From positions 71,424,001 to 71,488,000 of the forward strand of contig NC_134470.1 of assembly GCF_964194025.1 (NCBI RefSeq): a DNA stretch of 64,000 bases. Reading direction: 5' to 3'. The notes under the pieces are model-generated. The model was not told where the DNA came from. It saw nothing but the letters and a program-made list of their open reading frames with translations, and did no database searches. The translations under genes were made by a program, and so were the position numbers. Below, piece after piece: positions 1 to 64,000 of the stretch (position 1 is its first letter; each line of letters begins with the position of its first letter). The DNA is from Convolutriloba macropyga. Lineage: Eukaryota.

Positions 1-2737
1 GTTTTTTATATTAAGGGTTCAGTTAAATACACGCGTAAATTGCAGTACAATAGCTTGCGGTCCTCTGAGGTAGTTGCCAAAGTAATTCATTCGAATATAA
101 AATGTTTCCGAATAGAATGTAATTGACCCATCCGGTTTTGGCGACATAGATGCAAAGCAGGGCGAATCAGTACCTGATCATTCTGACGGTAGATTACATT
201 ATATCAATAGAGCTAGCTACCTTTAATATTTCAAGTTTGTTTTCTCAATATGCAATAGTGTGCTATGCACAGCAATATGTGGATGAGTGTTCGTTTTTTT
301 GAAAATAATTGTCCGGAGTGCTTTGGTTTATTCTGTTTTAGGTTTTTCCGTCTTTCGACAATTTTTCATTAAAATATCTGAAAAACTGGTATACAACAGC
401 AGATTTCCTGTAGGAATTTTGTGTACGTTGCTTCCGTGGACAACAATTAAACGGAGCACAATGTTCGGACCGGAGTAAAATCTGACTATGGTATTAATTT
501 TTGTTAAGGTTGATTAAATTGATTAGCATTTTTCGCAGCTCAACACGAGGAAATAAAAAAAGCAATAAAAACATGCACTAATTTTGGAAAATGTTTGACG
601 TGTTTGGTACAAAGTTGAATGCGTTACATTTTTTTCAAATGATCACTCCAGCCGTTGTAATTTTAGAAAGAAAGCAAATGCAAAAAAAACTTGCTGATCC
701 AATGATGACGAACCGTGCCTGTAACTCAAGCTAAGACGTCTGGAAAATTCTCAAAATGCAGCAAAAACAACCAAAACGGTCACTAAGATCCAACTCTCCA
801 CCTTATTAAACCTGTGATGCTATCTGTGGTTTTCGCATAAATATTACATTGTGTGCTCAAGAAATTCGAACAATAATTAATGTGCAGATATTGGAAAATG
901 TTTCTACTTCTATGCTCTTTGACATCTTTGGGAAACAAGAAACTGAAAAGAGAGCAATGCAGCTGGGAATTTTGGCTTTCACAAAAAATTGTCAGCAAAG
1001 TGTTTAAGTTGGTTACATGACAATTTAACCAATTCCATTTTACCCAAAGTCATTTTAGCCCACCTGCCAACTTACTCAATGCTCTTTGATATTTTGGTTC
1101 AATTATCCAATGTTCGGTTGTGATAGCTTCATATCAAATCCCACGGGCCATTTAATTGTATAGTCGGCTAAATAGTCGTTCTGGTAATTTTAACAATAGG
1201 GTAAATTGAAGTTGGCATTTGGTAAAATGGCAGTTGGTGTATAATGGCATTGGAAAAAAATGGAATTGCGTAAGTTGCACCGCTTAAGTTGCTAATCGTT
1301 TGTACTGCTACTGTACACCCCATTTTGATGTTTTTGGTGACTAAGGAATATTGTATTTTTACTGCCAATTATTATGGCCAAAATGAAAAGGAACTGAAAT
1401 GCTAATTTAAAAAAGTTAATAATTTTGTCTTTTTACTTCAAAAGTTTTGTGTTTTTTGCAAAAATCATTCAGTTCATAAGAACTATTAACAGAAAGTTGC
1501 GTTTTTTACGCCAAACGGAACGATAAAAGGCAAGTTTGACAAAAAGAAATTTTAAGTGAAAACATTATGCTCATTGAGAGAACTTCATATCTGGGAAGTT
1601 AAGATGGGTAATTGTCGCTTTCAGTCACCTCGAACAACTCTTATCCATTTTAGGAAAATTTTAGGGGCTAAACTGAAAAATATCTAACAAACGCTGAGCT
1701 ATACAAACCGAAATGAATATTTTTTAAATCTTGTTTATTTACTTGAAAGAAATAGCGTCCTGAGAAAACTCGATGAGGTGACTTAGTTACCATTTGAACT
1801 TAAATGCATGTTCAAAAATTAACTCACAAAATAAGCAAAAAAACTAGAAGGTAGACAAGGAGAACAGTGCCCAAAACTAGCACCCGATGCCCGGAAAAAG
1901 TCTCATTACATTGAATTATTGCCTACTCTGCTAACAACATTGGAGTCTGATGGTCCTGACTACAAAAATTGAAAAAAAAACGTTATTCGGACGTAATATT
2001 CAAGCTTAAATTGTTCATCTTGTTTATATTGGTTTTCTCAAGCATTGAGTTGATTCCATCGTAATCAACGACAGCGCTCAAGTGTAACTCAAATTCTTTG
2101 ATTTGTAATGTCTTTGTTCAGCTTAGTTAATAGATTTTTGAGCCACAGCGATCGGGTTAAAAATACGAGTGAATACGGAAAGTTTCGAAAATTTTGCGAG
2201 GTCTGATGTAGGTTGCGAATATTTTTTTTCACCGTCCGGGCATAGCAAAAGGTTTTAAAATCATTGTTGTTATGATTTCAAAAATACTTCCTAAGTATTT
2301 TTCTCATAGGATGAATGGAAGAAATTCGCAAGTACTTGAAGCTAAAATGGCGTGACACGACTCAAGTTGTTCTGCGCGTTTGGTATACCACTTTTCCAAT
2401 TTATACCACTTTTCCAATTTATGAAGTAGAATATACAAATGTAAGAAAAATGAAGATGGCGACGTAGATACATTGCATCTAATTTGTGTACATTTTCTTT
2501 TGGTAGAGTTATTAATAATAACACGCTGTATTAAGCGATGACGAGCAGCTATATATTAACGTTATTATATTATCGGCATATTAAGAGTAAGAGCAGTTTT
2601 TGCTATTACTTAATATCTGAGCTTTTGTGCGATCATTCTAGATAAATTGAGCTTTTCTTAAATGAAACACCTCTGGTCTATATGACTTCCGTTTTCATTT
2701 CCTATTTTAAACCTGGATTCGGTCAAGAATTTTTCAG

Positions 2738-4236
2738 TGTCATCGGCGGCTATTGCCGGAGCTTTAACTGGATGTTCGGTTCGGTTGCTTGTAAATCCAT
2801 TTGACGTCATCAAAATACGATGGCAGCTCCAGGCGGAAATCATATCAACCAATCAGAATCGGCAGATGTTGGCTAATCGAGGGTACAACAGCAAATATCA
2901 ATCGTGGCTTCAAACATGTCGGAACATATTGAACGAAGAGGGTGTGAAATCTTTCTGGAAAGGTCATTTATCCGGCCAAGCCTTAACTATTGTGTATAAT
3001 TCTGTACAATTTTCAACGTACAAGTTTTTGACCCAGAAGTTAAAAGATTTGAATTATTCGAAAGATAATTTTCTTCTTCAATTTGCAATCGGAGGATTTA
3101 GCGGTTCCGTGGCAACGGTTGCTGCGTTGCCTTTGGACGTTATCAGAACTCGAATGGTTTCACAAGGTGCTAAGCCGTTTTATTCTTCAATTCCAGATGC
3201 AATTTTAAAAATACATAAAGCAGACGGTGCTATTGGATTTTACAGAGGAACAGTTCCGGCAGTTGTTCAGACATTCCCTGCAGCGGGGCTTACTTTTGGG
3301 TTTTACAAAATGTTTCACACAGCCTTGAGACAGTTTCCGATTATTGAGGAAAACGTAGTGAATGTTGCATCCGGATTCTTTTCTGGCTTGCTCGTCAAGG
3401 TGTTTGTTCATCCACTGGATGTGTTCAAAAAGCGTCTCATGATTCAGGTTAGAACCCCGAATGCCTTTTGATTCAGAAAATGAAGGTTTTTATAATTTGT
3501 GTAAAAAACAGTTTAGTAAATAAGGTCTGAGCAGCCATCCGTTGCTAACACCGATTTGTGCGCATAGCATACAGTACGCACCGAATCTTTTCTTTTATGC
3601 ACCCCACTCCCCAAAAAAGAATTCAGCTTAGTAGGTGCATACTGTTTGCAACCCTCAAGGGACGTGCTGTATAACTAGGTTGCACATCATACTGAGGCAC
3701 AAACTGAAAAGATCGTAGACATAATACAGTACGAAAGGATCTGGGAGTACTTTGAAGGAAATCCGGGTATATTTTCGAATGAGAAAAGAATACGAACAGC
3801 TGCTGCCGTGAAGTCACTAAGTCACTTTACAACTATATTCCCTATTGTTGTTCCAGTTAAAAGCAAGACATCATGCCTGATCTCTAACTCCGAACCGCTT
3901 TTTATCAGTTCCTCTCATCAAATTTCTCAAGGACATAAGCTGAGTTGCGTTGGACTGAATGAATATTGCTTCACCGGGTGTTTGTTTTGAGTTTGTTACT
4001 CGAAAGTATTAGTTATTGTTGTTTACTTCTAGGGCTTTGAAGAAGCTAGACGAGGATTCGGAAGATATGTTGTCTACAAAGGGTTCACTGACTGTGCAGT
4101 TACCATGATGAGAGAAGAAGGCGTGGGTGGTCTCTTCAAGGGAGCTAGTCCCAACCTTGTCAAGGGTGCGATCTCCACAGCTCTGACCTTCGGATTCTTT
4201 GAACTGTATTGCAAAATGCTCAAAGATTCAGCTTAG
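2738..4236 (+). CDS. SLC25A19: Mitochondrial thiamine pyrophosphate carrier (SLC25 family); coding exons 2738-3447 and 4033-4236, 5' exon uncertain
   Basis: Three carrier signature motifs (PFDVIKIR, PLDVIRTR, PLDVFKKR) plus FWKGH. Intron 3448-4032 (CAG|GTTAGA...TTCTAG|GGC, phase 0) joins an exon reading GFEEARRGFGRYVVYKGFTDCAVTMMREEGVGGLFKGASPNLVKGAISTALTFGFFELYCKMLKDSA*, resembling the SLC25A19/Tpc1 C-terminus (GFEHARAAFG...YKGLMDC). Acceptor TTTTCAG ends at 2737 and an in-frame stop at 2683-2685 implies an upstream exon. Confidence 0.9.
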
Positions 4237-6280
4237 GATTATTCTCATATTCAAATGCAGGATTTTTGAACCTGATATGTAAATGGTTGATATAATTTTG
4301 TAATTAGATGCCAAGTGGTTCATTTCGCAATTAATTTTTGACAAATTTGTTTTGAAATAGATAATTCTTTGGCACAAGAAGGGTGTACAATGAACTTTTG
4401 CTGCTACCTGATCTTTAAGCAACGTTAGCTGCTTGTAATATGAGGCGGCATAGGCTGTGGGCCGAAAACGCGCGTTATGTTTTATAGCTGCGAACCTATA
4501 AGCTGAGCGTAGCCTTATTGCGGTGCTCTATGTTTTGGTTTTTGTTTCGTCTTCTGACGCTCTGTTTTGTTTTACATTTCACTCCGCAAACTTCGATTGA
4601 ACTTGAAATGAGGTGTTTGTTCTAAAACGTTTTAGTCATTTATATGGTTGGCAACTGAATCAACGCAATTTTTTATCTGTTGCTTTCTGTTTCCTACATT
4701 ACGAAAGTCTGTTTCGATGCCATTTCGGCAATCTGTATACTGTTTGTAAATTTTTCCGAAAAAAAAACAGTGTCAATTTTTAATGTGTTTTGTTAATTTA
4801 GACAGCCTAAACATAAAAGTCTTAATTTTACAACTAGAATTTTTAACTAGAAATTGCGGCCCACAACGGCTCGATAATGGAAACTGAAAACTTCAAATAT
4901 TTTCTGAAGTGCGTCTTCCAAACCTGCGTTGCTTTTTGTAAAACTAAGATGGAAAAAACGTTTGAATTCTCAGAGTATGTTGTGAGTCTACTCGTTTCAA
5001 CTCCCCCCTCATATAAATTACGTTTAGTTATGTAGAGCGTTACTATGTAAAATATAGCATGTGCGTCTGGGGAAATAAAATTTATATACTCTGTAAGCTA
5101 AGGGGGGGGGGGGGCATTAGTCAATAGGGTGGCATAGGTTAGGGCAATTCGACGAAGAGTAGGCTGGGCGTATATGCCACCTAGACGTGATTATTGAGAG
5201 CAGAAAGTCAAATTTAAAGGCTCAACATTGGGTCTGAAATGTCTGGGTTAAATACACGACGTGCAATGTAGCTTTTCGTTCTGAAAATAATTGCAGGTAT
5301 TGCTTGCTTAGTTGGTCATGGAATTCCATTCAGTACTGTCTTGAACGGCAATAGAAAATTGTTAGCAATACTCCTTTGTTGTATAGTTGAGCTAGACTTA
5401 TAGATAAATAAGGTTATTCATAGAAACAGGTTGAATAATTAAATTATAAATATTTGCTAGCTAAATACAAAAAAGAAGAGCGCTGTACAATGAGTAAAAG
5501 CTCTCAGCGGCGTTCGAAAAGTATTTTTCAAATCTGATAATTCTCAACATCTAGTGTTCGATCACTTTGACAGCGAACTTCATGTAAAAAGGATAAAGAA
5601 GAAACAAAAAATCGTGTGAACGTTGCTAAACAAGTTTAGCCTGTTTTATAGCTGGATTTGAAAACTGTATTTCACAAAGTTTTCAAAAGTTCAACAGGCT
5701 ATACAAACGTTGCGCCTCAGGCTCGTCAACAGATACTCATGCTTCTTGTCGTCAACTATAATTCGAGAATTGCCTGAATTTTAGATCTTAATTGAATTGT
5801 TTATAATGATAGTTCTCGTTAGTCTTCCTTAAAAGGCTGTCATTATAAACTGTCGTTTTCGATGATGTTATTATCATGTAGTTTCCACCTATTTTGTAAT
5901 ATTCGCAAACATTTTCAGCAATGAATACTTCTTGAATACGTTTTTCTGAAAAATTAAATGATGAAAGTTTTTACAAAATTGAATATTTTACCGAGGCTGG
6001 TGATTTTTTCTCGACACCAAAATTTCAAAACGTTATTTATGATTAGTTTTTAAATATCTGTATCGTATCATATGTAGTACCAACTGTTTTAATTCAAAGA
6101 TGTTTGATAATGTCTACTGTTTATTGAAGTCAAATGCGAAAAGAGATTTTAAAAAAAATAATTCTGAGACAATTTTGCAAAATTTTCTTCCTTCATTTCT
6201 TTTTAGGATTTTTAAACGAAGAAATCAAATTTTTTCAATGTGAGCTGCACTATAGAGCAAAATTTTTATGTAATTTTTGG

Positions 6281-7137
6281 CATTGACTTAAAATTAATTT
6301 TTCTAGAAAAAAGAAATATTTGTTGTCAAAGAGTCAGATTTCAACGTAAATAGGCGAGAAAAGTGAAAAAAACGTTCCGAACTTCAAACTTCAATATCTC
6401 GAGAAATTAAAAGTCGGCCAATATCGGTACAACAACCCATTCAGATTTTTGAGGGATTTCTAATAATATCTTTTTGAGGGATTTCTAAGATGTCGATTGT
6501 CGTTCGAGAGCAAGTTGTTCTGCGTTAGTCGGCAACGTATTAGTTTTTATTTCAAGGGCTTTGACGAAGCTAGACGAGAACTCGGAAGATATGTTGTCTA
6601 CAAATGGTTAACTTACGGGCAGTTACCATGTTCAGAGAAGAAGACGTGGGTGGTCTCTTCAAGGTAGCCAGTCCCAACCTTGTCATGGGTGCGATCTCCA
6701 CAGCTCTGACTTTCGGATTCTTTGAACTGTATTGCAAAATGCTCAAGGATTCAGCTTAAGATTATTCTCATATTTAAATGCAGGAATTTTGAATCTGAGA
6801 TATAAATGGTTGGTTTAATTTTGTAATTAGATGCCAAGTGGTTCATTTCGCAATTAAATTTTGACAAATTATTTTTGAAATAGATAAAATTCTTTTGGAG
6901 AGTGCAGAATGAACTTATGCTGCTACCTGATCTTTAAGCAACGTGAACCGCACTTTGGAGCAAACTAGGTAAATTTTGACATTGGCCTAAAACAATTTTT
7001 CTAGAAATAACAAATTTTTATCAATGAGTCAGATTTCAACGTAAATAGTCGAGAAAAGTGAAAAAAATTCGGAATTTCAAACCTTATTAACTAGAGAAAT
7101 CAAAAGTTGACCAGTATCTTTTCAACAATCCTTTCAG
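6281..7137 (+). repeat. Pair of diverged ~160-bp direct repeats (6281-6445 and 6980-7137) flanking the pseudo-exon
   Basis: Shared core gagtcagatttcaacgtaaatag.cgagaaaagtgaaaaaaa in both copies, with alignable flanks. Confidence 0.75.
6535..6944 (+). pseudogene. Duplicated, frameshifted copy of the SLC25A19 last exon plus 3' UTR
   Basis: Clearly similar to ~4005-4425 including the acceptor (TTCAAG|GGC at 6557) and UTR. A 1-nt deletion (ttcactgactgtgcagtt -> ttaacttacgggcagtt) shifts the frame to an early TAG. Confidence 0.88.
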
Positions 7138-8697
7138 GTGACTTTTATTTCGTTTTCAATTTCAAGGCACTGACTGATAATGATCAGATATTGTTAAGCA
7201 GTTTTAAATGAAATGCAATTTTTAATTTCACAAATGAAATGATGTTTTTAATTATGTCAATCTTTAATAAACTCTCGATTTTCTCGAAGAAAGGTAAGAC
7301 GCAGAAAATATGGTTTTCAATATGGTTTAACAGGGCTTAAAATATGGTTTTCTTTTATACCATTTATACCATTTTTTCCATCGCAATTTACAAAAAATGT
7401 GCGCCAATTGAATGGAACTCCGCAAAAAAATAACGAAATTTCATTTTCGCTTTCCAATAGCCGAACTTGTTTCTCTCTCCGTCTCAAGTCTCAATTTCTC
7501 TTCTTCTTCATCGAGCATATGCTGTGACTTTGCCTCCGATTTTGACTTTTATTGATAGAGACTGAAAATAGTCCAAAATTCTCCTTTTTTGGGTGACATG
7601 TTATCGGTGTTAATTACAATTAGGAGAGTAGTGTATATTCAAGCTCATGTTTTGATTTAGTGACCATAGATAAGCGTCCCGTGAGATCAATAATCTTCAG
7701 TCTCTCAGGCTCGAAACATAACCGCGTTTTGTCTGATTATTTCGAGGTACTTCGCATTAATGCGAGCTAATTCGAGTCACGGCCAGTTATTCGTATTGTC
7801 CGTCTAATCATGACTAATTCGACTGATTCAACCGGTTCATTTTTCCACCACCTCAACCGGGGTACTCCATTGCTACAATAAAAAATGCCGTAGCCGGCCA
7901 AATATAGTCAACGGAGATCCTTCGGGTAAAGAACAATTTGATTCTTCTCTACCGTTAAGCATTTCCAAATGTTAGAAACCCAGAATAAAAAATTGCAATT
8001 GCAGGAGAATAAGATCTCGTGCCAAGCTATGTATTTGTTTGGACATAATAATAAACTTAACATACAAAATGCATAAACAATGCATTATGCAGTCTAATTG
8101 ATGAGGAAATAAATTATCCGAAAATGCAGGTTTGTTATTTTTAAACGGTTGCTGAGATGGAATACTACACATTTACACATCTGCCCGAATTCGACTGCAC
8201 TTCTTCTTGTAAGCTTGCATCTGTAACTTGACGTTGATTATGAAAAATGCGTAAGACGTTTTGTCTAGATGCACAATTAGAACTACTGAAACAACATTTG
8301 AGTCTTGCCCAGGGAACATTTGGCGAGCCCAGAAACCTGCAGTTTGTTCGGTTTGGCCTTTTCCGACTGCCCACCGGTGCCCAAATTTTCTGCAGCCAGG
8401 TTTACGCATGACTTTCGGTCTGTTTGATCTGGCCCATCTCTGACTTTTGGACTTGAAAGATCTGGACACCCTGTCTGCATTAGCTAAAGTCGGGCGGGCA
8501 AATCTTGGGCCGCGAGTGTCAAATAAATTAGTCAATTCCTCCAATAAAATTACGAAAATGAATTTTTTAGGTCAATAATGGAGTCATGCAAAATTTAGAT
8601 TCAAAACAAGCGTTATTATTAGTTAAATTTCAATCCCGCTCGCTTGACAACATCAACCGCAAACCTCCACATTAAGTTTCACAACGTCAATATAGTC

Positions 8698-9007
8698 TCA
8701 ATTTTCCATCTGATCGCGAATACGAATAAATTCAGCTCTTGCCAAATCATGTAGCCAGCCAAGTTTGCTGAAATTATCCATCTGATGTTTTCGAAAATAA
8801 GCACTAAGGCTATCAAAAGTAATCGCTTGATTTCCGAACTCCTGATTTAGACTGTAGTACTCCATTAAGATATCTTTAACATCACGCATCGATCTCACAC
8901 TCCGATCCCAGTTGCAAAAGAACTTCACTGCTTCTTTAAGCAGGACTTGCAACGTATCTCGGGGAACCAGTTGGAAATCGCGTTTACAGTCTGCTAATTG
9001 GCAATGC
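8698..9007 (-). CDS. Gene B terminal exon: HCQLADCKRDFQLVPRDTLQVLLKEAVKFFCNWDRSVRSMRDVKD...QMEN*
   Basis: Part of ORF 8698-9027; acceptor TTTTTAG at 9008-9009 (alternative AAG gives start 9019); aligns with gene A exon 3. Confidence 0.75.
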
Positions 9008-12000
9008 CTAAAAAGGCAACTTGGCAACCCCCGTGATTTCGGAGTTTTTTTTTCGAAACAGTCAAATTAGATTATTACCAAAAGGTTTAAGATACTTGAA
9101 ACAAAAACAATATACACAAATCATGCAAGCATTAATTAATACAGGGAAGCTCGGTAGTGTGTGTTTGTATATCAAGTTCCGCCCCCGCTTATCCAAATTT
9201 TTGACAACAAATGAGGAAGAGATAAGAAACTTCCATTAAATCACAAACTGCTCTAAAACAATCGCTAAACGAATCAAACTGTCTTAATGAGACTACGAGA
9301 CAACACACATAACAAAAAAAACAATTAAAATAATATATAGAGCAAAATGCAGCCCAACGACCTTGAAGCATCAGATAAGAATCATAAAATCAGATGAGCA
9401 CTGTCAAATGAGCGAGCACAAATAAAACCTCAATTGAACAAAAAAGAGAAAAGCAGCCTGGGCCAGTCCGTAACCCAACTAGGTATCAAGTCGACAAAAA
9501 GAAGATCAAAACGGGGCAAAGTTTTTAAAACTCGCATTTCTTGAAACATATGATTATAAGAAATCATTACGATAATGAAATTTGCACTGATACTGATTCA
9601 TGGCATAATTCAAAGTAAGTAATACAACTACAAAAAACCGCAAACACAGACATAAACCAAAAATTTAATCGAAAATTTTGAAAAAATTGAAAGCATTCAA
9701 ACCATCTTTCTACCGAAAATAATATAAATTTTCTAATTATCCTCTTTTAAACGCCCTTTGGGCCCGTCATTATCATAACTTTTCGACAGGGCACAGAAAG
9801 AAACTACAAATAATGGTCATAAATCAATTTGTGGAAAATACAGCCGGAAAAAAAACAAAAAAAAAAACAAATTTTGTTTCGCTAAAAAAGATGGGACTTG
9901 TCTTTAATTATGAGAGACTCAGCTACAAGTTGCCAGAGTTCCAGAATTAAGATTACGGAAGCAGCAAATTTGAAAAGAAACACAAAGTTTTAAAGTCATC
10001 AGAGCCGTCAGGTATCAATTGAAAGCAATAGATGTTTTCGCTTTATTATCTTTAACCAATTATTCAGACTATGACATAGGGTTAGAAAAAGGACAACAAG
10101 AGGTCAAAACTTGAGAAATTATTAAAAAACTTGATTATTATTATTATAATTATTATTATTATTATTACCTTGATTTTTTCCTGAAAATATGGACAGCGGT
10201 CCTTTATAGTCCTAATCTATTTCGATTGTAAAAAGAGTAGAATGAAATAGCTTTTATTACTGTGCCTCTAATGGAAACATTAAAATTCTTCCAAAATTTT
10301 TTACTATCAAAATTCTAAAAAAGCAGGAAAAACCTATTCCAGAACACTCCTATAGGAAGCGGGATTGCATAATTGGTTTTATGACCCCTTCACAAAATAT
10401 TATTTGTCATAATAGCAATGTTACTATTTCAAAGTTTCAGAAAGTAAATGCTCTTCGAGGGGGGGGGGGGGGGGGGAGAGTTATGAGTCATTTGCCCAGG
10501 AAGCTTAGCCACCGAAATAGAATAGATCCAAAAATTAACGTACCACTCTCGGCAGGTCCATTGTAATTGTGTTGCTCGGGTATTACCAAAGAAGGCGACA
10601 AAAGGGTACTGCCTTCGAACACATTGGGCGGGATCGTTGTTGCACTTCAACACGTACGGTAACAGATGATTTTTGAACATCCGATGTTTCACCCAGATTT
10701 CCGGAAAGCGACATGTTCGAAACGACGATATTTTCGTCGCGGACTTCGTTTCTAATCAGAAAACAAGTCAAAATTCAACTTTTTATTATTCAGGTGTTTT
10801 TTCAGGTAAATTCACCTAAACTTAGCATCATCTATTTTATAACTCCCCAGGTTGAGATTCAGACGAAAATTGGTTTATGATCAGACCCAGTCGATCAGCG
10901 TTCTGATCAGAGACTCATCTGAAGTCCGATAGCTCTGATCAGAAAGAAGGAGTCAAGCTGATACTAAAGGCCGGTCCCCTTCAGAGGAAGTTTTGATCAA
11001 CTGGAGACCACGAAGTTCCTTATGGAAAGCTGTCTTAACTCATCCATTGAGTCAGAAAAGTACACTCAGCGGTACACTAAAAAAATTTGGTGTCAATTGT
11101 TGGGTTTAGTTTTCTTTAGCAATACTTTTATAATTGATTTTTCCTTAGATGAATTAAATGCTGCAAACATCAGTTTTTATGAAATGAATATATTATAGCA
11201 AAACTAAGAGATTTGTTCATAAGTAAAATTTTTTTCCCAAAAGACTCATTCGAGCGCACTTGAGTCTGATCAGAGTCGGATTAAGGTCTGGGCAATGGTC
11301 TGAATTTGAGTCTGGACCATGGTCTGAAGATGGTCTGACCAGAACGCCTTCGGTCAGAAATGTCTGACCAGAGACCCTTTGTGTCTGGGAAGTCTGATCA
11401 GAGGCATCTTGGGTCTGGAAAGTCTGATCAGGGTTAATTTCCGTCTGGAAAGTCTGTTCAGAGATAATTTTGGAGTGAAAAATCTGATCAGACAAAAATT
11501 TGGATCTGGACCTCAACCTGGGTCAGCGCTTAGTATCTTTAAAAATTACACTGCCTTGATCTTTGCAAAGAATATCAACCTATATGACACTTAGTTCAAA
11601 ATAAGTAAAAGGCTATCTACAGTTTTTCTTTACACAACTTAAAGCCTTCTGTGTAATTAGAAGTAATCACGTGGTCCTCTACTTGAAAAGAATGTATTAT
11701 TTCTCGTTAAACCAATATAGTGTAACATTTCTTTTTTATTCAAACAGACATCGATTATAACAAACATTTGGATGCAAAAATTATTGGACATTTAATGTTT
11801 GGGATTATTTTGATATTGTTGTGCAATTCAACTGAAAAGTCATGAAAATTCTCCAGGAATTATTCAATGCGGTTTTAATCGAATTTGCGTGCTTTACGAA
11901 AAATGATTTTTTCAGAAATTTTTTTCAGGTAATTTGGTTTTAGTATAAATAATTCAATGCGTGAGTAGATAAAAAAACCAGAAGTAAAGACCAAAAGATT

Positions 12001-13709
12001 TCCTGAACTAATGTTTTCTCGGGGTTTTAGACCACGTTGAAAAGTGAACATGAGTAACTTTGCAGCATATAAAGAATCAAATAATCATTAAAAAATTCTG
12101 ATCCAGATTGAAAAAACACGTAGAAACGGTACGTTGCTTTAGGGAAATGATCATTTTTGAATGTTAATTCAAGAACCGACTAACTTTAGGGATTTTGACT
12201 GTTGTTGATTGATGTCTTTAAGAAACATTTTTTGACAGATTTTATATGAGATGACTGTTTTAGAACGGGTTATTTTAGTACATAATGAGCGGTTTTGATA
12301 TTTTATATCATAAAACAGCTCAACTTTCACCAGTGCTCTCTCATTTTTTGAACAAACTATAAGGCTCAGAGTATACAACGCAAAATGCTTTCTCAAAACT
12401 CGGAACTCTGTTTGATTAGAAGTAATCGTTCAGTCTTTCTCTTTAGATTGTTTAAAATGAATTTTTCATTGTTTCCTGTTTTTTTTGCTTAAATTTTTCC
12501 CATTATTTGTTGTTTCCTTCTTTAAAAAGTGACATAGGGTATAAACTACCAATCTACAAAAAATGTGCTAAGTTTATATGAATAAAGGCGGTTTTACCTC
12601 AAATTATGCCACATTATATTTTAAATTTTGAGTGATTCAAACTGAGCATTTGTAATTTAGTGAAAACTTCAACTTTAATCAAATGTTCTCACAAAAAACG
12701 TTGCGCATAACTTTTTTTGAGATCTCAATTTCAATGTTTGGTTCAACAGAAAAAACCAAAAATAACACCCGAGAGGTTTATAAAAGTTTTGCTGAGTTAT
12801 CGTTTTCTCACAGTATTAGACAGCCGTTTTTGAAAGGTGAAGTTAGGTCATTTGCCATTCTAGAAAGTAGTACATTTTCATTTCAAAATTCTTGATCCTT
12901 TTTTGGCCAAGACAAGTCAAAAACTGTCTTTGTTTCTGATCATGATTGTTTTTGATACTGGTTTTCCGGAATCTGCCTATTCTTATGGATTTTGACGCTT
13001 TTTGAGTGGTATTTTTAGATGGCAGTTTTGATAATATTTTTTAGAAGGCGAGCGTGTCAGATCGTTTTTGCTGTAAGCTGTAAGTCAAGGACTGAAACCT
13101 TTTAAAAGTCATTTTTGAATACCTAGTTTTTACATAAGATGCATTCGAACTTTTTCATGAGATGTGATCAATTTCTTAAAAATGTTTAAATTTCTCAAGT
13201 TCTTAAAATGATGAAGAGTAATTCTTCTGAATACAGTTATATTAGAGATTTATTCATTCAAAGACATTTTGAGCATCTGAAGAAAAAAATATTATTTTTC
13301 TTGGCTAGCAAAGCGCACTGAGAAGAACGCCACCTATCATCCTCATCTCATAACATTATTATAATACAACAATGTCAAAGATAAGAGAAAAACCGCTCAT
13401 TTTCGAAAAAAACTTGTAATTCTTTAAGTTCTGAAACAGTTGGAAAATTCATAGGTTAGTTTTAAAAATGATTTTTTACTAAAAAAATACCACTACGAAA
13501 GCGAAAATGCTAAGTAAAAAACGCTACTCTTTTCAGTTATGTGCGTTTTTGATTAAAAATGCATTTTTTGCTTATGTTTTCAGAAAAAGTGGGTTCTACT
13601 TACTTTCGAATTCACATGGGAAGATAAGTCTCAAGGTCGGCGTGATAACTTGCTTGCAGCTTGTCTCACAACGAGACCCAAAAATGTCGGCCGGGTTCTC
13701 TTTTTTCAT
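8698..13709 (-). CDS. Gene B: uncharacterised Cys-rich protein (~207-211 aa), 3 coding exons
   Basis: Exons 13709-13604 (ATG...A|GTAAGT, phase 1), 10751-10544 (ATTAG|AA...TG|GTACGT, phase 1/2), 9007 (or 9019)-8698 (TTTTAG|G, phase 2, TGA). Phases are compatible, there are no internal stops, and the product aligns with gene A. Confidence 0.75.
10121..10167. repeat. (ATT)n microsatellite
   Basis: Run of about 11 ATT units near 10134-10167. Confidence 0.8.
10544..10751 (-). CDS. Gene B exon 2: TKSATKISSFRTCRFPEIWVKHRMFKNHLLPYVLKCNNDPAQCVRRQYPFVAFFGNTRATQLQWTCRE
   Basis: 208-nt GC-richer island with AG acceptor and GTACGT donor; open frame overlaps ORF 10429-10692. Confidence 0.75.
10846..11522. 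mobile_element. Non-autonomous DNA transposon (CMC/EnSpm-like MITE), TCTGATCAGA family, copy 1
   Basis: Imperfect TIRs CCCAGGTTGAG...CTCAACCTGGG, flanked by TC on both sides (2-bp TSD). Many subterminal TCTGATCAGA palindromic motifs; internally deleted relative to 21507-22676. Confidence 0.75.
13604..13709 (-). CDS. Gene B exon 1: MKKENPADIFGSRCETSCKQVITPTLRLIFPCEFE
   Basis: ATG at 13709, consensus donor GTAAGT; matches the gene A N-terminus (FG..C...C..I.TPT....FPC). Too short for the ORF track. Confidence 0.75.
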
Positions 13710-14407
13710 GCGTGTCCCCAAAACTGGAATTGAACTCTTCAGATATGATCGAGCAATTGTTGCCCAATAAGCAAGTGATGGACCTTTTCAAGACATCTTT
13801 CCCTCTCTTACAAATTGGAAACACGATTTCTATATTAGTAGATTTAACACGAGTAAATTAGGTTGCAAGAGATACTAAAGTTTGCATAGTTCGAGTATCC
13901 CAGGATGCTGGTCATACAAATGTTATGAGTTGCTTTCAGCAAAAAGTCGCCAATCGCGAAAATTTGGCAAATTTTTTTGGGCGAGGTCTGAGTGCTTTTG
14001 TACTAATAAGGGCGACTGGAAAAAAATTGAGTATGGTCATGAGTTTAGTTTTATGAATGTCAAATATATTATTAGATGCCTCTTACAATGGTGCCCTAGT
14101 AATTGATTTCTCCATTAACGGGATCTGCGTTACCATACAAAGCTGATAAAAGTTTTCTTAAACATCAAATAAAACATGCGTGGTTTCTTAAGCCATACTT
14201 CCCGGTCATAAATGCTTTCATTCTTAGCATTCATAATTGTGTTCCCCTGTTAAGATTGAAAACCATACAAGAACAAATGATCTTGTTAACTGGAGTAAAA
14301 AAACCTTCAATGGCCTTAATTGGCTATGGTTATCTGCAAAACCAAAATATTTCTGTACAAAAATATTCCCACAATTGATTGAAGATGTAGAATGCTTATG
14401 AACAGAG

Positions 14408-16635
14408 ACAAGGATGCTCGGTAATGTGCGTTCGCACATAACGTTGTGACCCCGCTTGTTCCACAAGTGTGGCCTAATTGTCTAATAAACGATGAAGAGA
14501 TAAACTAAACTTTTAAAATAACTCAAAAAAATTGACAAAAATAATTGGTGTATGAATGAAAAAAATTCAAACTCCAATCACTAATTAAAGTAGCGTAAAG
14601 ACACACTGTTAGGCCAATGTGACCTGCCATTATTAAGACTACGAGACAGAACAAACACAAAAAATCAAATAACAAACATTTACATCCAAAATTCATTGTC
14701 TATTTTTTAAAAAAAAAAACTACGTAAAAACGAGTTCAAATGGTTTTAATAAAAACCTAAACCTTACAGTTTGATAAAATAGTTTGCTATCCTCAACTAG
14801 TTTGCTATCCTCTAGAGTAAAACGTGGGGCCAGACCTTGATGAGACTCGTCAACAAGTAGACAAACAGAACAAAAACGACAAAGTTAAAAAACATATGTC
14901 TATGTTTTCCTGAAAACAAACACATTCAAATAATGAAAATCTTAAGATTTAATTTGAAATCTTAATTTGACAAAGACATGCAAACGTTAGCTAGCAACTG
15001 AAATCCTTGATTAGGTTCCTTTTTTCTCAAACAGAAGCTATTAAAATTTTTCAATACTCTGAATATGTCAGAAGTCGCCCAAATAAACGATAAATAGATA
15101 AAAATCAGAAATAAAATAAACAACTTGCAACAAAAACTGGTATTGAAGCCATTAAAACCGTTAGCAATGCAATAAAAATCTTAGATATATTCTCTTGTTT
15201 TTCTCGTGAACACGATAGGCAAATGGGCTTTGATAGGCTTTGATAGGCAAATCGCAGATAGGCTTTGATAGGCAAATCGCAGTTAATGAGAATAGGTAAG
15301 AAGTAGACAAAGAGAACTACAAATTGTAAAACAAAAAAATATTAGTATTTGATTCTAAAGTCATAAAAACTTTAGCAATAAACGGAAATCAGAAAATGGG
15401 ATGCTTTGTTCTCGCGTTAAAAGCTGCAAAGAACTACATTTATCCAGTGTTTATCATTCAGCAGATCAAACTATTGTTTGTTTTTCCAAAAAAACAACAT
15501 CGAGGCCATTAAAAGAATAGGCGATCCACTAAAAATTTTCGTTTGATATTCAACCTGTACTTGTTCATATCCAAGCGAAAAAACCGTAAAGCCGCAACAA
15601 AACGTAAAAATAATGAAAACGTAAAACCGCATTGAGTATCATTTTTTTTAAATCAATAGAAACATGATGCGAACTGTTTTGCTGACCTTAAGCTACAGTT
15701 TGGCCAAAAAGGAGAAAAAAGTCTCGAAGATCAATAATCCATTGTTGATTTTAAAAAAGCATTCTTAAAAGTGAAAACGACTTTAAGTCATCTACTAAAG
15801 AACTAAATTGGCTTCCAGTTGGACCTTGAAGCCAATTGGACATGTTGTTAGTTCTACTTGATTGGACTGTTTCTTTTCTGTAATTAATGTAGGAAAAAGT
15901 AAACAAAACTAGGAAAACGATTAGACCAAGACTATCCTTGCTATTTCTGTTCTTCTCTTTGGAACACGTATTTGTTCTGATTCCTATTGATAGCTGTAAA
16001 TGGCTTGAAAAAGAAAGGTCAATATATCAAAAGTATATAACCTATTGCATAAATATCGAAATGATTTAGCAAAAAACCGGCCAATTCATAATTCAAGAGC
16101 ACTTGCAAAAGATGCATACGTGAAACTAGCTTTCTTTGGAGTTAACAAAGATTGTCTGAGACGTTTTGACGGGTGTTAACCCGGTCAATGTAAACAAAGT
16201 GGACTAAAGAAGCTTATTTTTTCCATTTTGGATGAAAATGCTGAATTTTGAAAAATTAGGCAAAATTTTTTGTCATAAAATTGGATCAACTAATTCAGAA
16301 ACTCTCTTTTGTTTTTAGAAGTAAACCCATCAAAACTATCGTTACAAATTTTAACTTATTTAAAAAAACAAAAGTGGCCAAAATAGCGTAAAGCCATGGA
16401 AATGAACAATAAGAACAAACGTCAATCAAATGTTCACAAAATTTCAAATCTCGATAACTCTGTGGAAATATGGAACTTTAAAAAAATCTTTTTCTAATAT
16501 ATTTTACGCTGGACGGTTTTTTTTGGTACCACACACAACCCTCTACGATGAATATATCGGTCGGCGAAAATTGACTGAACAAGAAAGCCCGTTGGAGTAT
16601 GTAGTTCCTCCCCCCACCAAAGTGGGTTTGAAAAA
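14408..16635. mobile_element. DINE-1/Helentron-like non-autonomous repeat (putative)
   Basis: Starts ACAAG followed by hairpin ATGTGCG-TT-CGCACAT (14424-14439) and GACCCCGCTT. Ends with hairpin CCCAC-CAAA-GTGGG and an imperfect inverted copy of that motif. Diverged relatives at ~23280, ~25600 and 27350-28285. Superfamily assignment is inference from the architecture. Confidence 0.45.
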
Positions 16636-18029
16636 TTATTCTTATCTAACTGAATGTCATGTTTTTTTAAATTTTTTTTAAAACAGATGAAGTGACACAA
16701 CTAGCATGTACCATCAATTACGTTGAAGTGCATTCCTAAAACTGACCTTCCAATTTTTTGCTAGACAATGAAATTTTACTCCCTGAATGAAGTTAGGTGA
16801 TAGTTTGTGTATGACTTTAAGAAATTTGTCGAGCACTTCAAAATATTTTCACTGAGCATCGTTATATAACATAGCAAGCAGAATATCAGAAAATAGCTGC
16901 TCAAAATACAAGAATAAGCAGTCCCAAATAGAAGAAAAAATGATACCCATAAATATTTTAAAACAGTCAAAGGAATTTTAAATTAGTAGCAGTAAGTAAC
17001 GAATCACTGTGATTCTTAGTGCGGATGTTCCCAGAACCAATATTATTGTAAGTCTTGAATATTTTTTTGCAAGAACACTTTTACACACCACTTGAACTCA
17101 AAAAAGACAAAATATGATGACAGTTTCCAAAACAGGAAAATGTGAAAAGCATGCTAAGTTGGCTAAGTTATCACCTGTGTCTAACACTTATGTCTTCAAA
17201 ACCAAATCTCTCTTGTCAAAATCTTGAAAAAAGCTAACTGTCTAGCAGAAACCTAGTTTGAGATATCAGAGATAGACATAGGAAAAATTGTTCAAAAATA
17301 AATTGTGAACTATAACTCAGCAAGTTTACTTAAAAAATTCTGAACACCTTGAAGTTTATGTTAACATAAAACCCAAATTCGTGCGACTAATACCCGATCA
17401 TTGTGTTCATGCTATTATAAAAAAATTGCCTCTAAATGTCTAAAAACTGGAAAAATTGCAAGAAAATTACTTTTGAAAAACCTTGTAAAAATCAAAGTTC
17501 CCTAAAATCATTGTTTAAGTGGGCGTTGCAAATACAAATATATCAAAAACCTGTAACATCCAATTGACTTAACTAATTTATCTTTTTAAAATTCACACCC
17601 TTTGTTGATTAAGTTCAAAAGGGTTTGTGTTTTATACACGATTGAAGATTTAATTTATTAAAATTTTAAGGGCAATCTGTATTCCAAAAGGTAGATCGCA
17701 CAGGAACTAAGATAATGCGCTGCAGCAGTTTTTGATGAATCGGAAGGTTTCTTTCAAAATTTTGTATGAATTTTTGAATTTTTGGCAAAAATTAAAGTGG
17801 GACACCCTGAAACCCATAAAATAGCCAGTTGTATAATTAAAACTGGACTTTTATCTTGTGCTTCGTTTTGTTTTCGCTCCAGTCCTTGAAAATAAGTACA
17901 ACTGTAAAAAGCAAAAGTTGCCAACCCGGTTTGAGATTCCTTTTGATTTTATTGCTTTCGCAAATTTAGCGCACTTTTATTAAAATTCAGGAATTCGGCC
18001 AAGGATCGTTTTAATTTTGTTGGAGTGTA

Positions 18030-18679
18030 CCCGGGTCGAGGTTTGGCGGTGAATTTTCGTAAGAAATGCGGTGAAATGCGGTGAAAAAAAATAATTTTCA
18101 CCGCGTATTTCTTACATGTTTTTGCGGTGAATGCGGTGAATCGCGGTGAGTTATTTTTTTTCACCGCGTTCTCAGTATTCTTACAAAAAAGAATCGTCCC
18201 TACATGGGTTCCAACCTCTGACCTCCTGCATGCCTTCCAATGCTTATTCCACTGCGCCAACTGTCACTTACTTGTTTGTAATTTCTTGTGAATTTAAATC
18301 AGATTGAGTAAACTTTGGAAACCATATGCGGTGAATTTTTGTAAGAAATGCGGTGAAATGTGGTGAATTATTTTTTTTCACCGCATCTAGCGGTGAGAAA
18401 AAATAATTCACCGCTTGAGAGAAAGCGGTGAATTATTTTTTTTTCACCGCATTCACCGCATTCACCGCATTTCTTACATTAATTTGCCATAATAGTCTAT
18501 GCGGTGAATTTTTGTAAGAAATGCGGTGAACTTGGTGGTGAATTTTTGTAAGAAATGCGGTGAAAAGCGGTGAATTATTTTTTTTTCACCGCATTCACCG
18601 CAATCACCGCATATCTCACGAAAATTCACCGCATTCACCGCATTTCTTACAAAAATTTACCCAAAAACCTCGACCCGGG
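18030..18679. mobile_element. Non-autonomous DNA transposon (CMC/EnSpm-like MITE), GCGGTGAA family
   Basis: TIR CCCGGGTCGAGGTTT...AAACCTCGACCCGGG, TA on both flanks, many GCGGTGAA/TTCACCGC motifs in both orientations. Confidence 0.85.
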
Positions 18680-20095
18680 TAGGAAATGTTACACGTGACC
18701 ACAGTTCCACAGAAAGACAAGCCACCATTTGTCTGTTGTATTGTCATAAAATCTATAAATGTTTTCAATTAGCATTTGTAATGATTTCATTATGAAACTT
18801 TTAAATGTTATTTTTAATGCATTCATGTGTTGTGTTGATGTTGAAAGCAAATAAATTTAGGCAGTAGAAACCTGGAATAACGAAATGGGAGCGGGAGGTA
18901 ACCATTTTTTTAGCGATTTTCTGGAATTGACTGAGTGGATAGATTTCCAGAACCATTTAAAACTACACAATGTCATAAAAATCTGAGCCGTAGAATGTGT
19001 TGTTGCATTGTACGGGAAATCTTGACAGTTTGCAAAAAGCAACCATTTTGCTTGCACGTTTTCAAGTTTCCGAAACTCAATATTATTTTTACGTATATGT
19101 AAGAGTGAAGAAAAGATGGTTTCCATAGTTTGCTTCCTTTTCTAAGCTTCACAAAATTCCGTAAAAATGTCATGTGTCGACTAAGGATTTTTCATTTTGT
19201 CACACACACACACACTAAAACAACTGCAAATGATCTAACCCATTTATTTCGATGTTCATGAAGCAACTTCAGCAATTCATTCCCGATGGACTTATATACT
19301 TTGTAGATTTTATTCGCAAGAAGTCTAACTAGCTCTTTGAATTTTTTGTTTTTTGAGGTGCTCTAAATTAAAAATTGTTCTGAGAATTAACCGCAAGAAT
19401 TTTACTTGAAGTAACGAAGACAAAAAAGGAAAACTAACTTTTTGGAACAAAAATAAATCCTGCGTGGTAATTGATTGTTTTCTCTTGATCTCAATGAAAG
19501 TAAAACGGTTGAAAACTTAGCATTTAAAGTTTGGCAGTGCCTACTTGTTAATAGGAACAACCGCAACAGTTTTAAGTTGCTTGTCATTAAATCTTAATCA
19601 CTATGTAGCAAAAAAATTTGTTTAGCTTTTTTGGTTACTTTATCAAACTGCTATTTTTGTTTATCTCAAGATGTTTTTAAGTTCGATGCAAAGTTTGCAA
19701 AATGAGATACAGTATGCCAAACCTAATATCAAGTAAAATAACTTGTGTTCATAGATTTAAGCCATATAAAGTTCAAAAAATTTTCGATATCATTACTTTG
19801 CATAAAATAACATTAGAAAAATGCAGACCGAAGTTAAAGTATTATCCGATCAGTTTATTCATAAGCTCTTCCATACGAAAACCCGCATAATTATTTATAA
19901 CTATGTAATTAGACGAGACGCCTTTTTCACACAAAGAATTGTTTGATTCTTCATCCTACGGTCATAAATGTTTAATTTTACACTAGAGAGTTTTAGAGTG
20001 TGTGGTAGCACCAAGAACTAGAGAAAATCTTAGACTTCAATTTAACCAACATAATTTTTTTTTCAATCTCAATTTTCATTGAAAATCCAGAAAGC

Positions 20096-20244
20096 NNNNN
20101 NNNNNNNNNNNNNNNNNNNNNNNNNNNNNNNNNNNNNNNNNNNNNNNNNNNNNNNNNNNNNNNNNNNNNNNNNNNNNNNNNNNNNNNNNNNNNNNNNNNN
20201 NNNNNNNNNNNNNNNNNNNNNNNNNNNNNNNNNNNNNNNNNNNN
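20096..20244. other. Assembly gap (N run)
   Basis: 149 Ns. Confidence 1.
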
Positions 20245-21059
20245 GTAGGTGAGCCCTTGAAAATGACAGACGGTACTTCATTCATGTTCAACGATAGGCC
20301 TATTTTTTACTGTTTCTTCGTCCGGGTGAAATTGTGTTAATCAGCTGATCATGGATGCGACACCGTCTGCCCTTTTTCATATGATTCCCCAGCTGCACTC
20401 GATCACATATATCTCATTGCTCCAAGAAACTAAGATCAACTATAGTAGTCCAGTGTTCTAACTAAACTTATTTTGTCTGACCCCAATTACAACAAAGATC
20501 GATATAATAATGACCATAATGGTTTCATTACAGTGTAGAGGGTATCACCAAAAATACGGGGGAATGGAGTGGATGAAAAGTTTAAATAAAGTGTAATTTT
20601 CAGTTCATACGCTTTTACACTTTTCCCCATAGTTCACAGTGCTTTTCTGTGTTGCTCGATTTTTTCTTCTGTTAAGGATTTTTGACAACGATGACGACCA
20701 ATTACGACATCCGGGTTCAAGGAAAAGACTTAAGAAACAAAGAAAAAAAGCAAAAAGTTTGAAAAGTAGAAAAAGAAACTACAAAAAAGTAGTTTGAAAA
20801 GAAGAAAAAAGCAACAAGGCTAAGGACCTTCTCTGGTTTTGTTGTTGTGATAGATTGATGCCTTTGTTTTTCATGTGATGCTTCTTTTCATTTACTAAAA
20901 ATTCGATTCTTAGTCTTGCCGACAATTTTTTACGCTATAGGAGAGGATGCAGGAGAGCGTTTTTTATCGGTATAAGTGTTTCTACGACGTAGGATAAGTC
21001 ACTTTTGGCTATTCTTGGGCGCTTTTTAACTGGGGTTCTGAACTGAAAAAAATAATCAT

Positions 21060-21223
21060 GAAAAATCTTGCAAAAAAGTTAATACTCTAAGAATCTTTTA
21101 AGAAAAAAAATTTGCAAGAATTTTGTAAGAAAAAGGTAATCTTGTAAAAATCTTGTGAGATTTAGCAACGTCTTGTAAGAATCTTGCAAGATCTTACAAG
21201 ATAACCTTTTGTTTTCGACTCGG
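21060..21223. mobile_element. Truncated MITE end, CTTGCAAG/CTTGTAAG repeat family
   Basis: Repeated aatcttg(c/t)aaga motifs ending in TTTTCGACTCGGG, resembling the ...TCGACCCGGG terminus at 18679; no left TIR found. Confidence 0.5.
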
Positions 21224-21335
21224 GATATTACACCCTTATCCCCACTAATTAGATGTGAATTAAGGGTGAAAATTCGTCCGGGGTTATCAGTGATAAAAGC
21301 AAAATTTTGTCTAGGCTGAAAAGGAAGCAAATTGT

Positions 21336-21437
21336 TTAAGGATGTTTTGATATTCCTCCTTGTTGCGGTGGTTGAACAGAAGCCAAGAGGTCTTGCGAAG
21401 ACTGCCCGCCAATAATTGATGCAATGGACTCAGGCGC
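21336..21437 (-). CDS. Gene A putative terminal exon: APESIASIIGGQSSQDLLASVQPPQQGGISKHP*
   Basis: TTTCAG acceptor, phase 0, GC-richer island ending in TAA. No homology support. Confidence 0.5.
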   Translation of the reverse strand, partial: APESIASIIGGQSSQDLLASVQPPQQGGISKHP

Positions 21438-24400
21438 CTGAAATTTAAACTCCCGTAAAATGGATGGCAAAAGACACGGTTTCTTTTTCAGACGAACTGT
21501 ATCGTTCCCAGGTTGAGGTCCAGACCCAAATTGGTTTATGGTCAGACCCAGTCGAGCGCACACCCATGTGTTCTCAGACCAAAATTACAGGGTCTGGACG
21601 GAAGTTCGAGCGCAGTACAGTCTGGTCGATGGTCTGGAGATGGTCTGATCAGAGGTCAATTTGGTCTGAAGAGTCTGATCATAGGCAGATTCGAGCGCAC
21701 TTGGTTCTGATCAGAGGCGACTTCGAGCGCAATTGGGTCTGATCATAACCTTGTCGAGCGCACTTTGGTCTGATCAGAGGCCAATTCGAGCGCACTTGGA
21801 TCTGATCAGAAATGTTTTCGAACGCAATTGGGTCTGATCAAGGACCAATTCAAGCGCCTTATTTTTTCAATTTTTTTTTGTTTTTTTTTACTTAGAGATG
21901 TTTGCTCTACCAAGAGGCAACAATAGAGCAGCGTTCTGATCACAGACTCATCTAAAGTCCAATAGCTCTGATCATAAAAAGGAATCCAGCTGATAGCAAA
22001 GGCCGGTCCCCTTCAGAGGAAATTTTGATCAACTGGAGACCACGAGATTTCTTGTAGAAAGCTGTCTAAGTTCATCCATTGAGTCAAAAATATACACTAA
22101 ACGGTACACTAAAAAATTGTTCTCAACAGTTGGGTTTCGTTTTCTTAAGCAATATTTTTATGATTGATTTTTCCTTAGATGAATTAAATACTGCAAAAGT
22201 CAGTTTTTATGAAATGCATATATTATAGCAAAAGTAAGGGTTTGTTCAAAAGTAAAATTTTTATCTGATCAGACTATTTTGAACGCATTTGAGTATGATC
22301 AGAACTGCTTTCGAGCGCGCTTCAGTCTGATCTTAAATGGCTACAAGCGCAACTGGGTCTGACCATAAATGCTTCGAGCGCAACTGGGTTTGATCATAAC
22401 CTCCTCAAGCGCACTTGAGTCTGATCATAGTCTGATTAAGGTCTGGGAAATGGTCTGAATTTGAGTCTGGACCATGGTCTGAAGATGGTTTGATCAGAAC
22501 GCCTTCGGTCTGAAAATTCTGATCAGAGACCCTTTGTGTCTGGAAAGTCTGATCAGAGGTAACTTGGGTCTAGAAAGTCTGATCAGGGTTAATTTCCGTC
22601 CGGAAAATCTGATCAGAGATAATTTTGGTCTTGAAAGTCTGATCAGACCAAAATTTGAACTGGACCTAAACCTGGGTTTCAAGAGATTGATATAGAAATT
22701 AGTGACCACATGCTAGAGACATATGCAATTTGAGATAGTGTTACTTGTAGTGATAACATTATAGAGACATAAGAAATAAAGTGGCCAAGCCGACGTCCCT
22801 GACGCAAAATCATATCTGATCAGACCATCCGAATGAACTATGATCAGACCGCATCAGACCGAAATGACTTCTGATCAGAACCAACCGTGCTCGAAATTTT
22901 CTTGCCCTTAAAGTTAGCTTAAAATCACTAAGCATACTCAATTTTGCTCAAATATCAATTCTGGCCAGACGCATATGCGCTCCAAATTGTTTCTAGTTAG
23001 ACTATCATGCACTTGAAGTGCATTCTGATTAAAATATCCTGTGCTTCAAGCGGTCGCTTTGGCAATAACTTTGGCAATAGGAAAAAAAGATAGAGTTCAC
23101 CCGATTTCAACTATATATTAGAAACTGAAATGGATTTGATCTACGAATTGCATGCTAGTTTCCAAGTTTTAAACCTGCGTCAAGCAGAGCTGGTTTAAAG
23201 TAAACAAAGTGGTTCAGAAATTTATTCCATTAAGTGTTAAGTTTTGCTCTGGAACGAGCATGAGGCATTCGTTAATAAAGGAGGCTCGGTAATGTGCGTT
23301 TGCACATAAAGTTCCAGCCCCCATTCATCCGCATTTTTGGCATAGATGTCTACCAAATGAGGCACCGATAGAAACCCACCAAAAATTCAAGTATTTTTCA
23401 AAAAAAATGTATTAACAAAAAGATCGCCTCTAACGAAGATAACTCAATGGAGTAAACAAGAAATGCCGCATTAGATTAATCATATCAGTCATTATTATGA
23501 AAGCAAGTCAAGACGAACAACAAAATCAAACAACCATAAGAACAAACATTAATTACATCCAAAACTTTATCTCCATTTAGAAAAAAACTTGAAAATAAGT
23601 TCAAAAAAGAGTGAGAGCTAAAAGTGAAGCTAAACAGAAAACTGGTATTTCACTAGAAGAGACATGAGACCACTCTTTAATAACGCTCGATAACGATTAG
23701 ACAGAAAAGAACAAAAACAGCTACAAAAAAATTGGCTTATATTTTAGTTTCATTTAAAAAAATTGAAATTTTTATTTTGAAACAATTAGCTTCAAAGTAA
23801 TGAAAACCATAAGATGGCAAATGAAGACATCCAACATGTTTATAATGATGTGCGGCTCAGTAGGAGAGAATTCAGCTCTTTCATTATTCAATTTTTTTAT
23901 GAGGTTCAAAAAAGAACAACAAATAGAGACAACAAACAAAAACTCAATTAAAACTTGCGGGAACACGCTGTCGAAGCCGTAATGCCCTATTTCGCCCATA
24001 AAAATGCATTCCATTTAGCCTTTTTTCTACCAAAAAAATTGTGGCATGTGACCTCTTATTAACCTATTTTCTACCGAAAAAATTGTGGCATGTGACCTCT
24101 TATTAATGAGATAAGGTTAAAATCAGACAAAAAAGAGAAAAAAGGACAAAAAAGTAATACTTTTGTATTTTTCGAAAACAATTATTTTCAAAGTCATGAA
24201 GACCATAAGCTATCTACTAAAACTAGATTCAAGGTTTATATATTCCTCCAAAAAACCAATGAAAACTGTCTTTATCTTTTAAATGTCATGCAACTATAAA
24301 GACAAAGCAAAAACTACAGTCAAAGACGAATGTAAAATATCATTTAATTACTTCGAGAAAGGAGCATCGAAGACAATAATCGATGCCTTTAAAGACTGTC

Positions 24401-27400
24401 ATATGTTCAATTCTGCTTTAAATTAAACGCCAATAATGTAGCATGTGAAATGTCATTATTGTGAAGATGTGACAAAACGAGAAGGAACGTGACAAGTGGG
24501 CTAATACATAAAAATTAAAAAAAATGTAGAATCTAGTAGTATCAAAGCCAGAAAACCGTAAGCTAACGCGTACAACCGCCAAAAAACATTTAAAAAATTC
24601 AATAGAAAAAGAGGAAGAAGAAGTCGATTCAGTTAAACTCAGGAATTTTTTCAGGCAAATTTAAACCAGCCAAAAAACAACCTGACGAGCTCAAAAACCA
24701 GAAAACACTATTAGGAAGCGCAGCAAATGCGGATCCTTACAAACTCTCACGATTAGAGCACACAAACAAAACGGAGGACAACAGAAAAATGAACAACTGT
24801 CGGAAAAATTTTCCCCAGTCAATTTATCAATCGACCATTGAGAAAATTTTCCAGTATAATGTAATTTTTAGATGAATCTCAGCTGAATGGTTCCGAAAAA
24901 ACTTCTTCAAACTAGAAACATCAGAAGAGCTGAAGAGTGGGAAAATTTGATGCTGAAATTAGCCGAAACTTTGCAAAATTTAAAAAAAGCTGGACACTGC
25001 TAAATTTTTGTTGCTTCACTGCTGAATGCAAATTTTTTTTTTCAGGTAACCACACCTGAACTTGTTCAGGTGAAAATTTACCTGAAATATAGTTCAAGTG
25101 TATTTCAGGTGCTTTTACACCTGAACTTCACCTGAACTTCCAGTTACCTGAGCTTGGTTCAGGTAAATTTACCTGAACTTTTTTTAGTGTGGACCTCTGA
25201 TCAGAATCAACCGAAATATTTTGCCCTTGAAGTTAGCTTAAAATATCTAAGCATACTCAATTTAGCTCAAATATCAATTCTGGCTAGACGCATTTGCGCT
25301 TCAAATTGTTTCTAGTTAGACTATCATGCACTCGAAGTGCTTTCTGATTAAGATATCATTTGCTTCAAGCGGTCGCTTTGGCAATAAATTTGGCAATGGA
25401 AAAAAATGATAGAGGTCAACTGATTTCAACTATATATTAGAAACTGAAAATGATTTGTCCTAAAAATTGCATGCTAGTTTCCAAGTTTTAAACCTGCGTC
25501 AAGCAGGGCTAGTTTAAAGTATACAAAGTTATTCAGAAATATATTCCATTAAGTGTTAAGTTTTGCTCTGGAACGAGCATGAGGCATTCGTTAATAAAGG
25601 AAGCTCGATAATGTGCGCTTGCACATAAAGTTATGGCCTCACTCATCCGCATTTTTGGCATAAACGTCTACCAATTGAGGCACAGATAGAAAAACAACAA
25701 AAATTCAAATATTTTTCAAAAAAAATTGTATTAACAAAAAGATCGCCTCCAACGAAGATAACTCAATGGCGTAAACAAGAAAAACCGCATTAGATTAATG
25801 ATATCAGTCATTGTTATGAAAGCAAGTCAAGACGAACAACAAAATCAAACAATCATAACAACAAACATTATTTACATCCAAAAACTTTATCTCAATTTCG
25901 AAAAAAACTTGAAATGAAGTTCAAAAAAGAGTGTAAGATAAAACTGAAGGTAAACAAAAAACTGGTATTTCACTAGAAGAGATATGAGACCAATCTTTAT
26001 TAAAGCTCGATTACAATTAGACAGAAGAGAACAAAAACGGCAACAGAAAAAATTGGCTTATATTTTAGTTTCATTTAAAACAATTGAATATTTTTATTTT
26101 GAAACAATTAGCTTCAAAGTAATGAAAACCATAAGATGGCAAATGAAGACATCCAACATGTTTATAATGATGTGCGGCTCAGTAGGAGAGAATTCAGCTC
26201 TTTCATTATTCAATTTTTTATGCGGTTAAAAAAGAACAACAAATAGAGACAACAACTAAAAACTCAAAGAACTTTTGCGGGAATACGCTGTCGAAGCCGT
26301 AATGCCTTATTTTGCCCATAAAAATACATTCCATTTAGCTTTTTTTCTACCAAAAAAATTGTGGCATGTGACCTCTTATTAACCTTTTTTCTACCGAAAA
26401 AATTGTGGCATGTGACCTCTTATTAATGAGATAAGGTTAAAATCAGACAAAAAAGAGAAAAAAGGACAAAAAAAGTAATACTTTTGTATTTTTCGAAAAC
26501 AATTATTTTCAAAGTCATGAAGACTATAAGCTACAAAATGAACCAATTAAACAAGTTCGAAAATTGTCTGACGTCTACAAAAAGAATGTAAAATATTGAC
26601 AAAAATCAAAATTTGGTTTACTTTTTCGCAAAAAACTCGTGTGGAAGTAAACACTTGATAACGAATACCTTAAAAACGTTTGATTTTGTACACTTGCATA
26701 ATCACGCGACAACGACAATGTCATATGAGGCATGCAGTTAACGGGACTAGGTAACAAATAGACAGAAAGGGAAAAATTGCAAAATTAGAAAATTTTTTTT
26801 ATCATTTTTTTTAAACAACTTGTTTCAAAGTCTAGAAAACCATCAGCTATCTACTAAAATAAGATTCCAGGCTTACTTAATCCTTCAAAAAACCAATGAG
26901 AACTGTCTTTATCCTTTGCATTCAAACTCTAGAAAGCCATCAGCTATCTACTAAAATAAGATTCCAGGCTTACTTAATCCTTCAAAAAACCAATGAGAAC
27001 TGTCTTTATCCTTTGCATTTCATGCGACTTAAAAAACAAAGTAAAAAAACAGTCAAAGACAAATGTAAAAAAAATCAATTAAATTCTTCGCGAAATGAAT
27101 GTCGAAGACGTTTAAACCATAATCGATGCCTTTAAAGACTTTTATATGTTCAACTGTACCTTAATTTTAACGCCAATAAAGTTGTATTTGATCTGTCAAT
27201 AATGTGAAGATGTGACAAAACGAGAAGGAACGTGACAAGTGGGCCAATGCCTAAAAACTAAAAAAAATGTAGAATTAAAGCCAGAAAACCGTAACTTAAC
27301 GCGTAAAACCGCAAAAAAGAGTTAAAAGAGGAAGAGGAAGCTTTGATCTTTGCTGACACTAAGCTACAGGTTGGTTATTTTAAGAGAAAGATAGTGGAAA

Positions 27401-30400
27401 AGTTCAGTAGGACATTCTTTAATTAAAAATCAAACATTTTAAAAAGTCAAGACGACCATAATCTTTTGAGTAAAGAAAATTAACAAAATAGTTTGTAACT
27501 GCTTAAAAACACAATTAGACCTATCAACTGAGAGCTTTGATTTGATTTTTTTTATAATTAACATAAAAAAGACAGACTGATTACGATACAAATTCCTTTT
27601 TGAATTGTAACAGTACAAAATTGGACCAAAAACAACCTTGCTATTGCTTTTTGTCAATTAGGCACACTCAATTCTTTCAAATATTATAGATGCAGATAAT
27701 TTGTTTAATTAAGGATCAAAAATAAACGCCGCGTCTGTGGTAATCATAGAGTAAAAAAGGCAAAATTTTAATTCCAGTCTACTCACAATGGAAGTGGAAG
27801 TACGTCTAGCTCCCATTTGTAGCTCAAACGTCTGTGTCAGTTGTTTTTGGGTGTGTACCTCCGGCAAATTTAATCAAAGTGGACCAAAAAAGCTTAGTTC
27901 AGTCAGTTTTGGTGAAAAAGGCTTCATTTTGAAATATTTAGCTAAAACTTTAGCCAAAAAAGTAAAGCAAAATGGTCAACATTACCTTTTGTCTAAAAAA
28001 ATTAAGAGTACTGTTGCAAACAATTTCTAAACATTTTAGCAAAATTGACAAAGTTCTAGGCAAAAATTCCGAAAATTAGAATGAAGATAACGCAAATCGG
28101 TCTAATATTCACAAAATTCAAACCACGATAACTCGCTCTAGAAAACAAAAATGAAAAAATCTTCTAATTCCATATTCTATGCTGGACGGGCTTTTTAATG
28201 ATAACACTCACAACTCTCCACTATGAATATATCGATCGGTCAAAATTGACTGATTAAAAAAACCCATTCGAGTATATGGGTCGGAACAATTACTTTTTTT
28301 CATTAATTGCAACTGAAATCATGCAACAGAAATCACAGAGTTTCTAATTGCAATAGCAAGATCATGCACGAAGTTCACTTTTGACTGCATCAAGCGAATT
28401 ATCTGCATATTTGCTAGAAAATGTTAAAATTGTCTTTTTTTTGGACAACTTGGTAACGGCTACAAATAGTCTAGGAATGATTTTGTAGATTTTTTAGTAA
28501 ATACTGAGTTTCAATTTAAAAACCAAAATTTCTCAAAAATCAAGTTGATCACAATCTTTAGTAAATAATGGCCTATAATGTAATTACACAATAAATTTTT
28601 TTTCCATTTATGTATAGTTAACACCACTCACGATAGCCGTTAGTGGTGTTATCTATACATAAATGGAAAAATAAATTAGTGTGTTATTACATTATAGGCC
28701 AATATTTATTGAAGATTGTGGTGAACAAGATTTTTGAGAAATGTTGGTTTCTAAATTTAACCAGCGACAGTTTTGACTGACCATACTTGAACTGGGCCGA
28801 GGTTTTAACGAAAAATAATGTAAGAATTACAGTAAATGGCGGTGAAAATATATTATATTTCACCTCAAAACACTCGACGGACTTAGCGGTGAACGAGGTG
28901 AAATTTTGTAGATGAAATATCAGCAATTTCGGTGTTGAATTTTGGTAACATTCGGAAATTTTACCTGTGAAATTCAATTTATCACCGCTTTGGCTGTAAA
29001 AATAAAAATTTTATTGCTACAAACCTCATTTCATACAATATTTTATAGAACAATAAATGCGGTGAAAATATGCGGTGATTTTTTGTAATACTTGATATTT
29101 TAAGTGGTGAAATATTTTTCACCGGATTTCACGCTTTCAACCGCAATTCTTGTGCGTTTTATGGTCTAATATGGTTTCTAACCATATAGGTTCTTTGGTA
29201 GGGAATGTAAGAAGGGTACGTACTGTTATGGTATCTTCCTCCTCTGGAATCGGCTGATTACCCGATGCACTGCACTGTTTGTACTGCTCAGCTTCTATAG
29301 CTTCAGGGGACAAGCCAGAAGATACTGCATAATAGGGCTCTGGTTCTACCTAAAGCCATTAAACCAAACTGCGCGTGTGAACAACAGTATATAGTATTAT
29401 ATCTAGTATATTATCATATGCCGACTGCATATGTTACTATACTATAGATATAATATCAAGTTTCGTTTTACGTAAAACGAAACTTGATACATCATATGCC
29501 AAGACATCTTGACTTCCCTTGAGAAGACCTTTGTTAAGCTAACTTTTCTTGATAAATACTGACATGTGTTGATAAAATATTAAATTTGTGGACACACATG
29601 CAACTTATACAATTTCGCGGTGTTTTCTTTCCAAGAATAATAAATTGGTTTTCAATGCATTATTTAGCCTATTTCTTCTTTTTGTTTTTCTATTTTGAGC
29701 CCATTTTTGTGTTTTATTCCATAGTTTCAGTCTACCATCACAGCAGTTTTTTTTTGGTCAATCAGCCTAATACAGTTCATTTTTTGAACGAGTTATGAGA
29801 AATTTTTTTGCCGTTACTAACACAGGCCTGCTCCAACAGAGATCTACCAAGATTTTGCTTGTTTCATGCAGGTTACGTTTACCTGTTAAAACGTATGATC
29901 AGGACGATTATCTAAGAACTTTGCAAGAGAGTAACCCAAAAGCTTTGAATAAAAGGATGCAAATTATCACCATACTTTTGTAGCTTATAGCTGGTAAATA
30001 CTATAGTAGTATACATATTTTATAAATCAGCTAGTTTATAGGCAATTACCACAAGTCCATTTAGCTTTGTGGTTACGACTTGCTACGCAAATTAAAAGTT
30101 CCAAGTACACACGTGGAAGTTCGAATCGCCTATGAATCAAACCTTGTTGGCGGGAGTTAAGCTGAGCATTTTTTTTTTCGTGCAGTAAATTTTAGTCAAA
30201 TATCAAGACTGGCCCGTGTAAATTGGGACATGAAAAGAGTACTCGTCATCTTAAAAAACAGAATGTCTCTATACTGATCCAGCGCTGATTTACTCTGGCA
30301 CCAACCTCCGGGAACGCTTTTAGTTAAAAGGAAAAGTAATTATAACTGAAATCTACTTAGAACATCTTTCCTACATTTTGAGCGTGATTTATGCTAAGGC

Positions 30401-33400
30401 TTGCAAAAATCTGAAAATTTTGACAATTTTAGGGTAATTTCAATCTCGTTTTCTCCGCTAAAAAAACTTGATGGAACCGTTGTTTGCCAAAATTGATACG
30501 CTACATAGTGACTGATTTTAATGGATAAAAACAAACAGAAATGAGCTTTAAATGAAGACCAAGTGCACGACTTGCAAACAAAGTTTTGCCAAATAAGATT
30601 TTTGGGATCAAAAGATTGAAAGGAAACTCCCAAATTTATCACAATCCCGAAAAAATTTACGAAAGGGTGTTTTCAAAAATCCAGAAATCGCAATGAAGCA
30701 CGATTAGCGCATGACTAATTTCTCTGATTTTATATGATTTCCAGAGGTATAGCCAGTAGAATTCTCCAAAAATTTGGAGTTTTCTAAGAAAATGCTCAAG
30801 TTTGTTTGAACGCAAAAAGCAAGTGTTTGCAATCAGAATGAGTTCTATCAATCAAAAAGTTCACTTTTAATGCAGAATATTGTATATTTTGAGATTACTA
30901 TAAGGTGCATCTCCAGTGATCAGATTGGGAATGAACGAAACGAGATGTTTTGAAAAAATCAGAAATTTCTAATTTGGACAAGGAATCACTTTGGGGTGCA
31001 GCACAATCATATGGACATAAATTGCTTGTTGGTCTTCCATTTAAGGCTAATTAGTAATATTGAGATATTACGGAAAAACATGCTTTTTCATGTCCTTATT
31101 TTTCATCAAGATAAAACATCTATGCAGTAATCGAAGACAGCCGGCGATAGCCTCCAAAAAAAGAGTGAGAGGTACTGTAGTAACTAGCATAGTTATATTT
31201 TACATCCGATTGAAAATGTATGGGCGATTTTGCAGCAGCAGTTAGGAAAACGGAAATCTTTCATGAAAAATTGTAAATAAATGTTTCAGAACATTGAAAC
31301 GTAAATGATGCTCATGTTGTGTGAAAAACTTGTGTAGATACTTTACGAGCCGTGGCGCTCAAACGCTAAGGACGCAGTGACCATAGTTTAAACGTTATTA
31401 TCGCTTTTTCTGATCACTTTGCAGTCGTGTGGTCATCATCGTGATAGCAATTGTTACGTCAGAGACGAGTTCGGATAAATACCTCAACCTTAGCATAGCC
31501 TTCATTTCAATGGAACTATGCAGAAAGATACTTAAGATCACTTATTTGGCAAACAAATATTCAAAAAGCATGCAAAACTTTAGGAAAAAACAAATGTTTA
31601 ACAAATTTCTTGATATACTAACCATCGGGGTTGGTCCATTTGTGAGAATCTCAATCAGAACCTCCAAATCTTTAATAGTGTTTACAGAGTCTTGGCGCCA
31701 ATGACATTTCTTTTTGAACTGTTTTCGGATCTCTTCCAACATTTGATCTCCGTTCAACAGCTCGAATGGTGGTCTGGACTCGTCGAAGTTTCGTTTTCGC
31801 AGCATGCAGCTTCCACTCATGCAAAAATGATAAAAATAATAAATAAAAAGTACTTGATTGCATTTCCTACCCGAACAAAATTATTTTTGTCTTCAAAAAG
31901 ACCTCTGCTTTACATAATCATCATTTGGTAATCTTCAGCATTACCTAAGCATCAATTCTGAAGATTTTTCTAGAAACTTCTTGAACTGTAGACGGGGATA
32001 TTTCTTCAGAAATAGGATATCTTAATTTCAGAGAAAAATCGTCTCTTAAATTTCACATACCTTCAGATCAAATTATAGTCGAAAGTACGAAATCACTCTG
32101 CTTGATTAACAAAAGACAATTAATTCAAACATGATTGTTGATTGACGGTCTTAAACCGTGTAATTGAAAAATCATCTTAAGAATGTAGCTCGAAAGACTA
32201 ATTTTTACACGTAATGCAAATGTTTTCAATCTTACTAACCTATTCTGAGAAATTTTTGTAGTGTTCGCATTTTTAGAAAAAAATTTTGTAACGTTTTTTT
32301 TGCAAGAGAAACATAAGTTTATAAAAGTTTCAATAAATTTTTTTGTAATGTTTCACCGTGTTTTGATTTTCGTTATAAATTTTCTTCTTGATCCTTAAAC
32401 ATACTCTGTTCTTAGAATGGTCAAGTTTTGCTTTGGCCTTATTTATGACGCAGACCGTTTTTTGAAGGCCTATAGGCTGTATGATTGATTCAAAGATTGG
32501 GTGGGATCCAAAGTTTTATACGAGTGAAAATTATAATTTATAAGTTATTGATCTGGAGCAAATTGATCTGGATCTGCATTTTTGTTACCTTGGACCCGAA
32601 CCTGGGTGGGAGGTATCAAATGTATTGAGACATCATTTTGGTTAGGACTGTTTATCGCATGTATTTTTTTATTCGGATGAGATTCAAATTTGTTTAAGAT
32701 GAACTCATTGGAATTTTTGAGGCAGAACTAACTGACATTTCCATGACAATTTTTCGTTCTCTTGAACTTCTGGATCATCCAGCGCAAAGTTGTCGTTCCC
32801 ATAGAAGGTGCAGTTACTCACAGAAGAGCAGACCAAAGACTTTGGGATGACTCCTATAAAATGACATACAATTTCGGGTATCTGCGTCAATGACATACAA
32901 TTTCGGATAAAAGCAAATATACATAATTCTACACTCAGTAGGTACATGGTTGAATTTTTGAGGCTTCTCACTTTCTAGTTGAAGATTTAATGCAGAAAAT
33001 AGCCCTCCGTCAACGGTAGGAGCCGAACCTCAATCTCCGCAGGCACCTTAACCTCGACGATGGTATTAACCACTGGACTATCAGGACCTTGTCATGGCGT
33101 CTCAAACAATCGGATATGTTTGAACAACAAACTTATTTTCGCAGTGGGAGCAATTGAAATCACTCAAAAATCAAGAAGAAGTGCGTGAAAAAGTCAGTTG
33201 AGAAGTCAAAGATTATTCTAGAAGAAAAGCACAAATCATGCGAAAAAATTGCATAAAAAGGACACAAGCGTTTACAATAATTGCGTCTCATTCGAGAGCA
33301 ATTAATAATTTTGTTTCTGTGTTATTGTAGTGGAACAGCATTAATCATTATTTTTGCAGTGTGTTATGTGCAGCCTGTTTTCAGCTGTCATTTTCTATAA

Positions 33401-36400
33401 TTTCCCGACATTTTTGACAGTTTGACGTGATTGACCAGATTGTGGTCGACACGAATCTATGGTTAAGTGAGCAATCATCATAACTTTTACTGCTTTAACG
33501 ATGAAAAAGATCGAGGTAACAATCAATTGCATACTGTGTAACGGCTGCTCTCCTATCAAAGTCAAGGAAAACTTTACACCGCCCAGTTCGTTTCAGCGGT
33601 TTCAAATCTGTCCGGATATTGTGTTTTTGCAGTTAACTTTTGTGAACTGTATTATCCGCTATACTATAGATTACCGTTGCATTACTTGTTGCTCTATTAC
33701 GCTTGATAACTAATTGCACAGCTTTGCTGTATAACAAACTTGTTTCTCTCAGAATAACAAAATAATTCAAATTGAAACAACCAAATTTTTTGTTGAGTTT
33801 TTGTTGATAACTCAACTTATAATTCGAAATTGCAAATTCTGCTTCTAAAAAATTGTTAAGGATGACTTCAAGTAACTGTCAACCAATTTTCAAATTTGTA
33901 GCGAACCTCCTTGTTAAGGGGGGCGCTTTTAAAGCAATTCAGATATTATAAATCTGATTCAAAATAATATACAACTTTCTGTTTCTCAATTGGCTTCAAT
34001 AACCACCAATATCAAAACTATGCTAGGCTTCGTTAAAACCAGTAAGAGCAACTGACTATGTGCTTGGCACAAAGTTTCTCTTACTTAGGAACTTTGTTCC
34101 TCAGAAAGAAAGTTTTGAGAATATCAAAGTTAATTCTCTTTTCACAAGTGAAAATTAAGTTAAAATTGTACAATCACTGAATTGATCTACAAAAACAAGA
34201 CACGATAACAAGTTATTTACCGCTCAAGAAAGTGTGCTTCAATACGCACTGTATGTCAATTTAACAAGACAAAATTAACGAATTTCATCTGATTTTTGTT
34301 AGTTTTTCAAGCTCCTTTTATGCTGCTAGTCACGTGGATTTACATGTCAAATTCAACTGTTGATTGGTTGTAGATAATAATGTCGACAAAATGTGAACAC
34401 TTTTCCATAACGTCACTTTTTCAGTGTAAATTTGATGTCATGGGAAATTTGTTAACCATGTAGAAGTTTTGTCGAATATTCTGTATCAATAACAGGTTGA
34501 TTCGCAATCCAATCGCAAAGAATCTGATGCAATACTGTTAAGTCGTAGTATTGTTTTGCCGGTGGTTTGAGGTAGTTCGAATTTGAGTTATAGTTTGACT
34601 TCATGAATGACGATTGTGTACTAATCATAGTTGCTAAATATAAATGTTGAACAACGTGAACAAATCCGTATAGCTTCGATAGAATGTAGCATCAAATTTC
34701 GCTTGTCACGCTATTCTAAACTGAACAGCTTGAAATGACCTTGAAGCGCTATTCAATTTGGTAGTTGAGGTAGTAAGCTCAGCCTCAACATCGCCGGCCC
34801 TGTTTTCCATCGTGAAAACATCTTTTCCAGGTAGTACTGGGGCGAGCTTCACTACTGGTCTCTTGCATACTCCGTCGTTTGTTCGAACTATCGCTGATCG
34901 AATCACACCGTCAGACCCAACGATGGTCTCCGTAACTCGACCTAGATTGTAATATCCACGCTTATCGCTGTCTTCGATCAACCAAACGAGATCGCCTTCT
35001 TTAAGGGTTTCGTTCGCCGTAGATCGCCATTTTTACCGATTATTAAGAGTTGGCATATATTCTTTACGAAATCTGTCCCATATGAGATTTGCATAGGCTC
35101 GAGTTTGTCGAAAGAGCTTTCGATGATCGACAAATTCTTCTGCGCATGGTAGATAGGGTAAGCAAACGTTCTTGTTGCCAAGCAAGAAGTGATTGGGGGT
35201 CGATGCTTCTAAGTCATTAACATCTGAACTGACTGGAGTCAAAGATCTTATGTCTGCTCAACAATACACATCGTTGTTGAAAGAACGTCCTCGGTGACTG
35301 ATTTGTTCCCCAACACTGCATACATTGCTTTCTTGCAACTTCTCACCAACCGCTCCCATAATCCTCCAAAGTGAGGTGCTGCGGGTGGGTTGAACTTCCA
35401 TCTGATCCCTCGTTGAATTAGATGTTCTTCGATCCCTTCTTTGTTCCATGCCGCAACGTACTCTGCAAACTCTCTTTCAGCTCCAACAAAGTTTGTCCCA
35501 TTGTCGCTGATGATCGTATTCGGTTTGCCTCTTCGAGCAATAAATCTCATTATTGCATTGAGACAACTATCTGTGTCCAACTTGGGTACCACTTCTATAT
35601 GCACCGCTCTCATAGTTAGACATGTAAAGAGACAACACCATCGCTTTTCGTTCCTTCGCCCAATCTTCACAATGAAAGGGCCAAAGTAGTCAACTCCCAC
35701 GTTTGTAAAGGCAGTTGAAGCATCTAACCGCTCTTCGGGTAGATCTGCCATTACTGGTGCTATCGTTTGTGCTCTGCCTTTTCTGCAGGTAATGCACTTG
35801 TTCTTGCTTGATCTTAAGGCGTTCCGTATGCCTAGGATCCACATCTTCTGCTGAACAATGTTTCTTACATGCTCAGTGCCCTCGTGTTGATTGTCCTTGT
35901 GCTCGTTTCGCAAGAATAATTCAACCGCATGATGTTTCCAATGTAGCAAAATTGGATGCTTTGCATTGAAGTCCAACTGACTTTTGCCTATTCTGCCTTT
36001 GGCTCGAATAAGTCCTTCTTCATCCAGGAAGGGGGAGAATTGTAGAATTTTGCTGACTTTTGGAATTTCCTTTTCAGCTTTGAGAGATTTCATCTCTTCA
36101 CCTTTTGCCCGTCATGAGTCCACTGACTACCCATCCTAGCTCTGTTAGAACGGCAAAAGGTTCACTTCGTGTTCCTATCTTGTAGTCCAATGGTCGTTGT
36201 AGCTCATAAGCATCTTGACCAAGGATGATGCCAACTTCCATCAAGTTGAAGCTTTTGTTGGGTAAAACACTCAAGTGGTTGAAGCTTTGCTTCAGCTTGT
36301 TGCAATTGTAGTTTGTGTTTCCCAAGGAGATTGACGGGTGTGCAGACGCTTCGATTGAATGCACTTTTGAATGTACTCCCTTTATTTTTAGAGGAACCTT

Positions 36401-39400
36401 TTCTGTCTTCAGATCCTTCGTTCCGTGTATGCCAGCTATGTTGAGCGTCACATCGGTGCCTTGGGCTCGTAACTTCTCTTGCACACTTTGATCGATGAAT
36501 GAAACCGTTGATCCACTATCGCGGAAAGCATATGTGTTCAGCCTGTTGCCACTGCTCTGTATTGAGACAGGAACTATCTGAAGAAAGCTTGTAACTTCGT
36601 TACTCTGGTTGATTGTTGCTGCGCTTACGTTGACTGCATGATTGCCCTCGTCCATTTGGTTTTCTGAGTGTAGCAATCGGTTGTGCTTCTTGATGCATCC
36701 ATTGATGCCGCACGCATTGACTTTACAATCTTTGATTGCATGCCCTTTGCCTAGACATCCGTAACATAAGCGTTGCCTTCTCACTGCTGCGTACCGATCA
36801 TTCACACTCATATTCCTGAATAGTGGACAGTTCCATAATTTATGAGTGCCATCAGCTAGTAGACAGTGAACACTTTGCGTTTGATTCGTTTCTTTCACGT
36901 TGGAACTTGCACTGAAGTTCGACGTTTTCGAGAACCGTTTGTCTCTATTTGTGCTTCTTCGGTCTTCTTCTCTTCGCTCTCCCTTGAAAGCTGAAAACCC
37001 TTCGTGCACGAAAGCAATCCTAGATAGCCATTTTTCAAACATAATCAGATCAAGCCAATCTTAACCTTTATCATCAACATAGAACCACCACTTCTCTTTG
37101 AGAACTTGGGGTAGTTTATCTACTGCCATATACAATGTCGAGCTTGATTGCAGATCACCAATCTGCTTGTACTCTTTGAGCACATTCACAAAGTTCGAAA
37201 CAATAACTGAGAAACTGATCAGACCTGTTGAGTCGTGTGGTTTCACCTGACTTGCTTTGCGAAGGCTCTCCAGTTGTGCATCAATGATCACATGAGGCCT
37301 CCCAAATTTCCTCTCCAGGATACTCCATGCAGCACCATAGAACTGTCCAGAATAGCCCATTCCAGAGATTGCTGACCTTGCCTTGCCTGTCAGTAGAGTC
37401 TTCAGATGGCTCATCTTCTCTGAGTCTGGTATTTGTCGTTGATCCACTGTAGCAATGAACATACTAGACCACTCCGGCCATTCGAGAGGGTTTCCGTCGA
37501 AGTTGTTCAACTTCAGCTGTGGTAGGTTACTGCTACCTGCGTACCCAATGTTATGTTGTAGTCGACCAGCTCTGGGGGAAACGTCCCGGTCTTCAGCACT
37601 TGAGGATCGGTCTCGTGAACTGCGATATTGTGAGAAGTGACTTTGCCTGTTCACTTCAGGGGTCCCATCGAAGCGAGCTGTTGATCGATCTGGTGTTAGA
37701 AGGTTGTCGATACTGCTGGCCCAGTCTGAGACATCTCTCTTTTTTGGGGTCCAGTTGAAGGGTGATTTGTCCCGAGCACCAGTTGATTGGGAACGAGCAT
37801 CATCGTTCTCTAATGCTGTTCTCTTCACTTTGCGCTCTAGCTCACGCTCTTCCTCCAGCAGTTGATGCTTGGTTTCGAGTTCCTTCATTTGCATTTCCAG
37901 CTCTAGCCTCCTCCGCTCAAACCGTGCTTGTTCGAGTCGCATCTTTGTTTCGAATTCGATATCGAATTTCTTCATCCTTTCCGCTCGCCTTTGCTTTGCT
38001 GAAGATGTTTCCGAAACATTCTCCGCCTCTTGGCCACTTGCTCTTGCTCCATTTTGCACTGTTTGAACAACTAGGATGTCCGTTGGGTAGTTGTTGTTGC
38101 TCTCGCTGTCGTTCACTGCTTGGGTTGCGTTGCTTTGCTCTGCATTCATTGCTGGTTGCGTCCCTTTGCTTATATATGAAAGCCAATGATAGTCCAAACT
38201 TGCTTTGCGCTTCCTTGCTTCTTTCAGATGCTCTTCAACGAAATTAACTTGATAGGGCACAAGCTTGTTTCGACGCTGCAGTTGCTTGGGTATTTCTTCC
38301 TCTAGAAGGTGAACAGTCTGTTGGTAGAGGACCTTTAGTTTGTTGGGTCGATCTGAGTCTTCAATTATTTTGTAGCCAATCGCTGTTTTAGTGTTGACTT
38401 CTTCCAATAAATCTTGGAATTTCTTGTCGTACCTTTGAGCTGCTGATTGAAGCTCCTCCCTGCTGGTTGTGCAGGGATTGCCTGGTTGCCTTTTGCTTTG
38501 CTTGTTCCTTTTAAGCGAGGTTAATTCTTCAACGTGTTTTGTGAATTGCACTCGCAACTTTCGGTCTGCCTCACTGGCGTTGCGCTGTTGATTTGTTTGA
38601 TTCTCTTTGGGGGGTGCCTTCGGCACTCTCTTCATCAGATTGGACAGCAGTTTGCCTTCCACTGTCCTGGTCGGCGGACCAAATGTAACGGCTGCTCTCC
38701 TATCAAAGTCAAGGAAAACTTTACACCGCCCAGTTCGTTTCAGCGGTTTCAAATCTGTCCGGATATTGTGTTTTTGCAGTTAACTTTTGTGAACTGTAAT
38801 ATCCGCTATACTATAGATTACCGTCGCATTACTTGTTGCTCTATTACGCTTGATAACAAATTGCACAGCTTTGCTGTATAACAAACTTGTTTCTCTCAGA
38901 ATAACAAAATAATTCAAATTGAAACAACCAAATTTTTTGTTGAGTTTCTGTTAATAACTCAACTTTTAATTCGAAATTGCAAATTCTGCTTCTAACAAAT
39001 TGTTAAGGATGACTTCAAGTAACTGTCAACCAATTTTCAAATTTGTAGCGAACCTCCTTGTTAAGGGGGGCGCTTTTAAAGCAACTCAGATATTATAAAT
39101 CTGATTCAAAATAATAAACAACTTTCTGTTTCTCAATTGGCTTCAAAAACCACCAATATCAAAACTACGCTAGGCTTCGTTAAAACTAGTAAGAGCAACT
39201 GACTATGTGCTTGGCACAAAGTTTCTCTTACTTAGGAACTTTGTTCCTCAGAAAGAAGGTTTTGAGAATATCAAAGTTAATTCTCTTTTCACAAGTGAAA
39301 GTTAAGTTAAAACTGTACAATCACTAAATTGATCTACAAAAACAAGACACGATAACAAGTAATTTACCGCTCAAGAAAGTGTGCTTCAATACGCACTGTA

Positions 39401-41457
39401 TGTCAATTTAACAAGACAAAGTTAACGAATTTCACCTGATTTTTGGTAGTTTTTCAAGCTCCTTTTATGCTGCTAGTCACGTGGATTTACATGTCAAATT
39501 CAACTGTTGATTGGTTGTAGATAATAATGTCGACAAAATGTGAACACTTTTCCATAACGTCACTTTTTCAGTGTAAATTTGATGTCATGGGAAATTTGTT
39601 AACCATGTAGAAGTTTTGTCGAATATTCTGTATCAATAACAGGTTGATTCGCAATCCAATCGCAAAGAATCTGATGCAATACTGTTAAGTCGAAGTATTG
39701 TTTTGCCGGTGGTTTGAGCTAGTTCGAATTTAAGTTACAGTTTGACTTCATGAATGACGGTTGTGTACTAATAATAGTTGCTAAATATAAATGTTGAACA
39801 ACGTGAACAAATCCGTATAGCTTCGATAGAATGTGGCATTAAATTTCGCTTGTCACGCTATTCTAAACTGAACAGCTTGAAATGACCTTGAAGCGCTATT
39901 CAATTTGGTAGTTGAGTTAGTAAGCTCAGCCTCAACATACTGAGCAAATTTTGCAAGCATTTCCAAATTTTTGGCCGATAATGCCACAATTGTAAATTTT
40001 TGCAATTGATCTCTTCACAAGATCTCTGATTTATTTAGCAATGTGGATTATTTTCCTTACTTTCCTAACTGTTTCTCGGAGATTGTTTAATTCAATTGAA
40101 AAAAGTGTAAATTACACCATGTAGAACGATATGTGTAAATATTATAATAAAATCATAATAATAAAATGGTGTAAATAAAATCACTATACAAGGCCAACTT
40201 CTAACGATAAGGAACAAAAAATTTTCAGGCCGGTTTGCAAATATTTAAGAAATATTGTATCATTTAACAAAATTTGCAAAATTCTTGGTAATTTATGGCA
40301 AATTTAATATTAAGTTTGGGGAGTCAAAAAAATGGACAACGAAAAGTTCTCATCTAACTTGATGCAAGTATTCTATATTACGCATACTTTATTAGAGAAG
40401 CTAACTTTGTTTTTAAATGAAGGTTGCGACAAAATCTCCAGGAGATCAGGTTTTATACACGAATTGGCGAAAACCATTAAAGTACATCTGTGGTTAACAA
40501 GAAAGTTTAGAGTTAAAACTTTTTTTCGTCATTTCTGTCTAATGCTTTTTTGATCAGACTGCAATTCCCTGGTATCTATACTGCTTTTCCTCCCTTTGGC
40601 AGAATCCTAGAAAAACTTGAAGAAATATTGCAAAATCAGCCCTGTTAATCAGATCTTTTGACACAGACTCAGTGGTACATTCTGTTTTATGGTTTAGTAA
40701 GGTTGAATTTGTTGAGCAATTAGTCAGACAGTTAACTCATTAACATTTATTGAACACTTCAATGTTTACTGTCTACTTGACCATAATAAATCAGTGCTGA
40801 AACATTGTATACCAATTGTATATCGTCTGCGGAATACTGTATCAGTGTATCCTAAGAGTATATTGCTACCTCATTATGTGCAGTCTATTCGCATAGGCAC
40901 TTTTTTTTCTGAAAATAGACTGAGCATTCTTGGTTTTGATTCGCATGATGTTCGTAGGAAAATCATGAAAAAATATGACCATTTCGAAAAAAAAAATGAA
41001 ATTTTGGACGACGCACTTTTTGAGCACGACGACGAAGTTACCATCTTAAAACATTTTAATCATTGTAAATAACGTTTCATTATCAAAAAGTACCCGCCAA
41101 ATCCAGCAAAGACACGCCCAGGCCCTTGAAATTTTCCAAAACCATGCAATTTGGGTCCAATTTGCCGATTTTGAAGTTTTAATTTAAGATTGTAATGGAG
41201 TATTGAATGAATGTTTAGGTTGTAGTTTTACATTTCAGATACAGAAATAACTTGCCTGTTTTGTAAAAGTAATTATTGAACCTCTCAATCCTGTCACATC
41301 TTCCTCCTTGCGTCCTCCCCTTTCCACTCTGAATTCCGCTGAGAGAGATACAGGGAAATTGAATCACACTAGTAGGTGTCCAGATAGGGGCAGGACAGTC
41401 GTCTTCTGACCGACATTGGTTTCCAAATACCTTTTTGTTATTTTTAACGTCACTCAT
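21336..41457 (-). CDS. Gene A: uncharacterised Cys-rich protein (~247 aa), 5 coding exons, paralogue of gene B
   Basis: Exons 41457-41256 (ATG...AG|GCAAGT, phase 1), 32853-32733 (TTTATAG|GA...CA|GTTAGT, 1/2), 31815 (or 31809)-31623 (2/0, ATG|GTTAGT), 29349-29224 (CTTTAG|...ACA|GTACGT, 0/0), 21437-21336 (TTTCAG|GCG...TAA). All four junctions are phase-compatible and similarity to gene B runs across the exon 1/2 junction. Confidence 0.68.
21507..22676. mobile_element. Non-autonomous DNA transposon (CMC/EnSpm-like MITE), TCTGATCAGA family, copy 2
   Basis: TIR CCCAGGTTGAGGTCCAG...CTGGACCTAAACCTGGG with TT on both flanks; arrays of ~30-bp units (tcgagcgcac...tctgatcaga); core shared with 10846-11522. 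Confidence 0.8.
22870..27340 (+). repeat. Local segmental direct duplication (~22870-24620 and ~25195-27340)
   Basis: Long colinear high-identity match (near-identical ORFs 23800-23982 and 26118-26229; same 41-bp internal duplication at ~24022-24105 and ~26341-26424). The second copy has ~310 bp extra (26533-26845) and a ~97-bp tandem duplication (26826-27019). Confidence 0.9.
25040..25191. mobile_element. MITE end fragment, TTCAGGT/ACCTGAA repeat family with ...TTTTAGTGTG terminus
   Basis: About 12 TTCAGGT/ACCTGAA-like motifs in both orientations ending in a CAC-type terminus; sits at the junction of the segmental duplication. Confidence 0.5.
28504..28764. repeat. Foldback (long imperfect inverted repeat, ~125-bp arms), MITE-like
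   Basis: ggcctataatgtaat...ttttccatttatgtatag.taacaccact mirrored by agtggtgtta.ctatacataaatggaaaa...attacattataggcc, centred at ~28635. Confidence 0.85.
28793..29150. mobile_element. Degenerate GCGGTGAA-family MITE
   Basis: ctgggccgaggtttt resembles the 18030 TIR; scattered gcggtgaa/caccg motifs. Confidence 0.5.
29224..29349 (-). CDS. Gene A exon 4: VEPEPYYAVSSGLSPEAIEAEQYKQCSASGNQPIPEEEDTIT
   Basis: 126-nt GC-richer open frame with CTTTAG acceptor and GTACGT donor; symmetric phase 0. No homology support. Confidence 0.6.
29394..29489. repeat. Two adjacent inverted repeats including a perfect 36-bp palindrome (29454-29489)
   Basis: tatcaagtttcgttttac|gtaaaacgaaacttgata is self-complementary; preceded by imperfect hairpin tattatatctagtata...catatgc-cgact-gcatatg...tatactatagatataata. 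Confidence 0.9.
30900..31392 (+). mobile_element. Decayed Tc1-like DDE transposase fragment
   Basis: Remnant motifs SLWGAA (cf. VWG), LIFHQDKTSMQ*SK at ~31095 (cf. FQQDNAPCHTSK) and LHPIENVWAIL at 31200 (cf. DLNPIENVWAIL). D and E lie in one frame ~33 residues apart; stops present. Confidence 0.7.
31623..31815 (-). CDS. Gene A exon 3: GSCMLRKRNFDESRPPFELLNGDQMLEEIRKQFKKKCHWRQDSVNTIKDLEVLIEILTNGPTPM
   Basis: Within ORF 31542-31820; donor GTTAGT. Acceptor is atypical (GAG, or AAG giving 31809; both phase 2). Confidence 0.7.
32733..32853 (-). CDS. Gene A exon 2: (G)VIPKSLVCSSVSNCTFYGNDNFALDDPEVQENEKLSWKC
   Basis: Within ORF 32705-32971; canonical AG/GT boundaries; aligns with gene B LLPYVLKC...C...FFGN...LQWTC. 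Confidence 0.72.
33002..33088 (-). mobile_element. tRNA-derived SINE head or tRNA pseudogene (putative)
   Basis: Minus strand GGTCCTGA-TAGTCCAGTGG (A-box-like) ... GGTTCGGCTCC (imperfect B box); no complete cloverleaf. Confidence 0.4.
33537..34790 (-). repeat. 3' LTR of BEL/Pao element
   Basis: Direct repeat of 38684-39937; preceded on the minus strand by purine-rich GGAAAACAGGGCCGGCGA. Confidence 0.97.
34706..36093 (-). pseudogene. BEL/Pao integrase plus C-terminal DUF5641-like domain, disrupted
   Basis: HEGTEH...CITC zinc finger, GVDYFGP, SDNGTNF, GGLWERLVRS (DDE), TPNHFLLG, GSDGVIRSAIV, RPVVKL. Frameshift at ~35245 and stop at 35033. Confidence 0.93.
36098..37042 (-). pseudogene. BEL/Pao gag Cys/His knuckles plus aspartic protease
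   Basis: CLLADGTHKLWNC, CYGCLGKGHAIKDC, CGINGCIKKHNRLLH; DSGSTVSFI; IILGQD; AVLTELGWVVSG. Confidence 0.92.
37061..38752 (-). pseudogene. BEL/Pao gag (coiled coil plus DUF1759-like region), ended by an in-frame TAA
   Basis: LPQLKLNNFDGNPLEWPEWSSMF...EKMSHLKTLLTGKAR...LERKFGRP. The reading frame continues past the stop into 36098-37042. First ATG outside the LTR is near 38635. Confidence 0.9.
38665..38681 (-). promoter_or_regulatory. Primer-binding site, probably tRNA-Tyr
   Basis: TGGTCCGCCGACCAGGA 2 nt after the 5' LTR. The implied tRNA 3' end ...TCGGCGG-A-CCA has G72/A73 as in eukaryotic tRNA-Tyr (inference). Confidence 0.7.
38684..39937 (-). repeat. 5' LTR of BEL/Pao element
   Basis: TGTAACGG...CTCAACA on +; about 29 substitutions and no indels seen versus the other LTR by manual comparison (~2.3%). 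Confidence 0.97.
41256..41457 (-). CDS. Gene A exon 1: MSDVKNNKKVFGNQCRSEDDCPAPIWTPTSVIQFPC...GGRCDRIERFNNYFYKT
   Basis: ORF 41215-41457 with upstream in-frame stop; GC-type donor AG|GCAAGT; homologous to gene B exons 1-2. Confidence 0.72.
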
Positions 41458-44400
41458 TAATCACCAAATTTGGCGCAGAAAACAAAATCATGGAATGCAC
41501 GGTATACAATCAAGATTTGATGGTTGCTGTTTCCCGTGTCAAGCATTTTCGGTGAAAACACAGATAAATGAGCCGAAATTCAGCGGAAATTCGCTCAAAT
41601 TGAAAGGTTGAAAAAATGTACTGGACCAATATCTTTAACCGCGGGGGTTGCTTATTACATCTACAATACTTTGAATAAATTCGGATTTGTTCCAAGTACT
41701 TGCGATAAACATCATCATGTTTGAGATATTGCTTAAAATCAATTTTTCCAGCTTTCAAGTTTTAATAGGAATAGATAAATGATCATTAGTCTATTCCTAA
41801 CAAAATTTATGCACGTTTTCGTGTATTTTTTTTAATTGCCTATCTGACCAAATTTACTGCTGAAAAATTTTCAGAGCTGTTGGTCCCTCAGAATTCCATG
41901 AATTGTTCCAATTTTATTGTTCCGTTTATTTTTTTGGAATTCTAAAGTTGTTGTTCCAAACCAAAGAAAGAAATAGGCTATGTCTTTCTTTTGTTTATCC
42001 AATTTTAATACTAATAGTAATTATTATGGTCATTTATGCGTAATAGCGGCAGAAGGACAGACATTAAGCAAAGCGCCCTTTTCCCAGCTGCCCTTTGTTT
42101 ATTATTCCCCACATTTCAGATTGATAATTTTATTATCAGCATTGCTCTTGCTCTGTTTTCAGTAATTTTGACCTTTTTATCTGAAACTTTTGCGTGGTAC
42201 CATCATTGCAGTCATTATTGGTCAGACTATGGTCAATTAGAAGCTACTGTACAGTGAGAACTCGCCCTCACACAGAAAGCTTTACTGAGGCAGGGGATTG
42301 AGCTTCAATCTTTTGCGGTTGAACCGCGCACCTTATCTCGTCAATTATGGCCTATCATAATCTTTTGCGGTAAGATAAAAAAAAATGATATCAATTAACA
42401 ATCTTCGAAAAATTGAATGAACTGTTCAGCAAAATCTCTTCTAAAATATTTGATGCCTTGAGAAGTTAATGTGGTTTTTAAATTTCAAAATATTGTCGCC
42501 TTCTGTTCTTTTCAATTTTGAAAGACAATAGGAACCAAATTATATATCAAAAAAATAAATTGCTCAATTTAGTTTGTATTTTTGTACAATTAGTTGGTCT
42601 AAAAAACGCCTGAAAACTCATACAAAAATGTTCAGTAAAGTTGAGATATGCTGAAAAAATTCAAAATATTAAACCATATTTAAAAAATCAATTTGTTAAT
42701 CAAAAGATTCTGTGTTTCGGGAAAAACATTTGAAAACAACAACAAGTGTATGTATTGTAGGAAAAGTTCACTATTGTGATATTCAGAATATTTGATTTGC
42801 AGTATTGAAAATCTATTATAGGCACTTTGGAAGAACTAATTTGTTTCTTTTCTTTTGTTTTTAAGTTTAATAACTTCCATTGAAAATTTTCTGATTGAGT
42901 CGATTAGATAAAAAAGGCATGATCCAGTTTCTATCGAATAGAACAGATTATGGACTTATTAAGTTTTAAGAAATTGTTCTCTTTGCAATGTCTTCATGCT
43001 TCACATTAATGATCATGTTTCAACTTAGGTACGTTGTTCGGTTGGTATTTTTGCGTTAGCACGTTCTCTTGTGCATTGCATTCTATTGACACTTTTTCTA
43101 CTTTTATCCGTTTTTCATACCCAAAAGGTATTTATGCGCAACAAGAATAATTTCGTATCTCTGTTTATCCACTGCAAACGATTCTTAATAATCATTAAAG
43201 TAAAGTTTAAGAAACCTTGGAAAACTTTGGAGAACACGGGGTTGGCCCTTACAAGCAACAAAGTTTCACAAGTTTTAGTCAAACATTATATCTCACTTTT
43301 ACAAAGCATGAATTTGCTCTTGCTACTAATTCTTCAGAACAAGTCCATAATTTAGCCAATTCGTAGGTCTCATTTTTGCTAGCATTTAATTTTTCAAAAA
43401 TTTTCTCATTCCATCTCGTTCTAAGATTACAACTTTTGCTTAGGGGTATTGTTTTGACTAAAGTCTTTGAGTCGTTTCTATGTAGAGGTCCACTGATATA
43501 AATTTTGCAGCAGCGGCTTTGTTTTAACGTTAATGAATAGCTCGCGCATAGTTGTATTTTTTGCTTCGATATAATATTTAGAGTGCTGTTAAAAGTGTTC
43601 CTCATCGTCCGGATTCCGAGGTACCAAGTAGCCATCTGGCGTTCTTTGATCCTAAAAAATTTCAAACAATTATCAAGATTTGAATGTATGCATTCCTGAT
43701 ACTGTTCATCTTGAAGTTTGTTATTTTCCTTAATCCCTATAGTGTTCAGATATCGCCTGAAGAGTACATGGGAGCCGAATATGGTATCCTTTACGTCATA
43801 ATAATTGCTCAAAGGAGCCCAAAGGTGCAAAAAGCGATCTGAAACATTCTCTCCATTGTATAAAAATTTATTCGCTAATTTATTCGCTAATTTATTTATT
43901 TATGAGTTAACTTATTTGCTAATTTATTCGTTAATTTATTAGAGGTACCTATTCGATAGAGGTTCCGAATCATAATAAATCTACAAATGGCTGGAACTTG
44001 CATAATTTTTCTTCGATCAATATAGAAAAGCTGAAGAGTTTCCTTGTAGAACAAATTTAGGGTTTTTCAATGTTTTTGCGTAGAGTTATCTTGAAAGTTG
44101 TTTCTTTTCCGAGGAGCTGCTAATCATAAGTTTTGGGGTAATTTGGATTAGTGCTGTAATACAGTTCTTGACAAATATTCACGAGCTTGGCCTAACGCCA
44201 GATATTTTTAAGGTCATTTTCAGACAACTTTCTTTTAGCCGCGATTCACACTCTTACTACAGAGGTGCGATGATCTGAGAGGCAACGAGAATTTTAATTA
44301 AAACAACCACAAGTTTGGCTAGTTCCCGACAATCAGTTTATTGGACAGTTTTTTTTACAATTATCTGAAAACAGAGCCAGATGGTCCAATTTTTGCCCCT

Positions 44401-47400
44401 CACTAAACTGTTTTTTTAAATAACCTATTCATAAACACAAAAACTGACTTCTTCCCGTAATGCGGGATACTCTCCATAAGCATCAAATATACTCATTTAA
44501 AGTTCTTTTCAGCTGGTTAAAGCAATCTGAAGCTAGAATAAGAGTAAAACTTTAATTTATGTCAGTTTTTCTTATACAATTTATTTTTCTAAAATTAAAT
44601 TTCTCTCCGAAAAATTCTTTGACTCTATAGTTGATTAAATCAAAAGAAACTTTTCTAATTCTGAAGGTGTTTTCGTATTTACATGCGACGAGTTCACTGC
44701 TTGAAAAGTGATTTTAGTTGCCTCAGAGGAAAAAAACTACAGTTTTAAATCAACAATTTTTGGTTCTCGAATTTTCTAACAAAAAAAACAGTTTTCTGTA
44801 TGCTTCCTAAAAAAATTCTCAAGTTCACATTGATCAGTACACAACTTTGAGTATTCGAAGTTGAAATAGTATGTCTTAAAACTTGAAAATTTCGAAACTG
44901 TAGTCTAAAACATCAATATTTTATGTTGAGAAAAATGTCAAAAACTTTCTCTAGCGAAAATCAAAGATAGTTTGGCATTTATCAACTGGTTTCTTTGCAA
45001 GCCCATTTTACGATTGAAATTTTTAAACATTTAATAAGTTTCACTGCCGATACTCTCGAGGAGAAAAATGAAAAAAAAACAGAAATCTTAAAAATTATTG
45101 ATAAACGTTGTTCACCTACTCCTATCAGATTAGCTTTTTGCTTATCATAATTACATAACTTTGAGTGATTCAACAAGTGGTTATTACTATTTCGGATGTG
45201 AAAAGTCCGAAAATTTCTTTTTGTTGAGTTTCCTTAAAATAAATTGTTCTGCAAAAAAATGTCAATCGATTCCTCTAATGATTATAGAGATGCTAGTAGG
45301 TTGGCATCTAAAATTATATTTAGTTTTCAATGCTTTTTAGAGCCATAATTTAGGAAATTGATCAACCGTTTTGCACGTTGAATGCATTATTAATTAGTTT
45401 TTAGTGGAATTTTAAGGCAATGTTTTTTCATCTTCAATCGTTTGTTTAGAGATAGATTTCTGTTATGAGATGGAAATGTTTTTGATGCAAGTTTTTGTCA
45501 ACATGTTTTGAAAATATCTCTCAAGCCTCATGTTACTTTTACTTTCTTCTAATTGACAAAAAATGAGCCAACATTAGAGGCAGGAAAGAAGCCAAAACAG
45601 TACAATGGTTTTCAGTAATTAAGCAACTGATATGTTGCCCTAGTCTACACGACGAATTATTAAAAGATCGTCCACGATTGATTTAAGGCATGAAAAATCT
45701 ACCCTCGACAAATTTTTGTATAAAAAGAATTTGTTTGACTTTGCGTGATGTCTTCGATTTTGGCTGGAACTAAAACTACCGTCCTTGAGCTAAATTATCC
45801 ACCGCTAGACAACAAAACGAACGTGTCCATGAATTTGGTTGGTTAATAAAACGTCTGGAATATGGCTCCATTTGGCACTATCTTTTATTATCTAGAAGAA
45901 TCAATAATCTGTCAAAATAAGCATCGTTTTTTCTAAAGATAATTTTTTTTGAGAGAAAAAAATGACTAACGTCACATTTTCATCATGGCTAATGAGAAGA
46001 AATCCAATACAATTAAAACACCTACCATGTACAGAAGCAGAAAACTTGTTGTTTTTCAGTTTTGAATTTGCAAAAAACAGACTTATTTTTACTCGAACCA
46101 TGTAAAGGGCATGTCCGACCCATGATAACTATGAAAAGACTCTGCTTGACACAAAAGAGCCATGGAAAGACTTTTTACTAAACCCATGAAAAAAATTTAT
46201 TAAAAGAATTGACTGCGCTTATGAAAAAGAAGTAACCTCCAGTTCAACTAGGGTCCTTCACCGTGTAACTTATTTCAATATCACCAATAATCACCACCTG
46301 GATTTATTAGGTCTTTTTGTAAATTCCAGGTCTAGACTAAGTTGCTTAATTTGGTTGAGAGGCAAACGTCAATGCATGCTCGATTTGTTTCAAAATGGAA
46401 GTGTTGATGGATGAGCATTTTTGATTGGGTTTTTTGTTTGGCTATATTTTTTCTCCATCTTTTATCTCACGACTTCTAGGTTACTGCAGCTAAATCCTTT
46501 AAGTACAAATGATTACATATTGTTCTCTGATTTAATAGTCAAAGTCTTAGACTTTTCTCCTGCACTGAAAGCAAGGTAGGCAAATATTGAAAATAAGTTT
46601 GTCTAAATAATTTTGTTTTTCTACCTGCTTCTGAGTGAGAGGTGTTGCAGAACAGTTTGTGAGTAGGAAAATTATGAGAAAAATTGGAAAAAATTTGCTT
46701 ACAGCGAGCTGCATCTTTGTTTGCTGTAAAACTATGATGTATCAAGAGATTTGCCTTCAAAGCACTTGTGTCACAATATTTAATTCTTAAAATTTGAGAA
46801 ATGAAAGTAAAATTACCGTGTAACCCTGTAACCTGATTCAGTTTCTATCACTTTAAATTAACTCAAACTTATTGTTGAAAAAAACCTGCCAAAATGCAAA
46901 CAGAGCAAATTGGCAAAGTACTTTCGCTCAGATTTTCCCAACCTGTCATTTAATAAACAATGTATGAAAATTAAAAGCATCCCCTGTTATAGACAATGTT
47001 TATGATTGAAACCAAGCCTAAGCTAAATAGACCGGCTAACTAGAAACTATCTTGAAGGTCGGTCGGCTATAATAAAAAATGACAGCAACAGCCTGTTTTT
47101 AGAGGCAAGAAGTTATATACAAAAATTACTATCTCAAATCACTATCGGTTGCCAAACCTCCACGAGAAGAACCCTTGCATGTTGTGCCGTCAAGTTTATA
47201 TAGGCAACAATCTACCTTTAGATTTGAAATTAAAACCAGTCAAATATTTTGTTATGTAATCAACTCGTTTTATTTTCTTAGAACAGGTATTAAACCAAAG
47301 TTATCATAACTCCAGCAGCCGTCTCCCATTTAACTCAATATCATGACATTTATTTTTTGGAAAGATAAGACAAAATGTTTTGCATGGAAGCTGATAGAAG

Positions 47401-48699
47401 TTTCTGAACAAAAAATATTTCATGCGATTGTAAAAGGAACATCATAAAAAATCTTATAAGGTTGCACTTTCAACGGATTGTAACAAAACAAAGCAAAAGA
47501 GAAACACGCACACCAATCATCTCGTATCAGAAAATTGCCAGAAAAAGCAAAGAGTTAGCAAAAAATTTTTAATACTTTGAAAAAAAACAGTTTTTGTTTC
47601 AGTTCTTTTATGTGCTAGATGAAAGGAGCCTTTTATAGTTATTTCTCAGCAATTATCTCAAATGGTTAAGTAGTCAACTTCTGAACCAGCCCCTGGAGAT
47701 GGATTAAGTGAATAATGGTTAGAGTTTTTTGTAACTAAAGTGTAGGGCCAAATGTTTTTCTTTACTTCAGTTTGCCATATTCAAAACAAAAAGATTTGGA
47801 AAAATTGTAGAGAATCGGGAGAAAAAAATCAAGCTTTGAATCAAAAAAATTTTCCAGACTTTCATTTGGATGCCAGTATCTATTCATTCAAAGTTTTTAA
47901 GACCAATTGCTGACACAAACAAACTTTTCGGCTTGACAATTCTAGAAGACTGCTTTTGTGATAACAAATTTATTCGCAATATCTCTTAATAATAAAGCTC
48001 TTCTGACACATTGCCAAACTATCTGCGGAAGTTTCTTCAAGCTTTGCAAAATAAAAACTGCAGCATGTTAAAATTTTGTTTTCTAAGAAAGCTACCACAG
48101 TATTCATACTTTAAACGTATGGGAAGAAAAATTTTTTTTTTGAAAACAAGTTTTTAATGATTGTTTTTTTTGGCAAATAATTTTCTTCATTTTAAACAGT
48201 ACTCGAGTGACTTTGATTGCATTTAGATCAATTTCACATGTTCATAATAAAAAATAAGTAGTTAATGGCTTTTGTGGAACAATGCAAGTCAGTTATCATT
48301 AAATAGTGACAACGAATATTTCGAGATTTGCGGTGATCCTCGCTGTATCAAATTAACGAACCAGAAATTCCTCTCATTTCAAGTACAGTAACACTTAGAT
48401 AGTGTGATAGCATACTCATTACGTTATGATATGAGTTTCAATCCATTGTGTATTGACATGTTATGTTCTAACCAGGTAAACGAGTTTTCATGACATGCAC
48501 TTTCAAAAATTCAAACCTAATGCCATTGCTAACAATACAAAAAAACTGTCAGAAGATTTGGCCAAGAACCAGTAATCAAAATCACCAATATTAGGGAAAA
48601 CCTCCGGATTATGGTGCTCAAAAAGTAACTTGAACCCGTTAGCAACAAATCAATCAGAATTTCAGAAGAGAAAGCCTAAATTGAGAAAATATACTCAAG

Positions 48700-51600
48700 A
48701 TAGAAAACGTTTCTCAACGGAATATGGGACCACCAAACAATAATAGACAACACCATTCCTAGATGAGGCAGTTTGAGACAAAACACTAAGCAATGGCCTT
48801 GGACAGAAGAGTATATATTAGTATATTTGCGGAGCGAGAAGAACAGCAAAAATGGATAATTTTCAAAAATATACGGAAGTACCAAACAGAAACAGAGATC
48901 GCCGAGCAAACAGTAACTGTGACAACAGTAAACCAAGCAGACAAAAATAAATCAGAGAAATGAGACTCAGAAAGCTCATCCGAACAGTAAGTACTATCTC
49001 TAGTGGGAAAAACAAAGCAGAAACTAGTATACACAAAAAATCGTTTTCAGAATAAAAACAAAGAACTGCAAATCTATGGAATTTCACTGACAAAATATGC
49101 AGAACTCCACAACTTCACTGACATAATGAGTCTGGGCTTTACGGTTAAGAAAACAGTGTTAGACACGGGGATATCATTGCAATTTTTCCGCTACATTTTC
49201 CTCACTTTTATATAACAATCAAATTTTATCCTAAAAAGCACTTCTCATTTTATCCTACAACCAATAAATAGTTTTGAACCGAACAACATTCAGCACAAAT
49301 TTTTAGGCAACCGAACAATTGCAGTAATGGGGAAATTAGAGATCAACGCCAAATAAAACAATATGAAACTTTTGAAAATAAAAATATCTCATGGCTACCA
49401 AAAGAAACACATGAAACAATATCAAACTACCAATTTAGATGTATTTTAACTTAGATGAAATTGTTATTAACGGGTGTAACTTTTTAGGTTCTATTCAAGC
49501 ACTAAATCCAATTGAAATACAAAATTATTATAGAAAAAGAGTGTTGTGCCAGTAAACCTAAAACATGAACTTAACTTTGATTGAGAAAAATTCATCAGTG
49601 AAGAGCGACTTTTCCGAAAAAAATAAACCAAGAAAAAAGAGCGAGTTTTCCGAGTCATGTGTAAGTAAAAATGCTGGAAATTGCGTTTGATCCAAGAAAC
49701 CGACACAGCATTTATAGCTATAAATTAAGCATAAATTCCAAACAACGAGTCAATAATAGCATAAATCTCTCTGCAGTTTAAGAAAACGACGATCACCACT
49801 ATACTTATCCTCTGTAGTCCTAAAATAAGCTTCAGGGCACGCAAAGTCGTATCCAGATGCCGCAAAACACTGTATAGATAATCCCAAGATTTGCTGCCAA
49901 ATTGCTGGGCACTACGGATACATTAGAATACTTTGCGGACTTGCGGACGTATTAGTTATATTCCAATGAAAAATCACAGTTTAGGTTTAGCAAAACCCCA
50001 GTTTAGCAAAACTAGATAATAGTTAAAACGAAATAAAATTAAGGCAGAAAGATCATTTTTGGTAGAATCGGTGCAATAACCGCATTAATCTGTGTTAATT
50101 GTGCATTAACCACTATCAAAAATGCAGGAGAAACCATGAAAATATTGAATTAACGCAAAACCGAACAAGATCTTATCGATACCTAGAATTTAAAATGTCG
50201 CAACGTCGCAACACTCAAAACGATAGAATTTTGTAACTAAGTAGTTGTACCCTGCGTCAACTAAATAGTTGGACCTTGCGTCAATTTTGTAACTAAATAG
50301 TTGGACCTTGCGTCAATTTTGTAACTAAATAGTTGGACCTTGCGTCAATTTTGTAACTAAATAGTTGCACCTTGCGTCAATTTTGTAACTAAATAGTTGG
50401 ACCTTGCGTCAATTTTGTAACTAAATAGTTGTACCTTGCGTCAATTTTGTGACTAAATAGTTGTACCTTGCGTCAATTTTGTAACTAAATAGTTGGACCT
50501 TGCGTCAATTTTGTAACTAAATAGTTGTACCTTGCGTCAATTTTGTAACTAAATAGTTGGACCTTGCGTCAATTTTGTAACTAAATAGTTGCACCTTGCG
50601 TCAATTTTGTAACTAAATAGTTGGACCTTGCGTCAATTTTGTAACTAAATAGTTGCACCTTGCGTCAATTTTGTAACTAAATAGTTGGACCTTGCGTCAA
50701 TTTTGTAACTAAATAGTTGTACCTTGCGTCAATTTTGTAACTAAATAGTTGGACCTTGCGTCAATTTTGTAACTAAATAGTTAGACCTTGCGTCAATTTT
50801 GTAACTAAATAGTTGTACCTTGCGTCAATTTTGTAACTAAATAGTTAGACCTTGCGTCAATTTTGTAATTAAATAGTTGTACCTTGCGTCAATTTTGTAA
50901 CTAAATAGTTGCACCTTGCGTCAATTTTGTAACTAAATAGTTGTACCTAGCGTCAATTTTGTAACTAAATAGTTGGACCTTGCGTCAATTTTGTAACTAA
51001 ATAGTTGGACCTTGCGTCAATTTTGTAACTAAATAGTTGTACCTTGCGTCAATTTTGTAACTAAATAGTTGGACCTTGCGTCAATTTTGTAACTAAATAG
51101 TTGCACCTTGCGTCAATTTTGTAACTAAATAGTTGGACCGTGCGTCAATTTTGTAACTAAATAGTTGCACCTTGCGTCAATTTTGTAACTAAATAGTTGG
51201 ACCTTGCGTCAATTTTGTAACTAAATAGTTGTACCTTGCGTCAATTTTGTAACTAAATAGTTGGACCTTGCGTCAATTTTGTAACTAAATAGTTAGACCT
51301 TGCGTCAATTTTGTAACTAAATAGTTGTACCTTGCGTCAATTTTGTAACTAAATAGTTAGACCTTGCGTCAATTTTGTAATTAAATAGTTGTACCTTGCG
51401 TCAATTTTGTAACTAAATAGTTGCACCTTGCGTCAATTTTGTAACTAAATAGTTGTACCTAGCGTCAATTTTGTAACTAAATAGTTGGACCTTGCGTCAA
51501 TTTTGTAGCTAAATAGTTGCACCTTGCGTCAATTTTGTAACTAAATAGTTGGACCTTGCGTCAATTTTGTAACTAAATAGTTGCACCTTGCGTCAATTTT

Positions 51601-54600
51601 GTAACTAAATAGTTGGACCTTGCGTCAATTTTGTAACTAAATAGTTGCACCTTGCGTCAATTTTGTAACTAAATAGTTGGACCTTGCGTCAATTTTGTAA
51701 CTAAATAGTTGCACCTTGCGTCAATTTTGTAACTAAATAGTTGGACCTTGCGTCAATTTTGTAACTAAATAGTTGCACCTTGCGTCAATTTTGTAACTAA
51801 ATAGTTGTACCTTGCGTCAATTTTGTAACTAAATAGTTGTACCTTGCGTCAATTTTGTAACTAAATAGATAGACCTTGCGTCAATTTTGTAACTAAATAG
51901 TTGTACCTTGCGTCAATTTTGTAACTAAATAGTTGTACCTTGCGTCAATTTTGTAACTAAATAGATAGACCTTGCGTCAATTTTGTAATTAAATAGTTGT
52001 ACCTTGCGTCAATTTTGTAACTAAATAGTTGCACCTTGCGTCAATTTTGTAACTAAATAGTTGGACCTTGCGTCAATTTTGTAACTAAATAGTTGCACCT
52101 TGCGTCAATTTTGTAACTAAATAGTTGGACCTTGCGTCAATTTTGTAACTAAATAGTTGTACCTTGCGTCAATTTTGTAACTAAATAGTTGGACCTTGCG
52201 TCAATTTTGTAACTAAATAGTTAGACCTTGCGTCAATTTTGTAACTAAATAGTTGTACCTTGCGTCAATTTTGTAACTAAATAGTTAGACCTTGCGTCAA
52301 TTTTGTAATTAAATAGTTGTACCTTGCGTCAATTTTGTAACTAAATAGTTGCACCTTGCGTCAATTTTGTAACTAAATAGTGGTACCTAGCGTCAATTTT
52401 GTAACTAAATAGTTGGACCTTGCGTCAATTTTGTAACTAAATAGTTGGACCTTGCGTCAATTTTGTAACTAAATAGTTGCACCTTGCGTCAATTTTGTAA
52501 CTAAATAGTTGGACCTTGCGTCAATTTTGTAACTAAATAGTTGTACCTTGCGTCAATTTTGTAACTAAATAGTTGTACCTTGCGTCAATTTTGTAACTAA
52601 ATAGTTGCACCTTGCGTCAATTTTGTAACTAAATAGTTGGACCTTGCGTCAATTTTGTAATTAAATAGTTGTACCTTGCGTCAATTTTGTAACTAAATAG
52701 TTGCACCTTGCGTCAATTTTGTAACTAAATAGTTGTACCTAGCGTCAATTTTGTAACTAAATAGTTGGACCTTGCGTCAATTTTGTAACTAAATAGTTGG
52801 ACCTTGCGTCAATTTTGTAACTAAATAGTTGCACCTTGCGTCAATTTTGTAACTAAATAGTTGGACCTTGCGTCAATTTTGTAACTAAATAGTTGTACCT
52901 TGCGTCAATTTTGTAACTAAATAGTTGGACCTTGCGTCAATTTTGTAACTAAATAGTTAGACCTTGCGTCAATTTTGTAACTAAATAGTTGTACCTTGCG
53001 TCAATTTTGTAACTAAATAGTTAGACCTTGCGTCAATTTTGTAATTAAATAGTTGTACCTTGCGTCAATTTTGTAACTAAATAGTTGCACCTTGCGTCAA
53101 TTTTGTAACTAAATAGTTGTACCTAGCGTCAATTTTGTAACTAAATAGTTGGACCTTGCGTCAATTTTGTAACTAAATAGTTGGACCTTGCGTCAATTTT
53201 GTAACTAAATAGTTGTACCTTGCGTCAATTTCGTAACTAAATAGTTGGACCTTTTGTCAATTTTGTAACTAAATAGTTGTACCTTGCGTCAATTTTGTAA
53301 CTAAATAGTTGGAACTTGCGTCAATTTTGTAACTAAATAGTTGTACCTTGCGTCAATTTTGTAACTAAATAGTTGTACCTTGCGTCAATTTTGTAACTAA
53401 ATAGTTAGACCTTGCGTCAATTTTGTAATTAAATAGTTGTACCTTGCGTCAATTTTGTAACTAAATAGTTGCACCTTGCGTCAATTTTGTAACTAAATAG
53501 TTGTACCTTGCGTCAATTTTGTAACTAAATAGTTGGACCTTGCGTCAATTTTGTAACTAAATAGTTGTACCTTGCGTCAATTTTGTAACTAAATAGTTGT
53601 ACCTTGCGTCAATTTTGTAACTAAATAGATAGACCTTGCGTCAATTTTGTAATTAAATAGTTGTACCTTGCGTCAATTTTGTAACTAAATAGTTGCACCT
53701 TGCGTCAATTTTGTAACTAAATAGTTGTACCTAGCGTCATTTTTGTAACTAAATAGCTGTACCTTGCGTCAATTTTGTAACTAAATAGTTGGACCTTGCG
53801 TCAAATTTGTAACTAAATAGTTGGACCTTGCGTCAATTTTGTAACTAAATAGTTGGACCTTGCGTCAATTTTGTAACTAAATAGTTGCACCTTGCGTCAA
53901 TTTTGTAGCTAAATAGTTGTACCTTGCGTCAATTTTGTAACTAAATAGTTGGACCTTGCGTCAATTTTGTAACTAAATAGTTGTACCTTGCGTCAATTTT
54001 TTAACTAAATAGTTGTACCTTGCGTCAATTTTGTAACTAAATAGTTGGACCTTGCGTCAATTTTGTAACTAAATAGTTGGACCTTGCGTCAATTTTGTAA
54101 CTAAATAGTTGTACCTTGCGTCAATTTTGTAACTAAATAGTTGGACCTTGCGTCAATTTTGTAACTAAATAGTTGGACCTTGCGTCAATTTTGTAACTAA
54201 ATAGTTGTACCTTGCGTCAATTTTGTAACTAAATAGTTGTACCTTGCGTCAATTTTGTAACTAAATAGTTGCACCTTGCGTCAATTTTGTAACTAAATAG
54301 TTGTACCTTGCGTCAATTTTGTAACTAAATAGTTGGACCTTGCGTCAATTTTGTAACTAAATAGTTGTACCTTGCGTCAATTTTGTAACTAAATAGTTGT
54401 ACCTTGCGTCAATTTTGTAACTAAATAGTTGGACCTTGCGTCAATTTTGTAACTAAATAGTTGTACCTTGCGTCAATTTTGTAACTAAATAGTTGGACCT
54501 TGCGTCAATTTTGTGACTAAATAGTTGACCTTGCGTCAATTTTGTAACCAAATAGTTGTACCTTGCGTCAATTTTGTAACTAAATAGTTGTACCTTGCGT

Positions 54601-57000
54601 CAATTTTGTAACTAAATAGTTGGACCTTGCGTCAATTTTGTAACTAAATAGTTGGACCTTGCGTCAATTTTGTAACTAAATAGTTGTACCTTGCGTCAAT
54701 TTTGTAACTAAATAGTTGTACCTTGCGTCAATTTTGTAACTAAATAGTTGCACCTTGCGTCAATTTTGTAACTAAATAGTTGTACCTTGGGTCAATTTTG
54801 TAACTAAATAGTTGGACCTTGCGTCAATTTTGTAACTAAATAGTTGTACCTTGCGTCAATTTTGTAACTAAATAGTTGTACCTTGCGTCAATTTTGTAAC
54901 TAAATAGTTGGACCTTGCGTCAATATTTGACAAAATTGAAAACAGCTCAAGAAAACCTGGAAACCCAATAACTCAAGAAACTCTAGAAACCCAATAGCTC
55001 AAGAAACCCAATGTCTGCAAAAATCAATGAGGCCAAAAAATCCAAAGTTTCATTTAGGGTTAAAATATAGAGAAATCTTACGGTTGATTTAGGTTATATA
55101 ACACTTATTGGCGTTCCTGACCAACTAAAACCGACAAAAGGGCATATCGAAACAGCAGATACCAATCAATGACTTTATATCAAGTACGTCATAAGTCAAT
55201 TAATGGTAATCCCTGTACGTCATAGGTCAGTTAATGGTAACCTTGATCTATTTTTGGGAAAATTTTACGAAAGCCTATTGTAACTTTATTAACCAATGAA
55301 TTTAGTGGGGCTACCGGACAGCCCTTGTTTTTATCACAGACGCCGAAGTCTAGGACCCCCAATTATGGCCAATATTGTAATAAATTGGACACCAAAAAGC
55401 GGAGCTTACAAATCAATACGGTCAATTACTGCATTCTCTAAGAGCTATTTTAGATTTCATTCACGACACATTACAAAAGAAATCAAAATTTACAACCAAG
55501 CGTCACTAAATTCAACGAGTCTGATAATAGCACGGAGAGAAATTTGGGTCTACGATCTACCTAGGACCAAAAGACTCCAGGATAACCATCACGGTGGAAA
55601 TTAAATCTGAAGAGTGTATCAGATTTCTACCACAAAATCCAATAAAATAACAATCCATAATCTCTATGCTTATACAAGCTGCCCTTTTTGAGTAGATCAA
55701 TTCTATAGAGTCTCATACACAGCTCAAAATGCATCAAAGGGAGATTTGGAAGACCAGAGAACGGATAATACAGAACAAATAAACAGACAATAACAATAAC
55801 ATCATCAACAAGCGTCGACAGAAACAGCATCCTACCGTAGAAGAAATCAAAACATAATATTTGATTACACCACAACAGAAAACCGTTACAAGATATCGAT
55901 TCAATGTTTTACAACTTTGTGCAAAATCAAAGAGCAAAGATAGCTTAAATTTCGGGCAGTAAACCCAAACGAATTGGTATCAGACAGTCAACCTAAAATG
56001 AAGACACTTAAGGGGAAACATTGAAACAACAATGGGATCAGCATTGCTGGACAAAAAACATCTCCACCGCATAATGCTCAAAGAAATAGTGTTTGTCGGC
56101 CTGGAGCAGATCAGAGATTTGTCAAACGCAAACATAGGGGGCCTTCAAATGAAATACCGGCCAATTATGTGAGCCAAAATAAAAAAAAGTGGGTGAACAA
56201 CCAACCTGCATGACTGGGTATCAAATTCCAAAATCAAGAAACTAAAAATCAGACGAAGAGACTCTTACTGACCAATAAAACTTAGCATAACAAAGGTTTT
56301 TTTTAAATAAAATATTGTCGTTATATTGATATTGAAAATAGACGAATGTAAAATTCATAAATAATACGTGAGTTAAAACGTCAAATATTTTCATTGAAGG
56401 CATCATAACAGAAAACAGTTGGCCAAAAACAAAAGAAAAAGACAACGATTGGCGTTTCAAAAAGAAAATAAAATTTGCAATCGGGAAATATAGCAATCAG
56501 CAATATATAACACAATATGTTTGCACCGGAGTTGCAAGCTTTGAAGGACATATCGGAGCGATTAGATACAAACTAAACAAAAAATTCCGTAATTAAAACC
56601 ATTACAAGAAATGTTAAAGATGAACTACAAATTTATTTGTTCTCTTGCATTCATCCATAAAAGAGACACTGTGTTAAAATAATTATTGACAGAGAACAGA
56701 AAATAACAATTACATTCTGTTTTTAAACCGACTTCAGCAATTCAGCAGACAATGAATATTGAAATAGTCTAGGACTTACGCAGAAAAAATATTGTGAAAA
56801 GAAATTCTGCTCATGGCCAAGCGTAAAATTTAAACTTACATCCTATTGAAGAAAACAAGCGGAGTCTGAGTGAAAAAGTAACAAAAAATCAAAACTATGG
56901 GGAATCAAAATTTACGCTAGATTATTTGATGTTATAAGAAAAAAAAGTAAAATTAAAAGCTAAGACATGAAGTTCTATAACCAAAAATTTGAACAAAAAA
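48700..57000 (+). mobile_element. Heavily decayed Gypsy/Ty3-type gag-pol remnant, split by the 32-bp satellite (boundaries approximate)
   Basis: Ordered remnants: protease VLDTGIS (DTG at 49162-49170); RT LEIAFDPRN (~49675), YLSSVVLK*ASGHAKSYPDAAKHC (49802-49873) and GHYGYIRILCGLADVLVIFQ (to 49966) in one frame, cf. FSTIDLKYAYSQL.LHPDTAKHC and GTYRF.TGFYGLTDMPAEFQ; degenerate LDN at ~50012; RNase H-like FITDA at ~55330; weak integrase-like sequence 56000-56830. No LTRs identified. Confidence 0.65.
50228..54923. repeat. 32-bp tandem satellite, ~146 copies (AATTTTGTAACTAAATAGTT[GG/GT/GC/AG]ACCTTGCGTC)
   Basis: Head-to-tail units with no spacers; variation concentrated at one dinucleotide. Confidence 0.99.
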
Positions 57001-58563
57001 TTACAAACGGAAATAAAACATACCATCGAACCAAAATGGCAACCTTAACCAGAAGACACTATGATATGATTTAAGAGTCTTAAAGCGACCACTAAGAAGA
57101 CAGAGAAAACAAAATCTAGAAAACTAGAAGGTCTGGTCAAGCTAAAGCGTTCTTGAGTGCAAATAAATAGAAAGAAATTAACTACGCTATTTGTAACTTA
57201 AGGAACCAATAGCGCCAATTGAAGGATATCACATTTCGCACAAAAATCATAAGGTGTTTTCACAGAAAAGAGTATCTCTGACCCTGCTGGAGGAATTTTT
57301 AATTCAGATTTAACAGACACCTCGGACATCAATTCCAATTCGTTCTCAACAGAGCAATTAAGTAGCCAGAGATTAAAAGAGTTAGAATTGAGTCTAAGAT
57401 ATTCACCTGGAAGTGTCTGATAGGCACAACCATCATAGAATAACCCCCAGGAGCACCTGAAATACCAGCGATAGACAGTGAAAACCCTAGCCGCGGAAAT
57501 TTTTAAAATAGCCCAAACACGAAATAAATCAAAACTGAATACAAAAAATGTTTTTTTTTTAACTAGTAGAATTGAATAATCAGATAACTGTTGCAAGAAC
57601 TGTTGCAAGTATACCGACAGCAACCAAAAACAAGAGCCAACTCTGGTAATAAAAAAATAACTATGAAATAATAGAAAAATGGCTGATAGTCGGAATATAG
57701 ACAAAATTAAGATACAAGAGTCAGATCCAGAAAAAAAGCTACAGAAGAACAGTTTACTTAGCGAACCTAAGAAAATAGTGACAACAAAAACGCAATAACT
57801 AATCCAGCTCGGCAGCAATCACCAACAACAAAGACGAAGACTAACGAATGCATCAGTGGCTTTTTAATGGGGTGGTTAAAAATATTGAAATTTTAGAGTT
57901 TCACTCTAGTTCCGCCTCAGGGTTGTCAACATGTTCATTGAAGACGATAAAGAAACTGGAGAGCATAACCAAGCAGCATGTGTTTTATTATCTTGTTATT
58001 TATTTATCCTGTTGTTTATTAACTTGTTAATCTTAAAAAATATGATATTTTATTTAAATTAACATAATTATTACTAGCAAGGATATAGTTTTTTTAAAAC
58101 ATTGCTTTTTCCTTTTTTTTTAAATTTTATTTTCTTCCCGTACCTAACTCCAAGTGTGGTTCAGTAATGGACCAGTATAAACGCAAGTGTTTCTTTACAA
58201 ATCAGTACTGAAGCATTACAATGTCAAGTGCATTAGTCATATAAGACTTGAATTGCACTTGGTAAGTGATTTCCAAGTGAAAACTAACTTTATAAAAAAA
58301 TCAAGTGAAAACTTCGAATTCCAGAAATTTTTATAACATGCCACGATTTTCGCGTTCATTTTTGGTCGCTTTTCCGGGGTGCTATGAAATGATGCCAGGA
58401 GCATAACAAACGGTAATTTAGCACCCCGGTGAGTCCATGTGCTCAAATCCGGAGCGATTGAGGGAATTTCAGGTTTTCTGGGCCGTTTTGTGGCCGTTTC
58501 AGCCTGTTTTTGGCCAGATTTTCACGAAATTTACATTTCAGATAGGTGCAATGTCTCCACTCA

Positions 58564-60713
58564 AAGATTGTCAGGGCGAAATGTTTTGTGAAATTTGTTC
58601 TATCCCTGGGTACTAGCTAGTAAAAGAGCCGCTCTTGCCATCAGTTAGTTAATCTATAGTCTATGATCAAAATTTTACGAACGAGCACAAGTTGACTGGT
58701 ATCTAAATAGGTGAGTAAAAATGGGTCGTCTTTTTTTGGCTATCTTTTGGCTATTTTTTTAAACGTTTTTTCGGCTATTTTTGACATTTTTTACGGCTGT
58801 TGTTGACGTATTTTTGAGTAAAAAAAATCAGAATTGGTGCCAGTCTGGCAGGTAAAAGATTACAGTTTACGCAAGTCTGCCCATTGTAAAAATAAGGATG
58901 AACGCACGTTTGGCAAGTCAAAAGAGTGACATCAATCAGTCTTTGATTCAGTAATGATGACAAATTGCATTTTTACTGGCTCATCACTGAAACGCACTTG
59001 GATTTAGGTACGCGTTGTATCTATCTCTCTTTTAAAAAGTTTGTATTGGTTTATTAGGTTAGATAAATTAAAACTAACTTGACTATTTTTTCGTTTTCTT
59101 CTCTGAGTAACAATATTTATTTCGTTATTACCAAATTACCATCAAGCTTTTTATTGTTTTTTTCTTGAAATTGTTATTATTACCAATATTCTTTTAAATT
59201 TTGTCATTAATTTTACAATAGTTACTACTATTATTATCAATAGCATTATTATTATTATTATTTTCAATATTATTTTTTTTATTTTTATTATTATTATTAT
59301 TGTCATTATTTTTTATCTAATATTACTATTTTTATTATATTACAGTTATTTTTATTGATACTTTTATTAATAAAATTTATATTATTAAGACTATTAATAC
59401 TAATATTAAAATTAATATTAATATTGNNNNNNNNNNNNNNNNNNNNNNNNNNNNNNNNNNNNNNNNNNNNNNNNNNNNNNNNNNNNNNNNNNNNNNNNNN
59501 NNNNNNNNNNNNNNNNNNNNNNNNNNNNNNNNNNNNNNNNNNNNNNNNNNNNNNNNNNTTGTTATTAATTTTTTTATTATCATTAATTTCAAATTTTTAT
59601 TTGCGTTTCTGTTACAATATAGTTATTCTTGTGGTTGCTATTATTGTGCAATTATTTCATCTAACGTTTTTACTTTCATATTTGTAGTTTTCTGATTAAG
59701 ATTGTTCTTTTTTTCTTTGACATCTAGGTGTCTCATTTTTTGCCCTTCTTAGATTTTCTCTGTGATTTACCTTAGCCACATTTATAGTTTACTCTGTACT
59801 TTAAAAACACTTACCATGTTTAGCCATTGTTTTCATTATCCCATAGTTATCAAAACTCTCAGCTTTTAAAGTTTCAATGTATTTCATTAAAGTTTTCCCT
59901 TTATCATTTCAGTCTGTCTTTTATGTTGTCACTATTATGTCTTTTTTTTCTCTTTTTTTGTTAGAGCATATTTTGATTACAGATAATATTGTGTAATGCA
60001 AATTACATAGAGGTTTCTTTTGAAAAAAATTTTTTTTGTCGAAGATTGTCAGGGCGAAATGTTTTGTGAAATTTGTTCTATCCCTGGGTACTAGCTAGTA
60101 AAAGAGCCTCTCTTGCCATCAGCTAGTGAATCTATAGTCTATGATCAAAATTTTACAAACGAGCACAAGTTGACTGTTATCAAAATCGGTGAGTAAAAAT
60201 GGGTCGTCTTTTTTTTGGCTATCTTTTCGCTATATATTTTCGTTTTTTCGGCTATTTTTGACGTTTTTTGCGGCTGTTGTTGACGTATTTTTGAGTAAAA
60301 AAATCAGAATTGGTGCCAGTCTGGCAGGTAAAAGATCACAGTTTGCGCAAGTCTGGCCATGGTAAAAATAAGGATGAACTCACGTCTGGCAAGTCAAAAA
60401 AGGGACATCAATCAGTCTTTGATTCAGTAATGATGACAAATTGCATTTTTACTGGCCCATCACTGAAACGCACTTGGATTTAGGTACGCATTGTATCTAA
60501 CTCTCTTTTAGATAAAATAAAACTAACTTGACTATTTTTTCGTTTTCTTCTCTGAGTAACAATATTTATTTCGTTATTACCAAATTACCATCAAGATTAT
60601 TGTTGTTTTTTTCTTGAAATTGTTATTATTACCATTATTCTTTTACATTTTGTCATTAATTTTACGATAGTTACTACTATTTTTATCAATAGCATTATTA
60701 TTATTATTTTTAA

Positions 60714-60770
<57 letters not shown>

Positions 60771-62407
60771 CATTACTTTTATCTAATATTACTATTTTTT
60801 TATATTAAAGTTATTTTTATTGATACTTTTATTAATAGTATTTATATTATTAAGACTATTAATACTAATATTAATATTAATATTAATATTAATATTGGTA
60901 TTTTATTAATATTATTACAATTATTTTTATTATTTTTTTTATTATTATTTATTTTGTTGTTGTAATTATTACATTTATTGTTATTAATTTTATTACTATC
61001 ATTCATTTCAAATTTTTTTTGCGTTTCTGTTACAATATAGTTATTTTTGTGGTTGCTATTATTGTGCAATTATTTCATCTAACGTTTTTACTTTCATATT
61101 TGTAGTTTTCTGTTTAAGATTGTTCTTTTTTCTTTGACATCTAGGTGTCTTAATTTTTGCCCTTCTTAGATTTTCTCTGTGATTTACCTTAGCCCCATTT
61201 ATAGTTTACTCTGTACTTTAAAAACACTTACCATGTTTAGCCATTGTTTTCATTATCCCATAGTTATCAAAACTGTCAGCTTTTAAAGTTTCAATGTCTT
61301 TCATTAAAGTTTTCACTTTATCTTTTCAGTCTGTCTTTTATGTTGTCACTGTTTTTTTTCTTTTTTTTGTTAGAGCATATTTTGATTACAGATAAAATTG
61401 TGTAATGCAAATTACATAGAGTTTCTTTTGAATAAAATTTTTTTTGTCGAAGATTGCAGGGCGAAGATTGTCAGGGCGAAATGTTTTGTGAAATTTGTTC
61501 TATCCCTGGGTACTAGCTAGTAAAATAGCCTCTCTTGCCATCAGTTAGTTAATCTATAGTCTATGATCAAAATTTTACAAACGAGCACAAGTTGACTGGT
61601 ATCAAAATAGGTGAGTAAAAATGGGTCGTCTTTTTTTTGGCTATCTTTTCGCTATTTTTTTTCGTTTTTTCGGCTATTTTTGACGTTTTTTACGGCTTTT
61701 GTTGACGTATTTTTGGTTAAAAAAATCAGAATTGGTGCCAGTCTGTCAGGTAAAAGATCACAGTTTGCGCAAGTCTGGCCATTGTAAAAATAAGGATGAA
61801 CGCACGTCTGGCAAGTCAAAAAAGTGACATCAATCAGTCTTTGATTCAGTAATGATGACAAATTGCATTTTTACTGGCCCATTACTGAAACGCACTTGGA
61901 TTTAGGTACGCGTTGTATCTAACTCTCTTTTAAAAAGTTTATATTGGTTTATTAGGTTAGATAAATTAAAACTAACTTGACTATTTTTTCGTTTTCTTCT
62001 CTGAGTAACAATATTTATTTCGTTATTACCAAATTACCATCAAGATTATTGTTATTTTTTTCTTAAAATTATTATCATTACCATTATTTTTTTAAATTTT
62101 GTCATTAATTTTACGATAGTTANNNNNNNNNNNNNNNNNNNNNNNNNNNNNNNNNNNNNNNNNNNNNNNNNNNNNNNNNNNNNNNNNNNNNNNNNNNNNN
62201 NNNNNNNNNNNNNNNNNNNNNNNNNNNNNNNNNNNNNNNNNNNNNNNNNNNNNNNNNNNNNNNNNNNNNNNNNNNNNNNNNNNNNNNNNTTTTATTATAT
62301 TACAGTTATTTTTACTGATACTTTTATTAATAATATTTATATTATCAAAACTATTAATACTAATGTTAATATTAGTATTAATATTGGTATTTTTTTTAAT
62401 ATTATTA

Positions 62408-62438
<31 letters not shown>

Positions 62439-62932
62439 GTTGTTGTTGTTGTAATTATTACTTTTATTGTTATTAATTTTATTACTATCATTCATTTCAA
62501 ATTTTTTTTGCGTTTCTGTTACAATATAGTTATTTTTGTGGTTGCTATTATTGTGCAATTATTTCATCTAACGTTTTTACTTTCATATTTGTAGTTTTCT
62601 GTTTAAGATTGTTCTTTTTTCTTTGACATCTAGGTGTCTTAATTTTTGCCCTTCTTAGATTTTCTCTGTGATTTACCTTAGCCCCATTTATAGTTTACTC
62701 TGTACTTTAAAAACACTTACCATGTTTAGCCATTGTTTTCATTATCCCATAGTTATCAAAACTGTCAGCTTTTAAAGTTTCAATGTCTTTCATTAAAGTT
62801 TTCACTTTATCATTTCAGTCTGTCTTTTATGTTGTCACTGTCTTTTTTTTCTTTTTTTTGTTAGAGCATATTTTGATTACAGATAAAATTGTGTAATGCA
62901 AATTACATAGAGTTTCTTTTGAATAAAATTTT
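58564..62932. repeat. Three tandem copies of a ~1.4-kb unit with an internal (TTA)n-rich tract
   Basis: Units start aagattgtcagggcgaaatg at ~58564, 60042 and 61464; repeated spurious ORFs (58775/61652 and 60842/62337); N-gaps at 59427-59558 and 62123-62288 fall in the AT microsatellite tracts. Confidence 0.95.
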
Positions 62933-64000
62933 GATTTTTAATCGAACTCTAAACTTAGCTTGGATGTGAGACATTGCGCCAAAAAGCTTACAAATTAAAG
63001 TCGATATTTTTGGTAGCTTGTTGGAGCGTAGCCAGAATCTAACTTGAATTTTAACTTGTGAAATTTTCGACTATCTGAAGAAAAAAAGCATTTGCTTAAA
63101 ATGAAACTAAGGAGAACAATAACATCCTTCCTTGCGCGGCACACAACGCGTTCTTGTCAGTTACAACTGCCAGATTTCTGGAGAATCTGACAGTAGTTGC
63201 AGTTTTCTAAACAATTTTCCCACATGAGGTTAATACGTATGAAAGTTAAATGTATGTATGCGGAGGAAAACAAAAAACATCAGGACTAACAAATTTGTTT
63301 TCTAAGCTTTCTATGTTAGCGAATTGTCGCCTGTTTGAAGTCCGTATAATTTGTTTAATCTTTAGAAATTTTGTTCTACTGCGTTTTTCGTGGAAGTCAA
63401 AGAGCTCATTTTGCCCAACAACTATAGTTGCTATCGTAGTCCCACTGATTAATGACATTTAAGCTGGAATCGTTAATTGCATTTTCATTTTATTATTCTG
63501 CAGTAAATTAACATAGGTTCAAAAGTAATAATCTTTGTCAATTGTATAAACATTTTTAATTTTTTTTTTATAAAAATTAGAAAAGTCTGTGTCCGTTGTC
63601 AATTTATTTCCCTAAATTGTATTGTCTTGTAGCTTTTTTGGCATTGATTTTTGGCATTGACCTATGAAGAGTAAAAATGCCATGTGGTTAAGTTAACGAA
63701 TTGTATCTTTGCATATCGTCGTATTCCGGCCAACTATTACCATATGTTTTTTTAAGCCTCCTTTTCACGTAGATTATTAGAAATTATCTTCGTTTACAAT
63801 GTTTCCTATTCATTCTGCCATCTCCAACTTTTTCATACATAATAATACGACTCAAAAATGGCGGCGGCAGTTGGGGTATTATATGTCGTACCTGCTGGAT
63901 CGATGGGTGCGCTTAGGGTGCGCCATGACTTCGCCTTGATATCCAGCCTGCGATTTGCAGAAGCCATCGAATAACTGAGGAAGAGGCTTGGCCATTGACA

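Follow-up and report, generated by a model that had tools for sequence, protein, structure and literature searches.

A window of 64,000 bp on chromosome C3 of the acoel Convolutriloba macropyga contains, on its minus strand, two sets of exons encoding Cys-rich proteins, and the question raised by this locus is whether they constitute two genes that arose by tandem duplication, as the original prediction had it, or parts of a single gene. Both sets, designated A and B here, had been described as hidden. RefSeq however already contains a model for each, XP_075241751.1 (A, 286 aa) and XP_075242538.1 (B), both named "uncharacterized protein", and the C. macropyga entries LOC142336724, LOC142337266, LOC142336725 and LOC142358351 correspond to these genes or to paralogs thereof. 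The predicted B is the same as RefSeq B, and the predicted A is the same as RefSeq A except that its 5′ end is wrong and that a single residue differs at one of the junctions. Together with the spliced RNA of sequencing run X6, the RefSeq models confirm that A and B are real multi-exon minus-strand genes. The reading that we consider probable, with appreciable room for doubt, is that the locus, which belongs to a gene family restricted to Convolutriloba, comprises either a single transcription unit or two that are tightly coupled, and that its predicted product is a secreted disulfide-rich protein.

The coding parts of the three B exons (13709-13604, 10751-10544 and 9007-8701) have GT..AG borders and encode 207 aa identical to XP_075242538.1. 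Exon 1 (13604..13786, minus strand, as are all exons below) corresponds to piece 13786-13604 of an X6 contig; its acceptor is located at about 13784/13783 (AAAAG/GT) and its RefSeq start codon at ATG 13709, ahead of which an open 5′ extension of 25 codons is in frame with A. Exon 2 (10544..10751) is represented by contig piece 10751-10543, and exon 3 (8698..9007, including the stop codon at 8700-8698) by piece 9006-8640, the transcript reaching at least position 8640. Both predicted B junctions, 13604/10751 and 10544/9007, were recovered in one spliced X6 contig, and the resulting protein is that of RefSeq. A signal-peptide exon was searched for upstream of B and of paralog D, and nothing convincing was found.

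The structure of A required more correction. The ATG at 41457 that had been taken as its start is intronic; the exon concerned begins at 41430, and two upstream exons had been overlooked. Exon 1 (46625..46714) contains the start codon and the putative signal peptide in 30 codons followed by a GT donor, corresponds to residues 1-30 of RefSeq protein P0003, and is conserved with 7 substitutions in a second allele, L035. Exon 2 (43601..43651, 17 codons) was located by tblastn with residues 31-47 of P0003 (100% identical); it has a GA instead of a GT donor, and both the exon sequence and this donor are the same in L035. Exon 3 (41256..41430) encodes the N-subdomain (FGxxC..C..TPT..FPC) and has a GC donor. 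It is followed by exon 4 (32733..32853; IPKSL.C...C..FYGN...WKC), exon 5 (31623..31815; the Cys of a beta-hairpin and a helix with a C-H-W motif, one aa different in L035), exon 6 (29224..29349; an acidic disordered tail or linker, pLDDT <50 in the model) and exon 7 (21336..21437, including the stop codon at 21338-21336). Junctions 41256/32853 (GC donor), 31623/29349 and 29224/21437 agree with XP_075241751.1. Junction 32733/31815 is off by one residue: the RefSeq end of exon 4 differs by one base and gives ..KCQSGSC.., whereas the predicted version, a canonical GT..AG intron, gives ..KCHGSC...

By inspection, residues 1-23 of P0003 contain a lysine at position 7 in the n-region, an 11-residue core (FFPIFLIIFLL) and a C-S-A cleavage motif, which correspond to the positive n-region, the hydrophobic core of 7-15 residues and the small residues at -3 and -1 of classical secretory signals. 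Exon 1 of A is accordingly best described as encoding a classical signal peptide, as judged from its sequence, and the earlier statement that no signal peptide is visible reflects the oversight of this exon.

None of the available runs was labelled as RNA; X6, a small run whose library type is off record, was taken as RNA on the basis of its exon-only, spliced contigs, with depth on exons and none in introns. One spliced X6 contig of 1599 nt contains, in addition to both B junctions, 840 nt upstream of B. The last 30 nt of this upstream part, the only ones visible, map in frame to 21362-21391 inside the final coding exon of A, and the length of 840 nt equals that of the A coding sequence up to the joining point plus 5-8 nt. 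The contig joins exon 7 of A, at an alternative GA donor inside this exon (near 21359-21362) and 22 nt ahead of the A stop codon, in frame to exon 1 of B via a GA..AG intron that has a 4-nt microhomology (AAGG). A non-coding assembly gap of Ns (20096..20244) lies between A exon 7 (21437-21336) and B exon 1 (13786-13604) and touches no exon. Since 21362 is linked to 13786 in the RNA contig, which hence spans this gap, both flanks are present in one transcript and in the same orientation. No colinear transcript was detected in X6 upstream of 13786, and this sample accordingly gives no indication that B has a start of its own. Translated across the A-B join, the predicted product is secreted, 511 aa long, and has 20 Cys and two homologous domains.

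In RefSeq A and B are separate genes; in the RNA contig they are joined. It could be argued that RefSeq is right, that A is secreted, that B is made from its own ATG at 13709 and lacks a signal peptide, and that the A-B junction reflects either a minor isoform made by read-through or an artefact of the cDNA. The two separate models are in agreement with this, as is the in-frame stop codon that A has 22 nt past the alternative donor. In addition, the junction is non-canonical and has the AAGG microhomology, a pattern that can also result from template switching of reverse transcriptase, and the evidence for the fusion consists of one assembled contig from one small run. On the other hand, the sole RNA contig covering exon 1 of B runs on into A, the splice preserves the reading frame, and the 25 codons ahead of the B start codon are open. 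Moreover, a comparable GA..AG intron, likewise with AG/GA ... AAAAG/GT borders, joins exons 2 and 3 of A; the RefSeq protein requires it and it is conserved in allele L035. RefSeq itself makes an equivalent join in XP_075241752.1 (LOC142336725), in which an A-type exon of paralog D is connected to the B-type paralog C. Finally, cytosolic folding would be unlikely for a domain that has 10 Cys and a secreted homolog. We therefore regard independent genes as rather unlikely. Of the view that two genes arose by tandem duplication, the homology of A and B stands; their status as two genes is called into question by the in-frame splicing of A to B and by the D-C model. An A-type plus a B-type part looks like one two-domain unit that has itself been duplicated. 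A search of the literature on the C. macropyga genome and on non-canonical splicing in acoels returned the genome note and unrelated papers only.

The relatedness of A and B is significant by BLASTP (E 6e-5), by Smith-Waterman alignment (score 76, versus 31 +/- 4.6 for shuffled sequences; z 9.6) and by hhalign comparison of A-type and B-type profiles (97.1%, E 6.1e-11, 130 columns). The homology extends over about 130-170 aa, with 22-24% identity between the two domain copies. Also in agreement with the original prediction, the alignments contain nine shared Cys columns and the motifs TPT, FPC, F[FY]GN, WxC and CxW, and the C-terminal tails of A and B are unrelated. The same core of a beta-hairpin and helices is present in the structure models of A and B, of which pLDDT values are 63.5 (moderate; B) and 49.5 (poor), and the tail of A is predicted to be disordered, as expected of a linker. 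In the joined protein a cleavable signal peptide would be followed by the A-type Cys-rich domain at about residues 48-207; a disordered linker, acidic and rich in Pro, Gln and Ser, would connect it to the homologous B-type Cys-rich domain, which would be extended at its C-terminus by helical sequence. In each domain, a short N-subdomain (FGxxC..C..TPT..FPC) would precede a Cys-rich middle part that runs up to a WxC....C beta-hairpin, and at least two helices would follow, with C-[NHD]-W at the end of the first. An N-subdomain of the exon-1 type was not found in paralogs C, E and F by regular expression or HMM.

The family consists of about six units in one tandem cluster at 71.42-71.57 Mb of C3, plus haplotigs. 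Six-frame searches of the C. macropyga genome with four exon queries detected only this 150-kb cluster and the small contigs C4431, C2105 and C730, the first two of which are likely haplotigs. Between two alleles of A the dN/dS is 0.42-0.63, and all three variants in exon 2 of B are nonsynonymous; purifying selection, which had been invoked for this pair, is weak. The dN/dS below 1 and the lower divergence of exons than of introns between alleles nevertheless speak for the preferred reading. Outside C. macropyga no relatives were detected. A word-based search of 5.8e9 proteins, one query of which was the fragment alignment A1 with misplaced A-type exons, returned C. macropyga entries only. The profile work used alignment A2; when 1.84e9 representatives were searched exhaustively by profile, six matches were obtained, all of them C. 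macropyga fragments or paralogs. Pfam searches with single exons and full proteins yielded nothing over cutoff, a search of the PDB by sequence only the 30S ribosomal protein S24e (E 0.54) and saposin (E 0.15), and a feature-based search of the ESM Atlas a meaningless best score of 0.76. The B model had no match in PDB Foldseek, AFDB clusters, VIA-align wide or Atlas (E >=0.6, Z <=4.0, TM <=0.32). The claim that the domain is not a known one is borne out by these searches, its fold part weakly, given models of pLDDT 63.5 and 49.5.

The saposin match raises the possibility that the domain represents a saposin-like (SAPLIP) module, strongly diverged, that interacts with lipids or membranes, with an antimicrobial or lytic activity. 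Prosaposin and saposin A were the only PDB sequence matches of the family profile (E 0.15), over the helix that has C-[NDE]-W at its end, SapB_1 was matched in P0002 (E 0.011, 16.2 bits), and, like saposin-like proteins (SapB_1/SapB_2; saposin A, PDB 7p4t and 5nxb), the predicted protein is secreted, helical and disulfide-stabilised. The 16.2 bits however are below the Pfam cutoff of 25.2, and the match was not reproduced in P0001, P0003 or members scanned singly. Saposins have six Cys (C-x2-C ... C ... C ... C-x5-C) that pair into three disulfides over a stretch of about 80 aa. When this pattern was looked for in alignments A2 and A4, only C-x4-C followed 24-29 residues on by C-x-W was found, with no conserved Cys downstream, so that the second-half Cys (C4-C6) are absent. 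Unlike saposins, the domain has an additional N-terminal Cys-rich part and a beta-hairpin, and no saposin was present among the Foldseek, VIA-align and Atlas matches of the model (pLDDT 63.5). We consider a saposin origin improbable. Even less probable is an intracellular, zinc-finger-like family in which the Cys bind metal, the function that had been favoured for the Cys pairs. The many Cys at short spacings (C-x3-5-C, C-x4-C) and the RefSeq B model, which lacks a signal peptide, would fit such a function. Against it are the putative signal peptide on A, the lack of a conserved His column in alignments A2 and A4, the lack of a zinc-finger or other Pfam match, the even number of Cys per mature product (20 in the predicted mature fusion), and the fact that RNA reaches B by splicing from the secreted A. 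Because of the signal peptide on A, the Cys would almost certainly form disulfides; for the nine conserved Cys per domain, disulfide formation in the secretory pathway is far more likely than metal binding, and the protein presumably acts outside the cell. An origin of A and B as a transposon-borne accessory gene, or as decaying pseudogenes, can practically be dismissed. It was suggested by a BEL/Pao-type LTR retroelement without its reverse-transcriptase part (33537..39935, minus strand; Pfam DUF1759, rve, Integrase_H2C2 and DUF5641) in intron 3 of A, and by a fragmentary, disrupted copy of B exon 3 just beyond the window. The retroelement however is missing from allele L035, in which 39936 is joined directly to 33536; it is a polymorphic intronic insertion and not part of gene A. 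Furthermore, copies of A and B are confined to the one cluster and its haplotigs instead of being dispersed, and their reading frames are intact, spliced and expressed.

The preferred reading, a secreted disulfide-rich protein from one or two tightly coupled transcription units, places the locus in the general class of taxonomically restricted secreted Cys-rich proteins of invertebrates. Like members of this class, it has a signal peptide, Cys in even number and small genes of several exons in a tandem cluster that diverges fast, and it lacks homologs beyond the lineage; it differs in having no detectable sequence or structural relation to any named family and in that the unit seems to hold two diverged domain copies and a disordered linker. 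The family is of an ordinary lineage-restricted type, its function is inferred only, and modest interest attaches to the A-B fusion and to the non-canonical introns. As the family diverges fast and is polymorphic, a gland-secreted effector against prey, microbes or algal symbionts would fit better than a housekeeping role. We tentatively propose, as a possibility rather than an expectation, that the domain is Convolutriloba-specific and has a previously unseen disulfide-stapled fold (an N-terminal Cys knot-like part, a beta-hairpin and helices), that it occurs twice in one secreted protein spliced across two RefSeq genes via GA..AG introns, and that its diversifying tandem family is an extracellular effector toward symbionts, prey or microbes in this photosymbiotic, predatory acoel.

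Two annotation issues of the C. macropyga genome emerge from this analysis: neighbouring models are probably one gene, and GA..AG and GC..AG introns, which gene predictors penalise, are used. At present no medical or broad mechanistic significance can be attached to the locus. The position of acoels in the animal tree is a key one, and hardly any work has been done on the secreted proteins specific to their lineage; the locus offers a clean, testable case of an orphan disulfide-rich domain family with internal duplication, tandem expansion and allelic diversity.

The original prediction placed two spliced genes on the minus strand of the window, and usable minus-strand splice signals were present at all six of its junctions (five GT..AG and one GC..AG). 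For gene B, splicing of the three exons yields a 207-aa protein identical to RefSeq XP_075242538.1, "uncharacterized protein LOC142337266". Both B junctions were also seen in RNA: sequencing run X6 contains one 1599-nt minus-strand contig with spliced pieces at 13786-13604, 10751-10543 and 9006-8640. None of the runs carries an RNA label, and X6 (80 Mb) covers, of B, the exons only, with an intron depth of zero. All three variants found in B exon 2 in DNA runs of other samples (window 10575, 10687 and 10744) are nonsynonymous (A>T, K>N and K>N). In DNA runs where single-copy sequence has a word depth of ~30, values of 1e4-1e5 are reached at 10767-11554 (B intron 1) and 14313-14500 (upstream of B); both regions are very high-copy repeats of the C. 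macropyga genome with many internal rearranged joints.

The five predicted exons of gene A encode 247 aa and the RefSeq model XP_075241751.1 (LOC142336724) 286 aa. Junctions 41256/32853, 31623/29349 and 29224/21437 are common to both; junction 32733/31815 is one residue off, the predicted version being canonical GT..AG and the RefSeq version implying a non-canonical border. The predicted start was wrong: ATG 41457 is intronic, the RefSeq exon begins at 41430, and two minus-strand exons of the RefSeq model located further upstream, 43651-43601 and the first exon 46714-46625, had been missed. Judged by its sequence, this first exon would encode a textbook signal peptide, with a Lys-containing n-region, a hydrophobic core of 11 residues and, ahead of the likely cleavage site, Cys-Ser-Ala. 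Because the signal peptide was overlooked, a wrong chemical conclusion was drawn. The signal peptide, the even number of cysteines and the lack of a conserved His would point to disulfides instead of metal sites.

The claim that A and B are homologous was correct. BLASTP of the spliced products gave E 6e-5 (22% identity over 193 columns), and their local alignment score of 76 compares with 31 +/- 4.6 for 1000 shuffles (z 9.6). Profile alignment of the two diverged versions of the domain, A-type and B-type, with paralogs included, gave a probability of 97.1% and E 6.1e-11 over 130 columns. In addition, A and B have nine Cys columns and the motifs TPT, FPC, F[FY]GN, WxC and CxW in common.

The X6 contig extends a further 840 nt upstream of B. 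The 30 nt of this part that are visible map uniquely to 21362-21391, inside the last coding exon of A and 22 nt ahead of its stop. From there the contig joins the B acceptor at ~13784/13783 (AAAAG/GT, slash at the splice border) in frame (...VQPPQQ / G PSLAYW...LGTR MKKENPAD...), and the 25 codons from the acceptor to the B ATG are open. The 840 nt equal the A coding sequence up to the junction (832-835 nt) plus 5-8 nt, and it is very likely that the contig contains A in full. The predicted A-B product, based on this single assembled contig and the 30 visible nt of its upstream part, is 511 aa long, or 488 aa with 20 Cys once the signal peptide is removed. X6 contains no colinear transcript upstream of 13786, so nothing in that sample suggests that B starts on its own. 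An assembly gap (20096-20244) lies between the last exon of A and the first exon of B and touches no coding sequence; since the contig joins 21362 to 13786, both gap flanks are in one transcript and in the same orientation.

The joining intron has GA..AG borders and 4 nt of microhomology, a configuration that template switching could mimic, and the junction could be such an artefact. However, the A locus contains two GA..AG introns of like appearance (AG/GA ... AAAAG/GT), with donors at 43600 and ~21361 paired with acceptors 41431 and ~13784, respectively, and one GC..AG intron (donor 41255). The former of the two GA..AG introns separates A exons 2 and 3; the RefSeq protein requires it, and its exon and GA donor, like the GC donor, are kept in a second allele of A. 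Moreover, XP_075241752.1, from a neighbouring paralog pair, likewise joins an A-type exon (paralog D) to B-type exons (paralog C). A and B are most readily viewed as diverged copies of a single domain, at least partly expressed as one secreted polypeptide. The two predicted genes are real and related, but the RNA contig joins A to B in frame.

When four exon queries were run against all six frames of the complete assembly, relatives appeared only at C3 71.42-71.57 Mb, all on the minus strand, and on three small contigs. Two of these (C4431 and C2105; 92-97% identical) look like haplotigs; C730 has a single exon-2-type match. A dispersed repeat was rejected on this distribution. Read in the direction of transcription, the cluster consists of F and E (both B-type), D (A-type), C (B-type), A and B, followed by a broken copy of B exon 3. 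Identity is 45-56% among A-type units, 34-37% among B-type units and ~23% between the two types. The tandem family is small, local and diverging fast, and its A-type/B-type pair appears to have been duplicated again as D-C.

XP_075241752.1 (L023:7072-7260, L021:7997-8194 and L021:461-736) starts at a Met within exon 3 of D and continues with exons 2 and 3 of C; the two residues at its joint (FA) could not be placed in the assembly. Probably the model represents a D-C two-domain gene incompletely. The intron it would have to span, between D and C, holds a tandem array at C3 ~71498000-71510000 (L021-L023), 10-22 kb past the window end, with a period of ~723 bp seen as one short ORF recurring at that spacing. 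The partial duplicate of B exon 3 (G000:C3:71421129-71421480, L002/L003) lies 2.5-2.9 kb before the window start. Its protein is 90-98% identical but interrupted by one frameshift and by TAA stops at two places, and neither exon 1 nor exon 2 was found beside it; it resembles a pseudogene fragment left by a local segmental duplication.

As originally predicted, the domain is not assigned to a known family: Pfam gave no family for any member. Word matching against 5.8 billion proteins returned C. macropyga only (four RefSeq proteins annotated as "uncharacterized" plus ORF calls, each of a single exon, from an ENA assembly), and an exhaustive HMMER family-profile search of 1.84 billion representatives found nothing outside this species. 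Given the thin acoel coverage of these libraries, "Convolutriloba-specific" means having no detectable relative among public sequences.

AlphaFold2 models were built from an alignment of only nine rows. In the B model (pLDDT 63.5) residues 58-207 are usable, with a beta-hairpin (98-111) carrying the WxC....C motif followed by four helices. The A model (pLDDT 49.5) has a like hairpin and two-helix core at 141-206; its tail (208-286) is disordered and acidic (pI 4.2), as would be expected of an interdomain linker. Foldseek (PDB, AFDB clusters), VIA-align (48,161 PDB representatives) and an Atlas shape search gave no fold match for a model of moderate quality (best values E >= 0.6, Z 4.0, TM <= 0.32), which would not establish the fold as new. 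Among known families only saposin was hinted at: prosaposin and saposin A were the sole PDB sequence matches of the family profile (E 0.15), over a helix ending in Cys-[Asn/Asp/Glu]-Trp, and SapB_1 scored 16.2 bits in XP_075241752.1. That score is under the 25.2 cutoff and did not recur in Pfam searches of other members, the cysteines of the second saposin half are absent from the family, and none of the fold searches returned a saposin, which leaves this relationship a low-probability lead.

The second A allele, on an ENA contig (locus L035), shows 85-97% identity. Across the first five coding exons 2.7% of sites differ, versus ~5.3% in aligned non-coding DNA. Every splice signal is kept, and none of the 12 amino-acid changes affects a Cys. 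With dN/dS of 0.63 overall and 0.42 in the mature portion, the purifying selection proposed originally is present, though weak beyond the Cys scaffold; this fits a fast-evolving secreted protein and not strong constraint. The window (G000:C3:71424001-71488000; assembly 1.18 Gb, in agreement with the size in the genome note, PMC13650328) is AT-rich (~33% GC) except for a 34-38 kb block, a retroelement. This BEL/Pao-type LTR element (33537-39935, minus strand, within A intron 3) contains gag (DUF1759), a zinc-knuckle/protease-like ORF, integrase (rve, Integrase_H2C2) and DUF5641; an ORF for reverse transcriptase is missing. The second allele, in which 39936 joins 33536, lacks the element, and the insertion is therefore polymorphic.

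Together, the predicted genes and their unassigned domain are real, and their interpretation was partly wrong. That the product is secreted and disulfide-bonded we regard as moderately likely; we would tentatively place it outside the cell, as an effector released by glands or as a structural secretion, any specific role being far less certain. The family is of an ordinary, lineage-restricted, secreted Cys-rich kind, already in RefSeq as uncharacterized proteins. Mildly interesting at this locus are the probable mis-splitting of a two-domain gene into A and B in RefSeq and the occurrence of introns with GA..AG and GC..AG borders, which gene predictors may systematically miss in the C. macropyga genome.
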